Assembly: GCA_030950395.1 (NCBI GenBank)
Contig: JAUZRP010000012.1
Location: 1,048 to 65,047 of the forward strand
Source of the DNA: Desulfonauticus sp.
GTDB taxonomy: Bacteria > Desulfobacterota > Desulfovibrionia > Desulfovibrionales > Desulfonatronovibrionaceae
Length of the DNA stretch: 64,000 bases
Reading direction: 5' to 3'
Part shown: positions 1 to 64,000 of the stretch, piece after piece
Numbering within the stretch: position 1 is the stretch's first letter
How the letters are laid out: each line of letters opens with the position of its first letter
Made by a program: the position numbers and the translations under genes
Notes under the pieces: model-generated
What the model was told of the DNA's origin: nothing
What the model saw: only the letters and a program-made list of their open reading frames with translations
The model's database searches: none

Positions 1-114
1 GTAAAAGCAGACATAAAATTAAATAATGTTTTATTGTTAATAGGCCTAACCCTTTTTGCTTTAGCTATTTTTAATTCTGATTTTGTAAACATTATAGAAA
101 AAATATTTAAATAA
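1..114 (+). CDS. 3' end of an upstream ORF (partial, hydrophobic C-terminus)
   Basis: Frame 1 is open from the window edge to TAA at 112-114 (...LLLIGLTLFALAIFNSDFVNIIEKIFK*). Only 37 codons are visible, so no family call is possible. Confidence 0.3.
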   Translation, partial: VKADIKLNNVLLLIGLTLFALAIFNSDFVNIIEKIFK

Positions 115-157
115 AAATATATTTTTGACTCAAAGAGTAAAAAAAAGGAGTAGCTTT

Positions 158-565
158 ATGTTAGATGATGTTTCTCATCTTAAACTTCTGGGTAAAAGTA
201 AAACCCAATACCCCTCAAAAGTAAGTCCAGACTTACTGGAAACTTTTCCCAACAAATTTCCTGATAGAGATTATTGGATAACTATGGTAAGTGACGAATT
301 TACTTCTTTGTGCCCTATGACTGGTCAGCCTGACTATGGCAGCATTGAGATCAAATATCGTCCGGATAAAAAATGTATAGAGTCTAAATCCTTAAAATTT
401 TATTTATTTAGTTACCGTCAAGAACCTACCTTTATGGAAACAGTGGTTAATCGTATTTTAACTGATTTAGTAAAAGCCTGTGAACCAAAAGAAATGATTG
501 TTAAAGGACGTTTTAAGCCCAGAGGTGGAATCGTTATAGAAGTAGAAACCCATTACAATAAATAA
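158..565 (+). CDS. queF: NADPH-dependent 7-cyano-7-deazaguanine reductase (QueF, type I)
   Basis: Catalytic-Cys region SLCPMTGQPDYGSIEIKY and the QueF motif ESKSLKFYLFSYR. The track ORF starts at TTG 125, but the in-frame ATG at 158 has an AAGGAG RBS at 145-150. Confidence 0.85.
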   Translation: MLDDVSHLKLLGKSKTQYPSKVSPDLLETFPNKFPDRDYWITMVSDEFTSLCPMTGQPDYGSIEIKYRPDKKCIESKSLKFYLFSYRQEPTFMETVVNRILTDLVKACEPKEMIVKGRFKPRGGIVIEVETHYNK

Positions 566-595
566 ATCTGTTATTTTAATTTTAGGAGTAGAGCC

Positions 596-1240
596 GTGAA
601 AACTAAATTTATTTTTTGTTTAGAGCTATTGCTTATTTTAATAGGAGCTAAATACGGTCTGGCTTTAGATGTTTTAGATAAAATGCAACAAAAATACGAA
701 CAAATTAATAGTTTTGCAACAAACTTTTATCAGACCTTAACCAATGCAGCCACCAGAGAGCAGGACTTGAGAAAAGGAAAAATTTATTATAAAAAACCAG
801 GCTTGGTTCTCTGGCAAGTTTTAGCTCCAGAAAAAGAAAAACTAATTTTAGGAGAAAACATCGTCTGGGACTATTTCCCAGAGGAAAATATTGCCTATAA
901 GTATAGTAGAAAACAAATTCTAACCTCTAAAACTATGCTAAAATTTATTTCAGGTAAAGCTAATATAAAAGAAGATTTTATTCCAGAATTTCAAGGAGAA
1001 CAAAAGGACGGCTTAAAATTTAAACTCGTACCAAAAAAACCAGAGCCCAATCTTGTGTTGGCTTACATCTGGGTAGATAAAAAAAGTTTTTTATTAAACA
1101 GAATACTGTTGATAGATTTCTTTGGCAATGGTAATGAACTCTCGCTCACCAATACCAGAATAAATATTCCCTTAAAAAATAAACTTTTTTACTTTCATCC
1201 CAATAAAGGAGTAGAAATACAAGACAACAGTAAAAAATAG
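596..1240 (+). CDS. LolA-like outer-membrane lipoprotein carrier protein
   Basis: N-terminal signal peptide (MKTKFIFCLELLLILIGAKYGLA). Size and the pattern KGKIYYKKPGLVLWQV...KLILGENIVWDYFPEEN are typical of the LolA family. GTG start. Confidence 0.65.
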   Translation: MKTKFIFCLELLLILIGAKYGLALDVLDKMQQKYEQINSFATNFYQTLTNAATREQDLRKGKIYYKKPGLVLWQVLAPEKEKLILGENIVWDYFPEENIAYKYSRKQILTSKTMLKFISGKANIKEDFIPEFQGEQKDGLKFKLVPKKPEPNLVLAYIWVDKKSFLLNRILLIDFFGNGNELSLTNTRINIPLKNKLFYFHPNKGVEIQDNSKK

Positions 1241-1251
1241 GGGGATAAGCT

Positions 1252-1425
1252 GTGGTCATTGTTGTAACAAACTGCAAAGATTGTCCTTTTTGCACTGTCC
1301 TGAAAAATGAAGAAAAATTTTGCAATGTTACTTACCCTGTAAAAAGAAAAATAGAAACCCAAAACTCTTGTCCCATTTGGTGTCCCTTAAAAAAAGAACA
1401 AATTATTGTGCGAAATTTTGTTTAG
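1252..1425 (+). CDS. small Cys-rich protein (57 aa), not in the ORF track (below its size cut-off)
   Basis: GTG at 1252 follows GGGGGA. Translation is VVIVVTNCKDCPFCTVLKNEEKFCNVTYPVKRKIETQNSCPIWCPLKKEQIIVRNFV*. It carries CxxCxxC plus CxxxCP spacing and fills an otherwise empty 190-bp gap. Confidence 0.35.
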   Translation: MVIVVTNCKDCPFCTVLKNEEKFCNVTYPVKRKIETQNSCPIWCPLKKEQIIVRNFV

Positions 1426-1433
1426 ATCTCTTT

Positions 1434-2162
1434 TCACCTAAGGCCCAAAGAGGTGTACAGGCATTTTATTTCTTTAGAAGATAAAAAACGATATTGCCCT
1501 GGTTTCGTGTTTAACAGCCTGATATTTCCCATCTGGATCCGTTTTAATTTCAAAATAGTAAGTTCAAGATCCCTACACATTCTTCTAATTTGCCTATTTA
1601 AACCTTGTTTTATGGTAATTTCAAACACAGTTAAATCCTCTTTGTGTTCCAGGATGTTGATTTGAGCAGGCAATACCCTATCCCCTTCTTGCAAAATCAT
1701 TCCCTGCTCCATTACTCTAAGTTTAGTTCTAATCTGTTTTCCTTTCACTGTTACTTGATAAACTTTTTTTACTTTATAGCGAGGATGAGTTAGCCTATAA
1801 CACAATTCTCCATCAGTGGTTAAAAGCAAAAGCCCTTCTGAAAAATAATCCAACCTTCCCACCGGAAAAGGCCTTTGTTTTTTTATGGAGGCAGGTAAAA
1901 GATCATAAACGGTTTTGCGTTGTTGAGGGTCTTTTAAGGTGGTAACAACTTCTATAGGTTTGTTTAAAACGATGTGGCAATGCCTTGTTTGTAAATGTAT
2001 TTTCTGGTCATTTACATATACCTGATCCTGCTCTGGTTTAACTTGAAAATAAGGCTCTTTTACAACCTGATGATTGACTTTTACCTTTCCTGCAGTAATC
2101 AACTCTTCTGCTTTTCTCCTAGAACTAAAGCCACTTCTGGCAATAAATTTATTTAAACGCAT
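1434..2162 (-). CDS. RsuA/RluB-family pseudouridine synthase with N-terminal S4 domain
   Basis: S4 motif MRLNKFIARSGFSSRRKAEELI and catalytic motif VGRLDYFSEGLLLLTTDGEL. Confidence 0.85.
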   Translation of the reverse strand: MRLNKFIARSGFSSRRKAEELITAGKVKVNHQVVKEPYFQVKPEQDQVYVNDQKIHLQTRHCHIVLNKPIEVVTTLKDPQQRKTVYDLLPASIKKQRPFPVGRLDYFSEGLLLLTTDGELCYRLTHPRYKVKKVYQVTVKGKQIRTKLRVMEQGMILQEGDRVLPAQINILEHKEDLTVFEITIKQGLNRQIRRMCRDLELTILKLKRIQMGNIRLLNTKPGQYRFLSSKEIKCLYTSLGLR

Positions 2163-2924
2163 CTATTTTAATTCTGACTGAGCTTTTATTTTTAGATACA
2201 AATCACCCTGCCACGCCCCTAACTTGCGTCCAAGTTTTTTTAATCTAATAGTTTGTCCTGGTTTATAACCAGGCGGAATAGTTAGCTCTATTTGTTTATT
2301 TGGGCCAAATTTTTGCCCAATGTTTACTTTTATCTTGGTACCTGGCTTAATTTTATAGGCTGGTATATATATTTCGTGTTCATAATCAAGCTGAGAATGC
2401 CACCAGGAAAAAATTTGTTGTTTTATTTGCTGCAAATAACGAAGCGGAGTTGACCTTTTTTTATTTTGAACCCGATTAAATATATCTTCAAAAACCTGTC
2501 TGGCAAACGGATCTTCCAATATCTGTTGCAATATCTCTTCTTGACTTGCATAAAAGTGCTTCCTGTAAGTATCTCTAGTTGAAGAATATCTTGGTTCTCG
2601 TTTATTGGACCTATAAAAAGATTGTTGACTTTGTCTGGCATAGGTTTGTTTGGCCTGAGTTCTACTAAAAGACGTGGTGTTATCTTTTTTAGATCCTTTA
2701 TTAAAATTTTGAGTTTTTTGGCTAGCAGATCTTGAGTGTAGGTGTTGTTTTAAGGTAACATAGGCGATGTTTATTTCTTGAAATTTTCTGGTGGCGTCAG
2801 GATCAGCAGTATTTAAATCTGGATGGTATTTAAAAGCCAAACGGCGATAATTTCTTTTTAGATCCTCTAAAGTTGCTTGAGGACTTAGCTCTAAAATTTG
2901 GAAGTAAGCATCCAGTTTACTCAT
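2163..2924 (-). CDS. J-domain (DnaJ-like) protein
   Basis: J-domain YFQILELSPQATLEDLKRNYRRLAFKYHPDLN with the HPD tripeptide. The C-terminus resembles the DnaJ/CbpA C-terminal beta domain. Confidence 0.8.
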   Translation of the reverse strand: MSKLDAYFQILELSPQATLEDLKRNYRRLAFKYHPDLNTADPDATRKFQEINIAYVTLKQHLHSRSASQKTQNFNKGSKKDNTTSFSRTQAKQTYARQSQQSFYRSNKREPRYSSTRDTYRKHFYASQEEILQQILEDPFARQVFEDIFNRVQNKKRSTPLRYLQQIKQQIFSWWHSQLDYEHEIYIPAYKIKPGTKIKVNIGQKFGPNKQIELTIPPGYKPGQTIRLKKLGRKLGAWQGDLYLKIKAQSELK

Positions 2925-3372
2925 TGTTTTTTATTAGATCCCACACCTGTAAAGCACTTGGTCCTGTTTTTAAGTTACAAATCAGGTCATTTTGCTGCAA
3001 GTACTGCAGGCCAAATTGTCTAAATTCTTTTAAGGATACGTTTTTGTTAATCCCAGGACAATAAGTCTTGGCCATTTCAAGCGCGGCTTCATCTATCAAA
3101 TTTCCTCTAAAAAAAGGCCAGGCAGCACAAACTTTAGGTTTGACAGGGTGAATAGAGCAACCTTTGTCTGGCTCAAAAAATACACACAAATTGCCCTTTG
3201 TCTTTATGGACTTTTTATCATTAGAGTCCACTAAATAAATCTGTTGGAACTTTTGCACAGATAGACCTAAAAAGTCAGCAATCTTTTCTTGTTCTTCTAA
3301 AGTAACAATAATGCCTCCCTCACCTTCACAACAATGACCACACCTCTGACAATTAAAAACTTGATCCTTCAT
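2917..3372 (-). CDS. YkgJ-family Zn/Fe-chelating cysteine-cluster protein
   Basis: N-terminal CQRCGHCCEGEGG (CxxCxxCC) plus later conserved Cys residues. Overlaps the downstream J-protein gene by 8 nt. Confidence 0.7.
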   Translation of the reverse strand: MKDQVFNCQRCGHCCEGEGGIIVTLEEQEKIADFLGLSVQKFQQIYLVDSNDKKSIKTKGNLCVFFEPDKGCSIHPVKPKVCAAWPFFRGNLIDEAALEMAKTYCPGINKNVSLKEFRQFGLQYLQQNDLICNLKTGPSALQVWDLIKNNE

Positions 3373-3508
3373 GTTTTTTATTTTTTAAGTAAATTATTGT
3401 GTTAACGTTAGTCCTAAACCCGCTAACATAGAGCCCAACCATGCTTATAAAATTTTTATTCTACAGAGCCCAGAAAGTCAATTTGTAGTTGGAATGCAAA
3501 GAAAAAAA

Positions 3509-3537
3509 TTGACGATAATTTAAGTAAGGCCTAAATT
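3509..3537 (+). promoter_or_regulatory. sigma70-like promoter candidate (TTGACG-N17-TAAATT) preceded by an A-tract
   Basis: TTGACG at 3509-3514 and TAAATT at 3532-3537, about 50 nt upstream of the RBS-supported ATG at 3587. Confidence 0.35.
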
Positions 3538-3586
3538 TTAGGTCAATTTTATGATTCAACCAGATCAAATTGTCCAAGGAGAAGAT

Positions 3587-4621
3587 ATGTCCCGTATTAC
3601 AGTGTCTGAAGCTCTTGAGTTGTGGAATGATGCCAATTTATTTGAGCTGGGTCAAAAGGCTCATGCCTTTCGTTTTCAACTCCATCCAGAGCCAATAGTA
3701 ACTTATATAGTTGATAGAAATATAAATTATACCAATATCTGCATTTCCGGCTGCAAATTTTGCGCTTTTTATGCTCCTCCTGGCTCCCAAAAAGGGTATG
3801 TTTTAAGTTTGGAACAATTAAGTAAAAAGGTAGAAGAAACTATCAAATTGGGAGGATATCAAATTTTACTCCAGGGTGGTATGCATCCAGACTTAGATCT
3901 AAATTTTTACGAAAATATGCTGAAATTTTTGAAAAAAAATTATCCTCAAGTAGCAATTCACGGTTTTTCACCACCAGAAATTAGTTTTTTATCCCAAAAA
4001 CACAACTTAAGCATTAAAGACGTACTCAAAAAATTAATAGACGCTGGTCTTGATTCTATACCAGGAGGAGGAGCTGAAATTCTGGTGGATAACATTAGGC
4101 AGCGTATTTCTCCCCGAAAATGTGATGCCAGTACATGGCTTAAAGTAATGGAACAAGCCCACCTGCTGGGTTTAAAAACAACTGCAACTATGATGTTTGG
4201 ACATATAGAAACCATTGAAGATAGGCTGGAACATTTGCAAAAAATAAGAGAACTTCAAGACAAAACAGGAGGTTTTACAGCCTTCATTCCCTGGACCTTT
4301 CAACCTCGAAACACTTTAATATCTACAGAAGAAGTGTCCTCTGTAGAATATCTAAAATTTTTGGCCCTAAGTCGTTTGTTTTTAGACAATATTGCCAACA
4401 TTCAAGCCTCGTGGGTAACTCAAGGACCAAAAGTAGGACAAATGGCTTTGTTCTGGGGAGCCAATGATTTTGGCTCCACTATGATCGAAGAAAACGTAGT
4501 CAAAGCTACAGGGGTTAGTTTTCGTTTACCTGAAGACAAAATCAGAGAAATTATTTCCAGAGCAGGGTTTATCCCCAAAAAAAGACTCATGGACTATACC
4601 CTCATAGAAGGAGAAAAATAA
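3587..4621 (+). CDS. menaquinone (futalosine pathway) radical-SAM enzyme, MqnC/MqnE family
   Basis: Radical-SAM cluster NINYTNICISGCKFCAF, then GGAEIL and the TGGFTAFIPWTFQP region typical of MqnC/MqnE/CofH. ATG 3587 has AAGGAG at 3576-3581; the track start at 3551 has no RBS. Confidence 0.75.
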   Translation: MSRITVSEALELWNDANLFELGQKAHAFRFQLHPEPIVTYIVDRNINYTNICISGCKFCAFYAPPGSQKGYVLSLEQLSKKVEETIKLGGYQILLQGGMHPDLDLNFYENMLKFLKKNYPQVAIHGFSPPEISFLSQKHNLSIKDVLKKLIDAGLDSIPGGGAEILVDNIRQRISPRKCDASTWLKVMEQAHLLGLKTTATMMFGHIETIEDRLEHLQKIRELQDKTGGFTAFIPWTFQPRNTLISTEEVSSVEYLKFLALSRLFLDNIANIQASWVTQGPKVGQMALFWGANDFGSTMIEENVVKATGVSFRLPEDKIREIISRAGFIPKKRLMDYTLIEGEK

Positions 4622-4623
4622 AA

Positions 4624-5838
4624 ATGGACAACAACTTATTTATTCCAAGATCGGAATTAGAGTTGAGATGGAACAAGTTGAGACAAAAATGGCAAGAACT
4701 CAAGTTTGACAGTGAAGGGATTTTTATCTTTTCTCGTCCCATTATTTATTATTTTACTGGCACCTGGGCCAATGGACTATTGTTTTGTCCTTATGAGGGA
4801 GAGCCTGTCTTAATGTGCCGCAGAGGTGTGGAGCGGGCAAAACAGGAATCATCCCTAAAAAACATCTGTTATTTTTACTCTTTTAGTGAGTTAGAAGGTA
4901 TTTTAAAAGATTACGGTTATAAACTCTCCAATCCAATTGGGGTAAATCAGAAAGGATTAAGCTGGGATTTAGCCAATTTATTCCAAACCAAGTTGAAAGA
5001 CAAACAATTTATTAGTGCAGATAATCTGCTCGCTTTGACCAGAGCCGTAAAAACAGAATACGAACTCTATTATCTCAAGGAAGCAGGCGCAAGGCACAAT
5101 AAAGGATTGACTCAATTATTACCAGAGCAAATTTATCCAGGTTTAAGTGAATATGAAATTGCTGTAAAAGTTTGGGAGGTATTTTTTTCTTTAGAACATT
5201 GTGGCATGATGCGCATGCAAGCTTGTGGAGAAGAAATATTTCTCGGACATATTGCTGCTGGAGATAGTGGCGTCTATGGCAGTGCTTTTAATGGACCATT
5301 GTGTCTTAGAGGCGTACACCCTCTTGTGCCTCATATGGGATCACCCAATAAAATCTGGCAAAAAAACGAACCCTTGAGTATTGACGTTGGTTTTGGATAT
5401 AAAGGGTATCATACAGACAAAACCCAAGTCTATTTTTCTAAAGATTATACACCAGATAAAAAATTTTTAGATGCTCAAAAATGTTGCCAGGACATTCAAG
5501 AACTTGCCAGACAAATGCTTCGTCCGGGTGTTTTACCCGAAGAAATTTATTTTAACGCTATAGAATTTGCTAAAAAAGCTGGTTTTGAACAGGGGTTTAT
5601 GGGACTACAAGAAAACAAAGTGCGGTTTGTAGGACATGGTATTGGACTATTTATCGACGAATTTCCAGCTCTGGCAGCTAAAGTAAAAATTCCTTTAGAA
5701 AAAAATATGGTTATAGCTTTAGAGCCTAAAATTGGATTTCCCCATTGGGGCATGATAGGTGTAGAAAATACTTTTGTGGTTACAGAACAAGGAGGTATCT
5801 GTTTGACCGGAGAAAATTTTGACCCTATTTATGTATAA
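4624..5838 (+). CDS. M24-family Xaa-Pro peptidase / creatinase-like protein
   Basis: C-terminal pita-bread fold motifs: DVGFGYKGYHTDKT, VGHGIGLFIDEFP, LEPK, VENT. Confidence 0.8.
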   Translation: MDNNLFIPRSELELRWNKLRQKWQELKFDSEGIFIFSRPIIYYFTGTWANGLLFCPYEGEPVLMCRRGVERAKQESSLKNICYFYSFSELEGILKDYGYKLSNPIGVNQKGLSWDLANLFQTKLKDKQFISADNLLALTRAVKTEYELYYLKEAGARHNKGLTQLLPEQIYPGLSEYEIAVKVWEVFFSLEHCGMMRMQACGEEIFLGHIAAGDSGVYGSAFNGPLCLRGVHPLVPHMGSPNKIWQKNEPLSIDVGFGYKGYHTDKTQVYFSKDYTPDKKFLDAQKCCQDIQELARQMLRPGVLPEEIYFNAIEFAKKAGFEQGFMGLQENKVRFVGHGIGLFIDEFPALAAKVKIPLEKNMVIALEPKIGFPHWGMIGVENTFVVTEQGGICLTGENFDPIYV

Positions 5839-5856
5839 AAAATAAAAAAATAGCTA

Positions 5857-5892
5857 ATCTTACGGGCAGGCCAACTGACCTGCCCGTAAGAT
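5857..5892. terminator. bidirectional intrinsic terminator between convergent genes
   Basis: Perfect 14-bp stem ATCTTACGGGCAGG / CCTGCCCGTAAGAT with an 8-nt loop. It is flanked by A-rich sequence on the left and a T-run on the right. Confidence 0.75.
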
Positions 5893-5899
5893 CTAATTT

Positions 5900-6823
5900 T
5901 TAGCCAGCAAATGCCTTTTCAAAATTGGGAACTACCTGTTTTTTACGGCTCATAACACCATCTAACCAAACAGATCTTCCCTCTACTGCCTTACCAAAAG
6001 CCTTTTCTACTACAGAAGGATCGTCAGCCACGACTAAAAGCTCTGTGCCTTCTTTCATAATATCGGTCAACATCAAAAAGATAGCTACAGCGCCTTTTTC
6101 TTGTTTTACCTTTTGCATTTCTTCATACAAAGCATCTTTTACAGGATCCAAAATAGCCAGATCTACTACTTCTAATTGTCCAATCCCCACTTTATTGCCA
6201 CTCATGTCAAAATCTTTGTAATCGCGGAACAAGAGATCCCTAATAGGAGTTCCTTCCACAGCAGATTTTACCTTAAACATCTCCATGCCCAAAGCTTTTA
6301 GATCGTCAACACCTGCAATTTTAGCCAGAGCTTCGGCAGCTTCTTTATCTTTGTCAGTGCAGGTAGCAGACTTAAAGATAACAGTGTCACTTAAAATAGC
6401 ACAGAGCATAATCCCAGCAATGTTTTTAGGAATTTCTACTCCAAAAAAATCGTACATGCTTTTAATTACAGTACAGGTACAGCCCACAGGCCAAATCCAA
6501 CATTCTAAAGGATTGGGGGTAGTAACGTCGCCCAATTTGTGGTGATCTACGATGCCTAAAATTTCTCCTTCTTTTAAATCATCCAAACTCTGGGCAAGGT
6601 CAGAATGATCTACCAGGATAAGTTGTTTACCCTTAGCAGAATCAATAAATTCTGGAGCATCTACTCCAAATTTGTCCAACACAAACTTACTCTCTGGATT
6701 TAACTCTCCCTGCATAGCAGGTTTGGCCTCTAGGCCAAGTTTAGTTTTTAAATCAGCTACAGCAATAGCTGCACATACAGAATCTGTATCAGGATTTTTG
6801 TGCCCATAAACGTAAACAGCCAT
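5900..6823 (-). CDS. ppaC: manganese-dependent inorganic pyrophosphatase (family II, DHH)
   Basis: MAVYVYGHKNPDTDSVCAAIA (DxD), VDHSD, VDHHKLGD (DHH) and a DHHA2-type C-terminus. Confidence 0.9.
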   Translation of the reverse strand: MAVYVYGHKNPDTDSVCAAIAVADLKTKLGLEAKPAMQGELNPESKFVLDKFGVDAPEFIDSAKGKQLILVDHSDLAQSLDDLKEGEILGIVDHHKLGDVTTPNPLECWIWPVGCTCTVIKSMYDFFGVEIPKNIAGIMLCAILSDTVIFKSATCTDKDKEAAEALAKIAGVDDLKALGMEMFKVKSAVEGTPIRDLLFRDYKDFDMSGNKVGIGQLEVVDLAILDPVKDALYEEMQKVKQEKGAVAIFLMLTDIMKEGTELLVVADDPSVVEKAFGKAVEGRSVWLDGVMSRKKQVVPNFEKAFAG

Positions 6824-7066
6824 AACAACCTCCTTATTTTTTCTTGGTCAAAAAAATCTTGTGCAAAATAGCACAAAGTATTTTTCTTGCCAAGTAAAAA
6901 AATGTTCTGATTACACCTAAATTAGTGGTAATGAAAAGATAGGAAACAGTAAATACAGAAACTAAAACAAGCTAGAGGTAAAAAAAATTTTTTTGGGGCC
7001 TAAAAAATCTATTGTGCCCTTTTAGACAACAGCTCATTTTTTTATAATTTTTTAGGTAAAAAAAAT

Positions 7067-7094
7067 TAAAGTTTTAAAAAAAAATTGACGATAA
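7067..7094 (+). promoter_or_regulatory. sigma28 (FliA)-like promoter candidate upstream of flaG
   Basis: TAAA(GTTTT)-N16-GACGATAA compared with the consensus TAAA-N15-GCCGATAA. It lies 210 nt upstream of the flaG ATG, so the assignment is tentative. Confidence 0.3.
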
Positions 7095-7303
7095 AGAAGT
7101 TAAGAGAGAAAAAAATACCTCAATTGTTTATTAGTTGTTCAGGAAATTAACAGATGCAAAGATTATTTTTAACAGTTAAACACAAGTTGAATAATTTTTT
7201 TTAATAAATTAAGATAGTGACAATTTGACGACTTAATCAAAAAAATACAATTTTTTTAAAAAAGGAACTGCTTCGAATTAAACTTCAAAAGTGGAGGCCA
7301 GCA

Positions 7304-7627
7304 ATGAAAGTAATGCCCAGAATAGAACAACAACAAATTATAAATTACTTAAAACACAACCTGGATATAAAACCCAAAGAACATTTAACGCAAGCAAATT
7401 ACAATTTAGATGATATCCAACAGAAGATAAAAAATGTTAACACTCAATTACAAATTCAACCTACAAATCTAAAATTAAAACTAAGCCAAATTAACAACAA
7501 ATTACAAATTCACGTTATAGATACTAAAAATAATCAAATTATCCAGTCTATTCCACCTGATGCTATTTTAAAAATAGAAGAAGCGCTTCAAAATGGAAAA
7601 GGTCTATTTTTAAATAAGAATTTTTAA
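7304..7627 (+). CDS. flaG: FlaG-family flagellar protein
   Basis: Size (107 aa) and the C-terminal pattern LQIHVIDTKNNQIIQSIPPDAILKIEEAL typical of FlaG. Flagellar gene neighbourhood. RBS GGAGG at 7289-7293. Confidence 0.7.
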   Translation: MKVMPRIEQQQIINYLKHNLDIKPKEHLTQANYNLDDIQQKIKNVNTQLQIQPTNLKLKLSQINNKLQIHVIDTKNNQIIQSIPPDAILKIEEALQNGKGLFLNKNF

Positions 7628-7643
7628 CAATTACACTAAAAAA

Positions 7644-7679
7644 ATCCCCTACAAAATTCTCTTTGCAGGGGATTTTTTT
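7644..7679. terminator. intrinsic terminator after flaG (also faces the flgE 3' end)
   Basis: Stem ATCCCCTACAAA / TTTGCAGGGGAT with one mismatch, followed by TTTTTTT. Confidence 0.6.
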
Positions 7680-7709
7680 CGAACAGAAACGAATTTAATT
7701 TTTAATCAA

Positions 7710-9365
7710 CTAACGCTTCATTTGAATCAAAACACTCAACATCCCATCTACTGTAGTAATAGTCTTACTATTGGCCTGAAACCCCTTTTCTGTAGTAATC
7801 ATTTTTACAAATTCTGTTGCCAAATCTACGTTAGATTGTTCCAAAGAATTAGAAGCTATCGTTCCCTTGCCGCCTGTACCTGCTAAACCAGTAAGAGGAG
7901 GACCTGAGGCCCTGGTCTCGGAAAACAAGTTTCCCCCTTCTCTTCTAAGACCATACTTATTGTTAAAATCTGCCAATGTTAAAGCATACAGTTGCAAAAT
8001 CTGCCCATTGGAATATTTACCAGTAATAACACCATCTCTATCCACAGTAATATTTTGTAAAAAACCAGCAGTATATCCATCCTGAGATTGATAAACAGTA
8101 GTAGAGCCAGTACTATAATTAGTCATAGCCAAAGCACTTCTTTCCACGTCCTGAAAGACATTTAAATTGCCAAGTGTAGTGCCAATAAGAGAGGCATTGT
8201 CTGTAGCATCTTCTGTCCCATCAGCTTTATCCCATCCAGCCTCTGTACCTGCTGGAGTCTCACTTAAGTCTTTATTTCTTAAACCAAAATTTAATTCTAT
8301 GTTATTGGCTTCTTCAGAAGTTGTATAATCGGCATTGATCTTACCCAAAAAATTAGCCGTGAAAAGAGGATATCCATTTTGAGAAAACGTAGCCGGGGTC
8401 CACTCCGTCAAATCGGAAGGGTCACTTCCCGCTCCATCATTTAAAGTAAAAGCACTCATATTTTCCAATTCACCAGCAGAATTAAAGGTAAGAGAGCCAA
8501 TCATCAAAACCCCTCTTTTGCTTGTGTCAGTGGCACTACCCCAGAAAGTCCGATTATCTTCATTGGGATGAACAGTGACCATAAATTCCCAGTATTTTTT
8601 ACCACCTGTATCACCAATATTATCTTTTACTGGATCAAAATAAACTGTTAAATCATGAGAAGTACCATTTTCATCATAAACCTTAATAGTACTTTGATAG
8701 GCATACAAACTATCTCCCAACGGAGTTTCCTCATTAGCATCCCAGTTCTTAAACATAGCAAAAAAGGGATCAGTTGCATCAGTGGCATGATCCTCGCTTC
8801 TAGAGTCAAGGTTGGCTATCATATCCACCCTTGAAGTTGCTTCAGGAGGAGATTGAAAATTTTCTAAACGAATGTCTGTAGGAGTGCCTACAATTTTTAC
8901 TCCAGAGTTTTGCTCGACAGTGACATTAGAAGCTGTAGCCGGATTAGAAGTTTTTTCCTGTTGTACCTTCCAACCCTGGACTACGTATCCATGAGGATCT
9001 ACTAAATATCCATCTCTATCAAAACGAAAGTTTCCAGCCCTTGTATAATACTGCACATCTTCTCCTTTAGGAGATACTATAAAAAAACCATTTCCACCTA
9101 TAGCTAAGTCTGTAGATTCATTGGTAGTTTCTAAAGAACCTTGAGAAAAATCTCCATACACAGCGCCAATAGCAGCACCCCTTCCTACCTGTCCTACTCC
9201 ATTGGCAACAGTAATCTCCTGACTTAAAGCATCTTCAAAATACATCCTGGAGGCCTTAAAGCCAACAGTACTAACGTTGGCAATATTATTACCCACTACG
9301 TTCATGCCTTCGCCATGGACCTTAAGTCCACTTGTGCCTGAATATAAAGCTGCTGTAAGTCCCAT
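7710..9365 (-). CDS. flgE: flagellar hook protein FlgE
   Basis: N-terminal rod/hook motif LYSGTSGLKVHGEGMNVVGNNIANVSTVGFK and C-terminal SNVDLATEFVKMITTEKGFQANSK. Confidence 0.9.
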   Translation of the reverse strand: MGLTAALYSGTSGLKVHGEGMNVVGNNIANVSTVGFKASRMYFEDALSQEITVANGVGQVGRGAAIGAVYGDFSQGSLETTNESTDLAIGGNGFFIVSPKGEDVQYYTRAGNFRFDRDGYLVDPHGYVVQGWKVQQEKTSNPATASNVTVEQNSGVKIVGTPTDIRLENFQSPPEATSRVDMIANLDSRSEDHATDATDPFFAMFKNWDANEETPLGDSLYAYQSTIKVYDENGTSHDLTVYFDPVKDNIGDTGGKKYWEFMVTVHPNEDNRTFWGSATDTSKRGVLMIGSLTFNSAGELENMSAFTLNDGAGSDPSDLTEWTPATFSQNGYPLFTANFLGKINADYTTSEEANNIELNFGLRNKDLSETPAGTEAGWDKADGTEDATDNASLIGTTLGNLNVFQDVERSALAMTNYSTGSTTVYQSQDGYTAGFLQNITVDRDGVITGKYSNGQILQLYALTLADFNNKYGLRREGGNLFSETRASGPPLTGLAGTGGKGTIASNSLEQSNVDLATEFVKMITTEKGFQANSKTITTVDGMLSVLIQMKR

Positions 9366-9449
9366 TTTACCTCCTCCTGATGTATTAAATTCTTTTTTTT
9401 ATCATACTAAATTCATTTACTAAACACTGATTTTTTTTGTTAAAATTTA

Positions 9450-10139
9450 CTACTGACCAGAATTAACGATTTCTTTTATCTCTTGAAGTCCTACTGTCCT
9501 TCCATCTTCTAATCGTAACACCGTGCCTGTGTTACCAGTCTGAACCCCAGCCACTTTTCCACTAACCTGAGTATCCACCAACACTGGTTGACCATTTACG
9601 CCTTCTGCTGCAAACCTTACGGTATATACACCATCAGGAGCATTATTGCCTGTAAAATCTTTTCCATCCCAATGAAATTCGTAATCTCCAGGTTGGCGAG
9701 TCCCTAAACTTTCTGAATAAATTATATTGCCAAACTGATCAAAAACATTCACATACACACTTTTTGCCAAATCGTTTAAACTATAATAAACTGTAGAAAC
9801 CTTATCCCCTTGTTTACTCAAACTATCTCCAGCAGCAGTCACTTCTTTCCCAATAAAACTAACTGCTCCTAACATCTGCTGGGAATTATTTGCCTCTACC
9901 AGCTTATTCACTCCTTCAGCCACGTTGCTCATTTGCTCCAAACTAGAAAACTGAGCCAATTGTGCAATAAAGTCCTTATCATCCATAGGATTTAAAGGGT
10001 CCTGATGCTCCAGCTGAGTAACTAATAATTTTAAAAAGTCGTTTTTACCCAATTGTTTTTGATCACCAGTGGCTTTATAACCTTTTTTTTCCAATTCTCT
10101 TTCATAAGAACCAATTAAACCATTTACAGTAGTATCCAT
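9450..10139 (-). CDS. flgD: flagellar hook assembly (capping) protein FlgD
   Basis: LGKNDFLKLLVTQLEHQDPLNPMDDKDFIAQLAQFSSLEQ plus a FlgD Ig-like C-terminal domain. Confidence 0.9.
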   Translation of the reverse strand: MDTTVNGLIGSYERELEKKGYKATGDQKQLGKNDFLKLLVTQLEHQDPLNPMDDKDFIAQLAQFSSLEQMSNVAEGVNKLVEANNSQQMLGAVSFIGKEVTAAGDSLSKQGDKVSTVYYSLNDLAKSVYVNVFDQFGNIIYSESLGTRQPGDYEFHWDGKDFTGNNAPDGVYTVRFAAEGVNGQPVLVDTQVSGKVAGVQTGNTGTVLRLEDGRTVGLQEIKEIVNSGQ

Positions 10140-10157
10140 ATTATGTCTCCTTGTTTC

Positions 10158-11822
10158 TTAGGCAAACAGGCTAACTCTTTGGTCAGAAAAATTTTCCTCT
10201 TGTTCTGGATATAGCATATCTCTTGCCAAGTCTGGAGAAACAAAATAACTATTTTTTGCCAGAAAAATTCTTTGCTTAAACACTTCCCTTTGGGCTGCAT
10301 GTTGCTGTTGTTGCTCCCCTTGAGAAAATCCAAATTGCTGATTATTTTCCAAATTTGTTCTTACTTCTAACTTCTGAACCTTAAAACCAGCTTGCTCCAG
10401 GTGTAATTTTAGTTGATGCAGATGTTGATTTAAAACCTGAGATGTATCTTCATTAGAAGTCCTTAAAACCAAATTCACCTCGTTTTTATGCACCTGCAAA
10501 ATCAAACCAACTTTTCCCAAATCAGGTGGATCCAGATTTAAAATAGCCCGAGAAGTACCCTTAGAAAGATTTTGAAAAACCCCATTTTCCACTTGTTTCC
10601 AAATATGGGCAGAACCCTTTTGTTTGGCAGTCTGAAAAATCTTTGCTCCCTGCTCTAACCTATCCAATCTTGACTGAGAAATATTTATATTCTCCTCACT
10701 CTTTACAAATGTTTTTTTATCTTCTGGCTCAGTCTTTTTTACTTCCAATTTTTGCTCTGCAACATCCTGCTTATTTTGTTCTTGTCTGGAATTATCAGGT
10801 TCTGAGGAAAACTCTTTTGCTTTATGTTTTATCTTTTTACCTATACCCAAATGAGATTGAACAGGTTTATTTTCTTTTTTATCCACTTTTTTATCATTTT
10901 TATCATTAGTAATATGCTCTACATTAGATTGAGATGATGATTTAATGTCTTTTAATAAAGTATAAACAGTACTATCATCTTTTTGAGCTTCAATATAAGA
11001 TTTATTTTTGCTCTGCTGTTTATGAGTATTTTTTAATAATTCATCAATTTTTAAAACTAATTTTTTCTTTAAACTATCATTTAGGTCTAAAGAATCATCA
11101 CTTGTTTTATCTTGTTGTTTTATTAAATTAGCAAAAGTAAGAAAAAAATTTTTTAAACCATCTTTATCTAACTCTCCGACAAAAGCCTTAAGCTCATTTT
11201 GAGAATTATTTTTGTTTTTTAATAAAGCCATAAAAGATTTTAGATCCAGTTCTGTTAAAGTAATTTTTCTGTCTGGATCTAATTTATCTATTTTTGCTGA
11301 AACTTTTTGAATAAATAAATTAATTTTGCCAGAAGACAGCAAATTAAAAGTTTGCTTAGCCTCACTGGCTGAAAATCCTATTTTTTGTAACACCGTTAAA
11401 ATCAATGTTTTATGGCCTTGATCCAGAGCAGGTATTTTTATTTTGGGATGAATGTGAAAAAACTGAAACACTACCTGCCAAGTCAACTGACCTTTTTTCA
11501 TCTTATCTTCTAATAATTTAATTTTATCTTTAGATACTCCTTGCTCCTCCAAAAAAGATTTGAGAGCGGAAAAATCTTCCTGTCCCACCTTCTCCTCTAA
11601 TTTCCCTTCTACCTGCTCACAGGCCTTTTCCACTTTTGAAACAGTTTGCTCTCTCACCCCAAATCTATTTTGAACACAGCATTCTTCCTCTTTTAAATTA
11701 AGGTGTTGTTCCTGTTCTAAAAATAAAGAAAATTCCCTTTCTTGTGGCTTCTCAAAATTCCCTTTCTGTGGTATTAAAAACTTATCTGTTCTGGCTTGCA
11801 TGAAAATAGGAAAATTCTGCAT
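10158..11822 (-). CDS. fliK: flagellar hook-length control protein FliK-like
   Basis: C-terminal Flg_hook-type region (LNLDPPDLGKVGLILQVHKNEVNLVLRTSNEDTSQVL...LEQAGFKV) and position upstream of flgD. ATG at 11822 has a GGAG RBS; the track start (TTG 11885) is probably too long. Confidence 0.7.
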   Translation of the reverse strand: MQNFPIFMQARTDKFLIPQKGNFEKPQEREFSLFLEQEQHLNLKEEECCVQNRFGVREQTVSKVEKACEQVEGKLEEKVGQEDFSALKSFLEEQGVSKDKIKLLEDKMKKGQLTWQVVFQFFHIHPKIKIPALDQGHKTLILTVLQKIGFSASEAKQTFNLLSSGKINLFIQKVSAKIDKLDPDRKITLTELDLKSFMALLKNKNNSQNELKAFVGELDKDGLKNFFLTFANLIKQQDKTSDDSLDLNDSLKKKLVLKIDELLKNTHKQQSKNKSYIEAQKDDSTVYTLLKDIKSSSQSNVEHITNDKNDKKVDKKENKPVQSHLGIGKKIKHKAKEFSSEPDNSRQEQNKQDVAEQKLEVKKTEPEDKKTFVKSEENINISQSRLDRLEQGAKIFQTAKQKGSAHIWKQVENGVFQNLSKGTSRAILNLDPPDLGKVGLILQVHKNEVNLVLRTSNEDTSQVLNQHLHQLKLHLEQAGFKVQKLEVRTNLENNQQFGFSQGEQQQQHAAQREVFKQRIFLAKNSYFVSPDLARDMLYPEQEENFSDQRVSLFA

Positions 11823-11915
11823 GGCTACACTCCTTTTGCCTGTAAATAAACAAAAGATGTGCCAAACAAAACAAGAGGTGACCAAAAACTTTGAAAGGAA
11901 ATATTTAGGTAGGTT

Positions 11916-13061
11916 TTATACTTCGTCAGAATAAAACAAAACAGTTTTTAAGTCGTCAGTCTCTTCCAGATTACCGCCCAGGGCTGAAGCAGCAACTCCA
12001 AACGTAGCCATAATTTTTGCAAAATGCACGCAAGGCAAGCTGTCTCTAAGACCAGCCCAATTAAGCAAAACTTTTGCAGGTAAAACATAAATAACCCCCA
12101 AAGAGAGCACAAACAATCCCAACCAAAATCCAAGCATACTGATCAAAACAGAGCCAAACAGGACACACTTGGAACGTACTGCTTGTTCTTTTAATTTATG
12201 AGAACTGGCAACTCTATGTAAATTTTGCCCAAAATACAAACTAAGAGAAGAAAACAAAATAATAATCACCAAAGCAAAATTTAGCCAAGGAGTTTGCAAA
12301 GCTGCTCCCAATTCCCATGCCTCTGCGCTTAAAAACAAAAAAACTATAGAGATAGCAGTGGTAACCATAATTTTACCAAGACGCAAAAACATTTGCCAAA
12401 ATCTAAAAACCAAAATATCGCGCAAAATTCTAGGAAATTCTCTAAGTATAACTTGAAGATAAAAAAAGAAACTTCCCAACTTTGAACCAAGCCCTGTTTC
12501 TTCCAAACGAGGGTCTGCTATTTTTAATAAGTATGCCAGAGCGTCTTTTTTTTCTTCCTCACTCCAGGTCAAAGACAATTTTTCCAAATTTTTTCGCTCT
12601 TTTTCCAAAATTACAGAGTTACTCAGCCCCCATAATTTTCCCAAACAATACAAAATTAATTGATTCAAAAAACAAAATCTATTCCTCTCACTTTCAGGAA
12701 AACTATCTTCCAACCCGCTCACACTAATCACTGCAGTCTCCAAAACAGCTGAAGGCACTGCTTGCACACTTTGATGGAAACTTGATTTAAGGGGCAACTC
12801 AGTCAAAACAAGACTAAAATCCAAATTGTACTCTAATTTTAAATCTGCACCATATTCTAATAATTCCAACACATCATTACCTGAAGGAAAATCTTTACGC
12901 CTTATGACAACAAATTCCCAGTTGAGCTCTTGAAATTCTCGCTGTAATAACCTTTGTAAATCTTCTAAGCCCTTTTCTCCATATTGACAGAGCACTGCAT
13001 TATCATTGTCTTTTTCCAAAATAATCCCTATTACAATCCTCAATGAGTTATTTTTATTCAT
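11916..13061 (-). CDS. hypothetical membrane protein (soluble N-terminal half, about 4-5 C-terminal TM helices)
   Basis: Long ORF with hydrophobic segments in the C-terminal half. No motif recognised. Confidence 0.5.
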   Translation of the reverse strand: MNKNNSLRIVIGIILEKDNDNAVLCQYGEKGLEDLQRLLQREFQELNWEFVVIRRKDFPSGNDVLELLEYGADLKLEYNLDFSLVLTELPLKSSFHQSVQAVPSAVLETAVISVSGLEDSFPESERNRFCFLNQLILYCLGKLWGLSNSVILEKERKNLEKLSLTWSEEEKKDALAYLLKIADPRLEETGLGSKLGSFFFYLQVILREFPRILRDILVFRFWQMFLRLGKIMVTTAISIVFLFLSAEAWELGAALQTPWLNFALVIIILFSSLSLYFGQNLHRVASSHKLKEQAVRSKCVLFGSVLISMLGFWLGLFVLSLGVIYVLPAKVLLNWAGLRDSLPCVHFAKIMATFGVAASALGGNLEETDDLKTVLFYSDEV

Positions 13062-13076
13062 TAAAAAAGTATCACC

Positions 13077-16000
13077 TTAAAATAAATATCTCTGCTTTTC
13101 TATAATCTTGGTCTTTTTTTGAAGCTTTACCTCTTTAATCAAAGAAAAATCCAATTTAGATAAAAATCTAGATTTTGGTAACGACAGCTTTTTGTTATAA
13201 ATTTTTCGCGTACTGGCCAAAGTCAAAAACAAGTATTTTCTGGCTCTGGTCATGCCCACATAAAACAATCTCTTCTCCTCATTTTCGTTAAAGCCAGAAC
13301 TTTCTCTTTCTATGTCTAATAATCTGTCAATACCCACAAAAGGCAATATCCCATCTTCCAAACAGGGTAAAAAAACAGCTTCAAACTCAAGTCCCTTACT
13401 GGCGTGCAAAGTCATAATGCGGACTTTTTGACTTTTTTCTCTCACCAACTCTAATTCGCTTTCCAACTGAATAGTATTTAACACTCCCAACCAACCCTGC
13501 TCTTGAGCGTATAATTTCTCCAATTCTCTAAAAGGCTTACTCTCCCAAAACAAAGGATCAAAGGGAGGTATGTCTTTTAAAAAATTTTTTATTCCCTGAG
13601 GACCGTCTGTAATCACTGCATCTGGCAAAATTTTATCCCTGCTAGCCAAAGACAGTCCTAAAATCCTGCGCACTTCTTTTAAAATAATCTCAATTCTCGG
13701 ATCTTTATAAAAAGCCTCGTCCTCAGGCACAGAAAATGGTATCCCCCTCCTTTTTAAGGCCTGTTTAAAAGGCTCTAACAGGGCCTTAAACCTCACTAAA
13801 ACAGCTATATCACCAGGAGCCAATTCGCCTTCCCTTCGATCTAAAGCCAGATGAGATGTCCCACCAAGCAGAGTCTTTATTTTATCAGCTATCCAAAAAG
13901 CTTCATAACTAGCACTAGGAGCTTCTAAAAAGTAAATTTGGCTGTCAATGGACTTTACGGCTTGTAATCTGTTACTGTCCTCTGCTCCAAACAAACTAGA
14001 AGACAGGTCTAAAATTTTCTGTCCAGATCGATAATTTAAAGACAGACTCAAAATTTCCAGATCAGACCAGACCTTTTTTAAATAAACAGTTACGTCTTCT
14101 ACACCACCTCTAAAGCCATAAATGGATTGTTTGGGATCTCCTATGGCAAAAAAACCTATCCCATCTTTGGAAGACAATTGGCATACTAGCTCTAATTGAA
14201 GAGGAGACAAATCCTGAATCTCGTCCACTAAAATGTGATTGTAGGGCCTGAAAAAATTGCCCACTTCCAATTCGTGCAGCCAGAATTCTAGTAATTCCAG
14301 ATAATCAACCACGTTTAAGTCTTTTTTTAGTTTAAAATAATTTTCAGCTTCTTCACTCAAACTTTTTCTCAATTCTCTGGCAAAAGCAAACTCTTCCCAT
14401 TTGATTTTTAATTGTCTTCCCTTTAATTCAGGATTGGCCAACGCAAATAATTTTTTGGCGTCTGCTTCATCAATGATTAATGGCCTTTCTCCGTGTACTT
14501 GTTGCCAATACTCATAAGCTAAAGCATGCAAAGTATCTGCTATAGGAAGAGCATATTGATCTCCTATAGCCATAGTTAAACGGGATTTTAGCTCAAAAGC
14601 AGCCTTTCTGGTAAAGGTAACAACTAAAATGTGACGAGGGTTCACTCCTTTTTGTAACAAGTGCAATACTCGACCAAGCAGAGTATGAGTTTTACCAGTG
14701 CCAGGTCCTGCCAAAGCCAAAACTGGCCCAGGATGGGCAATCACTTTTTTTTGTTCTTCATTATAGCTTAATTCAAAATTATCTTTCTCTAGATGTTCCT
14801 TATTCAAATTAAATACATCTCGGGTATAACCCTCAGATGTTGTTTGAACGTCCACAAACAAAAACTTGCCTTGCTGTAATTCTCTTAATTCTTTTTCTGT
14901 AAAAAGATAAATTTTTCCATATTGACCATCAAAACCCGGCTGCCTTAAGACTTCTCCCTTGCGTAATCTAGAAATAGCTATCCCAAGAGGTCTGGACACC
15001 TGGCTCAAATCTTCTTCTGGCACTTTTAATAACACGTCCAGCTCAGATTTAAATTTTGTAATTAATTGCAGATAAAGAACACTTACTTTTTTACTCTTGG
15101 AACCAACCTGTAAAAACTCTCCAATTATTTCTTTTAAAGGGATCAAAGAAGTATATCCAGGTCTGTTTTTGGGTTGTTCTGGCTGTGTTCTATCTGCCAG
15201 CTCCAAAACCCTATGTAATACCCCAACAGTTAATTTTTTGCCACAAACAGGGCAAATGCCGTTATGCGCTAAAGTTTCTTGAGGGGTTAACACAACTCCG
15301 CATTTTCTATGCCCATCCAGATGATACTTTCCCTCTTCAGGATAAAATTCTATGGTGCCCAAAAATTTATTACTCAGTCCTTCCCCTCTTAAAGCATAAA
15401 AAATCCCATCATAACTTATATCTCCAGAGAAAATATTAGCTTCTCTGGCCAAATTTTCTCCTGAATGGGCATCAGAATTGGAGACCAAAAAAAATCTATC
15501 CAATTTACTCCACATCCAATTCATTTCAGGATCAGAAGATAACCCTGTTTCCAAGGCAAAAATATATGAACTCAAATCCTCAAAACAATCTTCTATACTA
15601 TCAAAACCAGATTTAGAACCAAAAAGAGAAAACCAAGGGGTCCAAATATGGGCAGGGATAAGAAAAGCTTTCGGATCTAACTCCAAGACCATTTCTAACA
15701 AGTCTTTGGCATCTAGCCCCAAAATAGGCCGACCATCTGATTCTAGATTACCTATTTGGGCCAAACGCTTATTTAAGGCCTTTGCCTTTTCAAAGGAAGG
15801 CACAAAAACCAAATTGTGAATTTTTCTGACTTTGCCATTTTTTTTGTAAATAGAGCTAATTTCAGCACTCAACATAAAAAACACATCGCCTTTTAACTCC
15901 CTATCCAGGCCAACAATTTCTTTATTTAAATTAATTTTGTCTTTTAATTTAAACAATCCATTATCTAAAGACAGCAAACTCTCTTCTAATACCTGTAACC

Positions 16001-16145
16001 AGCCAGGATGAGTAAAATCACCTGTCCCAAGAACGTTTATACCCTTTACCTCAGCCCAGGCAGCAAGCTGCCAAGGAGAAAGTTTTTTGCTAGTAGCCCT
16101 GGAAAATGGAGAATGAATGTGTAAATCTGCTATAAATCGCTCCAC
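13077..16145 (-). CDS. fusion of an endonuclease-Q-like PHP domain and a UvrD/PcrA-type superfamily-1 helicase
   Basis: N-terminus ADLHIHSPFSRATS, HIWTPWFSLFG and Zn-knuckle CPVCGKKLTVGVLHRV (PHP/EndoQ-like). Helicase motifs AGPGTGKTHTL, LVDEIQDLSP, MTLHASKGLEFEAVFL and FYVGMTRARKYLFL. Confidence 0.8.
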   Translation of the reverse strand: MERFIADLHIHSPFSRATSKKLSPWQLAAWAEVKGINVLGTGDFTHPGWLQVLEESLLSLDNGLFKLKDKINLNKEIVGLDRELKGDVFFMLSAEISSIYKKNGKVRKIHNLVFVPSFEKAKALNKRLAQIGNLESDGRPILGLDAKDLLEMVLELDPKAFLIPAHIWTPWFSLFGSKSGFDSIEDCFEDLSSYIFALETGLSSDPEMNWMWSKLDRFFLVSNSDAHSGENLAREANIFSGDISYDGIFYALRGEGLSNKFLGTIEFYPEEGKYHLDGHRKCGVVLTPQETLAHNGICPVCGKKLTVGVLHRVLELADRTQPEQPKNRPGYTSLIPLKEIIGEFLQVGSKSKKVSVLYLQLITKFKSELDVLLKVPEEDLSQVSRPLGIAISRLRKGEVLRQPGFDGQYGKIYLFTEKELRELQQGKFLFVDVQTTSEGYTRDVFNLNKEHLEKDNFELSYNEEQKKVIAHPGPVLALAGPGTGKTHTLLGRVLHLLQKGVNPRHILVVTFTRKAAFELKSRLTMAIGDQYALPIADTLHALAYEYWQQVHGERPLIIDEADAKKLFALANPELKGRQLKIKWEEFAFARELRKSLSEEAENYFKLKKDLNVVDYLELLEFWLHELEVGNFFRPYNHILVDEIQDLSPLQLELVCQLSSKDGIGFFAIGDPKQSIYGFRGGVEDVTVYLKKVWSDLEILSLSLNYRSGQKILDLSSSLFGAEDSNRLQAVKSIDSQIYFLEAPSASYEAFWIADKIKTLLGGTSHLALDRREGELAPGDIAVLVRFKALLEPFKQALKRRGIPFSVPEDEAFYKDPRIEIILKEVRRILGLSLASRDKILPDAVITDGPQGIKNFLKDIPPFDPLFWESKPFRELEKLYAQEQGWLGVLNTIQLESELELVREKSQKVRIMTLHASKGLEFEAVFLPCLEDGILPFVGIDRLLDIERESSGFNENEEKRLFYVGMTRARKYLFLTLASTRKIYNKKLSLPKSRFLSKLDFSLIKEVKLQKKTKIIEKQRYLF

Positions 16146-16303
16146 TTCTGTCCATCCTAAAAATTAAAATCTTCCACCCCTAAATCATAAGGTCCACAAA
16201 TCAAACGCTCACATTCGCAGATCAAAAGATTTGTTTCTCTATTTAGCCACCTTTAACACCAACTCCATTTACTGTCCCCATAAATTAGCAGTGGTTTTCA
16301 TAC

Positions 16304-17029
16304 TTAGGTCTGACAATCTGTTGGATCGCCATTTAGTTTATCCAGACAATGTTTTAAAGCTGGCAACACCGGGCTTAAATTTTCACAAACAGCCTTTACA
16401 CTGCCTGGCAAATTGAGAATCAAAGTTTTTTTACTAAGACCACACACAGCTCTAGATATAGCAGCATGAGGAGTTTTAGCTAAACCTGCGGCCAACATAG
16501 CCTGCTCAAAGCCGGCCAATCTTTTTTCCACAACACAGAGCGTAACATCAGCAGTTATATCTCGCGGATACACACCTGTACCACCCGTAGTGATAATCAA
16601 ATCCACTCCCAAAAATTCCACCAGATGAATAAACAAATACTTTAAACTAGAAACATTGTCTGGCAAAACATATCTTTTTTTCCAGACCAAAGAAAGCTCT
16701 TTGGCCACCATATTTTCAACTTCAGGTCCACTTAGATCTTCTCTTAATCCGGCATAACCCTTATCACTCAAAGTGATTATGGCTAGAGAGTAGCCTTTTT
16801 TGGTCAGCACAAATTTTTGATCTGGAGAAAAAGATAAAAATTCCAAAAAAAAGTCATCCTGCCAAAAAACTTTATTCTCACAAACGTATTTTTGATTAAA
16901 TTCCGTACCCACTCTAATTTCTTCTGGAGCAAGTGGCACGTTGGAAGGATAAAAAAAATTTTTTATACTAACTAAGTAATTATTCCCCACTTGAAGCACT
17001 GGTCTATTCTCTTTATAAAATACCTCCAT
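16304..17029 (-). CDS. MogA/MoaB-domain molybdenum cofactor biosynthesis protein with an ~95-aa N-terminal extension
   Basis: ITLSDKGYAGLREDLSGP and IITTGGTGVYPRDIT motifs. ATG 17029 has a GAGG RBS and removes the overlap produced by the track start at 17119. Confidence 0.75.
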   Translation of the reverse strand: MEVFYKENRPVLQVGNNYLVSIKNFFYPSNVPLAPEEIRVGTEFNQKYVCENKVFWQDDFFLEFLSFSPDQKFVLTKKGYSLAIITLSDKGYAGLREDLSGPEVENMVAKELSLVWKKRYVLPDNVSSLKYLFIHLVEFLGVDLIITTGGTGVYPRDITADVTLCVVEKRLAGFEQAMLAAGLAKTPHAAISRAVCGLSKKTLILNLPGSVKAVCENLSPVLPALKHCLDKLNGDPTDCQT

Positions 17030-17054
17030 TTCTTTACCTCTAATACTAAATAAA

Positions 17055-17765
17055 TTAAGCAAAAAGTACGGCCAACACTCCACATAAAAATATGCCATCA
17101 AAAGTGCCTGCTCCACCAATCGAAAGTACCGGACTAATATATTGGTCTTGATCTTTTGGATTTAAAAGGTGCAACACGTCTGCTCCTATCAAAGTGCCTA
17201 AAGTTCCAGAAACATAAGCAACCTGAGGAGCAATGCTAGGCGGAGCAAACATCCAGGTAACCAATACTGTAACTAGTGGCGGTATCAAAAAAGGGATACC
17301 AATGCCAATACCAGGAATGGGGCGAGCTAATTGATAACAAACAATAGTTACGATTAAAAAACAAATGGCCAGATTTAAAGATACACCTATTTGAAAAACA
17401 AAATAAAGAGACAAAAAAAGCGGGACCAAGCCACCACCCACGTTTAAAGCAATAATCTGTTCGTTGTTAAAATGCAAATCTCCAGGATAAGGGCGAACGT
17501 GTTTAAAAAAAGGACCAAACACATCATCTTGCTCAATAAAACAATCAAATTGCTGTTTACGTCTCACCAAAGGAATATTGACGCCACTGCCTAAAAAACT
17601 CAATACCAACAAACCAAAAACCTGCCAGCCGCTCAAACCTAACTTAGAAAAAGCAACCGCAATAAGTCCTATTTTTATCAAGCCAAACAAAAAAAACAGC
17701 AAAAATAAAAACAGAACTATGGTAATAAAAAGAAAAGGAAAATAAAAAAATAATCCAGGTCGCAT
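17055..17765 (-). CDS. polytopic membrane protein (possibly DUF1614-like; family not confidently recognised)
   Basis: Multiple hydrophobic helices throughout. ATG at 17765 is preceded by GGGGG. Confidence 0.5.
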   Translation of the reverse strand: MRPGLFFYFPFLFITIVLFLFLLFFLFGLIKIGLIAVAFSKLGLSGWQVFGLLVLSFLGSGVNIPLVRRKQQFDCFIEQDDVFGPFFKHVRPYPGDLHFNNEQIIALNVGGGLVPLFLSLYFVFQIGVSLNLAICFLIVTIVCYQLARPIPGIGIGIPFLIPPLVTVLVTWMFAPPSIAPQVAYVSGTLGTLIGADVLHLLNPKDQDQYISPVLSIGGAGTFDGIFLCGVLAVLFA

Positions 17766-18333
17766 ATCAACCCCCACAAACAGTGTCTAACAATTTTTTC
17801 TTACCTGGTCAAAAACATTCCCTCAAAAATTTTACGACCTCTCATTGCAGCTAAAAACTTTTGGTTAAATTTCCAAAATAAATTATCATTGGAAGATTAG
17901 ACAAAGGGATGTTTTTATTATATACAAAGAGAAGGAAATTAGATAAAAAATAGCTTTTGATATTTTTTTATTTTTGTTACCCTAAATGTTGACCACCAAA
18001 TTAGTTGTTTCCCCAAAAATTAAATTTTAACCCTTTCTATATTTACAAATTCAAGACAAACCCCAAACATGTAAAGAACTAGCTAATTTTTAGATAAGAT
18101 CACGTTTATTATCTCTTCTGTCAAATCAAAAAAACACACAACTGGAACCAGTTTATATCTTTCATATTCAAAAAAAGCCAAAAAATTCTTCAACAGCCTT
18201 TTCAAAGTCTTCTATGTAGTGCTTCTGTAGGTAAATTTTACGTCTGCACCTACTATTACATTCCACCGATTATATAGATAGACTTTTGACCTCCATCTCT
18301 TTTAGATGTTAGTTCTGTTTTGGTGCAATATGA

Positions 18334-19047
18334 TTAGCCCCCTAAATAGGCCTTTCTCACTGCAGGGTCAGAAACAAGTTTTTTTGCATCTCCAGACAAA
18401 ACTATCCTTCCCACTTCCAAGACATATCCTCTATGAGCAAGTTTTAAAGCAGATCTAGCATTTTGCTCCACTAACAATACAGTAACTCCACTTTGATTAA
18501 TTTCTCGTATAGTAGAAAAAATCGACTTTACTAAAATAGGTGCCAGGCCCAAACTTGGTTCATCTAACAACAATATTTTAGGATTAGCCATAAGTCCTCT
18601 GGCTATAGCCAACATTTGCTGCTCTCCACCACTTAAAGTGCCTGCCAATTGTTGTCTTCTTTCTTTTAATCTGGGAAATAAATGAAAAACCCAATCTAAC
18701 ACTTGTTTTATTTTAGAATCATTTTCTACTGTAAATGCGCCCAGATTAAGATTTTCTTGCACTGTGAGGGTAGAAAATACTCTTCTCCCTTCAGGAACCT
18801 GAGCTATACCCAGCTTTACTATGTCATGAGCTTCCAGTTTACTAATTTCTATATCTCCAAAAAATATCTGGCCTCTAGCTGGCTTTAACAATCCACTAAT
18901 GGTTAATAAAGTAGTAGATTTACCTGCCCCATTAGCTCCTAAAATAGTTACTATCTCCCCTTCCTGAACCTCTAGATTAATCCCATGAAGAGCTTCTACA
19001 TTGCCATAATTCACGTACAAATTTTCTACTTTCAACATATTAGTCAT
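18334..19047 (-). CDS. livF: branched-chain amino acid ABC transporter ATP-binding protein LivF
   Basis: Walker A GANGAGKST, signature LSGGEQQML, Walker B LLLDEPS and the C-terminal DPAVRKAYLG typical of LivF. Confidence 0.9.
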   Translation of the reverse strand: MTNMLKVENLYVNYGNVEALHGINLEVQEGEIVTILGANGAGKSTTLLTISGLLKPARGQIFFGDIEISKLEAHDIVKLGIAQVPEGRRVFSTLTVQENLNLGAFTVENDSKIKQVLDWVFHLFPRLKERRQQLAGTLSGGEQQMLAIARGLMANPKILLLDEPSLGLAPILVKSIFSTIREINQSGVTVLLVEQNARSALKLAHRGYVLEVGRIVLSGDAKKLVSDPAVRKAYLGG

Positions 19048-19807
19048 CCTCTTCCCAGCCTAAATAAGCCTCTATAACTTGAGGATCTGCTTTTATTTGC
19101 TCCGCAGTGCCTTCTGCTATTTTAGTGCCATGTTCTAGCACCACTATCTTTTCACAAATTTTCATTACCAAACTCATGTCGTGTTCAATCAATAAAATCG
19201 TAATGCCTCTTTTTTTTATCTGGTCTATCAATCTCACAAGAGCCTGAGTTTCTTGTTCGTTCATACCCCCAGCAGGCTCATCTAAAATTAAAAGTTTTGG
19301 TCTAGTAGCTAAGGCCCTTGCAATCTCAAGCAATCTTTGATTGCCATAAGAAAGATTTTTGGCTTGATTATTTACTTCTTTTTCTAAACCTACAAATCTT
19401 AATTCTTGAAAAGCATTCTTTACGGCCTGATGTTCCTCCTGTTTTTGCCATCCAGGTTGAAACATACAGGCTAAAACCCCTGCCCTCATTCTACAATGAC
19501 AACCCGCTAACACGTTTTCTAAAACAGATCTATTTTGAAACAAACGAATAGTCTGAAAGGTCCTAGCAATCCCTAGCTTTACTATTTTGTTAGGGGATAA
19601 TCCTGTTATATTTTTACCTGAAAAAATAATTTCTCCACTATCAGGTTTATAATTTCCTGTAATTAAATTAAATACAGTGGTTTTACCTGCTCCATTAGGC
19701 CCAATTAATCCCATTACTGTGCCCTCAGACACCTCAAAATTTACGTCATTTACAGCCATAAGGCCACCAAAAGATTTGCTAACATTATAAACCTTTAACA
19801 AAGTCAT
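19040..19807 (-). CDS. livG: branched-chain amino acid ABC transporter ATP-binding protein LivG
   Basis: [33 protein letters not shown] and the C-terminal [10 protein letters not shown]. Confidence 0.9.
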
Positions 19808-19808
19808 C

Positions 19809-20756
19809 TTATTCTTTCCCTATCAAAACTTCTAAAGAATAGGTCCTGGACCTAGGTGGAACAAGGCCCTGAGGTCTAAAGATCATCATCACAACCATTG
19901 CAGCACCAAAAATTAACATCCTGGCACTGGCAAATTGCCTAAATAATTCAGGTAAACCTATTATTAAAAAGCTCCCCAAAATAACTCCCCTTATACTACC
20001 CGCCCCACCAAGAATAACAATTACAAACAAAATTACTGATTCCCAAAAGGAAAAAGATTCTGGGGAAATAATGGTCATTTTTGAGGCATAAATATTCCCC
20101 ACAAATCCAGCCCAAATCGCCCCTAAAACAAAGGCCAACAATTTATACTTAGAAACGTTTATCCCGCTTCCTTCTGCTGCCAATTCGTCTTCTTTTATAT
20201 AGTTTAAGGCCCGTCCAAATCTGGAATTCTCAAGCCGATAAAACAAATACACACTTATACCTAAAAAAATCCAGATATAATAAAAAAACTGCTGAGGTTT
20301 TCGAATAACCAAGCCACCCAAACTTGGCCTTGAAATCCCAAAAATACCATTGGAGCCACCCGTTAGACCAAAAATATTATTCACTAAGGCGATCCTTACA
20401 ATTTCAACAATACCAATAGTTACTATCAACAGGTAATCACCGCGTAAATGAATAATAGGTCGGGCCACAAGATAACCAAAAATACCAGCCAACAACCCAC
20501 TAACGGGCATTAACCACAGGATAGGAATGTGGTACATAGTATTCAAAATAGCTGTAGTATATGCTCCTATAGCATAAAAGGCAGCATGTCCCATATGAAA
20601 CAAACCCGTATGCCCCAAAATAATATTTAAACTTAGGGCCAAAATAGCGTAAATACCTATATTATTTAGCACATCAATCCAATAAGCATTTAAAAATAAA
20701 GGAGATAAAAACAAAATTATAACAAAAAGTATTTCTATAAGCATACGTTTTCTCAT
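19809..20756 (-). CDS. livM: branched-chain amino acid ABC transporter permease LivM
   Basis: Polytopic permease with GHTGLFHMGHAAFYAIGAY, positioned between livH and livG. Confidence 0.85.
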   Translation of the reverse strand: MRKRMLIEILFVIILFLSPLFLNAYWIDVLNNIGIYAILALSLNIILGHTGLFHMGHAAFYAIGAYTTAILNTMYHIPILWLMPVSGLLAGIFGYLVARPIIHLRGDYLLIVTIGIVEIVRIALVNNIFGLTGGSNGIFGISRPSLGGLVIRKPQQFFYYIWIFLGISVYLFYRLENSRFGRALNYIKEDELAAEGSGINVSKYKLLAFVLGAIWAGFVGNIYASKMTIISPESFSFWESVILFVIVILGGAGSIRGVILGSFLIIGLPELFRQFASARMLIFGAAMVVMMIFRPQGLVPPRSRTYSLEVLIGKE

Positions 20757-20762
20757 CTTCTA

Positions 20763-21668
20763 CTACACCTTTTCAGCAACTCTTTCGCCTAAAATACCTG
20801 TGGGTCTAACAATCAAAATGACAATTAAAACAAAAAAAGCAATGGCATCTTTCCAAGCAAAGGAAATATAAGCAGCTCCCAAAGACTCTATCACTCCTAA
20901 AATAAGACCACCCAACATAGCCCCTGGAATATTGCCAATCCCACCAATAACAGCAGCAATAAAAGCCTTTAACCCATATAGCCAGCCCATTAAAAAATTT
21001 ACCTGACCATAATATAATCCCACCATAATCCCTGCTGCCCCACCAAGAGCAGGCCCAATAAAAAACACAATAGATATAATTTTATTTACATTAATCCCCA
21101 TTAATCTGGCTGCTCCCTGATCAATAGCTGCAGCCCTAATAGCAGTGCCTGTCTTGGTTTTTTGCACAAACAGATATAAACAAGCCATTAAAATAAATGA
21201 AACAAGCAAAAGCAATATCCTAACAACCGGAATATGCAATTCCAAAATAGTTATATAGGACTTGGGAAGTAAATTGTGAGGATATACCCTAAACTTTGCT
21301 CCATAGATAAGCATCAAACTGTTGGAGAAAAAAATAGACGCACCAAGAGCAGATACAACTGCAGCCAACCTATCTGCCTTTCTTAAAGGACGATATGCTA
21401 CGCGTTCTAAAAGAATGCCAATCAAACCCACCAAACCCATTACCATAAGCATTATGATCAAAATAGCTACAGGAGCACCAACCTTATCGACCAAGCCAAA
21501 AGAAATGAGAAAGGTTAAACCTAAATAAGCCCCAATAGAAAACAAATCCCCATGAGCAAAATTAATCAACTTCATAACCCCATAAACCATAGTATAACCA
21601 AGCGCAATTAAGGCATAAATACTGCCAATAGCAAGACCGTTAGTTAATTGTTGGATAAATAATTCCAT
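20763..21668 (-). CDS. livH: branched-chain amino acid ABC transporter permease LivH
   Basis: MELFIQQLTNGLAIGSIYALIALGYTMVYGV...INFAHGD, the typical LivH N-terminus. Confidence 0.85.
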   Translation of the reverse strand: MELFIQQLTNGLAIGSIYALIALGYTMVYGVMKLINFAHGDLFSIGAYLGLTFLISFGLVDKVGAPVAILIIMLMVMGLVGLIGILLERVAYRPLRKADRLAAVVSALGASIFFSNSLMLIYGAKFRVYPHNLLPKSYITILELHIPVVRILLLLVSFILMACLYLFVQKTKTGTAIRAAAIDQGAARLMGINVNKIISIVFFIGPALGGAAGIMVGLYYGQVNFLMGWLYGLKAFIAAVIGGIGNIPGAMLGGLILGVIESLGAAYISFAWKDAIAFFVLIVILIVRPTGILGERVAEKV

Positions 21669-21715
21669 TACTTTCTATCTCCACTACAAAATTCACTTCA
21701 CAAAAATTAATAAAT

Positions 21716-21747
21716 AAGAGTTGCCTGTTTTTTTACAGACAACTCTT
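21716..21747 (-). terminator. hairpin between livK and livH (possible partial terminator / attenuator)
   Basis: 12-bp stem AAGAGTTGCCTG / CAGACAACTCTT with one G:U-type mismatch around a T/A-rich loop, located in the 272-bp intercistronic gap. Confidence 0.4.
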
Positions 21748-21834
21748 ACCACGATTCCAACTTAAGAAATATCAAAACAAATTAAATTCTTTAACGTAAC
21801 ATTGTTCCTTGTACTTGTTTTACCTATTATTCAA

Positions 21835-21879
21835 CTATTTTCAATAGAACTATTTTCAATAGAGCTATTTTCAATAAAA
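21835..21879. repeat. three tandem 15-bp units, each with an internal palindrome CTATTttcAATAG
   Basis: CTATTTTCAATAGAA / CTATTTTCAATAGAG / CTATTTTCAATAAAA. A weaker fourth copy (CTATTATTCAA) lies just upstream, at about 21824-21834. Confidence 0.8.
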
Positions 21880-21940
21880 CATACTATCACAATTGCTCCA
21901 AACAACTCCCCTACCAACACACAAATTACTAATTACAAAA

Positions 21941-23059
21941 TTATTGCAAAATAAAATTGCCTTTAGCATCCACCCTATAAATTCTATACAAAGCGCCTAC
22001 TCTATCGCCCTTAGAGTCAAAGGCTATCTGACCTGTAAGACCAGACAAGTTCAATTTGTTATGTAAATAATTGGCTAACACATCAGGATCTGTAGATTTA
22101 GTAGCCTTAATTGCTGTAGTTAGAGCTAAAAAACCATCTCCAGAAAGCACGGCCCAAACAGAACCAGGCAAGCTATTATATTTTCTCTTATAAGCAGCCA
22201 AAAAATCTTTGGCTTCCTTTGTATCTAAATCTTGAGGAACAGGTGGACTTAAAAACAAAAAGCCCTTAGCTGCATCCTTACCTGCTATTTTAACTAAATC
22301 TGGATTATTGGTAGCATCTCCACCTATAAACTGCACATTCCACCCCATTTCCATTTTTTGTCTAAGCAACAAACCTGCTTCCGGATAATATCCAGTAAAA
22401 AAGACCACATCTGGATTTTTAGCTTTTAGATTGGTTAAAATAGGAGAATAATCACTTTCTCCCGGAGTTAAGGCATCAAAAAATACTATATTTAAGCCTT
22501 TTTTTTGCAGTAAACTCTTTGTTTCCTCTGCTAATCCTCTGGCATAGGTAGTATTGTCGTGCAATATAGCTACTCGCTTAAACCCAGACTTCATAATATA
22601 TTCTGCTGCTACCTTACCCTGTTCATCATCCCTGGGACAAGTTCTAAAAAAATATTTTAACCCCTTTTCTGTAAGCCTGATAGCAGTAGATCCATTCGCA
22701 ATTTGAATAATTTTACTCTCATTAAAAATATTTTGAGTTGCCTCAGTAACAGAAGAGCCATAAGTACCAATCACACCTACAATATCTTGAGAAGATAGAC
22801 GTTGAGCGGCCAAAGCAGCAGTCCTGGGATCTCCCCCATCATCCTCCACTATAACTTCTACTTTTTTTCCAAGCAAACCTCCCTTGGTATTAATCTGCTC
22901 TGCCAACAGCTTAACTATTTTTTCCATATCCTGTCCTTCACTAGCCCAGGACCCGGTTAAAGGACAAATCAAACCTATTTTTATAGTTTTGGCCAAAACA
23001 GGATTGGAAACACAAACTAATCCCAACACAAAGAAAAACAAAACACTGAACTTCTTCAT
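21941..23059 (-). CDS. livK: Leu/Ile/Val-type periplasmic substrate-binding protein (LivK/LivJ family)
   Basis: Signal peptide, then IKIGLICPLTGSWASEGQDM and the overall PBP type-1 pattern. Located upstream of livHMGF. Confidence 0.85.
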   Translation of the reverse strand: MKKFSVLFFFVLGLVCVSNPVLAKTIKIGLICPLTGSWASEGQDMEKIVKLLAEQINTKGGLLGKKVEVIVEDDGGDPRTAALAAQRLSSQDIVGVIGTYGSSVTEATQNIFNESKIIQIANGSTAIRLTEKGLKYFFRTCPRDDEQGKVAAEYIMKSGFKRVAILHDNTTYARGLAEETKSLLQKKGLNIVFFDALTPGESDYSPILTNLKAKNPDVVFFTGYYPEAGLLLRQKMEMGWNVQFIGGDATNNPDLVKIAGKDAAKGFLFLSPPVPQDLDTKEAKDFLAAYKRKYNSLPGSVWAVLSGDGFLALTTAIKATKSTDPDVLANYLHNKLNLSGLTGQIAFDSKGDRVGALYRIYRVDAKGNFILQ

Positions 23060-23542
23060 ATGCCCCTCCTAAAACTTTTAATACCTTGTTTTTTAACAAC
23101 ACCTATCCCCCTTACAAAAAATTTCATCAAAAACTAGTTTAATTCCTATAACTCACGTCTCAAAGCTAATGATAGTTAACCGTGATAATAAATAGGGGAT
23201 GATGTATCCTAAGGCTGGCTAAATTAGGTAACCATTTTTTAGCTTTTATGAACAAATAAAACTTAGCCAACCGCTATTAACGATTTTCCAAACCTAAAAG
23301 TTTAATTCATTGTCCTAAAAAACAGAGTTAAAAAATGTTTAGGTCCTTTTCAAATATATAATAATTTAAAGCAGATACAACTAATAATAAAATTACGGCA
23401 AAACACTTCTAAAAATTTTTAAGTCCAAAAGACCGTTAAGGAGAAAATTTTAACCAATTTTTTCTAAAACGTAAACTTTTGATTTAATTTGTTTAACAGT
23501 AATTTTTTAGAGACTTTTGCTAAATTTATTAGATATTAAAAA

Positions 23543-23566
23543 AGCCCTGTTCAAAAGAACAGGGCT
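23543..23566. terminator. intrinsic terminator after qmoC
   Basis: Stem AGCCCTGTTC / GAACAGGGCT with loop AAAA. A-run on the left and T-run on the right. Confidence 0.7.
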
Positions 23567-23591
23567 TTTTTAAAAAACAATTTGAGGGAAA

Positions 23592-24737
23592 CTACTCGTC
23601 CAAACCTTTTCTGCCAATCTGTCTAGCATAAGCCAAGGCCACTGTCCTATAGACTAAATGAGCCAACTTGGTCCAGGGCAAATAAGCAATAAGCATAAAA
23701 ACAAACACAAGATGTAAATAATATACAGGATAGGCCAAACCAGGCACGTTAGCCAATCTTAAAACCTCACTACCAATACCTGTTAAACCAACAGCCCAAA
23801 TCACACCCAATAAATACCAATCATAATACGAGCTAACAGACTTAGCAGGATCAGTATTCAATCTCATTCTGGTAATTAATACCAAACCAGCAATCAACAA
23901 GATAGCCCCTATATTGGCCAACCACTTAATAGGATTAAGCAAACTAAGAGGTGTATGCAACTGATGTCCTATTAGCTTACCACCCCAATGACCAACAGCA
24001 ACTATAGAGGTAACAATCAATAAAGCCACAAAACCATAAAACAAAAGCAAATGTCCCTGATATCTTTCAGCATTAGAAGAACATTTTTGAAATTTACTGT
24101 GTGTAATAATCTCTTCTTTTACTATATCTATTAAACACTTCCAGAAACTAGGAGCATCTTCCTTTGGCACATAACCACTACTTTTAAAAGAGTTAAATAA
24201 ATTTCCTATAGCAGAAGCAAAAGTAAACAAAACAAAAATAGCTACTAACCCAAATACAGGGTCTATTGTATAATCCCCAGGAAACACTTTACCAAACTCT
24301 ATGGTGCCAGCAGGAATAGTCAAGCCAGTAGTAAATCCCCAAATAATAAGATAAAGTAAAGCGGGAATACCAAACAAAATAGGTAAATACCTTGCTGAGC
24401 TTAACCATTTGCCCAAAATAGCTGGTTTGGCCAATGAACGATAAGCCATATTCCTCAGAGCAGCTAACACATCTCCAGGACTTGCCCCTCTAGGACACAG
24501 ATCTGAACATTCTCCACAGTTATGACACAACCAAATATCAATGTCATTTACCAACTTATCCTTTAATCCCCACTGAGCCCAAATCATCTCTTTTCTGGGA
24601 AAAGGATTTTCCTCAGGAGATAAAGGACAAATCACACTACAGGTGGCGCATTGATAACATTTTTTCAGGGACTCCCCACCTGCCTCTTGCAACTCCTTAA
24701 TAAACTGAATATCAGGTTCAATTTTTAATCTAGCCAT
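23592..24737 (-). CDS. qmoC: quinone-interacting membrane-bound oxidoreductase subunit QmoC
   Basis: Two 4Fe-4S motifs (CYQCATCSVICP, CHNCGECSDLCP) followed by about 6 TM helices (HdrC/HdrE-like), directly downstream of qmoAB. Confidence 0.85.
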   Translation of the reverse strand: MARLKIEPDIQFIKELQEAGGESLKKCYQCATCSVICPLSPEENPFPRKEMIWAQWGLKDKLVNDIDIWLCHNCGECSDLCPRGASPGDVLAALRNMAYRSLAKPAILGKWLSSARYLPILFGIPALLYLIIWGFTTGLTIPAGTIEFGKVFPGDYTIDPVFGLVAIFVLFTFASAIGNLFNSFKSSGYVPKEDAPSFWKCLIDIVKEEIITHSKFQKCSSNAERYQGHLLLFYGFVALLIVTSIVAVGHWGGKLIGHQLHTPLSLLNPIKWLANIGAILLIAGLVLITRMRLNTDPAKSVSSYYDWYLLGVIWAVGLTGIGSEVLRLANVPGLAYPVYYLHLVFVFMLIAYLPWTKLAHLVYRTVALAYARQIGRKGLDE

Positions 24738-24748
24738 CTTTTATCCTC

Positions 24749-27037
24749 CTAGAAACCCTTAAATGGATTAGGTCCAAAACCTTCTATTTCTTCAACAAAT
24801 TGATCAATAATCTCAGGAATTTTGTCATAATCATCTATAGCCACTTCTACCTGTTTTACCCTTTCGGCCTCTACCTGTAGTTTAGCCAATGTTTCAGAGA
24901 TATTATCCATCCTGCGATTACACAATTCACTACCCTTCATAAAGTGACATTGATAATCATCACCATATTTACAACCTAATAACAACACGCCGTCAATACC
25001 TTTAGACATAGCTTCAGCAATCCACTGCGTATTTACAGAACCAAGACATCTTACAGGAACAAAACGCACATAAGCAGACCACTTCTTGCCTCTCAGAGCG
25101 GCCATATCCAAAGCAGGATAAGCATCATTTTCACAACATAAAACCAAAAATCTATAACCACCTTCTTCTTCATCCTCAGGAACCTGAATAGAGGTAATCA
25201 TATCATTAATCATCGTGATGGAATAATTATCAAAGGAGATAACTCGTTCTGGACAGGCCCCCATACAAGTACCGCATCTGCGGCATCTTGTCGGATTTGG
25301 TTTGGGCGTACCTTTCTCGTCGTCATCCAAAGCACCAAAAGGACACTCTTCTGTACATCTCTTACACTGGGTACAACGGGTAAAGTTAAACTTAGGATAA
25401 GACATATCCCCAGATCTGGGATGGACAGCTACGCCTCTATTGGCAGACTCTATACATTGAATTGCTTTTAAAGCAGCTCCTGTTGCATCCTCTTTGGCTG
25501 CTACCAATCCCATAGGCTGTCTGACGCACCCTGCAGCATAAATCCCTGTCCTTCTAGTTTCGTAAGGGAAACAAATATAGTTGGAATCTGCAAACCCATC
25601 AAAAAGCATCAAATCTGGAAAAGTGGGTCCCTGCCTGTAATCTAATTTTAAACAAGAAATCTCTCTTAACTTGGCCAATCTTGGATCCTCTCCCCCTTCT
25701 TCCTCTTCTTTTTTCTCCTCCTCTTCTCCTGAAGCCTGTTGTTTTAGTTCAAATTCCAGTTTTGCTTCTTCTAAAGTGGTGGGGACCATACCTGTAGCCA
25801 AAACGACCATATCTACTTTTACTTCTAAATCCTCACCTAACAAAGTATCCTTTACCCGCACAATAACTTGATCCCCATCTTCTACAATCTCTTCAATCTC
25901 TGCTTTAGTTAAAAATATACCAGGATCATCCTGGGCAGATTTATAATAGTTTTCAAAAATTCCTGTAGTGCGCATATCTTTATAAAAAATATAAGCCTTT
26001 GCATCTTCGGAAAGTTCGCGTACGTAATTGGCCTGTTTTAAAGAGACAAGACAACAAATAGAAGAACAATAAGGCAAGTGCTCAGGATCTCTTTGTCCTG
26101 CACATTGAATAAAAGCCACACTCTTTACAGCGGCCCCATCAGAAGGTCTTTTAATACCTTCTTTAGCTAAAGCTTCAAATTCTACATTTGTAACTACATT
26201 TTTTATTTTACCATACCCAAGATCAGACAATTTAGAAGCATCATAGGGCTTCCAACCAGTGGCTAAAATAATTGCACCTATTTTTAAATTTTGCTCCTCT
26301 TCCCCAACTTTTACTTTAACTTCATAAGTCCCAGGAGCTCCACTGATCTTTTCAATCTGAGCTGAAGTAAGAACCTTTATTTTGTCATTATCCTGCACTG
26401 CTGAAATTAACTGGGCAATATCATTTTCTTCTGTAGCAGTAAAAGGATAAGTAGAAGGCGTTCTTTTATACATTTTAGCAGCAAAACCGCCTAGCTCAGC
26501 TTCTTTTTCTACTAAAACCACATCATATCCAGCCTTAGCTGCATCCAAGCTAGCATTCAATCCTGTAAAACCACCACCAACGACCAAAATAGTTTTAGCA
26601 ATTTCTGGAATTTCAGGTTCAGGAACTTCTATTTTCTCTAGCTTAGCTACAGCCATTTTGATATAATCCTGAACCATCATAGTAAGAGGATCGGCCTCTA
26701 ATTCTGTCTCCTCATAAGGAGGCAAATCTGGTTCTTTATAGGACCAAACAGCAAGCTCTCTAATATTTGCTCTTTCCACTACAACTTCAGGACCAAAGTC
26801 AAATACATCCCAATTTACACGAGGAGAACAACCAGCAATACATACTCCATTAATGCCTTCATTTTCAATGTCTTTTTTTATTTCTTCTAAACCAGCCTGT
26901 CCACATAAAAAAGGAAGCTCTTTAATGATAGCAGGAGAACACTCGTCATCTATATATTCTTTTACTTTCTCTATATCTACTTTGTTACCTATATCGCAAC
27001 CTGTGCAGATATATACCCCAATTTTTCTGTCTGCCAT
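24749..27037 (-). CDS. qmoB: QmoB (HdrA-like flavoprotein with ferredoxin and MvhD-like domains)
   Basis: FAD motif VVGGGFTGLNASL, Cys clusters CTQCKRCTEECP and CRRCGTCMGACP, and a C-terminal MvhD-like region. Lies in the apr-qmo context. Confidence 0.9.
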   Translation of the reverse strand: MADRKIGVYICTGCDIGNKVDIEKVKEYIDDECSPAIIKELPFLCGQAGLEEIKKDIENEGINGVCIAGCSPRVNWDVFDFGPEVVVERANIRELAVWSYKEPDLPPYEETELEADPLTMMVQDYIKMAVAKLEKIEVPEPEIPEIAKTILVVGGGFTGLNASLDAAKAGYDVVLVEKEAELGGFAAKMYKRTPSTYPFTATEENDIAQLISAVQDNDKIKVLTSAQIEKISGAPGTYEVKVKVGEEEQNLKIGAIILATGWKPYDASKLSDLGYGKIKNVVTNVEFEALAKEGIKRPSDGAAVKSVAFIQCAGQRDPEHLPYCSSICCLVSLKQANYVRELSEDAKAYIFYKDMRTTGIFENYYKSAQDDPGIFLTKAEIEEIVEDGDQVIVRVKDTLLGEDLEVKVDMVVLATGMVPTTLEEAKLEFELKQQASGEEEEKKEEEEGGEDPRLAKLREISCLKLDYRQGPTFPDLMLFDGFADSNYICFPYETRRTGIYAAGCVRQPMGLVAAKEDATGAALKAIQCIESANRGVAVHPRSGDMSYPKFNFTRCTQCKRCTEECPFGALDDDEKGTPKPNPTRCRRCGTCMGACPERVISFDNYSITMINDMITSIQVPEDEEEGGYRFLVLCCENDAYPALDMAALRGKKWSAYVRFVPVRCLGSVNTQWIAEAMSKGIDGVLLLGCKYGDDYQCHFMKGSELCNRRMDNISETLAKLQVEAERVKQVEVAIDDYDKIPEIIDQFVEEIEGFGPNPFKGF

Positions 27038-27040
27038 TGT

Positions 27041-28282
27041 TTACCTCCTGACCAAATTTTGAATAGCTTTTAACGCCGCACCTGTTGCAGTCTCTGCTGA
27101 AGTCATAACATCCAAAGGCATTTTAGCGCAACCAGCGGCAAAAATTCCCTTCTCTTCTCCACTTACAACAAAACCCTCTTTCACTTCTACATCAAATACC
27201 CCTTCCACACCATCTAAAGAAGGTTGCATACCAGTAGCCAGTACTACCAAATCATATACTTCTTCTTTTTTAACTCCTTCTATAATGTCTTCAGCCGTTA
27301 CAATGACATTGCCTTCTCCATCTTCTTCTAATTTGGCTACCTTTCCTTTAACCATTTTTATCTTTTCATCTTCTTGCACTTTTTTAAGAAACTTCTCATA
27401 CCTTCCAGGAGCTCTCAAATCTATATAATATATAACTATCTCCGCATCAGGATATTGTTCTCTAATGTAGATACACTGTTTTAAAGAAGCCATACAGCAA
27501 ATATAAGAACAATAATTTAAATGATTCTGATCTCTTGAACCTGCACACTGAACAAAGGCAATTTTCTTAGGTTCTTTATTGTCTGATGGACGTAAAATTT
27601 TACCACCTGTAGGACCATTGGCAGCAGCCAATCTCTCCATTTGCATATTAGTAATGGCATTTTTTATCTGCCCAGCACCTAAATTGGTAAGCTTGGTTAT
27701 ATCATAAGGCTTCCAACCAGTAGCAATAACAATAGAACCCACATTTAAGACAATCTCTTTTTCTTGGTCCTCCAGATTAATGGCCTTATATTCACAAACA
27801 CTTAAACATTTTCCACAGGAAGTCCCACTACAAACATCTCCATCAATTACATAACGTTGAGGCATTGCCATAGGATGAGACAAATAAATAGCTTTTGTTT
27901 TACCCAAACCAAAATCAAAATCACTTTCTCTTTCTACAGGACAGACCTCAACACACTTGCCACAGGCAGTACAGTTATTATTTACAAATCTAGGTCTAAT
28001 CTTCAAAGTTACCTCATAATTTCCAGGACTACCACTAATCTTTGTAACTTCGGATAAGGTAAAAAACTTAACTTTAGGATTCTTTTTAATCCTCTGAAAA
28101 TTAATCTCCAAACCACAAGTGGGAGGACAAAGTTTGGGAAAATACTTATTCAATTGACTTACTCGTCCACCCAAATAAGGCTCTTTTTCTACTATAAAAA
28201 CCTCATACCCCACTTCGGCAGCTTCCAGGGCCGCAGTAAGACCACTAAAGCCACCGCCCACAATTAAAATACTATTACTCAT
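27041..28282 (-). CDS. qmoA: QmoA (HdrA-like flavoprotein)
   Basis: ILIVGGGFSGLTAALEAA and CTACGKCVEVCP, located between aprA and qmoB. Confidence 0.9.
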   Translation of the reverse strand: MSNSILIVGGGFSGLTAALEAAEVGYEVFIVEKEPYLGGRVSQLNKYFPKLCPPTCGLEINFQRIKKNPKVKFFTLSEVTKISGSPGNYEVTLKIRPRFVNNNCTACGKCVEVCPVERESDFDFGLGKTKAIYLSHPMAMPQRYVIDGDVCSGTSCGKCLSVCEYKAINLEDQEKEIVLNVGSIVIATGWKPYDITKLTNLGAGQIKNAITNMQMERLAAANGPTGGKILRPSDNKEPKKIAFVQCAGSRDQNHLNYCSYICCMASLKQCIYIREQYPDAEIVIYYIDLRAPGRYEKFLKKVQEDEKIKMVKGKVAKLEEDGEGNVIVTAEDIIEGVKKEEVYDLVVLATGMQPSLDGVEGVFDVEVKEGFVVSGEEKGIFAAGCAKMPLDVMTSAETATGAALKAIQNLVRR

Positions 28283-28479
28283 GCCAATCCTCCCTCATTA
28301 TCCAAAAGTATTATCACCACTAATCAAATGGCCCAAGTCAAAACTTGCCCCAAGCTCTGACTTAGACCATTTGCAACACACTCCTCTGACAAAAAGTATG
28401 TTTTTAATAGACAGTGTCGAACTCGATCAAGTATTGGTCAACTCTTATCTCAATTAAATTAAAAAAAATTTAAACAAAA

Positions 28480-28507
28480 AACTGGCTGCAGCACGCTGCA
28501 GCCAGTT
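28480..28507 (-). terminator. hairpin plus T-run after aprA (partial terminator between aprBA and qmoABC)
   Basis: Perfect 12-bp stem AACTGGCTGCAG / CTGCAGCCAGTT with loop CACG. On the minus strand it is followed by a T-rich tract. Confidence 0.6.
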
Positions 28508-28520
28508 AAACATCCCTCTC

Positions 28521-30545
28521 TTATGGATGCATTGGATCTGGGATAATCTGAATATAAGGTCTCTTAAAGAATTTGATCTCACCAGTTTCAGGATTAAACT
28601 TAGAATTAGTGAAGCACTTCCACTCTTCATCATTGAGATCCATATAATCTGCACGATAGTAGAAACCAGGATAACGAGTTTCCTTACGGAACTTAATGTG
28701 TAAAACGTGCAAACGAACTGTCCAGAGTCTGTGATAGTTTTCCCAGGCTCTCAAAAGTTCGTGTAAATCACGAGCACAAAGTTTCTCAGAATCTTCTTCT
28801 AACAAATCTAACAAGTGCTCACAAGTCTTAAGCAAAGTATCAGAAGTTACATAATAAGTAGCACAACCACCACCGTACTCGTCTGTAGCTTTAATCAAAC
28901 GGAACATAAAGTTACGAGGAGTAATATATTTGGGGTTAATATCAGGAGCAGTAGTAATATCTTTGTGTTCCTGGAAATTATACCAAGGTTTGTAGATTAA
29001 GTTTTTCAATTCTTCAGCACTTTCTTTAATGGTTGGTTGATAATCTTTGTGATCTACAACCCAACGAACCAATTGCTTACCTGCAATACGTCCCTCAGCA
29101 TGAGAACCAGAAGAGAACTTATGACCAGAAGCACCAACACCATCAGCAGCAGTAAACAAACCGTTTACAGTGGTCATACGATTGTAAACTTTACCATTAT
29201 CAGCTTTAATCTTATATTCTTCAGGTACCCAATCTTCGTCTGGACCAGAAACCCAAATACCACAACAACCAGAGTGAGAACCCAAGAGATATGGCTCTGT
29301 AGGCATAATTTCAGAACCAACTTTCTCAGGCTCAATGTTCAAACAGGCCCACAAGTTAGCCTGACCAACACACATGTCTAAGAAGTCTTCCCAAGCTTCT
29401 GCTTCTAAGTGTTTTTGTTCTTTTTTGCTCAAGGTTTTAAAGGTTTCCTGCAAAGCAGTAGCAGTGTCCATAAAAATAGGACCATTACCCTCTTTCATCT
29501 CTTTTAACATCATGTGGTTACGCAAACAGGTAGGAATAATAGGTCCATGAGCATAACCCTTTTCTTCGTACTGTTTGAGCATGTCGCGGTTGGTTACGCA
29601 GTAATCTTCACCCTTAGCATTAGTAGCTTTAGCCTTAAACAATAAGAACCAAGCACCAACAGGACCATAACCGTCTTTAAAACGAGCAGGAACGAATCTG
29701 TTTTCCATCATGGTCATCTCAGCACCAACCTGAGAACAAAGAGTATAAGTAGAACCAGCATTCCATACAGGATACCATGCGCGACCCATACCTTCACCAG
29801 TGGAACGAGGACGATAAACATTAACAGCACCACCACAAGCTACCAACATAGCATTACATTTAATGATATATACTTTGTTTTCCCGCAAAGAAAAACCAAC
29901 AGCAGCAGCAACGCGGTTAGGCACATTAGCATCCAAAAGAAGTTTTACGATAAAAATTCTTTCAAGATAACCAGCAGCCTTACCATCTTCTTCTCTAAAT
30001 TCACCAAGAGCATTTTTAGCAGCTTCTGCTACGATACATTTATAAGACTCACCATTGATCATGATCTGCCAACGACCAGAACGTACAGGCTTAGCGCCTT
30101 CTCTAACCTGCAAACCTTTCTTTTTGGCTTGAGCACCATCTAAACGTTTGCCATCTTCTGTTTGTACCCAAAGAGGAAGACCCCATTCCTCAAAAAGATG
30201 AACAGAATCATCAACGTGACGACCCAAGTCAAAAATTAAGTCCTCACGAACAATCCCCATAAGGTCTGTTCTAACCATGCGAACATAATCATCAGGAGTA
30301 TTTTCACCAAGATAAGTATTTATAGCAGAAAGACCCTGAGCCACAGCACCAGATCTTTCCAAAGCGGCTTTATCTACCAATAATACTTTTACACCATACT
30401 TATCGGCCCATCTTTTGGCCTCAAAAGCAGCTCCACAACAACCCATACCACCACCAACTAAAAGCACGTCAGTGGTTAGCTCTACGATTTCTGGTTCAGC
30501 CAAAGGCAACCCTAATGGCTTAGCCTTAGCAGGAATCTGAGGCAT
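28521..30545 (-). CDS. aprA: adenylylsulfate (APS) reductase alpha subunit
   Basis: FAD motif LLVGGGMGCCGAAFEA. Long identity-type stretches typical of AprA (SGAVAQGLSAINTY, GPIFMDT). Adjacent to aprB and sat. Confidence 0.95.
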   Translation of the reverse strand: MPQIPAKAKPLGLPLAEPEIVELTTDVLLVGGGMGCCGAAFEAKRWADKYGVKVLLVDKAALERSGAVAQGLSAINTYLGENTPDDYVRMVRTDLMGIVREDLIFDLGRHVDDSVHLFEEWGLPLWVQTEDGKRLDGAQAKKKGLQVREGAKPVRSGRWQIMINGESYKCIVAEAAKNALGEFREEDGKAAGYLERIFIVKLLLDANVPNRVAAAVGFSLRENKVYIIKCNAMLVACGGAVNVYRPRSTGEGMGRAWYPVWNAGSTYTLCSQVGAEMTMMENRFVPARFKDGYGPVGAWFLLFKAKATNAKGEDYCVTNRDMLKQYEEKGYAHGPIIPTCLRNHMMLKEMKEGNGPIFMDTATALQETFKTLSKKEQKHLEAEAWEDFLDMCVGQANLWACLNIEPEKVGSEIMPTEPYLLGSHSGCCGIWVSGPDEDWVPEEYKIKADNGKVYNRMTTVNGLFTAADGVGASGHKFSSGSHAEGRIAGKQLVRWVVDHKDYQPTIKESAEELKNLIYKPWYNFQEHKDITTAPDINPKYITPRNFMFRLIKATDEYGGGCATYYVTSDTLLKTCEHLLDLLEEDSEKLCARDLHELLRAWENYHRLWTVRLHVLHIKFRKETRYPGFYYRADYMDLNDEEWKCFTNSKFNPETGEIKFFKRPYIQIIPDPMHP

Positions 30546-30584
30546 ATCTTTACCCTCCTTAGTTTAAATTCGTTAAATTAAAAA

Positions 30585-31079
30585 TTATTTTTTGTACTTA
30601 GGATCAACCCAAGTTTCTTCGAGATCAGCATTAGCAACTTCGTATTTTTTATTCAAAACCTCTATAGGTTTTTTCAACTCAGTCTCTGTAAACAACAATT
30701 CGTTATCCAAATCTCCTGGTTCTGGTTTACCTTCATAAGGTTTAATAGAACCTTCATCAGTGGTTCTGATGGGGAATTTAAAACGTTTGATGTTGCCATT
30801 TCTAAATTGAATGGTCCACATAATATCAGAAGCACTACGCATAGGGATACTTGTCCCACCCATTGGGGCAAAGTCAGCATAAGGACGGGCTTCAATAGCT
30901 CCCTGAGGACAGATCTTTACACAAGAATAACATTCCCAACATGCATCAGGTTCTTGGTTGTAAGCTTTCATTTCCTCAGGATCTAAAATCATTAGATCGT
31001 TAGGGCAGATATACATACAAGCTGTCTTTTCTCCACCCTTACAGCCGTCACATTTGGCTGGATTAACAAAGGTTGGCAT
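30585..31079 (-). CDS. aprB: adenylylsulfate reductase beta subunit
   Basis: MPTFVNPAKCDGCKG...CMYICPNDLM...CWECYSCVKICPQGAI and the AprB tail. Confidence 0.95.
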   Translation of the reverse strand: MPTFVNPAKCDGCKGGEKTACMYICPNDLMILDPEEMKAYNQEPDACWECYSCVKICPQGAIEARPYADFAPMGGTSIPMRSASDIMWTIQFRNGNIKRFKFPIRTTDEGSIKPYEGKPEPGDLDNELLFTETELKKPIEVLNKKYEVANADLEETWVDPKYKK

Positions 31080-31233
31080 AATTCATCCTCCTCTCAAAAT
31101 ATAGTTTCATTTCATTAATACCCCTAGCCACATTGAGAGATGCACTCTCAAATTCCAAAAATTATTAACAATGCTGTACCATTTTTGTCAAGGAGAAAGT
31201 GAAATTTCTCCCAAAGTCTCTCCAATATTAAAA

Positions 31234-31263
31234 AGGGAAGGACTAAAAAACTAGCCCTTCCCT
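31234..31263 (-). terminator. hairpin after sat
   Basis: AGGGAAGG...CCTTCCCT stem. On the minus strand it is followed by TTTTTAAT. Confidence 0.45.
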
Positions 31264-31274
31264 ATCATAAACAT

Positions 31275-32564
31275 CTATTTCATAGCATCGCCACTAGCAG
31301 CTTTCTGCATTTTGATTTCTACTTTCTCGGTAAGATTTTCATAATATTCACGTAAAATAGCCAAAACTTCTTCTCTTCCAAAATGATCTGGAATAGGTTG
31401 ACCTTCAGAAAGAGCTTTACGCAACTTCGTACCACTCAAGATAACTCTATCTTCCTTCTCGTGAGGACAGGTTCTCAAAGAAGCCATGCCGTCACATTTG
31501 TAACAATAAAAAGTCCAGTCAATCTTTAATGGAGTACACAATAAAGCCTTGCCTGGCTCTTCTGGTTTAGGAATGCGATCAAAAATCTCTTGCGCTTCAA
31601 ACAAACCATAAAAATCCCCTACTCCAGCGTGGTCACGTCCAATAATCATACGGGAAATACCATAGTTTTGACGGAAGGTAGCATGCAATAGAGCTTCTCT
31701 AGGACCAGCATAACGCATATCTAAAGGATAACCAGCCTGAATTACGTTTTCTTTTACAAAATAATGCTCAATTAAGGTATTAATACATTTAATTCTAACT
31801 TCAGCAGGAATATCGCCTGGTTTTAACTTACCAATCAAAGAATGAATAACCACACCATCACAAACCTCTATGGCAATTTTAGCTAAATACTCGTGAGATC
31901 TGTGCATGGGATTTCTAAGCTGTAAAGCAGCAACCTCTTTCCAACCTCTCTTTTCCAACTCAGCCCTCATCTCAGCAGGACGCATGTAAACACCTTTGAA
32001 CTTGGTAGGAAATTCACCTTCGCTTAAAACATTTACAGGACCAGCAAGACATACGTCCTTTTCAGCCATAACCATTTTTACACCAGGATGATCTTCTAAA
32101 GCTACTTTCCAAAACCTATCGTCAGCACTATCTTCCCCGTGTCCTTTATAAACTTTTTCACACTCCCATTTTTTGTCTGCCTCTGTTTTTTCCCACTTTT
32201 CTGTAACTTTCAAGGTAGCTACAATTTCATTGTTATTCTCAGGATCAACCAAAGCAATCTCATCGCCTTCTTTAATCTCAGCAGCATCTTCTTTGGTTAC
32301 AGAAAACGTTACAGGGACAGGCCAAAAAGTACCATCAGCTAACAAAAAGTTTTCACACACGCCTTTCCAATCGGCCCTGGTCATAAAACCATCCAGAGGA
32401 CTAAAACCACCTGTGCCAATCATAATAAGATCGCCTCTCTCCCGGCTACTCACAGGAACCTTTTTTAAAGATTCAGCTTTCTTAAGCTCCTCTGCCCGCG
32501 CATCTCCTTCCAACAAACGAATAATAAGCCCCTTACCTCCATGAGGGGGAACAAGATTAGACAT
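31275..32564 (-). CDS. sat: sulfate adenylyltransferase (ATP sulfurylase)
   Basis: [13 protein letters not shown] and GRDHAGVG motifs. Located in the sat-aprBA-qmoABC gene order. Confidence 0.95.
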
Positions 32565-32664
32565 ACCCTACCTCCTTAAAATAATTTTTCACCTCAAAAA
32601 TATTAGCTTGTGAATTTATGAACGCAACCATATACTCTTAAATTATAACTTGCAAGTCCTTTTT

Positions 32665-34563
32665 TTACAATTTTTCTTCTTTCCTATAAATTATATACCC
32701 AGAACCTTTCTGCTCTTTGGCTCTATACATAGCCTCATCACTGGCCTTTAGCAAATCGTTCAACACAACACCATGCTCAGGATAAACACTAATACCTATA
32801 CTAATGTGAATAATTATCTCTTCTCCCTGAATATAAAAAGGAGAAGCAAAAACTTCTATAACTTTTTGAACGACTTTAGATAACAACTTCAAATCTTTAA
32901 AATTTTCAATTATAAACACAAATTCATCTCCTCCTAAACGAGCAACAAAATCTCCATCTCTTAAAGCCTGTTTTATCCTCCTTGACACTTCAATTAATAA
33001 CCTGTCTCCAGCATCATGCCCATACAAATCATTCACAATTTTAAAATCATTCACATCAACATAACACAAAGCAAACTTTTTATTCATTTCTTTACATCTA
33101 TTTAGCACCTCATTGGCAACTTTAAAGAAATAAAGTCTATTTGGAAGACCTGTTAAAGCATCATGATAAGCTAAATACTGTATTTTCTTTTGTCTAACCT
33201 TTTTTTCTGTAATATCTCTAGCAAGAATACTTGCAATTTTTTGGTCTTTAAACTCAATCAAAAAAATACTTAATTCAATATAAAAAAATTTACCTTCTTT
33301 GTCGATACAAGAAACTTCTCGTATCAACTTACGTTTATCTATTAATTCTTCAAACAAATTTTTCAAATTTTCCCTTGATTCGTTAAATAAATCATAAATA
33401 GATAAAGTCTTAATTTCATCATCATGATAACCAAAATATTTTTTAAAACTATAATTATATTTCACAATACTATCAGTGTTAAAATCATACAGAAATATAA
33501 TATCAGGACTTTGTTCTAAAACAACAGAATAAAGAGAAAATTTATCAAATAGTTTATCATAATTTATAATAATCTTATTTAAAACATAGTAAAATTTATC
33601 TAATACTATTTGAAATTCTGTTTCTAACTTAGTTTTTACTAATTTAAAATCTTCATCATTTCTAATTTTTTCCAATATAACTAATGTATTATTAATAGAA
33701 TTTAAAATAATTTTTCTCAAAAGTATTATTATCATAAAAATAAAAATCATCAATAAGATTGAAACTAATAAAAAATATTTATTGGCATAATGTTTTATAA
33801 GTTTATAAATACTTTTATTTTGTTTAATAGACAATAAAATACTTTTATTTCCAAAAATATCTTTTCTCTTCCAAAAAATTAAACCATTTTTTAAGTCCAT
33901 ATCAACATCGAACGAATTAGAACCTGTCAAAAATCTATTGTTGTTAAGAGAATTACCTTCTACTATAGGTTGTATATTAAAAGTAATATCTTTACAGTTG
34001 ATAATATTATTTAATCTTGCTTTATTAAGAAAAATAACATCTAAAAACATATAATCTTTCTTATTAAATTTAAATTTTAAAATGGACACAATACTTATAT
34101 TCTTAGAATTTATAGGTAAAAATCCTGTAACGTTATTTTTGTTATCTAAGAAAAGTGTATTTATAATATTCGGTTTTAATTTATTTAACAACATTTTCAT
34201 ATTATTATTTTTTTTATCAAAAAACGACATAAATAATATATTTCCCTTACCATCAAAAATAACTAAGCCATCAAAATTAAGCTTCTTTAATATTTTCTCA
34301 GCTAAAAGTTTTCTTTGTTTAGTATTAGAGTTTATAAAATAATGAAGAACATCTGTATTGATCAACATATAATTAAAAATTTCTATATTCTTTAAATAAC
34401 CATCAACAAGCGTATTAACTCTCTTGTATTGATTTTTTAATTTGTTTTCTTCTATCTTTAGAGAAGACTTGAAAAGAATAAAATGTAATATAAAATAGTT
34501 TATTATAAGAAATACAACAAAAATTATTAGATATATTACGATTATCTTCCGTATGATAGACAT
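32665..34563 (-). CDS. membrane sensor diguanylate cyclase (2 TM + extracytoplasmic domain + PAS + GGDEF)
   Basis: TM1 IVIYLIIFVVFLIINYFILHFILF and TM2 FLLVSILLMIFIFMIIILL. PAS-like VVLEQSPDIIFLYD. Active site RLGGDEFVFII, with an RxxD I-site (RDGD) five residues upstream. Confidence 0.85.
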   Translation of the reverse strand: MSIIRKIIVIYLIIFVVFLIINYFILHFILFKSSLKIEENKLKNQYKRVNTLVDGYLKNIEIFNYMLINTDVLHYFINSNTKQRKLLAEKILKKLNFDGLVIFDGKGNILFMSFFDKKNNNMKMLLNKLKPNIINTLFLDNKNNVTGFLPINSKNISIVSILKFKFNKKDYMFLDVIFLNKARLNNIINCKDITFNIQPIVEGNSLNNNRFLTGSNSFDVDMDLKNGLIFWKRKDIFGNKSILLSIKQNKSIYKLIKHYANKYFLLVSILLMIFIFMIIILLRKIILNSINNTLVILEKIRNDEDFKLVKTKLETEFQIVLDKFYYVLNKIIINYDKLFDKFSLYSVVLEQSPDIIFLYDFNTDSIVKYNYSFKKYFGYHDDEIKTLSIYDLFNESRENLKNLFEELIDKRKLIREVSCIDKEGKFFYIELSIFLIEFKDQKIASILARDITEKKVRQKKIQYLAYHDALTGLPNRLYFFKVANEVLNRCKEMNKKFALCYVDVNDFKIVNDLYGHDAGDRLLIEVSRRIKQALRDGDFVARLGGDEFVFIIENFKDLKLLSKVVQKVIEVFASPFYIQGEEIIIHISIGISVYPEHGVVLNDLLKASDEAMYRAKEQKGSGYIIYRKEEKL

Positions 34564-34973
34564 ATAACTTTACCTAAAAATATTTAAAATATTTATAAAA
34601 ATTTAACTACAAAAATTAGTTTAAGAAAAATTAGTTTAAGTATTTATACATAAATTTAATAAAAGAAATTTTTTAATAATTTAAGTTAGTTAAAATTTGA
34701 AAATTTACTCAAAAACGCCAATTTTGAGGTTTTGCAGTCACGTCTTAAAAATTTTTATCCCAAAAGCAAATTTTTGTTCTTTACAAACAATGCTTCTTAA
34801 CTTATTAAATTTATTATATTTATTTAATCTACAAACAACTAACCCAAAATTAATTTATATAACCTGTTTATTTTTAAAAGTAAATAAAAAAAATAATGTA
34901 AAATTTAATTAGCCCAATACTTAACCCAACCTAATTTATTTATTGCTAAAAATCTAAATAAAAGGAGTCAAGA

Positions 34974-35750
34974 ATGTTAAATTGTCAACAAATTCAAAAA
35001 ATTAAGGAATTTATACTCCAAGCAGGAGAAATCATCCAATCCAAATGGTCTGTCCCCAGAAATATTAATTACAAAGGAAGTATCGATCTTGTCACAGATA
35101 CAGATTTAGTTGTAGAAAAATTTCTATTAAATAAAATTAAAGAAATATGTCCAGACGTCAACTTCATAGCAGAGGAAACTCAACACAATTTATTAACAGA
35201 AAAACCAACTTTTATTGTCGATCCTTTAGATGGTACGACCAATTTTACACATCAATTTCCTTTTGTTGCTATTTCCCTAGCTTATGTAGAAAACAAAACT
35301 GTAAAAATTGGTTGGACCCATATTCCAATCTTAAATGAACTATTTTTTGCTCAAAGAGGCAAAGGAGCTTACTTAAATGATAAGCCTATTGAAGTATCAA
35401 AAATCTCCTCTCTCCAACAAAGCCTAATTGGCACAGGCTTTCCTTATAATATTTCTGAAGAAATAGATTATATTTTGCCTCTTCTAAAAAAGGTCTTGCT
35501 GAGCTCTCAAGGCGTACGCCGAGCTGGAGCAGCAGCTATAGATCTGGCTTATACTGCCTGTGGTCGATTAGACGGATTTTACGAAATAGGGCTAAAGCCC
35601 TGGGATACTGCAGCAGGATGGCTTTTGATAGAAGAAGCTGGAGGAAAAGTTAGCACATTTAATGGCTCTACTTACCAATTGGGGCAACGAGAAATACTAG
35701 CTAGCAACGGATATATCCATCAAGACCTTGTAAAGATCCTAAGCACATAA
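34974..35750 (+). CDS. suhB: inositol monophosphatase family protein (SuhB-like)
   Basis: FIVDPLDGTTNF and KPWDTAAG motifs. Confidence 0.85.
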   Translation: MLNCQQIQKIKEFILQAGEIIQSKWSVPRNINYKGSIDLVTDTDLVVEKFLLNKIKEICPDVNFIAEETQHNLLTEKPTFIVDPLDGTTNFTHQFPFVAISLAYVENKTVKIGWTHIPILNELFFAQRGKGAYLNDKPIEVSKISSLQQSLIGTGFPYNISEEIDYILPLLKKVLLSSQGVRRAGAAAIDLAYTACGRLDGFYEIGLKPWDTAAGWLLIEEAGGKVSTFNGSTYQLGQREILASNGYIHQDLVKILST

Positions 35751-35939
35751 TACACATTTAGGCCTAAATTTTAAGCACCAGCTTAAAAAAATTTGCCATT
35801 CAAATTGAAGTAGTTAAGCCTATAACTTTTCTGAGACCATAGCCCTACTAACCTTACTATTAAAATAACTTTCTTGCTTTAATTTTTATTTTTTTATTGA
35901 CAACAATTCAAATTAAGAATACATATATCTTCCTTACGT

Positions 35940-36016
35940 CGGGAAGTGGCGCAGCCTGGTAGCGCACCTGCCTTGGGAGCAGGGGGTCGCTGGTTCAAAT
36001 CCAGTCTTCCCGACCA
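35940..36016 (+). tRNA. tRNA-Pro (anticodon UGG), CCA encoded
   Basis: Cloverleaf folded by hand: acceptor CGGGAAG/CTTCCCG, D arm GCGC/GCGC, anticodon stem CCTGC/GCAGG with loop CTTGGGA, T arm GCTGG-TTCAAAT-CCAGT, then A-CCA. Confidence 0.9.
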
Positions 36017-36063
36017 TTTTTTTATCTTTTCCTCTACTCAATTCTGAAAACTATCCTTTGGGG

Positions 36064-36534
36064 TTAAAAATCAATAAACTGCACTTGAGGTTCTGAGGAA
36101 GATAAATCCAAAAGAGCTAGAGAACTTTGACACGTCCCAGGGTTTAAAAAATACACGTCTCCAATTTTCAAAAAGGTCTTTTTATGGGTATGCCCAAAAC
36201 AAATTATATCCACCTGTTCAAAAGCTAAATGCAATTGCTCTGGCTGAAGGTGTAAATTTTTATAGCCAAAACCATGAATAATTCCCAATCTCCACTTACC
36301 TATCTCAAACTCTATCCTTAACGGCAAATCAAGACTAAAAAAATCACAATTTCCCTTTACCCCGACAAAATGTTTGTGATTACTTAAAAAATAAACAATT
36401 TCTTCTCCCACATAATCCCCACAATGAATCAAAATATCCGTATCTACCAAGTATTTCTGATAAAGATGAGCAAAATTAGAAGATACAGAGTGTAAATGTG
36501 TATCAGAAATAACACCTATTTTCATAGCTTTCAC
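36064..36534 (-). CDS. YfcE/MJ0936-family metallophosphoesterase
   Basis: IGVISDTHL, HCGD, GNCD and GHTH motifs in canonical order. Confidence 0.8.
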   Translation of the reverse strand: MKAMKIGVISDTHLHSVSSNFAHLYQKYLVDTDILIHCGDYVGEEIVYFLSNHKHFVGVKGNCDFFSLDLPLRIEFEIGKWRLGIIHGFGYKNLHLQPEQLHLAFEQVDIICFGHTHKKTFLKIGDVYFLNPGTCQSSLALLDLSSSEPQVQFIDF

Positions 36535-36694
36535 CTACTAACAATAATATTTAAAGAGTTACCAACAAAAAATTACTAATTACAAACCATAACGGGCAAA
36601 CACACCAATCTGCCCCTCCTAATAATCCATTCACTGATCACAGTTCACTAGTCACCCACTACCTATATCCCCATTTTCCACATCTAAAAACCTT

Positions 36695-36739
36695 TACAAC
36701 CTCTAGAACATCTACAACCTCTAGAACCTCTAGAACATC
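36695..36739. repeat. imperfect tandem repeat with three copies of CCTCTAGAA
   Basis: TACAACCTCTAGAACATC / TACAACCTCTAGAA / CCTCTAGAACATC, in the pyrC-yfcE intergenic gap. Confidence 0.6.
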
Positions 36740-36802
36740 CAAAACCTTCACCATCACCTACAGCCCATAAATCACAAATTGCCAACAACCAATTTCTGAT
36801 TA

Positions 36803-38071
36803 CTACCTACAACTATATACCAATTCACCTTGCAAAAAGTGGTACATTACTTTTCCTTCCAACGTAGTGCCAATCCAAGGATTGTTTTTACCTTTGGACA
36901 ACATAGTCTTTTTTGTAACTTTCCACGGATAATCTGGATCCACTAAAATAAAATTAGCATTATCTCCTGGAGCTAATTCACTAAAGGCTAAATTAAAAAT
37001 TTGAGCTGGCCTCTTACCCCATAAGCAAACTAAATCGCTCCAAGTAAAATCTTTGGTCAATAATTTTAGACTCAAACTAAGGGCTGTATCCAGTCCAGAA
37101 ATGCCATTAGGTGCTTCTCCAAAGGGCACATTTTTTTCAAATTCTGCATGGGGGGCGTGATCTGTAACCAAAATATCAATTATACCTTCTCTTAAAGCCT
37201 GAAACAAAGCCAAAGTATCGTCTTTGGTGCGCAAGGGAGGATTAACTTTTGCCAAAGTATTATAATGGGCACATTCATCTTGAGTAAGCCACAGGTAATG
37301 CGGACAGGTCTCCGCAGTTATTTGAATACCTTTTTTTTTGGCAAAATAAATAAGCTCTACAGACTCCCTGCAACTTATGTGAGCTAGATGAATGGGAATA
37401 TCCAGATATCCTGCCAATAAGATATCTCTTGCTACCTGTAAACTTTCGGCAACAGAGGGGATACCTTTTAATCCCAAAAAAGAAGATAATTTGCCTTCAT
37501 TAACTAAACCATCTTTGGCCAAAAAAGGATCCTCACAATGATCTATTACCACCTTACCCAAATCACTAGCATATTCCACACATCTACGAAACAACTCCGT
37601 ATCCAGTACAGGCAAGCCATCATTAGAAAAGGCCACGCATCCCGCCTGGGCTAATTCGCCAAGAGCGGCCATTTCCTGGCCAGCAAGATCTTTAGTAAGC
37701 GCTCCTATAGGAGCAAGAACAGGACCTAAAGGATAATAAGTTTTTGCCTTTTCCAACATATATTCACAGACGCTGGCCTGATCGTTTACAGGCTTTGTAT
37801 TGGCCATGGCCATTACCAGACCAAAACCACCTCCCACAGCTGCTAACAGGCCAGAACAAATGTCTTCCTTGTATTCAAAACCAGGATCTCTTAAATGCAC
37901 GTGAGCGTCAATCAAACTGGGTAAAAGCACCAAACCACTAGCATCAATTTCTTTTTTACAATTCACTCTGGGCAAAGAAAACGTCAGATCTACCACTGTA
38001 CCTTGATTTACTAATAAAAAGGCTTTTTTGTCCTTCCAAATTACGTTTTTTACCAATAAATCTACATCCAT
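36803..38071 (-). CDS. pyrC: dihydroorotase
   Basis: DAHVHLRDPG, the later HLAHIS and TDHAPH motifs, and adjacency to pyrB. Confidence 0.9.
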   Translation of the reverse strand: MDVDLLVKNVIWKDKKAFLLVNQGTVVDLTFSLPRVNCKKEIDASGLVLLPSLIDAHVHLRDPGFEYKEDICSGLLAAVGGGFGLVMAMANTKPVNDQASVCEYMLEKAKTYYPLGPVLAPIGALTKDLAGQEMAALGELAQAGCVAFSNDGLPVLDTELFRRCVEYASDLGKVVIDHCEDPFLAKDGLVNEGKLSSFLGLKGIPSVAESLQVARDILLAGYLDIPIHLAHISCRESVELIYFAKKKGIQITAETCPHYLWLTQDECAHYNTLAKVNPPLRTKDDTLALFQALREGIIDILVTDHAPHAEFEKNVPFGEAPNGISGLDTALSLSLKLLTKDFTWSDLVCLWGKRPAQIFNLAFSELAPGDNANFILVDPDYPWKVTKKTMLSKGKNNPWIGTTLEGKVMYHFLQGELVYSCR

Positions 38072-38082
38072 TGGCCTGCTCC

Positions 38083-39006
38083 TTAATTAGTTCCTAAAAT
38101 AAAAAGATATAAGATAGCCATACGCACTGCCACACCTGCTTGTACCTGATCCAACACCAGGCTATCCTTACAATCTGCAATAGAAGAGTCTATTTCTATG
38201 CCTCTATTCATAGGGCCAGGATGCATTATTTTTACGTTTTTTTGAGCTAAATTAAGATGTTCAAAGGTAACACAATATCTTTGACTATATTCTCTCAAAT
38301 CAGGTAAAAGTCCCTTTTCCTGCCTTTCTAGTTGTAAACGCAAGCAGATTATGGCATCCACTCCCACACAGGCTTGTTTTAGATCGTGAAAGACCTCCAC
38401 GGGCCAAGCAGATATATCAAAAGGGAGTAAAGTACGGGGAGCGCACAAACGCACTTTTGCCCCAAGGATAGAAAACAATTTTATGTCAGAACGAGCCACT
38501 CTACTATGGGCAATATCGCCAACAATCAAAATCTTTTTTTGTTCTAGAGTCTGCCACAAAGAATATAAAACAAAACCATCTAACAAAGCCTGAGTAGGAT
38601 GAGCATGCCAACCATCTCCTGCATTAATAACAGAGCAATCTATTTGAGAAGACACAAATTGAGCTGCTCCACTCTGCCAATGTCTGATCACAATACAATC
38701 AGGCCGCATGGCTTCTAAGGTAAGCACCGTATCCTTAAGACTTTCTCCTTTGGTTAAACTACTACTAGTTTTGGCCAAAGAAAAGGTATCAGCTGACAAC
38801 CTCTTGCCTGCAATGTCAAAAGAAGTTTTGGTGCGGGTAGAAGGCTCTGCAAAAAAAAGAATTATGCTTTTTCCTTTTAAGGTAGGTACTTTTTTGACTG
38901 GTCTTTGATTTATTTCTTGAAAATTTTTAGCCAATCCAAAAATATGGATAATTTCTTCTTTACTTAGTTGGTCAACATCCAGTAAATGTTTGTGTCTCCA
39001 TTGCAT
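38083..39006 (-). CDS. pyrB: aspartate carbamoyltransferase catalytic subunit
   Basis: [23 protein letters not shown] and HPGPMNRG motifs. Confidence 0.9.
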
Positions 39007-39112
39007 AATTAAAAATTCTCCTTAAAGTTGTAACTCTCTTTTTTACAATGTTAACAGGTTGCACAAACAGATTTTTTACTTACAGACGCCAAAATTAGTT
39101 TTATTGGTCAAA

Positions 39113-40402
39113 ATGAAAACACTTAATCAAAACTTAAAAATTTACGTAGTCAGCCTGGGATGTCCCAAAAATCTGGTAGATACAGAAGAGCTCCTTGCCT
39201 CCCTTGGAGGGAAGTATAAATTAACTAATTCTTTAACTCAAGCAAATATAATTATTTTAAACACCTGTGCTTTTATTCAACCTGCTGTAGAAGAATCTTT
39301 AGAGCATATTTTAAATATTTCAGATAAGTTAAAGACTTTTCCTCAAAAACCTCTATTTATCGTAACTGGTTGTCTGGTAAATAGATATGGCAGCTTGAGC
39401 CAGGAATTTCCAGAGGTAGATATCTGGCTTCCTATTCAGGAACAAAAAAACTTGCCCAAAATACTTCAAAACTATCTTTGCGTTGGAGCAAAAAAATCGC
39501 CCTCAATTTTGACCACTTCTTTTGCTTATCTAAAAATTAGCGAAGGTTGTAACAACAAATGTTCCTTTTGCACTATTCCTTTTATTCGAGGCAAACTTTG
39601 CTCCCTACCCATTTCTGAAGTGGTAGCCAAAGCTAAGCATATTTTAAATCAAGGCAAAAAAGAACTTATACTCGTAGCTCAGGATCTAACGGCTTATGGA
39701 CGGGACCTTGGCTATAAATTTGGTCTATTGCACTTATTGGAGCAGTTAGCCCAATTAGATTTTACCTGGATAAGGCTTCTTTATCTGTATCCAGCCAACA
39801 TAAATAAAGAGCTTTTAAACTTCATAGTTCAAACAAAAAACATTTTGCCTTATTTTGACTTACCCTTACAACATTCCCATCCAGACATTTTACAATCTAT
39901 GGGCAGACCATTTAAAATCAATCCCCAACAAATCTTAGATTTAATTCGCTGTCATATAACAAACCCAGTAATTCGCTCTACGTTTATAGTAGGTTATCCA
40001 GGAGAAACTTTAGAACACTTCCAACATTTAAAAAGATTTATAATAAACAACAAGTTGCAATACGTTGGATTATTCACTTATTACAAAGAAAACGGCACAC
40101 TTGCAGCCCAATTGCCCAACCACGTTGCTGACCCTGAAAAGCAAAGCAGATACAACGAATTAATGGAAATACAACAGAAAATAACTCATAATTGGCTCCA
40201 AAAATGGGAAGGCCAAACTTTAGACATTATAATTGATAGTCCGCACCCTGAATGGCCTACCTTGTATGAAGGCAGAGCCTGGTTCCAAGCTCCAGATATA
40301 GACGGACTTACTTATGTAAGTGGCTCCAATCTCCAGATAGGTCAAATCGTGCCTGCCTCCATAGAAGAGGCCAAAACTTATGACCTAGTAGCCTTGGTCT
40401 AA
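39113..40402 (+). CDS. rimO: ribosomal protein S12 methylthiotransferase RimO
   Basis: MTTase N-domain (IYVVSLGCPKNLVDTE), radical-SAM ISEGCNNKCSFCTIP and a C-terminal TRAM domain. The family N-terminus fits the ATG at 39113 better than the track start at 39059. Confidence 0.85.
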   Translation: MKTLNQNLKIYVVSLGCPKNLVDTEELLASLGGKYKLTNSLTQANIIILNTCAFIQPAVEESLEHILNISDKLKTFPQKPLFIVTGCLVNRYGSLSQEFPEVDIWLPIQEQKNLPKILQNYLCVGAKKSPSILTTSFAYLKISEGCNNKCSFCTIPFIRGKLCSLPISEVVAKAKHILNQGKKELILVAQDLTAYGRDLGYKFGLLHLLEQLAQLDFTWIRLLYLYPANINKELLNFIVQTKNILPYFDLPLQHSHPDILQSMGRPFKINPQQILDLIRCHITNPVIRSTFIVGYPGETLEHFQHLKRFIINNKLQYVGLFTYYKENGTLAAQLPNHVADPEKQSRYNELMEIQQKITHNWLQKWEGQTLDIIIDSPHPEWPTLYEGRAWFQAPDIDGLTYVSGSNLQIGQIVPASIEEAKTYDLVALV

Positions 40403-40600
40403 TCAAAGACGAAAAACAAACCTGCTCCATATATCAGGACATTTTATAGCCCAGAGTCTATCACTAACCAAGCCCTAAAAATAAACTTCCGTTGACATTA
40501 ATCTTCACGTTTTCAACTGTAGTTTATATATCAAAAAAACTTATTTCCTGAATTTTATTCTAACATATTGATTTATAAAAATTTTTTTAACAAAAAATTT

Positions 40601-40616
40601 TGGCACACTCCTTGTT
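40601..40616 (+). promoter_or_regulatory. sigma54-type -24/-12 promoter candidate
   Basis: TGGCAC-ACTCC-TTGT compared with the consensus TGGCAC-N5-TTGC: correct spacing, with one mismatch in the -12 element. It lies 38 nt upstream of GTG 40654 (RBS AGGAG at 40641-40645). The operon it heads encodes a sigma54 activator. Confidence 0.55.
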
Positions 40617-40653
40617 ATAAAAAAGGTAACTTTTACAACAAGGAGAAGTAAAA

Positions 40654-41412
40654 GTGTTTTTACTCAGCAAATCTTTTCAAAAAGACGTGAAACAAATACT
40701 AAAACAAACAACTAGTCTAAAAAATATTATTTTTAATATTGATAATTCTTATAATCGTAAATATTATCCTACTAAAAGAAAAATTGACAAAGCAAAAAGA
40801 ATTGTACACGAAGGTAAATCATTGTATGAATTCAAAAAAGCTGCTTATGAAGCAAAAGTTAAAGAATTTAAGTTATGCCTGGATGAATTAATTTTTTCTA
40901 TAGAGAAAATAATTTCTATAGAGAAAAACTACATAATTCAGATACAATCAGAATTTAATGTTCCAGTTGCTCCTAAAATTAGAGAAAGTTATTTGCTAAA
41001 AATATTAAAAATTATAGATAACACTTATACGATAAGAGGAAAAAATATTTTTTGTTTCTATATACAACCTTGGTTAACAATAGATATAATCACCAAATTT
41101 ATAGAAGAAATAGAAAGTTATAAAGCTTTGAAACAAGCTAAATCTTATAAAGAAGAAGTGTGGGTATGGGTAAAAAAAATAAATTCTATTATAAATGAAC
41201 TTGAGTTAAAAAAAAGAGATTTAAAGTTATTAACAAAGTCTGTAAATAAAATAATTAGTCTGGTTTTATCTGCCAAAAACAAAGAAATGGAAAATATTGT
41301 AAGGGAAAATTTTATTAAACCTCTTTTAACAGAACACCTTTTTACTAAAGAACTTAAATTAACTAACGCTAGTATAAAATTAATTAAACAAGTAGAAAAT
41401 TTTAACTTATAA
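40654..41412 (+). CDS. hypothetical Lys-rich protein (252 aa), no recognisable family
   Basis: Long ORF with RBS and GTG start. Very AT-rich. First gene after the sigma54-type promoter. Confidence 0.5.
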   Translation: MFLLSKSFQKDVKQILKQTTSLKNIIFNIDNSYNRKYYPTKRKIDKAKRIVHEGKSLYEFKKAAYEAKVKEFKLCLDELIFSIEKIISIEKNYIIQIQSEFNVPVAPKIRESYLLKILKIIDNTYTIRGKNIFCFYIQPWLTIDIITKFIEEIESYKALKQAKSYKEEVWVWVKKINSIINELELKKRDLKLLTKSVNKIISLVLSAKNKEMENIVRENFIKPLLTEHLFTKELKLTNASIKLIKQVENFNL

Positions 41413-41430
41413 CCAAAAAAGGAGCTAAAA

Positions 41431-41790
41431 ATGAAAAATGAATTGGTTAAATTAGTTAAAACAGAAAAATTACCCAAATCTTTTCCAACAAAAATTAGCT
41501 CTGTATCAAAAAATTTAAAACATAATGATATATCACTTAAAGGTAAAAATATATTACTTTATTTAAAGTATGTTATTAAATATATCGAACATACCAGAGA
41601 AATAAATAAACTCAAAAAAGAACACGATCAAAAAATGTTTCAGCTAAATATGGAAGCTGAAATACGTCATAAAGAGATTGATAAAAAATTTATTTTAAAA
41701 AATAAAATTCTAGATATAATAGAAAAAAATGTAGAAAATATCACTCCAGAAATGTTAGAACAGTATGTAAAAATTTACATAAATAGTTAA
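41431..41790 (+). CDS. hypothetical Lys/Glu-rich, probably helical protein (119 aa)
   Basis: RBS AAGGAG 8 nt upstream of the ATG and an 18-nt gap to the previous gene. No family recognised. Confidence 0.5.
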   Translation: MKNELVKLVKTEKLPKSFPTKISSVSKNLKHNDISLKGKNILLYLKYVIKYIEHTREINKLKKEHDQKMFQLNMEAEIRHKEIDKKFILKNKILDIIEKNVENITPEMLEQYVKIYINS

Positions 41791-41817
41791 AATAAAATCT
41801 GTATAGATAAAGAAAAA

Positions 41818-42129
41818 ATGATTACTATATTAACAGAAATAGTTACATCATTAATAGAAAAATTTGGACATGTAGTTATTTTAGAAATAATTTCTTTTCT
41901 ACTCTCTAAGAAAAAAGAGAAAACAGAACAATTATATAAAATTCAAGAATTTGAGAAGTTTATAGAATTACATGAACAAATCCTAAAAAAGCAATTTATA
42001 AACATAGAACTAAAAGAGAAGATGGCAAAACTTATAGAAAAAAAACTTCAGGAAACAATATCCACAAATGACACACTTACTTTTAAAAGTTTTTTAGAAA
42101 GCTATTATAAACTTTTAACTCAAACTTAA
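41818..42129 (+). CDS. hypothetical small protein (103 aa) with a hydrophobic/amphipathic N-terminus
   Basis: MITILTEIVTSLIEKFGHVVILEIISFLL followed by a charged helical tail. No family recognised. Confidence 0.45.
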   Translation: MITILTEIVTSLIEKFGHVVILEIISFLLSKKKEKTEQLYKIQEFEKFIELHEQILKKQFINIELKEKMAKLIEKKLQETISTNDTLTFKSFLESYYKLLTQT

Positions 42130-42144
42130 GTTAAGGATACAATT

Positions 42145-42978
42145 ATGCATCACAATAAATATTGGTACAAAGTTTTATTTCACAAGGCAGACTTAGATAC
42201 CGTACTCACGGCCAAACTGGCAAGTGTAACCTGCTGGCGATTTTTAACTTCTGTGCCCAAAGCCACAGAGTTTGACCTTTTAGATACTCAGGTCCTATGC
42301 ATAGAAGTTGGTGGTTCTGGACAGGTTAGCCTACACAACTTTGACCATCACGATCCCTTTCACTACTTCCCTCCGGCTTGCAAGCAGGCTTACGACTACT
42401 TTGGGTGGGAAGATAAAAAATGGGAAAAAATAGTTCATTACGTCTGTTTAGTAGATGAGGGTAATCCGGTGGACGTAAACTTTCCTTCTTTATCCAACAT
42501 ATTTTCTGGTATGTGCTTGCTAATAGACGATCCAATAGAGCAGTTTTTAACTGGCCTATCTATTATTGATACAGTGTATGTCAAAGGCTTTGATCCCTTT
42601 CAAGCCCTTCCAGAATTACCAGAATGGAAACACTTTATTTTGGCCAAAGAACAAAACTTAGCTCAATTGCAACAAGACAGTAAAAATATCGTAACATTTT
42701 ACACAAAAACTAATATTTTTTGTGGATTTCTTGAGTCAAATGCGGTAGGAGGGTTTAAAATACTCTATGACAAGGGCTGTGAAGTAGGTGTGTTGTATAG
42801 TCCAAGACAAAACAAGTACACTATCGGCTCTAAACATCTAAATTTAACTAAACTTTTACAACAATTTCAATCTATTGAAGATGGTTGGGGTGGGAGACAA
42901 AACATTTTTGGTTCTCCTTATAGAGGCACTAAATTAACTCCAGCTGAAGTAATCAAGATAATTAAGGAAACGTTATGA
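42145..42978 (+). CDS. compact DHH/DHHA1-like phosphoesterase (NrnA/NrN-like) candidate
   Basis: Motif order resembles the DHH family: FHKADLDTVLTA (H-x3-D-x-D), NFDHHDP (DHH), VCLVDEGN, and C-terminal DGWGGRQNIFGSP (GGGH-like DHHA1 motif). Confidence 0.55.
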   Translation: MHHNKYWYKVLFHKADLDTVLTAKLASVTCWRFLTSVPKATEFDLLDTQVLCIEVGGSGQVSLHNFDHHDPFHYFPPACKQAYDYFGWEDKKWEKIVHYVCLVDEGNPVDVNFPSLSNIFSGMCLLIDDPIEQFLTGLSIIDTVYVKGFDPFQALPELPEWKHFILAKEQNLAQLQQDSKNIVTFYTKTNIFCGFLESNAVGGFKILYDKGCEVGVLYSPRQNKYTIGSKHLNLTKLLQQFQSIEDGWGGRQNIFGSPYRGTKLTPAEVIKIIKETL

Positions 42979-44471
42979 AAAAAAGAGTGTTAATCTCTTA
43001 CACAGGCAATCAAGATCCTCTAAACAAACAGGGGAAAGAGGGTCCTATTCTAACTCTTATAAAAGGGAAAAGATATGAATTTGAAGAAGTATATCTTTTA
43101 TATACCCGTTCAAAGGACAGTAGAAACGATCATCTCGAAACTGCAAAGGCTACCAAAGAAGCTATAAACAAAATCCATCCTCAAATAGAAGTTCACCTCT
43201 TGCCCATAAATACAGATGACCCTTCAGACCACATACTCATTTATAAGTTAACTCAAAAGGCTTTATCTGAAATAAAAACTCGTCTAAATGAAAAAAATAC
43301 ACGTATATTTATCAACATTTCTTCTGGCACCCCTCAAATGCACATAGCTTTTTTTCTATTAGTGGCTAGCCGGTACATTGCAGCCACTATGTTGTACCAG
43401 ACTCCACCTCAATTTGGCGGACAGATAAGAGAAATAATTCCTTGGTGTGAAGATATGCCTTCTATTTTGCCTTCTATTCCCAGAGGAAAACCAGAGTCCA
43501 CCAACATCCCTCTGGAAAATCTTTGTCAGGAAATAGGTCTAAAGGGAAAAAGTCCTGTTTTTTTGAACGCTCTTTTACACGTCCAAAAGTATGCTCCTTA
43601 TGATTTACCTGTAATTATTTTAGGAGAAAGTGGAACAGGCAAGGACCTATTTGCAAGATTAATTCACCTCACCAGTCCCAGGAAAGACAAAAGATTTCTT
43701 GCTTTTAACTGTGCGGCTATCCCAGAAAATTTGGCAGAAAGTGAGCTTTTTGGTTACAAAAAAGGCGCTTTTACAGGAGCTAGCATAGATAGAGATGGTC
43801 TATTTAAACAAGCAGACAGGGGAACTATATTTCTAGACGAGATTGGGGACCTATCTCTAAACTTACAGGCCAAGCTTTTGCGAGTGCTGGAAAATGGAGA
43901 AATTTTACCTATTGGAGCTAAGTGTGTAGAAAACGTTGACGTAAGGGTTATCGCTGCTACTCACAAAAACCTGGAAGATATGGTTAGTCAAGGCAAGTTT
44001 CGAGAAGATCTTTATTATAGGATAAATATTTTAAAAATAGATCTACCACCTCTAAGAGATAGAAAAGAAGACATTCCCGAAATATCCAAACACATTCTAC
44101 AAGAGTTTTGCGAACAAAATCAAATTAAAAAAACCTTTTCTGACCGGGCCCTATCTGCTCTTATGGCCTACCACTGGCCAGGTAACATACGAGAATTAAA
44201 AACGTTTGTGTGGAGAGCCGCTATTGAAGCTGAAGGAGAAGTTATAGATTATAAAGACTTGCAACTCTCTTATTCTTCAGAAAACAACCTCCTTAAAGAA
44301 CTACCTGCAACACCTTATGAAGGTTTTCAGTTAAACGAAGTTTTAGATAGATTAAGGATGTATTACTACAAAACAGCGTTAAAAAAAGCAGGGGGAAATA
44401 AGAGCAAGGCCGCAAGGCTGCTGGGAGTAAGTCCTCAAGCAATCTCTAAAATTTTCAAAAAGGAGGAGTAA
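42975..44471 (+). CDS. RtcR-like regulator: N-terminal CARF-like domain + sigma54-interaction AAA+ domain + Fis-type HTH
   Basis: VLISYTGNQDP...INISSGTPQMHIAFFLL (CARF-like). AAA+ core: GESGTGKD, YKKGAFTGA, IFLDEIGDL, FREDLYYRINI, HWPGNIRELK. C-terminal HTH: KSKAARLLGVSPQAISKIF. Confidence 0.85.
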   Translation: MKKRVLISYTGNQDPLNKQGKEGPILTLIKGKRYEFEEVYLLYTRSKDSRNDHLETAKATKEAINKIHPQIEVHLLPINTDDPSDHILIYKLTQKALSEIKTRLNEKNTRIFINISSGTPQMHIAFFLLVASRYIAATMLYQTPPQFGGQIREIIPWCEDMPSILPSIPRGKPESTNIPLENLCQEIGLKGKSPVFLNALLHVQKYAPYDLPVIILGESGTGKDLFARLIHLTSPRKDKRFLAFNCAAIPENLAESELFGYKKGAFTGASIDRDGLFKQADRGTIFLDEIGDLSLNLQAKLLRVLENGEILPIGAKCVENVDVRVIAATHKNLEDMVSQGKFREDLYYRINILKIDLPPLRDRKEDIPEISKHILQEFCEQNQIKKTFSDRALSALMAYHWPGNIRELKTFVWRAAIEAEGEVIDYKDLQLSYSSENNLLKELPATPYEGFQLNEVLDRLRMYYYKTALKKAGGNKSKAARLLGVSPQAISKIFKKEE

Positions 44472-45982
44472 TGGGGTATTATTTTAGTTTGCAATATTCA
44501 GGTATTCAAAAAACTGTTTTTAGGTACAATAGACTGTGGTCTATTGCAGGCATAAGCCAGATATTATCCCACTTAAATGAGCTGGAGATGGTAAGTATTG
44601 CTCAAAACCACGGGGGCAGTGTGGTAGTTGCTGGAGGTGGTAAGTTTACAGCTCGCTTTCCTGAAAGAGAAAAAGCTCTTTTAGCCAAAGAAGAGATCAT
44701 AAAAGTACTTTCTATCACACTCCCCATGCTAGAATTTCAATCCAGTCCTGTATTAGAAGGGAACTCGTTCCAAGAGATAAAATACGGCTACAGTGCAGAG
44801 AATACAGTTGTGCCTGGCATACTGGATTACTTAAACGAAGCCAAAAAATCTTATAGAGGATTTGGCTATTCTTTTAATCCCCACCTTAAGCTCTGCGACG
44901 AGTGTAGTGAATATCCTGCAGAGCACAAAGACAAAGAAGAAAAATTATGTAGGATTTGTTTTTGGGCCAAAAAAAATGCAAAACTAAACTACTCTCGCCA
45001 ATTTAGCTCTGATTGCACCACCTTAGAAAAGATTTATTTTAACTTTTTGGCTGACTTTGATCAAGAAGTGCAGGTTCCTTTAAACCTAGAAGATATATTT
45101 CCAGAAGGCCAGGAAAAGAAAAGGATTGCGGTGTGGGTCTCAGATTTGAACAACATGAATCAAAAAGTCCCCATTTGGTTAAATCAAAAAGAAGACGAAA
45201 TAAAAGCAACTTTTGACAAAGTAACTCAGATAAACGTGGACATTATCACTCAGGCCCTAAAAGATACCTTTCAAAACATTGTGGTTCAAAGAGAAGATAG
45301 CTATTTTATTCCTTTTCGCCTCATCGTGGCAGGAGGAGACGACCTATGCATTGTAATGGATGCCAAGTACGTGCTTAAATTTGCCACTAATCTCCATTAT
45401 GCTTTAAAAAACAAAATTGCTCAGTTAGATAAAGGACATCCTCTCCATCCTCAGTGGTTACAAGCACGTTCTAAAGACAACGGGAAGCTGGGACAATACT
45501 GTTTTGGAGCAAGCTTTGTAATTACAGACTTACATACAGCCTTTATAGACGTCCATAGATTAGCTGAAGACTTAATGAGGGAAGCCAAAGAAAACACAGA
45601 AAGAAAAGACAATTCTATAAATTGGCAAATCCTTTCTACAGATTTTTCTCCTGCAGAAAGTCTCCTCAACTTTCACAAGCCGTTGTTTTTTGAATCCCAG
45701 GATGAACAACCTGGTTTTTGTGATTATTATAAGTTATGTCAAAAATATCACACCCTATCGTCTTCAAAAATTTTTCAATTAGCAGACATACTGATGGAAC
45801 ATTTTGCTACAGGTGCAGACCTAAAAAAACAGATCCTTTCTTTACCTCAGATCTGGAAAAAGGGGCACGTATTAAGAAAACTTTTGCAAGAAAAAATTTT
45901 ACAAGATAACAACCACAATTTTCATCCCCAAAGATTAGCTAGTCTTTTAGAACTACTAACCCTCTATAAGGAGGCCAAATAA
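44471..45982 (+). CDS. cas10: minimal Cas10 (503 aa) lacking an HD domain, with an intact cyclase Palm (GGDD)
   Basis: Starts directly at the Cas10 Palm1 signature (LQYSGIQKTVF, VVAGGGKFTARF). Zn knuckle CDEC...CRIC. Palm2 VWVSDLNNMN and RLIVAGGDDLCIVMD, then FGASFVITDLH...LMREAK. Confidence 0.8.
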   Translation: MGYYFSLQYSGIQKTVFRYNRLWSIAGISQILSHLNELEMVSIAQNHGGSVVVAGGGKFTARFPEREKALLAKEEIIKVLSITLPMLEFQSSPVLEGNSFQEIKYGYSAENTVVPGILDYLNEAKKSYRGFGYSFNPHLKLCDECSEYPAEHKDKEEKLCRICFWAKKNAKLNYSRQFSSDCTTLEKIYFNFLADFDQEVQVPLNLEDIFPEGQEKKRIAVWVSDLNNMNQKVPIWLNQKEDEIKATFDKVTQINVDIITQALKDTFQNIVVQREDSYFIPFRLIVAGGDDLCIVMDAKYVLKFATNLHYALKNKIAQLDKGHPLHPQWLQARSKDNGKLGQYCFGASFVITDLHTAFIDVHRLAEDLMREAKENTERKDNSINWQILSTDFSPAESLLNFHKPLFFESQDEQPGFCDYYKLCQKYHTLSSSKIFQLADILMEHFATGADLKKQILSLPQIWKKGHVLRKLLQEKILQDNNHNFHPQRLASLLELLTLYKEAK

Positions 45983-45983
45983 A

Positions 45984-47825
45984 ATGTACTTTTCTAAAGG
46001 AAAACTAAAGGTAAAAGCCAGAGGTTACTGGTTTACCCTTGGAGGAGAAAAAGGTTCTTTTGGCTATTACCCCCACCTCAAAGATAAAGACAACTTGCCC
46101 ATATATCCCGATACTCAACTCAAAGGGAATATCAGAGATGGGCTAGAATGGTACTTAAAACTGCAAGGAACATCTTTACCCCAAGAAATAGTTTCTCATA
46201 TTTTTGTAACAGATTTACGCTTGTCTAACCCTGCTCTCTGGCAAAGAGATAGATTTCAAGTCAAGCCAAGAATTGCTATTGACGACACGAGCCACACCGT
46301 TCAGGAGCATAATCTAGCCTTTATGGAACTGGCTTATTTAGACGGTTTAGAACTAGAAGCAGACGTTTATTTAGGTTATATTTCAGACCAAAGCCAGCAT
46401 CAACAACTAAAAAATTGGCTGAAAAAAAGTGTTCAGCTTATGCCTGACATGGGAAGTTTTCGTTCACGGGGAATGGGCAAAGGAGATTATAAACTCCAGT
46501 GGCTAGAAGACAAAACCATCTCGCCCACTCTAGAAGATATAGAAGTGGAAGCCAAACCTTTATTGTATTGTCTAAAAAACCTAACCAATTTTAGAAACAA
46601 ACCTATAGAACCAGATAGTTACAATTATGTTCCAACTCTCCGCTATATTACTGCCCATCAATTAAGGTCGTGGTTTATCAAAACTTATTACCAAATTTTT
46701 CACGAATGGCCAGACATTACAGAGCTGGCCAAAATTAACTTTCCCTATCTCTATCCTTGTGAGGTGAATAAAGACCAATTTTATCTGGCTTATCCTGCAG
46801 CCATGACCAGTTTTATAGAGCACTCAAACAAAGGACCACAAATAATAGATTTTTTATCTCATCCCCAAAAAAATCCAATCCACGATCACCCCGCCATTAC
46901 TAGAGTCAAAAGAAAAGCAATCCCTGATCACATTTATGTTGCACCAGGTGAGCAACCTAAAGTTGTAGAAATTTCTATTGGCAAACGGATCAGAAATAGT
47001 TTGAACGATAAATTTTCGTCTTTAGAGGAAAAAGGACTTTTTGTGCAAGAATTTATCCCGGCCAACACTATGTTTGGAGGAATTATCTCGTTTTCTAAAC
47101 CGCTAGAAAAATGTTTTGGGCAAAGGTTTCAATATATCCTTTGCAACATAACACCCACATTAAAAGGAAGCTTATTTGCACCTTACCTACAAATTTACAA
47201 CGACCATACCCAAAAAAATAGCCAGCATCATCTGGTAATAGCCCCTATACCTTACAGGCCCTTGCAATCCCAATCATCAAGATGGATAGTGCAAGAAATA
47301 GAAGGCAGAAAAAAGGTCATTCAGGACAGAGTTTCTTTAATAAAAATTGGCACTAACAGAAGTTATAACGTTTACTTAAAAAGACCTAAAAGACCACGCA
47401 TAGTTATTCAACAAGGCTCTGTATTGCTCGAAGAAATTAATGGCCAGACAATACCCTGGAGAGGTTTGTCTAAGAGCGTGCTTCTGTCTAAGTCCTCTAC
47501 TCTGGAAACCAAAAATTCAAACGCCCAACCAGATGCTAAAGCAGTTGATCTGGCCCAAAAACTCTATCAAGAACTTAGTGCATCTCATCTTGGATTTTTG
47601 AGAAACTTTTTAAACAAAAAAATACCCCTACCCACCCTAAAAGACATCTCCCTGGATAGGCAAGACAAGTACACCAGAAAAGGGAAGACCAACCTTAGTT
47701 TACTTTACGCGCATCTTGCCTCATTAATAGACAAAGATAACTCAGGAGAAAGTTTGAGAAAGTTCGTAGAGGATTTAGTGGCAGAAATAAGAAGCCTAAA
47801 ATGGCAAAAGGAGTATAAACAATGA
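45984..47825 (+). CDS. multidomain RAMP protein (Cas5/Csx10-like and/or Cas7-like N-terminal modules, helical Cas11-like C-terminus)
   Basis: RAMP motif LPIYPDTQLKGNIRDGLEW and G-rich loop MGSFRSRGMGKGDY. A second RAMP-like LRYITAHQLRSWF. The last ~110 aa look all-helical. Domain identities are inferred. Confidence 0.55.
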   Translation: MYFSKGKLKVKARGYWFTLGGEKGSFGYYPHLKDKDNLPIYPDTQLKGNIRDGLEWYLKLQGTSLPQEIVSHIFVTDLRLSNPALWQRDRFQVKPRIAIDDTSHTVQEHNLAFMELAYLDGLELEADVYLGYISDQSQHQQLKNWLKKSVQLMPDMGSFRSRGMGKGDYKLQWLEDKTISPTLEDIEVEAKPLLYCLKNLTNFRNKPIEPDSYNYVPTLRYITAHQLRSWFIKTYYQIFHEWPDITELAKINFPYLYPCEVNKDQFYLAYPAAMTSFIEHSNKGPQIIDFLSHPQKNPIHDHPAITRVKRKAIPDHIYVAPGEQPKVVEISIGKRIRNSLNDKFSSLEEKGLFVQEFIPANTMFGGIISFSKPLEKCFGQRFQYILCNITPTLKGSLFAPYLQIYNDHTQKNSQHHLVIAPIPYRPLQSQSSRWIVQEIEGRKKVIQDRVSLIKIGTNRSYNVYLKRPKRPRIVIQQGSVLLEEINGQTIPWRGLSKSVLLSKSSTLETKNSNAQPDAKAVDLAQKLYQELSASHLGFLRNFLNKKIPLPTLKDISLDRQDKYTRKGKTNLSLLYAHLASLIDKDNSGESLRKFVEDLVAEIRSLKWQKEYKQ

Positions 47826-49174
47826 TAGGGAAAAAATGTGTCTTAAAAGTCAATTTAGATTTTTCGTTAACCACTCCTCTTATTATTAAGTCAGAAAGTA
47901 ACGAAGACTACATTGATGCCAAAATAGATCGAACTCCAGATGGAAAACTCTACATCAACGGTTACGTATGGGCCTCGTTATTTAGACGAGCAGCAAAAAG
48001 ACTAAAAAAAGTGCCACATTTATTTCACAAATTAGGCAACTACGAAGGCAAAGAAGGCGTATCTCTATTTTGGTTTGAGGGCTCTAGCGTAGATCTAGTG
48101 ATTACGGACATAAGACCGGGCCTAAACATCCACAGACGATATGGCAGCGCGCTAGATGGAGCTCTTTACTTTGAAGAAATCGTGCCCTGTGGAATGCGTA
48201 TCCCTCTTAGTTTTAAAGTATTTGCTGACGAGTTTAACGAACTTGAGTCAGTTCTAAAAACTTTGCAGGAGGCTATATACATTATTGACTCGGGCATAGA
48301 AAATATTGGCGGAAATTGGAGTTATGGTCTAGGGAGATTAAAGTTTGTTTCTGGTACTTATCAAATGCTAGACCTTAGCCGGGACAGTGACCTCGAACTC
48401 TTAGCAGAAGACAAAATTTTAAAAAATTCTTTTCACCCCCAAGCAGGCAAGGTTCAACAAGTCTGGATAAAATACAAGGTCAAAGCCAGAATAGAAAAGG
48501 GCCAATTATTGGCTATTCATTCCGAACTTCCACCTTTGGATTTAACAAATCAAAAAGCCAAACTCCTTCCAGAAGAACCTGACCACTACGTTTTTCGCTC
48601 TTTTGTGCTGGAAGACGGCTCTCCCAAACAAAAATTTGTCCTGCCAGGAAAAATCATTAGACAGGCTTTGTTTTCTCAACACATTGAAAGAAAATTAAGG
48701 ACCCAAGGGGAGCACGTCTGCTCTTTAAGAGGAGACAAGTGCACTTGCGCCATCTGTGAGCAAGCGCGCTTAGAAAAGCCAAAACTAAAAAAAGCCCCAG
48801 ATTGTCAATGCAAAATCTGCCGCTGGTTTGGATCTACTGACTCCAGAGGGATTATAGCTGTTACAGACGCGGTTATAAAAAATGCCTCAACTGTAGATCT
48901 TAGAAGGATCCAACTCTGTGAACACTCTATGCAAAACATAAACTTATTTTTTGAAGAATACTTAACCCAAGGCAACTTTGAGTTTGAAATACTGATAGAC
49001 CAACCTAAAGATAACCAGGAACTTTTAGAAAATGTAGAGCAAGTGCTAGAGGAAATGACAGCCCAAAATGCTCCCCCAGGATGGTACAGATTGGGCAATT
49101 CTACTACGTGCGCTGGTAGCATAAGAGTATTAGAATGGAATAAAGAGCAAGTGCAGGAGGAAGAAAATGCATGA
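47822..49174 (+). CDS. fusion of two Cas7 (Csm3/Cmr4-like) RAMP domains
   Basis: Module 1: TTPLIIKS...IDAKIDRTPDGKLYINGYVWASLFRR and NIGGNWSYGLGRLKF. Module 2: FVLPGKIIRQALFS, Cys cluster CSLRGDKCTCAIC...CQCKICRWFGSTDSRG, and GWYRLGNSTTCAGSIRV. Confidence 0.7.
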   Translation: MIGKKCVLKVNLDFSLTTPLIIKSESNEDYIDAKIDRTPDGKLYINGYVWASLFRRAAKRLKKVPHLFHKLGNYEGKEGVSLFWFEGSSVDLVITDIRPGLNIHRRYGSALDGALYFEEIVPCGMRIPLSFKVFADEFNELESVLKTLQEAIYIIDSGIENIGGNWSYGLGRLKFVSGTYQMLDLSRDSDLELLAEDKILKNSFHPQAGKVQQVWIKYKVKARIEKGQLLAIHSELPPLDLTNQKAKLLPEEPDHYVFRSFVLEDGSPKQKFVLPGKIIRQALFSQHIERKLRTQGEHVCSLRGDKCTCAICEQARLEKPKLKKAPDCQCKICRWFGSTDSRGIIAVTDAVIKNASTVDLRRIQLCEHSMQNINLFFEEYLTQGNFEFEILIDQPKDNQELLENVEQVLEEMTAQNAPPGWYRLGNSTTCAGSIRVLEWNKEQVQEEENA

Positions 49175-49610
49175 TTTTCAACAAGGTTACTTAATTTATG
49201 CTGTAAAACAAACCTCAAACTGTCCAGAAATAGACTTGAAACAGTGGGACAATGGCTACGTTGCCTTTTCTAATAGAGAATATCCGCTTCAAGAATTAAA
49301 ACAACTGGACCTTAAACAAATGCTTAACCAAGATCAACTACCTAAAGACGCTGAAGGTTACATAATGGAAATCGATTTGTGGAGAAAAACAGACCACGTT
49401 TACGAAGAAATCTCCATAGAGCGCGAAGATACCCTCTTTTTTATTCAACATTGGCAACTTTTTACTCAAAAAATAGATGGGGCAGATCTATGTTTTTACA
49501 GATGTGCCTCTACCGCGCCCAGAGCAAACAGTATATTTAACCAATTAAAGAGCATAGAAGTTGTTGTACCAGACAAAAGATTACACTTTTTCATAACTAA
49601 ACCAGATTAA
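49167..49610 (+). CDS. unrecognised 147-aa protein embedded in the effector module
   Basis: Overlaps the upstream gene by 8 nt, so it is probably translationally coupled. No RAMP or Cas11 motif recognised. Confidence 0.5.
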   Translation: MHDFQQGYLIYAVKQTSNCPEIDLKQWDNGYVAFSNREYPLQELKQLDLKQMLNQDQLPKDAEGYIMEIDLWRKTDHVYEEISIEREDTLFFIQHWQLFTQKIDGADLCFYRCASTAPRANSIFNQLKSIEVVVPDKRLHFFITKPD

Positions 49611-49648
49611 AAATCCCTCAAACACCCCAAAATAAATGGAGGCCAATT

Positions 49649-51526
49649 ATGCGTGGTAAAGGTAAAAAAAACAAAAAAAATAAACATGTTATCCCTGCAG
49701 GGACAGCTCCCTACAAATTTATAAAAAGAAAAAAGCCTAACAAAAAACCTGCTACTGAATTTTTGGACAAACTAGAGCATTTTGACCTCGCCCTAGAAAT
49801 AGAATGGAAGGCGATTACCCCTATAGCTTTAAACCCTTGCCTCGATTGGAACGAACCAGCCAACAATCCTCAATTGGATAACGATGCCTATTATGCGGGA
49901 TACAATAGACGGTGGCTCACTGTAGAAGATAGAGCGGCCATAAGTCCTTTTACTGTAAAGTCCGCCATTGCCAATGCCTATGCCAACCTCATGGGCGGAT
50001 GTTATCGGGTCAATACTATAGTAGAAAGGCACAAAGAACTCCTACAGGGACAATACCCTTATGATGGGTCCTACAAAAGGTACAGGGTAGCAATGGATGG
50101 AAGCTCAAAACCGGGCATAATTCTAGACATAAAAGAGCTGGACGATGGCTCGCGCTATGTAAAAATTTTACCTGTAAAAGAATATTACCTGGATACCGAG
50201 CCAAACATGCCCTTAAAACGAGGTCAAGAGGTCAAACTGAGAATTGTAAAAGAAAGAGGATATAAACCAGATATCGTAGTGTTAGATCCGACCTCTTCCT
50301 TTAGTGCTATTTATCACGGTCCCTATGCTTATGGAATGAATCTTTCCAATCCTAAAGGACCAAAACACAAACACAGATTTTACCAAGCCAAAGGTAAAGC
50401 CGTAGAGGGCATAATTGCCAAAGAAAATTTTTATTCCAAAGACAAGCTAATGCAGTGTGTTTACGTGGGAGGACGAGATCAGAACAATCAAAAAATCCCT
50501 CATTGGTATCAAAATTTATCAGACTTAAAAAAAGGTGATTTTATTTATTACGAAGAATTTAATAACAAGGTTCAACATCTGGGGAAAAACTTTCTCTTTA
50601 AGACCATATTTTTGCATCAAGATACCATACCAGAAGGACAGGAAACCTGTAGCGATCCCAACCAGTTGTGTCCGCGCTGCAGACTTTTTGGACTGACCTT
50701 TCAAAAGGAAGAAAAAGAGGCCACTGGCTTAAAAGGCAGGTTCAAAGCCTGTACCCTGATTTCAGACTTTGTGATTAACAGAGAAAAGTCAGATAGAGCA
50801 AAAGTGCCGGTATATATAGAAAGGGACAAACAGAGCAAGCAGGAAAAGTTGGATATAACTATCTTAAAAACCCCAGAGGGCAGGGAAATAGGTCGGCAAT
50901 TTCTTTTTCCTGTGCAAGGACCACCCAAGCCCAACAAAAGAGATGTAAACGGTTATTATGAAAAAGATACAGGCTACCTAAAAGGGGCAAAAGTTTATAA
51001 GCACACAGAAGAAAATCACTTTACTGCCCTCTTAGAGGAAATAAACCACACGTTTAAAACAATTAAAGACCAAAAAGAAGCCAGTTCGTACAGATTGCGC
51101 AATTGGGGAGAGGTATTGTACGCTGGGGCGAGTTTTCGGGGTGTTGTAGGATTGGAAAATAGCACGTTGGACGAAGTCTGTGGGATAATATTTTTATTGC
51201 ACACTCCATTTTCTAAGCACGGATACAAACTTGGTCTGGGCAAGGCTTTTGGTCTTGGCTCTGTGGAGTCTTATGTAAAAAAAATCTGGATAAGGACGCC
51301 CCAGGATTATACCTGGAAAAGCTTTGAGGTGGAGGATGATCTATTACGATCTATTGAAAAAGCTGGTTTAAAAGATCTGACAGCTGGGCTGCAAAAGTTA
51401 AAACAAGCTGACAACATGTTGCAACGCATAAATTCCATTCAGGACAAGGCAGATAAGTTACGATTTCCCCCCCCAGGTCTTACGTATTGGAAAAATTTTA
51501 ATCAAATGCAGCAGAGGAAAAAATGA
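49649..51526 (+). CDS. Cas7-family RAMP protein with a large insertion (Csm5/Csx19-like position)
   Basis: AISPFTVKSAIANAYANL (RAMP helix motif), CPRCRLFGLT and the G-rich loop GYKLGLGKAFGLGSVE. A Lys-rich N-terminal tail is also present. Confidence 0.65.
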   Translation: MRGKGKKNKKNKHVIPAGTAPYKFIKRKKPNKKPATEFLDKLEHFDLALEIEWKAITPIALNPCLDWNEPANNPQLDNDAYYAGYNRRWLTVEDRAAISPFTVKSAIANAYANLMGGCYRVNTIVERHKELLQGQYPYDGSYKRYRVAMDGSSKPGIILDIKELDDGSRYVKILPVKEYYLDTEPNMPLKRGQEVKLRIVKERGYKPDIVVLDPTSSFSAIYHGPYAYGMNLSNPKGPKHKHRFYQAKGKAVEGIIAKENFYSKDKLMQCVYVGGRDQNNQKIPHWYQNLSDLKKGDFIYYEEFNNKVQHLGKNFLFKTIFLHQDTIPEGQETCSDPNQLCPRCRLFGLTFQKEEKEATGLKGRFKACTLISDFVINREKSDRAKVPVYIERDKQSKQEKLDITILKTPEGREIGRQFLFPVQGPPKPNKRDVNGYYEKDTGYLKGAKVYKHTEENHFTALLEEINHTFKTIKDQKEASSYRLRNWGEVLYAGASFRGVVGLENSTLDEVCGIIFLLHTPFSKHGYKLGLGKAFGLGSVESYVKKIWIRTPQDYTWKSFEVEDDLLRSIEKAGLKDLTAGLQKLKQADNMLQRINSIQDKADKLRFPPPGLTYWKNFNQMQQRKK

Positions 51527-53568
51527 TTTCTTTAGAACCCTTGTATTTTTTACATTGCACGTTTCAGGTAGTAGAGTCTATTCACAACTTGCCTTACTTT
51601 ACGGGGCAACACTGGTCTGGTTTATTGCGAGACGTGTACAGAGGACTATTTGACGAGTCTATGCCAGACACAATAGCTGTCATTCCCTACGAAACAGGTC
51701 TATCTTCTATACTTGAAGGTTCCAGGGTTTCTATTTTACTCAAAGTTCCTGCAGCCTTACTAGAGCAGATTAAAAAAGTTTTATTGGCTTTACCTCAATT
51801 TTCACACCTCAAAGGGCATCTTGTGCCCCAGAAGAGAATTGTGCTGGAAAAGGTCATTTGCGCGCTTTCTCAAAAAGAACTTTTTCTTGAAGAACCAGAA
51901 ACTTTTCAAATCAAACACGTGGAGTCAGCTGTACAGCAGTTAAGGCAATCTAAAACCATTACCCTTATGTTTTATACTCCTCTAAGACTTTCTAGACCTG
52001 CAGGCACAAAGGAAAAAGGACACAACTTTATAGATAGCGACTTTTTGTGCAACCCTTTAGCTGGGGTTATATTTTTGGAAAAGTTTATTTCCTCTATAAG
52101 AAATATATCTTTTACTGCCCCAAATAGCCAATGTTCTCTTGAGCCCGGAGCTATTTTTTGGATAGATACCAGTTACAATAGCCTCAATACCAAAACCATA
52201 GGAGGAATAATAGGCAAAGTAAAATTGACCAACGTAGATCAAAATTTGTTTTTACCTCTCGTTTTGGGACAATACACAGGAGTTGGCAAAAACAACAGCT
52301 TTGGACTGGGATATTACACCATAAAAGAAGTGCCCAACCTATTTCCCTTTGTTTTGTCCAACAATCCCTTTGGATCTGACTTTGATCCTAACCGTCCATT
52401 TTCTTCTCTAAACTTAAGACAGCTTAAGAGTGTAAGGTTTCCATGGATAAAAAACAATTGTTTTCAAGATACATTAGAGCTGGATAGACAGTACAACACC
52501 TTTTCTAAAGAAAAGAAAAAAGACGTTTTACACAGCCTTTTCCCCTTACACCACCATTTACCTCCAGAAGACAAAAAAATAGACCATACGGTGGAGGATC
52601 TGGTCCAAAGAAAACCTATGTTTCTGACCAGATTTGTATCCAGGGTGCGCAGTGAAGGAGAATATCTAGTAATCGAAATGGGCGATAAATTAAAGATAAA
52701 AAATCTTTGGAGCACCATTGGCCACCTTTTTTTGATAGGCAAGCCACCTGTTACCACGGGTATAATCTACAAAGCCATGCAATGCGGGATTCCTGTTACT
52801 TTTATGAACATGATGGGCAAAACTCAGGGACACCTGTATCCAGAAGGTCACGATCTGGCTATTTATACCAACTTACAATTAAAGAGGCAACAGGACAAAG
52901 ACTTTATTCTGGAATTTGCCAAAGAAATAGTCTCTGCCAAAATTCACAACTCTATAGTCATCCTTAGAAGAAACAAACAGAATTACGAGGAGTTAAAAGA
53001 AATTTTAAATTCTATTAACAAGGTCAAAGACATAGACGCGTTAAGAGGTTATGAAGGGATAGCAGCAAAAGCCTATTTTAAAAAGTTTAGAACCCTGATA
53101 GAAACTTTTGGGTTTGAAAACAGAGAATATCATCCTTCTACTGATCCAGTAAACAGCATGCTCTCTTTTTGTTATTCTTTACTTTACAATCGCCTTGCTT
53201 CTATTTTGAGAATAAGAGGTTTAAACCCGAGACTAGGACTGTATCACGCGTCTCGAGGCAGACACGCTGCTTTGGCTTCAGATCTAATGGAAGAATTACG
53301 GCACGTGGCAGAAAGAATAGTATTAAAGATAATTCACAGAAAAGAAATTAAAACAGATCAATTTATTTATAAGGAACAAAAGGGAAAAAAGTATTGTGAG
53401 ATACCAAGAGAGATAATTAGTCTGTTGGTCTATAGATTTGAAGAAGTAATGCATCAAAACAACGCTCTTTATTCAGGAGAGTTGTATTACTTTTTGGATA
53501 AGATGGTTCAACGATTTATTTTATTTTTACAAAACAAAGCACCATATAAGGCAATAAGAATAAGATGA
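51523..53568 (+). CDS. cas1: Cas6-like domain fused to Cas1 (no reverse transcriptase domain)
   Basis: N-terminal ~275 aa end in the Cas6-type G-rich loop GVGKNNSFGLGYYTIKE. C-terminal ~330 aa carry Cas1 motifs (LRGYEGIAAKAYF, STDPVNSMLSFCYSLLY, GLYHASRGRHAALASDLMEELR). Confidence 0.75.
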   Translation: MISLEPLYFLHCTFQVVESIHNLPYFTGQHWSGLLRDVYRGLFDESMPDTIAVIPYETGLSSILEGSRVSILLKVPAALLEQIKKVLLALPQFSHLKGHLVPQKRIVLEKVICALSQKELFLEEPETFQIKHVESAVQQLRQSKTITLMFYTPLRLSRPAGTKEKGHNFIDSDFLCNPLAGVIFLEKFISSIRNISFTAPNSQCSLEPGAIFWIDTSYNSLNTKTIGGIIGKVKLTNVDQNLFLPLVLGQYTGVGKNNSFGLGYYTIKEVPNLFPFVLSNNPFGSDFDPNRPFSSLNLRQLKSVRFPWIKNNCFQDTLELDRQYNTFSKEKKKDVLHSLFPLHHHLPPEDKKIDHTVEDLVQRKPMFLTRFVSRVRSEGEYLVIEMGDKLKIKNLWSTIGHLFLIGKPPVTTGIIYKAMQCGIPVTFMNMMGKTQGHLYPEGHDLAIYTNLQLKRQQDKDFILEFAKEIVSAKIHNSIVILRRNKQNYEELKEILNSINKVKDIDALRGYEGIAAKAYFKKFRTLIETFGFENREYHPSTDPVNSMLSFCYSLLYNRLASILRIRGLNPRLGLYHASRGRHAALASDLMEELRHVAERIVLKIIHRKEIKTDQFIYKEQKGKKYCEIPREIISLLVYRFEEVMHQNNALYSGELYYFLDKMVQRFILFLQNKAPYKAIRIR

Positions 53569-53828
53569 TAGTATTAGTTTGTTATGACATTAGCGACGAT
53601 AAAAAGAGAAATAAAGTTGCTGATATTTTGCTAAAAAAAGGTGTCAGGTTGCAAAAGTCTGTATATCTTTTAAACATAAGAAAAGACAACCTAAAGAAAC
53701 TAATGCACCAACTGCGGCAAAATATAGACCTGTGGGATGCTGTGCTCATCTGTCCAGTGTGCAAAAGATGTCAGTCCATGATTTTGCAGGTAAATTGTGA
53801 TAATCGCGAAAAGGCTATCGTATTTTAA
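53565..53828 (+). CDS. cas2: CRISPR-associated endoribonuclease Cas2
   Basis: MIVLVCYDISDDKKRNKVADILLKKGVRLQKSVYLL. Overlaps the cas1 stop by 4 nt. Confidence 0.85.
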   Translation: MIVLVCYDISDDKKRNKVADILLKKGVRLQKSVYLLNIRKDNLKKLMHQLRQNIDLWDAVLICPVCKRCQSMILQVNCDNREKAIVF

Positions 53829-54134
53829 AATGGAGGAGTGATTTTTGGTTATTGAGAATTTATGATGGAAACATAAGTGGGGATGTGAAGTATTAAAGAA
53901 TTTGCCAAAAGTTGTGCGTTTTTTTACACGGTTTTGGGTTCTGTGAAAATTGAAGAGCTTTAATGAAGTCATAACAAGGGGTTATTAAAAATTTCAGGTA
54001 GGGGCATGACGGTCCGTCGCCTATTTTAAGTTTGCGTGAACCTTCTAAAAAAAAGGGTCAAAACAGGTAAAAAAAAGAGAGGTTCACGCAAACGCCCTGA
54101 GAGCCCTTGGGGCTCTAGGGCTAAAAAGGTTGCT
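53829..54134 (+). promoter_or_regulatory. putative CRISPR leader
   Basis: 306-bp non-coding stretch between cas2 and the first, perfect repeat. The degenerate repeat is at the opposite end of the array. Contains two strong hairpins (54031-54092 and 54094-54121). Confidence 0.5.
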
Positions 54135-55705
54135 GTTGAAATGACCTCTGAATTCAGAGGGGCTGCGACGAAATTAAAAGGCTCACAGGGAAAGAGCCTT
54201 CTTAAGCTTCTGTGTTGAAATGACCTCTGAATTCAGAGGGGCTGCGACAGCCTCAACGACAGAGCCGTGGGGGACTCCTAAGGTTGAAATGACCTCTGAA
54301 TTCAGAGGGGCTGCGACCGAGGTATTCCACCATCTGGAATACCTCATCCTCAGTTGAAATGACCTCTGAATTCAGAGGGGCTGCGACAATTTTTTACCTC
54401 TTTAATTGTAAGTTTCATGATCTCGTTGAAATGACCTCTGAATTCAGAGGGGCTGCGACCGCTTCAATTTCTTGCTGCTGCTTCAAAGCCTGCAACGTTG
54501 AAATGACCTCTGAATTCAGAGGGGCTGCGACTTAATTTGTTTTTTAAATCTGCCATGTTCTCCTCCTTTTAAAGTTGAAATGACCTCTGAATTCAGAGGG
54601 GCTGCGACTTCGGCCAGTTCTCTTTCCCAGTCGCTCCAATCCCCTTCTGTTGAAATGACCTCTGAATTCAGAGGGGCTGCGACTCTAGCGTAAGGGGGGT
54701 TTTTTTTTGCGTTGTATATAAAAAAGTTGAAATGACCTCTGAATTCAGAGGGGCTGCGACCTTTCCCTTCAGGGATATTGAATACTTTCACCTTTTCCGT
54801 TGAAATGACCTCTGAATTCAGAGGGGCTGCGACTGGCATAAACTTCTTATCTTTGGGAAACAAGCCGAAGTTGAAATGACCTCTGAATTCAGAGGGGCTG
54901 CGACTTCGGTGTGATGCAATTTTTGATAAAGTGATACGATTTTTATGTTGAAATGACCTCTGAATTCAGAGGGGCTGCGACATTTGGATGAGATCCTTTC
55001 GGGTGGTTTTCGTCCGGCTCGTTGAAATGACCTCTGAATTCAGAGGGGCTGCGACATTTTTTGTGCGTTATCGTTTCTGCCTTTTACTACCTCCGTTGAA
55101 ATGACCTCTGAATTCAGAGGGGCTGCGACTGCTTTGGGGATTTCTTTTATCCAGGTCCTTCCCTGCGTTGAAATGACCTCTGAATTCAGAGGGGCTGCGA
55201 CCTCCTTCTTCGTATTCTTCTGTATTTAGATTATTCCATCGTTGAAATGACCTCTGAATTCAGAGGGGCTGCGACGGGAGAACTTTTCCTTTTCGGCTAC
55301 TGAGCAAAAAGTTGAAATGACCTCTGAATTCAGAGGGGCTGCGACATCTTATAATCTATATAGGATGTTTGCTGAGCTGTTTTCAGTTGAAATGACCTCT
55401 GAATTCAGAGGGGCTGCGACTTAAAGGCTGCTGGATTTAAATGGAACGCCCAGCGGTTGAAATGACCTCTGAATTCAGAGGGGCTGCGACAATAGATTTA
55501 TCGGTAATTACAGAGGACCTTATTGTTGAAATGACCTCTGAATTCAGAGGGGCTGCGACCCTTCAGCCAGCTTTGGATGTAGGCTGAGGTGTTTTCGTTG
55601 AAATGACCTCTGAATTCAGAGGGGCTGCGACGAATAATTTCGTGAAAGAAGGTTAAATAATACTCTTCTTGTTGAAATGACCTCTGAATTCAGAGGGTTG
55701 ATTTT
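54135..55705 (+). CRISPR. CRISPR array: 22 repeats of 35 bp, 21 spacers of 34-44 bp
   Basis: Repeat GTTGAAATGACCTCTGAATTCAGAGGGGCTGCGAC. Copies start at 54135, 54214, 54283, 54353, 54425, 54497, 54574, 54649, 54726, 54799, 54870, 54947, 55021, 55095, 55167, 55241, 55311, 55386, 55456, 55525 and 55597, all identical. The last copy (55671-55705) diverges after position 27. Confidence 0.97.
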
Positions 55706-55828
55706 TGGTAATTTATAATTAGTGATTTGTTTTTGTGTTTGGGTTATCATAGGGGCAAGCCCCATGTGTCTGCCCAGAGATGGCTATGGAATACTATAGG
55801 ACATTTTAACAACTTATAGAGGAAAATT

Positions 55829-57844
55829 ATGCTTAACATTTATGCAGTAGTAGGAGAAAGGGCTCTTCCCGTTATTTTACCTATTATTAATTTACTTGAT
55901 GGAGAAAACCAACCTTCTCAGGTTGCGCTTATTCACACTGATAAAACCAAAAAAATAGCTGACCTTGCTCAAAATTACCTGAAAAATAAGTACACTAACG
56001 ACTTTCTTTGCACCCAGATCACAACCAATGAATTTTTAGAACAACTAAAAAACAACCAATTAAATTTACAAAACAGTTATTTTAACCTCACCCCCGGACT
56101 AAATTGGTTTATCTCCAAAGTGACTCTCCACTTATCTGGAGCAGAAACCATACTATACGCTGACAACCAGTATCTTTATTTTTTTTCAGCCAAAGACTTT
56201 AGCCAGAAGAACAAATTAGATCTTATAAACATTGGTCTTGACGATTATCTTATTTTAAACCCAGCAATAAAAATCAAACCTACAAAGTCAAAAAAAAGAA
56301 CCATTAATCTTGGGGAGTCTTATAACATACTAGACGTAGTAGATAAAAACAACAAAAGCATTTTAGACGAACGCAAAAGAATCTTGAATTGTATTAATCT
56401 AACTTTTATTACTTTAAAAGAACATAGAGGTTTTCTATATCTATATTTTGATCTTAGAAAAAGATCTATTTCTGATGATTTGTTAAAACAACTTAATGTA
56501 AAAAACAACAACAAACAATATGCTATTTTAAAACTATACAGGATATTATTGGGAGTATTTGAGCCTTTAAATTATAGATTGATCGTATTGTCAGATTGGA
56601 AGAAGTTGATAGATAGAGGAAAATACGATGACGTTTATGTAGTGGAAAAAGAAATTGACTTTAAAAAACTTTACCAAAAACCACCTCTTCCCCACAAACA
56701 CAAGATTAAAGAAGATAAGTCTCAATTGTCTCCTCCATTAAGATTAAAACAAGGCAAAGTCAAAAAAGGATTGTTCGTTTGTCTTGGCGTCAACTTAGAA
56801 CCAACACTAAAAGCAATAAAGTCTCACGCGGCAGACAAAGTAGTAGTATTTCACGATACCAGTCCTAAAATTTTAAACTATACCAAAAAATTACTTGCTA
56901 TAGAACGAAAATATAATTGTAAATTTGAAACAATAGAAACTAATCATAGAGGCAACAATGTGGTGCCTATACTTGTTAAAAAAGTAAAAAATGAAAATAT
57001 CCAATGGTCTATAAACATTACGCCAGGAACAAAAGCTCAAAGTATAGCCCTTAGTGTGGGGGCAAAGTGCGCTGGTATCAAAAAAAATATCTATAGCCTA
57101 AAAGCCAGAAATCTGGAAAATATTTTAACCCAGAAACAGGGAAACGAAATTCCAATCATTAAGCCAGAAGAATTGTTATACTTTTATCTTGATGGAGAAC
57201 ATAGAGACAAAGTACAAAATATAAACTCTGACTTAGAAAAGTTATCTCCTCTATGGGGACAAATATTAACAGGACTGGCAGAGAATAGGGTTCAATATAA
57301 AAGTAACGGTTTTATAGGACTAATTCAAAATAATCCCAATCTTAACGTAAGAATAGACCTAGAAAATCAAAAAATTTACTATCAAGACGTAGATCAAAAC
57401 GTATCTAATGACTTTTTTGATTATCTCTGTAATAAAGAAAATCCAGAATACGATGGCAGGTGGTGGGAACTATTGACCTATTGGGCAGTGTTGCAGGCTA
57501 ACCTGGCCCCACCAGAACAGGTGCGCCTTAACCTAGAAATAGGAAAAGAAAAAAATCCTTTTACAGAATTTGACGTAGTGCTACCCTTTGAAACAAATGT
57601 GATAATTATTTCCTGCAAAGTGGGAAAACAATACTTGATGTTTGAAGATTTTGCCTTGAGAAGTGAAACCAGAAGCAGGTTTGGCAGAATGGCTCTTTGC
57701 TTTTTAGCTACTAACGTATTAGACGTAAAAGACGACCAATTTATTCCAGAAGTTGGTCTCTTAACTCCAAAACAACTTAGCAATCCAGAAATACTGGCTC
57801 AAACTATAAAAAAACATAGAGACAGGTTAAAAACCACCACATAA
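55829..57844 (+). CDS. Can1-like ancillary protein: two CARF-like domains plus a C-terminal PD-(D/E)xK (DUF1887/Card1-type) nuclease domain
   Basis: CARF-like 1: IYAVVGERALPVILPI...FNLTPGLNWFISKV. CARF 2: LFVCLGVNLEPT...INITPGTKAQSIAL. Nuclease: GRWWELLTYW...EFDVVLPFETNVIIISCKVGK. Confidence 0.65.
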   Translation: MLNIYAVVGERALPVILPIINLLDGENQPSQVALIHTDKTKKIADLAQNYLKNKYTNDFLCTQITTNEFLEQLKNNQLNLQNSYFNLTPGLNWFISKVTLHLSGAETILYADNQYLYFFSAKDFSQKNKLDLINIGLDDYLILNPAIKIKPTKSKKRTINLGESYNILDVVDKNNKSILDERKRILNCINLTFITLKEHRGFLYLYFDLRKRSISDDLLKQLNVKNNNKQYAILKLYRILLGVFEPLNYRLIVLSDWKKLIDRGKYDDVYVVEKEIDFKKLYQKPPLPHKHKIKEDKSQLSPPLRLKQGKVKKGLFVCLGVNLEPTLKAIKSHAADKVVVFHDTSPKILNYTKKLLAIERKYNCKFETIETNHRGNNVVPILVKKVKNENIQWSINITPGTKAQSIALSVGAKCAGIKKNIYSLKARNLENILTQKQGNEIPIIKPEELLYFYLDGEHRDKVQNINSDLEKLSPLWGQILTGLAENRVQYKSNGFIGLIQNNPNLNVRIDLENQKIYYQDVDQNVSNDFFDYLCNKENPEYDGRWWELLTYWAVLQANLAPPEQVRLNLEIGKEKNPFTEFDVVLPFETNVIIISCKVGKQYLMFEDFALRSETRSRFGRMALCFLATNVLDVKDDQFIPEVGLLTPKQLSNPEILAQTIKKHRDRLKTTT

Positions 57845-57846
57845 AA

Positions 57847-57882
57847 AGACAAGGAGCAGACGTGCAAGTCTGCTCCTTGTCT
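57847..57882. terminator. bidirectional intrinsic terminator closing the CRISPR island
   Basis: Perfect 15-bp stem AGACAAGGAGCAGAC / GTCTGCTCCTTGTCT with loop GTGCAA. It abuts the stop codon of the convergent flavodoxin-like gene. Confidence 0.75.
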
Positions 57883-58368
57883 TTAGAACAATTTCTTTAC
57901 TAACTCAGCAACCCTTTTACCAAGTAATCTGGCATAATTAGCTGTCTTTTCATCAGGACTGCCCACACAAGCCACTCCATAATGTCCTGTAGCTTGCATC
58001 GGATCTCCAACTATTATCATGCCATAAATCAACATTGCCTGCAAAATGGAAAAAATTGTTGTTTCTTTACCCCCATTTTCGCTGCCAGCAGTAGCAAAAG
58101 CAGCTCCTATTTTATTTTCCATCTTTTTTCTTACAGACACAAAATCATCAAAGACTTTTTTAAGCTCTGCAGCCATTACTCCAAAATAAACAGGAGAACC
58201 AGCAATAATACCCTGGGAATTTAAAAAATCATCTTTGGTAACCTCCTGGGTATTTTTTACGACCACGTTTACTTCTGGAACAGAGCTTACACCTTCTGCA
58301 ACGTACTCAGCCATTTTTTTGGTATTACCACCTTTAGAATAATACAATACTAACACCTGCATCAACAC
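57883..58368 (-). CDS. flavodoxin-like fold protein (WrbA/NAD(P)H:quinone oxidoreductase-type)
   Basis: VLVLYYSKGGNTKKMAEYVAEG FMN-binding loop; 161 aa. Confidence 0.7.
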   Translation of the reverse strand: MLMQVLVLYYSKGGNTKKMAEYVAEGVSSVPEVNVVVKNTQEVTKDDFLNSQGIIAGSPVYFGVMAAELKKVFDDFVSVRKKMENKIGAAFATAGSENGGKETTIFSILQAMLIYGMIIVGDPMQATGHYGVACVGSPDEKTANYARLLGKRVAELVKKLF

Positions 58369-58378
58369 CCTCCAACGA

Positions 58379-58714
58379 TTAAGCTAATTTTAAACCATTT
58401 TTTACAGGTTTATCAGGCACTGCCAACACCACAGAACCATCTTCCTGAAAAAAACCCGTAATTAAACACTCTGACCTAAAAGGACCTATTTGTTTGGGTG
58501 GAAAATTAATCACCCCTATCACCTGCTTACCAATCAAATCTTCTGGCTTGTACAAATCCGTAATTTGAGCACTGGACTTTTTCACTCCAAATTCGCCAAA
58601 ATCAACTTTTAGTTTATAGGCAGGCTTTCTTGCTTCTGGAAATTCACTCACCTCTACGATCGTCCCCACCCTAATTTCAATTTTTTCAAAATCTTGCCAA
58701 GTTATGGTATCCAT
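58379..58714 (-). CDS. csaA: tRNA-binding (EMAP/CsaA-type) domain protein
   Basis: KIEIRVGTIVEV...KLKVDFGE...SAQIT...NFPPKQIGPFRSECL; 111 aa. Confidence 0.75.
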   Translation of the reverse strand: MDTITWQDFEKIEIRVGTIVEVSEFPEARKPAYKLKVDFGEFGVKKSSAQITDLYKPEDLIGKQVIGVINFPPKQIGPFRSECLITGFFQEDGSVVLAVPDKPVKNGLKLA

Positions 58715-58954
58715 AATACCCCCTTTTGATTTTTGACCCCAAATTTTCTAGCAACATTTTTACAAACTTACAAGTAAATAAGGCTTAAAAACCAGGACCA
58801 ACAAAATTATCAAATTTTATACTAGCACTAACCAACCACTATAATCGACTAATACACCTGAACAACATCCTAAAAAAACATTGACTTTAATCATTTTTAT
58901 TATTAGTAACTATTACTAATTAATTTTAAACAAAAAAAAACTAGGAGGTTAAAC

Positions 58955-59128
58955 GTGGAAGAAAAAGTTTTAGAATTTTTAAAAACCAAGCAAAAACCTT
59001 TCAAATCAGCAGAGATAGCCAAAGAACTAGGATTGCAAACTCAAGAAGTAACCAAAATAATAAAAAAATTAAAAGAAAAAAAACTAGTATATTCTCCCAA
59101 AAGATGCTATTATGCTGTTCAAAATTAG
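58955..59128 (+). CDS. small (57 aa) winged-helix-like DNA-binding protein candidate, not in the ORF track
   Basis: GTG 58955 with an AGGAGG RBS. Translation is VEEKVLEFLKTKQKPFKSAEIAKELGLQTQEVTKIIKKLKEKKLVYSPKRCYYAVQN*. The pattern resembles a minimal wHTH. Confidence 0.45.
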   Translation: MEEKVLEFLKTKQKPFKSAEIAKELGLQTQEVTKIIKKLKEKKLVYSPKRCYYAVQN

Positions 59129-59188
59129 GAAATTGTTTTTATTATTCAGCAATAACAACACAACTTTTGACCCTATCAGGAGGACAAC

Positions 59189-59569
59189 ATGACTAAAAGA
59201 TTAGAAATCTACAAATGCGAAATCTGTGGCAACATTGTAGAAATGGTGCACGAAGGCAAAGGGCAGCTTGTTTGTTGTGGCCAACCAATGAAACTTTATG
59301 AAGAAAATACAGTAGATGCTGCCTATGAAAAACACATTCCCGTTATAGAAAAAACAAGTTCTGGCTATAAAATCGTCGTAGGAAGTGTTTCTCATCCTAT
59401 GGAAGAAGCTCATTATATTGAATGGATAGAGATTATTGCTGGCGAAAAAACATACAGAAAATTCTTAAATCCAGGAGAAGATCCTATAGCTGAATTTTGC
59501 GTTGATGCAGATAAAATTACAGCTAGAGCCTACTGTAATTTACACGGCTTATGGAAAGCTGACAAGTAA
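59189..59569 (+). CDS. dfx: desulfoferrodoxin (2Fe superoxide reductase)
   Basis: Desulforedoxin-like N-domain [16 protein letters not shown]...LVCCGQPM and a neelaredoxin-like C-domain ([13 protein letters not shown]...YCNLHGLW). Confidence 0.9.
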
Positions 59570-59584
59570 AAAGGAGACAAACAA

Positions 59585-59767
59585 ATGAGTTCAACTAGTA
59601 GCGGTTTATGGCAATGTCAGGTTGCCAACTGTGGATATATTTATAACCCTGAAAAAGGGGATAAAAAAGGGAAAATACCTAAAGGCACTAGGTTTGAAGA
59701 TTTGCCAGAAGATTGGCGATGTCCTATATGTGGAGCATCTAAAAAAAGTTTTAAACCTCTGGATTAA
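59585..59767 (+). CDS. rubredoxin with C-x4-C first motif (type-2 rubredoxin-like)
   Basis: [18 protein letters not shown]...[17 protein letters not shown]. Confidence 0.85.
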
Positions 59768-59892
59768 TAAGCTACCTTACAATTTTGCAGGAGACGACCT
59801 AATTAAGAATAATTTTTTACGGTGGGGGGAATCCATGGGTAGTAAAGAAGGGTGCCTTTTTATCTTTTAACTAACCAAAAAAAGGAGTTGTT

Positions 59893-60051
59893 ATGGAGCG
59901 TTGGGTATGTACCATTTGTGGCTATGTTTACGACCCCAAAAAAGGGGATTCAGACAATGGTGTTGCGCCAAACACCAAATTTGAAGATGTGCCTGAGGAC
60001 TGGGTCTGCCCAGTCTGTGGAGCACCTAAAGAACAATTTAGTAAAGAATAA
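59893..60051 (+). CDS. rub: rubredoxin (canonical CxxCG ... CPxCG), 52 aa, not in the ORF track
   Basis: [52 protein letters not shown], with RBS AAAGGAG at 59881-59887. Confidence 0.85.
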
Positions 60052-60140
60052 CCTCAAAAACAGCACTACAAGGACGTCCTTGCCTTTTTGGCAGGGACGT
60101 CCAATTTGTTATAATGTTCAAACAAAGGAGGAATTTCTCT

Positions 60141-61340
60141 ATGCCAGTAGTAGAGATCAAAAAAAACATTTACTGGGTAGGAGTAGTAGATTGGAATTTA
60201 CATAACTTTCACGGTTATTCTTTAGCTCCTAAGGGCACTACCTATAATGCCTTTTTAGTTTTAGATGACAAAATAACCTTATTTGATACCGTTCCAGAAA
60301 AGTTCAAATTAGATCTGTATCATCAAATTCAACAATTAATCAAAATTACAGACATTAATTACATTGTGGTCAATCACGTGGAGCCAGATCATTCTGGAGC
60401 CTTACCTTTTATTATTGAAAAGTCCCAACCAGAAAAAGTGTTTTGCTCCACTATGGGCCAAAAAGCTCTTTTATCTCATTATCATCAAGAAAATTGGCCA
60501 TTAGAGGTGGTGACCAATAACGATAAATTAAGTCTTGGTAAAAAAACCGTGCTTTTTATGGAAACCAGGATGCTTCACTGGCCAGATAGCATGTTTTCTT
60601 TTATCCCTGAAGACAAACTTTTGATCTCCAATGACGCTTTTGGCCAAAACATTGCCTCTAGTTTTCGTTTTGACGACGAAGTCAATTTAGACGAATTGCT
60701 TTTTGAGGCCAAACATTACTATGCCAACATTATCTTGCCTTATTCTGCCCTAGTGCAAAAGACTCTGGCTGAGGTAGCCAAACAAGGCTGGGACATAGAC
60801 ATGATTGCGCCTGACCATGGTTTTATCTGGCGTTCTCATGTAAAAGAAATTTTGGCTGCTTATCAGGAATTTAGCCTGCAAAAATTAAAACCCAAGGCAG
60901 TAATTGTCTATGACAGCATGTGGCAAAGCACAGAAAAAATGGCCAAAGCCATTGCTGAGGGCCTCCAAAAAGAAAACGTGTCGGTGAGATTAATGTCCCT
61001 AAAAACCTATCACCACAGTGATGTCATGGGAGAAGTAATGGATGCAGCAGCTGTTATCTGTGGATCTCCTACTCACAATAATGGCATACTTCCCCTTATG
61101 GCGGACTTTCTCACTTATATGAAAGGCTTAAAACCCACAAACCGTATTGGAGCTGCTTTTGGTTCTTTTGGCTGGAGTGGAGAAGCGCCCAAAATAATTG
61201 CCAGTATCTTAGAGCAAGCCAAATTTGAATTGCCTGTAGAGCCTATCAAAGTAAAACACGTGCCAACTCACGAAGATTTAAAAAAGTGTAAAGAAATGGG
61301 AGAAACTTTGGCCAAAGCCATTAAACAAAAGGTAAATTAA
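60141..61340 (+). CDS. roo: flavodiiron protein (rubredoxin:oxygen oxidoreductase Roo / FprA)
   Basis: Metallo-beta-lactamase-like diiron motif VNHVEPDHSG and a C-terminal flavodoxin domain (AVIVYDSMWQSTEKMA). ATG 60141 has a GGAGG RBS. Confidence 0.9.
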   Translation: MPVVEIKKNIYWVGVVDWNLHNFHGYSLAPKGTTYNAFLVLDDKITLFDTVPEKFKLDLYHQIQQLIKITDINYIVVNHVEPDHSGALPFIIEKSQPEKVFCSTMGQKALLSHYHQENWPLEVVTNNDKLSLGKKTVLFMETRMLHWPDSMFSFIPEDKLLISNDAFGQNIASSFRFDDEVNLDELLFEAKHYYANIILPYSALVQKTLAEVAKQGWDIDMIAPDHGFIWRSHVKEILAAYQEFSLQKLKPKAVIVYDSMWQSTEKMAKAIAEGLQKENVSVRLMSLKTYHHSDVMGEVMDAAAVICGSPTHNNGILPLMADFLTYMKGLKPTNRIGAAFGSFGWSGEAPKIIASILEQAKFELPVEPIKVKHVPTHEDLKKCKEMGETLAKAIKQKVN

Positions 61341-61345
61341 CTCCA

Positions 61346-62083
61346 ATGACCAAACAAATTCCTGTTAGAAAATTAAAGCAAATGGTTTTATCTTTATTGG
61401 AAGATAAAAATGCCCCTGCAAAGCTATCCCAGCTCTTAGAATATCCTTTAAATAAAGTGGTCAATCCCCTTTTTACAGCTCTGCTCTCACCCAATCCCAT
61501 TGTCAAATGGCATGGAGTAACGGCTTTTGGAGTTGTAGTTGGGGAGATGGCCAATCAAAACCTAGAAAGTGCACGAATTATCATGCGCAGATTTATGTGG
61601 ATGTTAAATGATGAATCAGGGGGCATTGGTTGGGGAGTACCAGAAGCTATGGGAGAAATTATGGCCGTTTGCCCTAAATTAGCTGCAGAGTACCACACCA
61701 TACTCATTTCTTATCTTCAAGAACACGAGAAAGGAAAAGATAATTTTTTAGAATATGCTCCCTTAAGAAGAGGCGCCTTTTGGGGAGTAGCCAGACTTGC
61801 CCAAACACATCCTAGTCTAGCCCAAAAAGCCTTGCCCAAAATTAAAAAAGCCTTTTTCATAGAAAAAGATGCTTATATCTTAGCTTATAGTCTGCTCTAC
61901 TTAATGCAACTGGGCTCAAACTCTAAAAAGATAAATCTTGCCAGCCTAGACCTCAGTAAATGTTGTAAAAATGCCCAAAATCTTATCATCTATTGGCGAG
62001 AAAAATTTATAAACACCTGTTTAAAGCAACTCGCGTCTCAACTATTGCAACTACAATCAAACTTAACTCAACAAGGAGGTTAA
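61346..62083 (+). CDS. hypothetical helical-repeat (HEAT-like) protein
   Basis: ORF tightly packed between roo and cydA. The sequence looks helical and repetitive. No firm family call. Confidence 0.45.
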   Translation: MTKQIPVRKLKQMVLSLLEDKNAPAKLSQLLEYPLNKVVNPLFTALLSPNPIVKWHGVTAFGVVVGEMANQNLESARIIMRRFMWMLNDESGGIGWGVPEAMGEIMAVCPKLAAEYHTILISYLQEHEKGKDNFLEYAPLRRGAFWGVARLAQTHPSLAQKALPKIKKAFFIEKDAYILAYSLLYLMQLGSNSKKINLASLDLSKCCKNAQNLIIYWREKFINTCLKQLASQLLQLQSNLTQQGG

Positions 62084-63402
62084 TGATGGACGCTGTTTTG
62101 TTATCCAGGCTCCAATTTGCCATGACGACCATGTTTCATTTCATTTTTGTACCCCTGACTCTAGGTCTATCCATTCTTGTAGCGATTATGGAAACCATTT
62201 ACGTAACAACAGGGGATGAAACGTATAAGAGAATGGCAAAGTTCTGGGGCAAATTATTTTTGATTAACTTTGCCATAGGTGTAGTTACTGGCATAACTCT
62301 AGAATTTCAGTTTGGCACTAACTGGTCCAAATACGCTGAATACATGGGAGATATTTTCGGACCGCTTTTAGCCATAGAAGCTTCTGCAGCCTTTTTTCTG
62401 GAGTCAACTTTTATTGCCGTGTGGGTCTTTGGTTGGGATAGGATTTCTCCCAAACTGCATGCTTTAAGTATCTGGCTAGTGGCCATTGCCTCCAGTATCT
62501 CTGCCATCTGGATCTTGCTGGCCAATAGTTTTATGCAACATCCTGTAGGTTATATAATCCGCAACGGCCGGGCAGAATTAAAAGACTTCATAGCAGTAAT
62601 AAGCAATAGTTTTGGTTGGTTGGAAATAATTCATACCCTTAGTGCTGCTTATGTGCTTTCTGGATTTTTTGTGTTGGGCATCTCCGCCTATCATTTATTA
62701 AGAAACAACGAAATAGATTTTTTTAAAAAATCTTTTAAACTGGCAGCCACTTTCAGTTTTATTGCTGCTTTGGTTTTAATTGGAGAAGGTCATTATCACG
62801 GCTCTGAAGTAGCCAAAACCCAACCAGCCAAATTGGCTGCTATGGAATCACACTGGGAAACAGCCAAAAACGTACCTATGTACCTTTTGGTCGTGCCAGA
62901 TGAAAAAAACGAAAAAAACGCAATTCAAGCTTTACCCATCCCTGGACTTTTGAGCTTTTTGGCTCATCATTCCTTTTCTGCGGAAGTTAAGGGATTAAAA
63001 GACTTTCCCAAAGATGAAAGACCTCCTGTAACCCTTACCTTTCTCTCTTTTAGAATAATGGTTGGTTTAGGATTTCTACTTCTGCTCATTGCCTTCTGGG
63101 CTTGGAAAGTCAGACATAATCCTTTAGAACACCCAAAACTTCTAAAAATCCTACTCTATAGCATACCTCTTCCCTACATTGCCATTGAAACTGGATGGAT
63201 AGTGGCAGAAGTGGGCAGACAACCCTGGATAGTATATGGACTGATGAAAACATCCAATGCGGCCTCACCAGGTGTTGACCATGGACAAATCTGGTTATCC
63301 TTTCTGTTATTAACTGTCTTATATACGATTTTGGGCAGTATAGGAATTTATCTTTTTGCTAAATATGGAAAAAAAGGCCCACAACCATTAAAAACAAGCT
63401 AA
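62083..63402 (+). CDS. cydA: cytochrome bd oxidase subunit I
   Basis: MMDAVLLSRLQFAMTTMFHFIFVPLTLG plus the Q-loop and the C-terminal GWIVAEVGRQPWIVYGLM. RBS AAGGAGG at 62073-62079. The track start at 61993 lies inside the previous gene. Confidence 0.9.
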   Translation: MMDAVLLSRLQFAMTTMFHFIFVPLTLGLSILVAIMETIYVTTGDETYKRMAKFWGKLFLINFAIGVVTGITLEFQFGTNWSKYAEYMGDIFGPLLAIEASAAFFLESTFIAVWVFGWDRISPKLHALSIWLVAIASSISAIWILLANSFMQHPVGYIIRNGRAELKDFIAVISNSFGWLEIIHTLSAAYVLSGFFVLGISAYHLLRNNEIDFFKKSFKLAATFSFIAALVLIGEGHYHGSEVAKTQPAKLAAMESHWETAKNVPMYLLVVPDEKNEKNAIQALPIPGLLSFLAHHSFSAEVKGLKDFPKDERPPVTLTFLSFRIMVGLGFLLLLIAFWAWKVRHNPLEHPKLLKILLYSIPLPYIAIETGWIVAEVGRQPWIVYGLMKTSNAASPGVDHGQIWLSFLLLTVLYTILGSIGIYLFAKYGKKGPQPLKTS

Positions 63403-63414
63403 GGGAGGAATACA

Positions 63415-64000
63415 ATGTTAGAAACTATCTGGTTTTTACTCTGGGGAATACTCTGGGCTATATATTTTGTCCTAGATGGTTTTGATCTGGGGTTAGGTAC
63501 TATTATGCCTTGTTTGGCCAAAAATGACACAGAAAGAAGGATTATCTATAATGCTATGGGACCTTTTTGGGACGGCAATGAAGTCTGGCTCATCACTGCT
63601 GGAGGAGTCACCTTTGCAGCCTTTCCTAAAGCCTATGCAGTAATGTTTTCTGGTCTATATACTGCGCTTATGTTACTCTTGATAGCTCTTATTATCAGAG
63701 GTGTCAGTTTTGAATTTCGCAATAAGGTCGATAGCCCAGGATGGCGAAAAATCTGGGATACTTGTTTGGTCATAGGCAGTTTTTTGCCCGCATTGCTTTT
63801 AGGAGTAGCTTTTGCCAATATTTTCAAAGGACTTCCTATAGATAAACAAGGAATTGTTCAGGGTAATTTATTTTCTTTATTAAATCCTTATGGCTTAGTT
63901 GGCGGGATTTTATTTGTCCTGCTTTTTGTAGAGCATGGAGCTTTGTGGCTTGCTTATAGATCCACAGGAGATCTCCAAATCAGAAGTGGTAATATGGCAG
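63415..64000 (+). CDS. cydB: cytochrome bd oxidase subunit II (5' part; runs off the window)
   Basis: MLETIWFLLWGILWAIYFVLDGFDLGLG, with RBS GGGAGG upstream. The frame is open to the window end. Confidence 0.85.
   Translation, partial: MLETIWFLLWGILWAIYFVLDGFDLGLGTIMPCLAKNDTERRIIYNAMGPFWDGNEVWLITAGGVTFAAFPKAYAVMFSGLYTALMLLLIALIIRGVSFEFRNKVDSPGWRKIWDTCLVIGSFLPALLLGVAFANIFKGLPIDKQGIVQGNLFSLLNPYGLVGGILFVLLFVEHGALWLAYRSTGDLQIRSGNMA

Follow-up and report, generated by a model that had tools for sequence, protein, structure and literature searches.

What is a CARF-sigma54 activator doing among the genes of a type III CRISPR-Cas island, and is the island itself of a new kind? The locus that raises this question is chromosomal and lies between rimO and a wrbA-like gene in a Desulfonauticus MAG, within the 64-kb stretch of DNA that we analysed (hereafter the window). 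Our answer is that the island is a genuine CRISPR-Cas immune locus of a design that has already been described, type III-Dv. Its less ordinary feature is a built-in signal-sensing sigma54 activator that, judging from its sequence, apparently switches the locus on. The accessory and regulatory layer, which also includes an uncharacterised DHH-type enzyme, appears undescribed, and it recurs across about 40 related loci. The explanation we lean towards, with some reserve, is a III-Dv locus driven by cyclic oligoadenylate (cOA), with a signal-sensing sigma54 activator, positive feedback and a reset by a DHH-type enzyme.

On rechecking the coordinates, twelve ORFs lie on the + strand between 40654 and 53828, spaced in order by gaps of 18, 27 and 15 nt and then by -4, -1, +1, -4, -8, +38, -4 and -4 nt. 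These coordinates and gaps agree with a preliminary description, and so does the presence of 22 repeats, of TGGCAC-N5-TTGT and of a hairpin at the end of the island. The features are as follows.

40482..40526 (40482-40495 on +, 40513-40526 on -): inverted pair of TAAACT-N3-GTTGA, some 75-120 nt before the -24 element
40601..40616, +: sigma54-type promoter-like element TGGCAC-N5-TTGTT, predicted transcription start near 40627
40608..40645, +: 15-nt inverted repeat, pairs the -12 region with the ORFan 1 Shine-Dalgarno (SD) sequence
40654..41412, +: ORFan 1, 252 aa, Lys/Ile/Glu/Asn-rich, soluble, GTG start
41431..41790, +: ORFan 2, 119 aa, GC 21%, strong SD sequence
41818..42129, +: ORFan 3, 103 aa, hydrophobic N-terminal segment, GC 22%
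42145..42978, +: DHH/DHHA1-fold phosphoesterase, 277 aa, uncharacterised family tied to type III and CARF genes
42975..44471, +: activator with CARF, sigma54-interaction AAA+ and Fis-type HTH domains, 498 aa, Walker A GESGTGKD, GAFTGA
44471..45982, +: Cas10, 503 aa, no HD domain, GGDD at residues 288-291, four-Cys zinc finger, GGGKF palm-1
45984..47825, +: RAMP fusion in the Cas7-Cas5-Cas11 position, 613 aa
47822..49174, +: Cas7-2x (double Cas7 fusion), 450 aa, two RAMP stretches
49167..49610, +: 147-aa protein in the Csx19 slot, conserved throughout the clade
49649..51526, +: Cas7-insertion, TIGR03986-type, 625 aa
51523..53568, +: Cas6-Cas1 fusion, 681 aa, Pfam Cas1 (1.6e-66) and Cas6 (1.5e-6)
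53565..53828, +: Cas2, Pfam at 2e-20, TIGR01573
53829..54134, +: leader, from cas2 to the first repeat
54135..55705, +: CRISPR array, 21 identical 35-nt repeats (GTTGAAATGACCTCTGAATTCAGAGGGGCTGCGAC) and one repeat whose own 3' end is degenerate, 21 spacers of 34-44 nt
55829..57844, +: Can1/Can2/Card1-type CARF nuclease, 671 aa, N-terminal CARF-like region, second CARF, C-terminal PD-(D/E)xK-like domain
57845..57884, no strand: hairpin between convergent genes, perfect 17-bp stem

The III-Dv cassette and the CRISPR array

The Synechocystis III-Dv complex (PDB 8s9t, encoded on pSYSA; PMC11026444) is the natural point of comparison. Its genes run cas10, cas7-cas5-cas11, cas7-2x, csx19 and cas7-insertion, and the window equals it in both order and sizes. 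Of the related loci, roughly 30 extend far enough to show the cassette, and all of these have the same order; four of the five cassette proteins and their Synechocystis counterparts are each other's best matches, and PDB searches with the cassette proteins return chains of 8s9t. Because the cassette is collinear with this published complex, the effector is, on sequence comparison, a distant member of a known design and not the unrecognised, partially fused one of the preliminary description. The assignment to the III-D lineage made there, from an HD-less GGDD Cas10 and fused Cas7 domains, is supported. The III-Dv architecture as a whole, with the five effector genes first and Cas6-Cas1, Cas2 and an active-looking array after them, is strongly supported.

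The Cas10 matches the PADLOC Cas10 model at 3.5e-35. Its only Cas10 match in the PDB is the III-Dv chain 8s9t_C, its reciprocal best match is the Synechocystis III-Dv Cas10 and not Cmr2, and the GGDD, zinc finger and palm-1 motifs are invariant. For the RAMP fusion the sole PDB match is 8s9t_A, the Cas7-Cas5-Cas11 chain (E = 0.036), which is also its best Synechocystis partner, alongside weak PADLOC matches to Cas5_IIId and Cas7_IIId. The Cas11 part is putative. All ten clade members examined carry a Gly at the position of Synechocystis D26, and the Cas7 domain of this fusion is probably without its catalytic Asp.

Cas7-2x matches 8s9t_D (Cas7-2x) and Cas7-11 in the PDB, and Synechocystis Cas7-2x by BLASTP at 8e-8. 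As the equivalents of both catalytic aspartates, D33 and D246, are conserved, target-RNA cleavage by this subunit is to be expected, and an earlier label of signalling-only output was overstated. The Cas7-insertion protein matches TIGR03986 at 7.6e-19 (68.5 bits, under the cut-off of 161), PADLOC Cas7_IIId at 1e-18 and, in profile searches, 9wxh_D (a TIGR03986 RAMP), Cas7-11 and the Synechocystis Cas7-insertion (4e-6). Between these two genes, every related locus long enough to show the slot has a homologue of the 147-aa protein. Neither sequence nor profile comparison shows any resemblance of this protein to Synechocystis Csx19, NCBIfam has no match for it, and its single-sequence AF2 model (pLDDT 43) is too poor to use; by its slot it is a candidate Csx19 of unproven identity.

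The multidomain RAMP protein, the double Cas7, the Cas7 with an insertion (TIGR03986), the Cas6-Cas1 fusion and Cas2 had all been correctly named beforehand. A reverse transcriptase (RT) sits between the Cas6 and Cas1 parts in 14 of 17 related loci and is missing from the window, L035/L036 and L066, so that the fusion looks like a Cas6-RT-Cas1 derivative minus its RT domain. The CRISPR repeat folds as a 6-bp hairpin. We infer that array and leader are oriented along the + strand, because the degenerate repeat is at the far end and the spacers are antisense on that strand. Spacer 6, in reverse complement, reads like a ribosome-binding site with an ATG after it.

The activator, its candidate promoter and the putative transcription unit

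The regulator had been described as a CARF, sigma54 AAA+ and HTH protein, which its domains and GAFTGA motif bear out. It matches PADLOC RtcR_PspF2--CARF_AAA_HTH over its full length (446 bits), and the NCBIfam RtcR equivalog with 350 bits against a cut-off of 650. It is a member of the RtcR_PspF2 family and not an RtcR orthologue. A profile of its CARF domain finds Csm6 (6tug) at 6.7e-13 and Csm6' (8pcw) at 2e-7, with an SGTPQM motif in common, which places the domain closest, by sequence, to cOA-binding Csm6.

The linkage of the DHH gene and the CARF-sigma54 gene to the Cas10 clade is conserved in other genomes. RtcR-like genes are embedded in at least seven independent loci of this clade, and L035/L036 show an identical DHH-regulator-cas10 packing. 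In sister loci of the same clade the activator's position is taken by a fusion of Lon protease with a related Csm6-type CARF, alongside an ECF sigma/anti-sigma pair. These modules, which alternate with the RtcR-like gene, resemble the cA4-driven CalpL/T/S system.

Does the activator sense the product of Cas10? It may instead recognise another ligand, ends of the kind that Cas7 cleavage and many RNases also make, with the CRISPR operon induced as a stress response. Its family is related to RtcR, for which damaged tRNA or RtcAB are the reported triggers (PMC7790460, PMC9650030), and RtcR homologues head CoCoNuT and R-M superoperons, in a study that proposes exactly this ligand (PMC11090510). Moreover, family members of 40% identity head type I R-M operons; they keep the SGTPQM motif and the candidate upstream activating sequence, have canonical sigma54 promoters between regulator and hsdR, and have no Cas10 within 10 kb. 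However, the CARF profile is far nearer to cOA-binding Csm6 than chance allows, the gene recurs in one Cas10 clade in alternation with the Lon-CARF and sigma/anti-sigma modules, and the gene for a putative signal-degrading phosphodiesterase lies beside it. We consider a ligand unrelated to Cas10 possible, if unlikely, and favour a cOA-sensing activator.

What the activator may act on is suggested by the region upstream of ORFan 1. The sequence TGGCACACTCCTTGT lies at 40601-40615, 38 nt before the GTG, and its -12 element reads TTGT, not TTGC. Such an element is not significant alone (6 matches against 5.65 expected, with one mismatch allowed). Exact TGGCAC-N5-TTGT has only two copies in the window, both intergenic and correctly oriented; the second, an identical variant, occupies 11864-11849 of the - strand, and about 27 nt separate it from the ribosome-binding site of the fliK-flgD-flgE genes that follow. 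Equivalent elements precede the DHH-cas operon in L036 (TGGCAT-N5-TTGAT) and in L048 (TGGCAC-N5-TTGCA), where the order is a divergent RtcR-like gene, TGGCACGATAATTGCA, then DHH-cas10.

Further upstream, the two TAAACT-N3-GTTGA sites are the sole copies in the window (expected 0.08). In L035-L039 the sigma54 elements beside RtcR_PspF2-family genes have this motif 85-115 nt upstream of them, with 2 stray matches only in the other 33 loci, counts that concern a motif refined post hoc from these same loci. The pair is a candidate upstream activating sequence for the activator. Since the same promoter variant precedes fliK-flgD-flgE, and the motif pair is placed as in relatives with canonical sigma54 promoters, the sigma54-type control proposed at the outset now has comparative support. 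The overlapping inverted repeat (I3; 93% complementary, dG -15 kcal/mol, z = -2.6) would mask the ribosome-binding site of ORFan 1 in a transcript begun farther upstream, but not in one begun at the sigma54 start.

How far would transcription from this promoter reach? One view, which we find doubtful, is that only tight gene packing makes the twelve genes look like one operon: the sigma54 element and activator would govern just the first few genes, from the ORFans through DHH to the activator's own, or an unlinked target, and the cas genes would be constitutive from internal promoters. Sigma70-like hexamer pairs are indeed many within the region, though at the rate expected by chance; in L009 and L012 the RtcR-like gene comes after the effector genes or stands apart from them, and the sigma54 promoters of L012 are found ahead of other sets of genes. 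Against this, neighbouring genes from DHH to cas2 share 1-8 nt where one stops and the next starts, the + strand shows no convincing intrinsic terminator between 40654 and 53828, the DHH-regulator-cas10 packing recurs in L035/L036, and the L048 promoter is directly upstream of its DHH-cas10 gene string. Our tentative reading of one induced unit leaves room for internal cas promoters, which are possible alongside the sigma54 element.

Putative signal receivers, reset and cargo

The DHH-like protein has no Pfam or NCBIfam match, and none of its 62 homologue clusters has a Pfam domain. Although invisible to these libraries, the DHH-like call is confirmed by motifs and structure prediction: D16, D67-H68-H69, D104 and W248-G-G are invariant and D18 nearly so, the metal-binding motifs among them, and the AF2 model (pLDDT 96) matches DhhP, NrnA, RecJ and Nrn in Foldseek with probability 1.0. 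Of the distinct loci of the window's Cas10 clade, about two thirds have the gene, which repeatedly adjoins or overlaps Card1-like, CARF-HD, Lon-CARF or RtcR-like genes; in the window it is near Cas10 and CARF genes. By analogy and from its modelled fold the protein is probably a signal-degrading phosphodiesterase. A membrane-associated DHH-DHHA1 protein of Sulfolobus degrades cOA (PMC7841402), while the DHH enzyme NrN degrades SAM-AMP, and the B. fragilis NrN does not cleave cOA (PMC10600005).

The protein downstream of the array, first noted as a Can1-like double-CARF nuclease, is of the Can1/Can2/Card1 type with two CARF-like regions. Pfam CARF_Card1 and Card1_endonuc both match below threshold, and PADLOC assigns CARF4--CARF_PDDEXK to residues 4-90 and Csx1 'ARF+Nuclease' to residues 315-636. 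A profile of the C-terminal half finds Can2 (7bdv at 6.6e-8, 8bao at 5e-6). In the family alignment S-C-K replaces E-C-K, with a Ser where Can2 has its catalytic Glu.

That the signal of this Cas10 clade is a nucleotide conjugate other than cOA, for instance SAM-AMP, as made by type III-D2 and B. fragilis III-B complexes (PMC13294483, PMC10600005), with the DHH-like protein, of the same fold class, as the functional equivalent of NrN, is very improbable: a CorA-type receptor is absent from the window and from every related locus examined, the receivers found are all CARF proteins, the Pfam DHH models miss the DHH-like family, which is therefore no close NrN relative, and the architecturally equivalent Synechocystis complex makes cOA, which activates Csx1 (PMC11026444).

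The cOA-driven scheme that we prefer would run as follows. Binding of a foreign transcript through the crRNA would activate the HD-less Cas10, which would make cOA, while the two Cas7-2x active sites would cleave the target RNA and so limit the signal in time. At least two receivers would respond: the Can1/Card1-type nuclease, with collateral nucleic-acid damage, and the CARF domain of the RtcR_PspF2-family activator. Once liganded, the activator would assemble on the TAAACT-N3-GTTGA pair and use ATP to open the sigma54 promoter at 40601, inducing the three cargo ORFs, the genes for the DHH protein and for itself, and probably also the cas genes, in a positive feedback loop. The co-induced DHH/DHHA1 phosphoesterase would then break down the signal or its linear products and reset the system. 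Among the observations that count against this scheme are the Ser in the nuclease family and the R-M-linked relatives of the activator with no Cas10 nearby. Another is that the CARF domain of the activator is nearest to cA6-type Csm6, while the nuclease comes from a family typed as cA4-activated. The cA6-type Csm6 class and the cA4-activated nuclease class are reported almost never to co-occur (PMC11229360).

The three ORFans are, by composition and sequence comparison, foreign and unconserved cargo. ORFan 1 (GC 23%, GC3 15%, strong SD sequence) has no relative among 1.84 billion representative proteins and no credible match in Pfam, NCBIfam, PADLOC or PHROG; a frame of this length would stay open by chance with a probability of about 2e-12. 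ORFan 2 has no credible match in the family libraries and ORFan 3 only sub-threshold, chance-level ones, and neither has a relative in the fetched loci or IMG/VR. Their slot is filled by an unrelated 66-aa ORF in the syntenic relative L036. For none of the three is a linkage to type III loci conserved, an outcome named beforehand as counting against their place in the system.

At its far end the island closes with a hairpin, as first described, although slightly longer than the 15-bp stem at 57847-57882 given then. Its 17-bp stem (dG -31 kcal/mol, z = -9.9) is probably a bidirectional terminator between the convergent Card1-like and wrbA-like genes.

A type III-Dv effector with an accessory and regulatory layer

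The island on the + strand (about 40601-57884) joins an effector of known type to an accessory and regulatory layer. By comparison with related loci, this layer appears to be a conserved combination for which we found no description: a CARF-sigma54 activator, the putative promoter and binding site that go with it, a DHH-like enzyme and a nuclease of the Can1 type. The preliminary description of the island was a careful observation of something real: our ORF map reproduces exactly its coordinates and spacings for the twelve + strand ORFs at 40654-53828, with gaps of 18, 27, 15, 1 and 38 nt and otherwise overlaps of 1-8 nt. Its view of the effector as an undescribed combination has to be given up, as the five-gene cassette has the known type III-Dv design in its gene order, its best matches and its hits to the PDB structure 8s9t. 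The main features are as follows.

40601, + strand, sigma54-type element TGGCACACTCCTTGT, 38 nt before the first start codon
40654-42129, + strand, ORFans 1-3
42145-42978, + strand, DHH-like protein (277 aa)
42975-44471, + strand, activator (498 aa) with CARF, sigma54 AAA+ and HTH parts
45984-47825, + strand, RAMP fusion protein (613 aa)
47822-49174, + strand, Cas7-2x (450 aa)
49167-49610, + strand, gene in the csx19 slot (147 aa)
49649-51526, + strand, Cas7-insertion protein (625 aa)
51523-53568, + strand, Cas6-Cas1 fusion
downstream of cas2, CRISPR array of 21 identical 35-nt repeats and a terminal repeat degenerate at its 3' end, with 21 spacers of 34-44 nt
55829-57844, + strand, Card1-like nuclease (671 aa)
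57845-57884, closing hairpin with a perfect 17-bp stem (dG -31 kcal/mol, z = -9.9)

The type III-Dv system of Synechocystis PCC 6803 (pSYSA CRISPR2; PDB 8s9t) was described by Schwartz et al. 2024 (PMC11026444). In its operon cas10, cas7-cas5-cas11, cas7-2x, csx19 and cas7-insertion come first, with cas6, adaptation genes and an array behind them (PMC11026444). The window has the five genes in the identical order and with matching relative sizes (pSYSA annotation, PMC11026444). The two systems also share a Cas10 with GGDD and without HD, a terminal Cas7 of the TIGR03986 type, both catalytic Asp residues in Cas7-2x, the placing of Cas6, Cas1, Cas2 and an array downstream, and CARF effectors nearby. 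The positional counterpart on pSYSA is the best match for four of the five window proteins, with an identity of only 23-27% where it is detectable. The fusion protein has 791 aa in Synechocystis and 613 aa in the window, the catalytic D26 of Synechocystis corresponds to Gly throughout the window clade, and Cas6 is fused to Cas1 in the window. The accessories differ as well, being Csx1 and Csm6 in Synechocystis, and a Can1/Card1-type nuclease, a DHH-like enzyme and a CARF-sigma54 activator in the window. Regulation of the Synechocystis locus reportedly involves RpaB.

The cassette is collinear in about 30 relative loci. A metagenome scan with the Cas10 alignment yielded 33 loci, and the same five genes stand in the same order in every one of sufficient length. 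The window Cas10 (503 aa) has a palm domain by family scan and an invariant GGDD at residues 288-291, and it contains no conserved HD dipeptide. It is closer to the III-Dv Cas10 than to the III-B Cmr2 of the same plasmid, and the only match of a five-sequence Cas10 profile among PDB sequences is the Cas10 of 8s9t (8s9t_C). An exact look-up of the protein in public assemblies gave no match. The 613-aa fusion, a candidate Cas7-Cas5-Cas11 protein whose Cas11 part is putative, has an N-terminal RAMP; its sole PDB match is 8s9t_A (Cas7-Cas5-Cas11) at E = 0.036, and its PADLOC matches, Cas5_IIId and Cas7_IIId, are weak.

Cas7-2x contains two RAMP stretches, matches its Synechocystis namesake by BLASTP (8e-8) and, among PDB sequences, matches the Cas7-2x of 8s9t and Cas7-11. 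Since the equivalents of D33 and D246 are conserved in all ten sequences aligned, the window effector would be expected to cleave target RNA at two sites. These residues speak against a signalling-only effector, a term that was too strong; it is the HD DNase that is missing.

The 147-aa protein is conserved in the clade. Comparison with Csx19 by BLASTP, profile HMM, hhalign and NCBIfam revealed no similarity, and the protein has no PHROG match. Its single-sequence AF2 model (pLDDT 43) is too poor for use, and the name Csx19 would be an assignment by position. For the Cas7-insertion protein (625 aa) the best NCBIfam hit is TIGR03986 (7.6e-19, under the curated cut-off), and its profile finds the Synechocystis Cas7-insertion at 4e-6, along with 9wxh_D and Cas7-11. 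On the sequence evidence, the effector belongs to a known variant, III-Dv. Type III-D2 and SAM-AMP signalling were rejected for the absence of Cas7x3 and CorA: the window Cas7 is double, not triple, and there are no CorA or VapBC-like genes. Some Cas7-insertion homologues in relative loci (L004:16265-18469 and L009:2049-4193) start with a cold-shock-like domain that matches CspB in the PDB; the N-terminal tail of the window protein is only Lys-rich.

The Cas6-Cas1 fusion has no RVT hit, and a reverse-transcriptase segment lies between the Cas6 and Cas1 parts in 14 of 17 relative loci. The window protein thus looks like an RT-less derivative of Cas6-RT-Cas1. When loci L041-L067 were compared, every RT-less locus (the window, L035/L036 and L066) was seen to have an RtcR-like activator.

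A CARF-sigma54 activator and its putative promoter

The activator consists of a CARF domain, a sigma54-interaction AAA+ domain and a Fis-type HTH, with Walker motifs (including Walker A) and GAFTGA read from the sequence. It matches Sigma54_activat at 6.4e-68, as well as HTH_8, and the PADLOC model RtcR_PspF2--CARF_AAA_HTH (PDLC01995) at 446 bits over residues 3-496 and profile positions 1-477 of 481. Its neighbours are the DHH-like gene and cas10. The closest full-length relative, at 54% identity, is found in a syntenic metagenomic locus with the order 66-aa ORF, DHH, activator, cas10, the other four effector genes, Cas6-Cas1 and Cas2, and relatives at 40% identity head type I restriction-modification (R-M) operons. 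The association of RtcR-like genes with R-M was noted by Makarova et al. 2014 (PMC4012209); Bell et al. 2024 (PMC11090510) added CoCoNuT superoperons to it.

The window activator resembles RtcR and RtcR-like enhancer-binding proteins in its domain architecture, including GAFTGA. As with the RtcR-like proteins, its gene is the first, or one of the first, in a string of defence genes with a putative sigma54 promoter, and with the R-M-linked members it has a UAS-like motif in common. That said, its gene lies within a type III CRISPR locus, a context that the literature and censuses searched do not describe for RtcR-like genes. A bona fide RtcR (NF038308) is ruled out by a score of 350 bits, where the equivalog cut-off is 650, and by the absence of rtcBA nearby; the CARF of the window protein is, moreover, closest to Csm6.

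The linkage of this activator to type III loci, which the preliminary description proposed to check, is borne out by a full-length RtcR-like gene in at least seven independent loci of the Cas10 clade (the window, L035/L036, L048, L060, L066, L073 and L009). In at least six other loci the same upstream position holds a DHH gene and after it genes for a sigma factor of ECF type, an anti-sigma factor with zf-HC2 and a Lon protease to which a related CARF is fused. Because these gene sets share one position, it appears that two different devices for turning a CARF signal into transcription substitute for each other in the clade. The Lon modules are similar to CalpL/T/S, but with CARF in place of SAVED. 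In the sister loci L001-L003, L041-L043, L046 and L067 the string upstream of cas10 is DHH, ECF-type sigma, zf-HC2 anti-sigma, Lon-CARF and a TraT-like lipoprotein, and the CARF of the Lon protein is C-terminal and of Csm6 type.

The -12 part of the window element, TGGCAC-N5-TTGT, carries T rather than C, and taken alone the element is weak evidence. The exact pattern occurs once more in the window, on the - strand in the intergenic gap before a flagellar hook operon:

11849-11864, - strand, TGGCACatcttTTGT, some 27 nt ahead of the fliK-flgD-flgE ribosome-binding site and ATG (11822)
10158-11822, - strand, fliK
9450-10139, - strand, flgD
7710-9365, - strand, flgE

Flagellar hook operons are sigma54-dependent in many bacteria, and this upstream element is probably a genuine sigma54 promoter. 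With the same variant in this place, the organism plausibly uses both sigma54 and the TTGT form of the -12 element. The mechanically called start of the fliK ORF (TTG, 11885) overlaps the element and is probably wrong.

A second line of evidence comes from the R-M-linked loci, where a canonical TGGCAC-N5-TTGCT lies between the activator gene and hsdR and AACTTCGGTTGA is found about 85-115 nt upstream of these promoters. At 40484 the window carries AACTTCGGTTGA with one mismatch, and at 40513 a second, inverted copy; the probability of finding the first of these one-mismatch hits by chance in the 200-nt region defined beforehand is about 1e-3. A form of the motif refined after the fact, TAAACT-N3-GTTGA, has just these two sites in 64 kb (0.08 expected). 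L035-L039 each have it once at the corresponding place, and the other 33 loci show two stray hits. At the position equivalent to the window promoter, the syntenic locus L036 has TGGCAT-N5-TTGAT, and in L048 a divergent activator gene is followed by TGGCACGATAATTGCA and then DHH-cas10. Taken together, the fliK variant, the R-M-locus promoters, the UAS-like motif and the elements of L036 and L048 strengthen the case for a sigma54 promoter at the head of the predicted operon. The likely target of the activator is the CRISPR operon itself. Canonical TGGCAC-N5-TTGCT elements were also seen to follow RtcR_PspF2-family genes at L037:11494-11705, L039:11491-12023 and L012:3616 and 11038, where these genes adjoin type I R-M operons or other gene sets; in the R-M-linked ones AACTTCGGTTGA stands some 90-110 nt upstream of the element.

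Through a 15-nt inverted repeat at 40608-40645 the -12 region can pair with the ORFan 1 Shine-Dalgarno sequence (dG -15 kcal/mol, z = -2.6). Its left arm would be missing from transcripts that start at the sigma54 site, and the repeat would mask the ribosome-binding site solely in read-through transcripts from rimO. That it insulates the operon from such read-through is speculation.

DHH-like enzyme, CARF nuclease and a possible signalling loop

The DHH-like protein, of which an identical copy is recorded from a Desulfonauticus sp. MAG, has no match in Pfam (including the DHH and DHHA1 HMMs), NCBIfam, PADLOC or PHROG. Its family comprises 62 homologue clusters, with D16, D67-H68-H69, D104 and W248-G-G invariant and D18 nearly so; the metal-binding motifs DxD, D, DHH and D are invariant or nearly so among 36 sequences. 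A search of PDB sequences with the family profile returned noise only, and a comparison of folds was required. An alignment-based AF2 model (pLDDT 96) matches DhhP, NrnA, RecJ and PPX1 in Foldseek at probability 1.0, with Bacteroides Nrn among the best matches and viral DHH phosphohydrolases also found. As modelled, the protein has a two-domain DHH/DHHA1 fold.

Linkage of this gene to type III loci, another point that the preliminary description proposed to check, is supported: in at least 17 of the 34 genome loci that encode the family, type III, cas or CARF genes lie no more than 10 kb away, and the remainder are mostly short contigs or Patescibacteria. The gene occurs in about two thirds of the distinct loci of the Cas10 clade. 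It adjoins or overlaps a Card1-like gene in L002, L004, L009 and L015, a gene for a CARF-HD protein in L019 and for other CARF proteins in L013, L017 and L020, and elsewhere a Lon-CARF module or the activator gene. The family goes unmentioned in four overviews: the ring-nuclease census of 2025 (PMC12409355), the survey of type III effectors, the classification of 2025 and the survey of accessory genes from 2018. NrN with CorA and a Sulfolobus membrane enzyme are the only DHH enzymes treated there.

NrN, which degrades SAM-AMP, and the Sulfolobus membrane DHH-DHHA1 enzyme, which degrades cyclic oligoadenylate (cOA), share with the DHH-like protein the fold, the DHH metal-binding motifs, the standing of a type III accessory gene and a plausible role as an off-switch. 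The DHH-like protein differs in being unmatched by the Pfam DHH and DHHA1 models, in having GWGG rather than GGGH, in lacking a CorA partner and a membrane segment, and in its linkage to CARF proteins. The absence of CorA from the window and from relative loci argues against NrN itself. We infer that the protein degrades a signal molecule. Small, soluble and with invariant catalytic motifs, the family is a concrete and cheap target for biochemistry, and it adjoins CARF proteins in many phyla.

A six-sequence profile of the nuclease finds Can2 (7bdv) at 6.6e-8 across residues 311-600, and PADLOC adds a CARF-like region at residues 4-90; a Can1-like double-CARF reading is therefore a reasonable one. 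The C-terminal CARF and PD-(D/E)xK half matches Can2, and two CARF-like regions within one polypeptide are also found in Can1, which the profile search did not itself retrieve. The family has D...S-C-K where Can2 has E-C-K, with Ser for the glutamate of E-x-K in all six members. Another difference from Can1, Can2 and Card1 is a middle domain of about 150 aa that has no family assignment.

ORFans 1-3 have a GC content of 21-23% and a GC3 of about 15%, against 33-40% for all other island genes. Spurious ORFs are ruled out, the chance of such open frames in 22%-GC DNA being about 2e-12 to 2e-5, and the ribosome-binding sites of ORFans 1 and 2 are good. Relatives of ORFan 1 are absent among 1.84 billion representatives, those of ORFans 2 and 3 from IMG/VR, and those of all three from all related loci; none of the three matches a PHROG. 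Their slot lies between the promoter and the conserved DHH gene, where L036 has a different small ORF. From these features, the ORFans are best read as real genes, recently acquired.

In type III CRISPR systems, target recognition leads to nucleotide signals that activate nucleases, proteases and membrane proteins. To our knowledge, the transcriptional outputs have so far been only Csa3 and CalpL/T/S. These share with the window the logic of a Cas10 signal that changes transcription, although CalpL/T/S work by proteolytic release of an ECF sigma factor and Csa3 is a CARF-wHTH repressor or activator, whereas the window would work through sigma54 and an ATP-dependent activator. A third route would exist if a sigma54 activator fused to CARF acts from inside the locus, where the architecture of promoter and binding site is conserved. 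Energy would gate such a route, and the immune system would itself become inducible.

We suggest, tentatively and as a doubtful proposition when taken whole, that in this Cas10 clade a cOA alarm feeds directly into sigma54 transcription through the activator and that the DHH/DHHA1 family is a dedicated ring nuclease. A Csm6-type CARF fused to an enhancer-binding ATPase would turn on the CRISPR operon and a variable cargo slot, the three ORFans in this slot could be new inducible effectors, and the previously unrecognised DHH/DHHA1 family would reset the loop. If true, type III biology would gain a further class of cOA receiver, the CARF-bEBP, and a fold new among ring nucleases.

The N-terminal profile of the activator finds the Csm6 of Enterococcus italicus (6tug) at 6.7e-13 and the Csm6' of S. 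thermophilus (8pcw) at 2e-7, and the motif SGTPQM is common to these proteins and the activator CARF; when the CARF domain by itself was used in a word-indexed homology search, there were no matches. The profile matches and the motif thus place the sensor close to bona fide cOA-binding CARFs. A serious rival is an RtcR-style ligand, RNA with cyclic-phosphate ends, because no Cas10 lies near the activator genes of this family that are linked to R-M. The locus also poses a question about the Cas10 of III-Dv type, namely which species of cOA it would make. The matched CARFs of 6tug and 8pcw are cA6-type, and the sensor looks cA6-type too; the nuclease family is typed as cA4-activated. Combinations of a cA6-type sensor with a cA4-activated nuclease are reported to be very rare (PMC11229360).

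CRISPR array and flanking DNA

The degenerate repeat lies at the end of the array distal to cas2. The spacers are T-rich on the + strand, unlike the coding strands of this DNA, and the reverse complement of spacer 6 is AAAGGAGGAGAAC-ATG, i.e. a ribosome-binding site and then a start codon. From these three observations, crRNAs of the + strand would be antisense to mRNAs, matching the targeting requirement of type III systems. The repeat has no exact match in JGI metagenome contigs, and for the single spacer searched, a 29-nt core has none in IMG/VR. The 34 nt directly after the cas2 stop (53833-53866) recur at 79% identity directly after the degenerate last repeat (55693-55726). It looks as if the leader and array were inserted into this post-cas2 sequence, or duplicated it.

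Housekeeping genes stand on both sides of the island: pyrC, pyrB and rimO lie upstream, a wrbA-like gene and csaA downstream. The closing hairpin is located between the convergent CARF-nuclease and wrbA-like genes. An Rfam scan of the window found nothing but a tRNA. Outside the island there is an AT-rich stretch at 32001-36000 (GC 0.28-0.30) around a PAS-GGDEF gene (32665-34563), a tRNA-Pro(TGG) at 35940-36016 and a 9/27-nt tandem repeat at 36680-36747.

Follow-up and report, generated by a model that had tools for sequence, protein, structure and literature searches.

The pspABC/PspF system of Escherichia coli combines an enhancer, an IHF site and a sigma-54 promoter with genes for a helical protein of about 25 kDa and for small proteins that carry an N-terminal hydrophobic helix, and its induction is tied to phage or envelope stress. 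Defence operons behind sigma-54 promoters have been described alongside activators of the RtcR_PspF type, which have CARF-AAA+-HTH architecture (Makarova et al. 2014, PMC4012209). Transcriptional outputs are also known for type III CRISPR systems: Csa3 is a CARF-wHTH protein (PMC8699464), and in CalpL-CalpT-CalpS a protease releases a sigma factor (summarised in PMC11229360). Here, we analyse three ORFs (A, B and C) at the left edge of a type III-D island of about 18 kb, which is inserted after rimO, a variable hotspot, in a MAG of Desulfonauticus sp. The window mentioned below is the whole 64-kb stretch of DNA that was analysed. The explanation that we prefer, although only tentatively, is that A-C are real foreign orphan genes in the cargo slot of a sigma-54-dependent type III-D operon.

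The locus resembles the RtcR_PspF systems in the family of its activator, in the candidate sigma-54 promoter beside the activator and in having a defence cargo. It differs from them in that the activator gene sits inside a type III-D CRISPR operon, in that the promoter, which those systems have about 125 nt downstream of the activator, stands in front of the whole operon, and in that the first cargo consists of three orphans, not of the conserved 94-aa protein and Type I restriction-modification. The likeness to the phage-shock operon is one of layout only, a lead rather than membership: ORF A has no PspA_IM30 match, and matches to PspB and PspC are lacking. As in Csa3 and CalpL-CalpT-CalpS, the Cas10 second messenger would yield new transcription and not direct nuclease activation; the route here would instead pass through a sigma-54 enhancer-binding ATPase. 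Where targets of Csa3 and CalpS are known, they are cas genes; here, the first targets would be orphan proteins. Csm6/Csx1, Can1-2/Card1, Cam1 and Cami1 are likewise encoded by accessory genes in type III loci, and small membrane proteins are found in the equivalent slot of relatives of the present locus. A-C differ from all of these in having no CARF, SAVED or other sensor domain (Pfam, NCBIfam, PADLOC), so that any control would be transcriptional.

The features of the island and of its upstream region are collected in Table 1. The activator is recognized by the PADLOC profile PDLC01995 (E 5e-134) and through its Sigma54_activat domain (E 6e-68), and it is encoded four genes downstream in the operon. 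The accessory protein p277 has no match in Pfam or PDB profiles. A search with the 20 array spacers against the genome, including the AT-rich module formed by A-C, gave no match.

Table 1. Features of the type III-D island and of the region upstream of ORF A (window coordinates)
Feature	Position	Strand	Description
Inverted repeat ATAAACTTCCGTTGA-N17-TCAACTGTAGTTTAT	40481..40527	.	15-nt arms, 87% complementary; candidate enhancer (UAS), putative role
IHF-consensus site AATCAATATGTTA (WATCAANNNNTTR)	40561..40573	-	between candidate UAS and promoter, 28 nt upstream of promoter
Candidate sigma-54 promoter TGGCAC-N5-TTGT (-24/-12)	40601..40615	+	predicted transcript start near 40627
15-nt inverted repeat	40608..40645	+	93% complementary; left arm (anti-SD, overlaps -12) pairs with ORF A Shine-Dalgarno
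ORF A	40654..41412	+	252 aa, GTG start, AAGGAG 8 nt 5' of start, pI 9.7, orphan
ORF B	41431..41790	+	119 aa, ATG start, AAGGAG 6 nt 5' of start, pI 9.6, orphan
ORF C	41818..42129	+	103 aa, ATG start, without Shine-Dalgarno, hydrophobic/amphipathic N-terminus, orphan
p277	42145..42978	+	conserved type III-D-associated accessory protein; motifs DLDT, NFDHHD, GWGGR
CARF-AAA+-HTH sigma-54 activator	42975..44471	+	RtcR_PspF2 family; start overlaps p277 stop
Cas10	44471..45982	+	503 aa, GGDD cyclase motif, without HD domain
Type III-D RAMP subunits, Cas6-Cas1 fusion, Cas2	45984..53828	+	RAMP subunits of 613, 450, 147 and 625 aa
CRISPR array	54135..55705	+	21 identical 35-nt repeats and a degenerate last one, 20 spacers
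p671	55829..57844	+	CARF and PD-(D/E)xK-type nuclease; canonical signal-activated effector of the island

The coordinates of the three ORFs confirm the lengths and the tight spacing given in the original prediction, the spacers A-B, B-C and C-p277 being of 18, 27 and 15 nt. The open run of ORF A (252 codons) exceeds the maximum of 151 obtained in 2000 simulated Markov sequences of equal composition, and the runs of B and C, taken alone, reach only about the 99th percentile of those that arise at random. Codon-position composition differs significantly in each ORF (chi-square p = 9e-7 for A, 2e-4 for B and 2e-4 for C), with G1 far above G2 and G3, in contrast to the intergenic DNA upstream of ORF A that served as control (p = 0.29). 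Within 40627-42144 there are exactly two AAGGAG motifs, one in front of A and one in front of B; the claim that every ORF has an RBS is thus borne out for these two and fails for C, which has no such motif in front. ORF A also carries an in-frame 18-nt tandem duplication at 40890-40925. The hydrophobic N-terminus reported for the third ORF is present, though only marginal as a membrane helix (19-residue Kyte-Doolittle maximum of 1.64, with E/K inside), and A and B have no transmembrane helix (maximum hydropathy of 1.35 and 0.69). There is no paralogy among the three. We consider it likely that A-C are real proteins. The opposite view, in which the stretch is a long regulatory leader (for example, a silencing target of nucleoid proteins, or a set of basal cas promoters) and the ORFs are accidental, would fit the extreme A+T, an excess of sigma-70-like sites, the run lengths of B and C and the missing Shine-Dalgarno of C, but it has to face a frame beyond all simulations in A, periodicity that is significant in A, B and C and not in the adjacent control, and the placement of the Shine-Dalgarno sites at A and B; we judge it very unlikely.

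In composition, the stretch 40654-42129 stands sharply apart from the cas genes, as had been predicted: its G+C content is 22.2%, versus 38.3% for p277 to cas2, and the spot counts offered at that time (12 G+C in the line at 41401, 27 in that at 48061) are exact. The A-C stretch belongs to the lowest 1-2% of 1-kb G+C windows of the 2.2-Mb genome, and the G+C step is abrupt and falls exactly at the C/p277 junction. The dominance of K/E/I/L/N is seen as well (FYMINK share of 43-50% in A-C), but it is ordinary for the AT-rich genes of this genome, since those with clear domains reach 48% (GGDEF), 45% (Cas10b) and 50% (CARF-RelE); therefore, the bias is compositional and gives no functional signature. 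Further AT-rich foreign islands exist in the genome, and among them is a complete type III-B locus that is likewise AT-rich. Around the A-C module, no convincing insertion scars, terminal repeats or target-site duplications are seen, and no donor was found. The idea of a separately acquired module fits the G+C step and the other islands. An abrupt jump in a MAG of 172 contigs may also suggest a chimeric join with AT-rich reads of another organism. That origin is scarcely credible to us, given that both junctions have a sensible context (promoter and Shine-Dalgarno on the left, 15 nt and the p277 Shine-Dalgarno on the right), that the flanks of the locus are syntenic with a sister genome, and that the genome also contains further AT-rich genes whose domains are clear.

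ORFs A, B and C share a common reading frame and are separated by single TAA codons, an arrangement with a chance of 1/9, and this makes a decayed or passenger insert a serious rival. According to it, AT-rich foreign DNA lies between the sigma-54 promoter and its selected target (p277, the activator and the cas genes), possibly as one gene of ~490 codons that was split by two TAA mutations. A-C may then be translated without any contribution to defence, and they would have only incidental effects, such as a longer leader and extra sigma-70-like promoters, of which there are 23 matches in the AT-rich stretch against 15.2 in shuffles. The position of the G+C step at the start of p277, the many AT-rich islands of the genome and the total orphan status of the three ORFs agree with this reading, as does a related locus (L030) where a sigma-54-like promoter directly precedes p277 with no ORFs between. 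Nevertheless, a recently split gene would not be expected to have the only two AAGGAG motifs of 1.5 kb just before A and B, and the strong periodicity kept in A, B and C, the tidy gene junctions and the failure to find insertion scars or terminal repeats point the other way. We see a passenger insert as possible, but somewhat doubtful.

Homology gives little help. The original prediction had assigned no motif to A-C and had recommended sensitive profile searches; these agree with it, with no family match in Pfam, NCBIfam, PHROGs (nothing below E 0.01) or PADLOC, and with no recognised effector domain. Among 5.8 billion clustered proteins A-C have no relative, each of them being a singleton cluster on one contig, and among 1.84 billion representative proteins ORF A finds only itself. 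No homologues appear in 40 relatives or in 400 genomes of the order, nor paralogues elsewhere in the source genome; for the recurrence beside type III or CARF genes that had been proposed as a check, no homologue of A-C was found. Several weak matches were rejected. The PDB sequence search of ORF A gave only noise (Galectin-10, E 0.2). A match of ORF C beside p277 in L036 (E 0.008, small database) lies in another frame than the 711-aa gene whose end it crosses. ORF B shares 33% over 52 aa with an ATPase gene on C141, a chance-level likeness between helical sequences, and its other matches in the order-level scan contain stop codons or are at chance level. Identity with PspA was discarded too, as hmmscan gave no PspA_IM30 match for A-C and a genome-wide search found nothing at the locus and no convincing member elsewhere. 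The AlphaFold check was also run; single-sequence AlphaFold2 models of A (pLDDT 49.7) and of B and C read through the TAA (pLDDT 48.0) are unusable and too poor for a fold search.

A-C encode small, basic orphan proteins, their composition is foreign, and they stand where a defence island begins, in a variable hotspot after rimO; they might also be genes of a mobile element, selfish or anti-defence (anti-CRISPR-like or an addiction module), that lie at the island edge by chance. Yet, ORF A has no match in phages and plasmids (tblastn), the scans of IMG/VR viral contigs with A, B and C detected no relative, and PHROGs is equally silent; in addition, there is no HTH partner gene, integrase or repeats, none of the array spacers matches the region, and A-C have the orientation of the cas operon and are packed closely against it. 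We give this origin a very low probability.

The regulation of A-C by sigma-54 and CARF, which was put forward originally, holds up well as a prediction: besides the TGGCAC-N5-TTGT element there are an IHF site, rpoN, the RtcR_PspF2 activator and similar loci in relatives. The inverted repeat that might act as enhancer is located ~75-120 nt upstream of the -24 element, and the IHF-consensus match is one of 4 in the 64-kb window. The promoter is the only sigma-54-like site of the island. It has the GG at -24 and the correct spacing, and its -12 element has GT (TTGT) where the canonical one has GC (TTGC). The same TTGT variant precedes fliK/flgD (window 11850-11864) and also FlhA-, FliJ- and FliD-like ORFs and bEBP genes in this genome, so that the promoter is probably functional. 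Sigma-54 itself is encoded by an ORF with Sigma54_DBD on C141 (E 2e-65). No terminators are predicted across 40300-44600, and from A onward the genes are separated by gaps of <=27 nt or overlap. In RNA folding, the Shine-Dalgarno of ORF A is paired in the long read-through transcript (z -2.2 to -2.65) and lies in a loop in the RNA that starts at 40627; the anti-SD arm would be present only in rimO read-through transcripts and absent from those started by sigma-54. Taken as a whole, we think that sigma-54/CARF control of A-C is fairly probable.

Loci of the same activator family regularly combine the activator with a sigma-54 promoter and defence genes behind it. In ~40 of the 71 loci a same-strand sigma-54 promoter follows the activator gene at a distance of 110-165 nt, with a conserved 94-aa protein and HsdR/HsdM, or vWA operons, behind it. 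In most relatives the promoter is downstream of the activator, and here it is upstream, at 2.4 kb. In the loci linked to p277 or type III the promoter cargo is variable, mostly Pfam-less and often made of membrane proteins: a 43-aa hydrophobic peptide with a strong Shine-Dalgarno in front (L024), glycine-zipper membrane proteins with EcsC (L038), or a signal-peptide protein with a CARF-nuclease, the activator and p277 (L020). No A-C-like proteins occur among the cargo of relatives, and no common enhancer motif is clear by eye upstream of their sigma-54 promoters.

The place of A-C behind a sigma-54 promoter, in a type III operon with its own alarm-sensing activator, makes it probable that they are induced in infection. 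In the circuit that we propose, invader RNA would be bound by the crRNA-guided complex, and the HD-less, GGDD-bearing Cas10 would make cyclic oligoadenylate. This signal would activate the p671 CARF-nuclease directly and would also be bound by the CARF domain of the operon-encoded AAA+ activator, which, aided by IHF bending, would remodel the sigma-54 RNA polymerase at the promoter (40601-40615). The transcript from ~40627 would not have the anti-SD arm, and so ORF A would be translated, followed by B, C, p277, extra activator and extra Cas10 complex in a feed-forward manner. As A-C have no sensor domain, their activity would depend on their synthesis rather than on a bound ligand. We infer that the promoter is used, that cyclic oligoadenylate is the activating signal, that the genes are co-transcribed and that A-C have any activity, and the effector action proposed originally for A-C is pure conjecture. 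In E. coli and Salmonella, the signal for RtcR is tRNA fragments or RtcAB instead of cyclic oligoadenylate (PMC7790460, PMC9650030), and we count this against the circuit. On the same side we place the common frame of A-C, as in a broken single gene; the lack of a Shine-Dalgarno in C and of a TTGC at -12; the position of the promoter upstream of the activator, unlike in most relatives; the possibility, by comparison with L030, that A-C are inserted between the promoter and its real target p277; and the absence of homologues, with relatives' cargo unlike A-C. In its favour we count the long open run of ORF A and the duplication kept in frame in it, the Shine-Dalgarno sites and the periodicity (p <= 2e-4 each), together with the promoter features, the activator family, the architecture of related loci and the hairpin described above.

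In our tentatively preferred reading, A-C are lineage-specific orphan genes of low-G+C foreign origin that occupy a promoter-proximal cargo slot. Their most likely role would be an infection-induced accessory or growth-arrest function, exerted by C through its N-terminal hydrophobic helix and by A and B as basic helical proteins; that they have a defence-related function at all is conceivable, but we would not yet call it probable. We think it unlikely that A-C are the first sensor-less type III CRISPR effectors controlled by synthesis, with the CARF-sigma-54 activator turning the Cas10 signal into transcription of a fast-evolving slot that lineages fill with unrelated small toxic or membrane-active proteins. 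If this were so, new abortive-infection proteins might be sought in that slot. The value of A-C themselves is modest at present. Accessory proteins of type III CRISPR systems are usually recognized by their sensor domains, and our survey shows that the module of activator and promoter is regular, with a CRISPR-linked cargo that varies and for the most part lacks annotation. If an embedded CARF-sigma-54 activator switches on the promoter cargo, there would be sensor-less effectors that domain searches miss and that can be found by position.

ORFs A, B and C, the three AT-rich orphan frames at the head of the type III-D CRISPR operon, are followed without a break by p277 (a 277-aa gene), a CARF-AAA+-HTH activator gene, cas10, three RAMP genes, a 147-aa gene, a Cas6-Cas1 fusion and cas2; a 22-repeat CRISPR array and the 671-aa CARF-nuclease p671 lie downstream of cas2. 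The predicted ORF lengths and tight spacing were borne out, with 18, 27 and 15 nt separating A/B, B/C and C/p277. The sharp compositional contrast with the cas genes is also real: the spot counts behind that claim are exact, and the ORFs have 22.2% G+C versus 38.3% from p277 to cas2, with the step exactly at the start of p277. The source genome, a MAG of 2.22 Mb in 172 contigs, has 35.4% G+C; the window is positions 1048-65047 of its contig C24.

Positions of the features discussed (in the window unless a contig or locus is named)
Feature	Position	Strand	Description
ORF A	40654-41412	+	252 aa, GTG start
ORF B	41431-41790	+	119 aa, ATG start
ORF C	41818-42129	+	103 aa
Tandem duplication	40890-40925		18 nt, in frame, inside ORF A
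Sigma-54-like site	40601-40615		TGGCAC-N5-TTGT
Second inverted repeat	40608-40645		15 nt
p277	42145-42978		277 aa
Flagellar sigma-54-type site	11850-11864	-	26 nt upstream of fliK-flgD
Membrane sensor gene	32665-34563	-	632 aa, 23% G+C
Second CRISPR-Cas locus	C123:13166-21038		type III-B, complete, 22-29% G+C
Tandem promoters and peptide gene	L024:9058-9340		promoters 72 nt apart
RAMP gene	L030:2049-4193		TIGR03986-like, type III-D

We think that A-C are probably real proteins. The frame of ORF A exceeds every open run among 2000 sequences simulated at the same composition (the longest was 151 codons), and B and C, taken singly, fall at about the 99th percentile. All three have codon-position structure (chi-square p = 9e-7, 2e-4 and 2e-4 for A, B and C), with G at about 0.2 in position 1 versus 0.03-0.10 in positions 2 and 3; the same test detects none in the adjacent intergenic DNA (p = 0.29). 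That the stretch is non-coding leader DNA is a minor alternative. AAGGAG is present only twice in 40627-42144, 8 nt 5' of the GTG of A and 6 nt 5' of the ATG of B. Two copies so placed are hard to get by chance in 22% G+C DNA, which speaks for A and B being distinct cistrons that are translated. The ribosome-binding sites originally assigned to all three ORFs stand for A and B; a Shine-Dalgarno motif was looked for before C and not found. ORF A also contains a tandem duplication, AATTTTTTCTATAGAGAA / AATAATTTCTATAGAGAA, yielding IFSIEK-IISIEK.

As the original prediction had it, no motif can be assigned to these proteins: Pfam, NCBIfam, PHROGs and PADLOC gave no credible match. In a collection of 5.8 billion clusters each ORF matches only itself (one member, one contig), as does ORF A in an exhaustive HMMER pass over 1.84 billion representatives. 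The three are unrelated to one another, and no homologues were found in their own genome or in 40 relatives, including two of the same genus; B and C gave nothing exceeding chance in 400 genomes of the order, and ORF A had no match among PDB sequences. An origin in a mobile element or in anti-defence is a minor possibility; searches of phage and plasmid sequences with ORF A, and of IMG/VR with all three, found nothing. Single-sequence AlphaFold models are mostly helical, as had been expected, at a pLDDT of only 49.7 (A) and 48.0 (B+C), and the N-terminus of C, noted before as hydrophobic or amphipathic, is borderline as a membrane helix. FYMINK content is 43-50%, no different from that of AT-rich genes in this genome whose domains are clear, so the richness in Lys, Ile and Asn comes from base composition and not from function.

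Besides being singletons, A-C share one reading frame with single TAA codons between them (492 codons with just two stops), an arrangement with a chance of 1/9 that fits either a split ancestral gene or coincidence. Both features favour the main rival explanation, namely that passenger ORFs, or a foreign gene in decay, came to lie between promoter and p277, which we consider somewhat unlikely. The two precisely positioned Shine-Dalgarno motifs and the preserved codon periodicity speak against recent decay.

The claim that the ORFs lie under a sigma-54/CARF-regulated promoter finds support in a predicted promoter, an IHF site, rpoN and the design of related loci, and such control is, in our opinion, somewhat more likely than not. 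The site upstream of ORF A is the only sigma-54-like one in the island. TGGCAC-N5-TTGC is nearly absent from this genome, in which TGGCAC-type sites have TTGT as their -12 element; a sigma-54-type site of this TTGT form, TGGCACATCTTTTGT, lies before fliK-flgD in the window (Pfam Flg_hook, FlgD), and on other contigs the form precedes an FlhA-like ORF, a FliJ-like ORF and an activator gene. Sites of the TGGYAT-N5-TTGC form lie upstream of a FliD-like ORF and others. Because sigma-54 classically controls flagellar genes in many bacteria, the TTGT variant is probably functional here. The genome encodes rpoN and at least 12 activators. The IHF consensus has four exact matches in 64 kb, and one of them is 28 nt upstream of the -24 element; further upstream a 15-nt inverted repeat occupies the position expected for an enhancer. 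No terminators are predicted from rimO to ORF A or between genes as far as cas10. In the second inverted repeat, an anti-Shine-Dalgarno arm overlapping the -12 element pairs with the Shine-Dalgarno of ORF A. This motif is paired in the predicted fold of RNA read through from rimO (z -2.2 to -2.65) and looped out in RNA starting near 40627, which suggests that ORF A would be translated chiefly from the sigma-54 transcript.

A scan with the CARF domain of the activator recovered full-length relatives (about 40% identity) in 80 metagenome loci. Of these, 71 span 3 kb or more, and about 40 of the 71 have a canonical sigma-54 promoter 110-165 nt past the activator stop on the same strand, followed by a conserved protein of about 94 aa (IIDGDTF...RPxGYDAPE, without a Pfam family) with HsdR and HsdM, or by vWA-containing operons. 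This association of CARF activator, sigma-54 and defence genes has been described (Makarova et al. 2014, PMC4012209). Promoters are also present in the loci linked to p277 or to type III genes, with different cargo in every locus and no Pfam family for most cargo proteins. In L038 two promoters precede small glycine-zipper membrane proteins, a 253-aa orphan and an EcsC protein; the cargo comprises orphans with a CitMHS-type permease in L055 and with a multi-pass membrane protein in L101. In L020 the promoter precedes a signal-peptide protein, a CARF-nuclease, the activator and p277; that the promoter heads an operon holding both the activator and cas genes is the particular feature that L020 and the window share. 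The promoter of L030 leads to p277 and then to a trio of small ORFs, one of which encodes two membrane helices, an arrangement that again favours passengers. Recurrence of A-C homologues beside type III or CARF genes, a check proposed earlier, was not seen, as no cargo of the relative loci resembles them. The recurring design itself, activator plus sigma-54 promoter plus lineage-specific cargo, is one that the window fits. L024 has two perfect tandem promoters before AAGGAGG, a strong Shine-Dalgarno, and a 43-aa hydrophobic peptide, and its activator gene is broken by a frameshift; the RAMP protein of L030 carries a candidate N-terminal RRM-like extension (...KGFGFVV...).

p277 belongs to the conserved accessory genes of type III-D systems. 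It turned up in 16 genome loci, from Desulfobacterota, Nitrospirota and Desulforudis MAGs, where its usual neighbours are type III-D RAMP/cas10 genes, members of the same activator family or CARF-nuclease proteins of 670-710 aa. DLDT, N-x-DHHD and GWGGR...GSP are invariant in the window, L020, L021 and L024-L039; they recall DHH phosphoesterases, although p277 has no match in Pfam or in a profile search against PDB sequences.

Within the genus, the site that follows rimO varies (40403-58378 compared with L022 and L023): the CRISPR island occupies it here, a single 531-aa ATPase gene in the sister genome G001, where synteny then resumes with the homologue of window gene 58379-58714, and rpsA directly in G002. 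Because of this arrangement, 40403-58378 (about 18 kb, with the ORFs at one end and p671 and a 161-aa gene at the other) is an insertion, and A-C are its left edge. For the ORFs, an assembly chimera is a minor alternative. The genome has about 39 AT-rich islands, which include the gene of a PAS- and GGDEF-like membrane sensor, 6 kb upstream of the ORFs, and a second CRISPR-Cas locus (Cas1b, Cmr6, CARF-RelE, Cmr3, Cas10b and a 137-aa gene). Foreign DNA of low G+C whose genes look functional is thus common here, which fits the proposed separate acquisition of A-C; neither donor nor insertion scar was found for the stretch.

We tentatively favour, at somewhat below an even chance for the whole chain, a reading in which A-C are genuine orphan genes that fill the cargo slot of a CARF-activator/sigma-54 circuit. 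When the circuit fires, they would be synthesised before the other operon genes. Cyclic oligoadenylate may activate the activator, as the genomic embedding and an HD-less, GGDD-bearing Cas10 suggest; for the RtcR proteins that have been studied, the signals are tRNA fragments or RtcAB (PMC7790460, PMC9650030). A defence role for A-C is possible, if somewhat less likely than not. Type III signalling is known to act on transcription through Csa3 (PMC8699464) and the CalpL-CalpT-CalpS cascade (PMC11229360). A 2024 survey put regulators aside, and the 2025 classification (PMC12669027) counts 'transcriptional regulators' among effectors with sigma-54 unmentioned; we found no paper that deals with CARF-sigma-54 activators encoded in type III loci or with what they control. 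The locus is a variant, with orphan cargo, of the catalogued CARF-AAA+ gated defence islands. The role of the three proteins is putative, and the idea of orphan cargo is directly testable.
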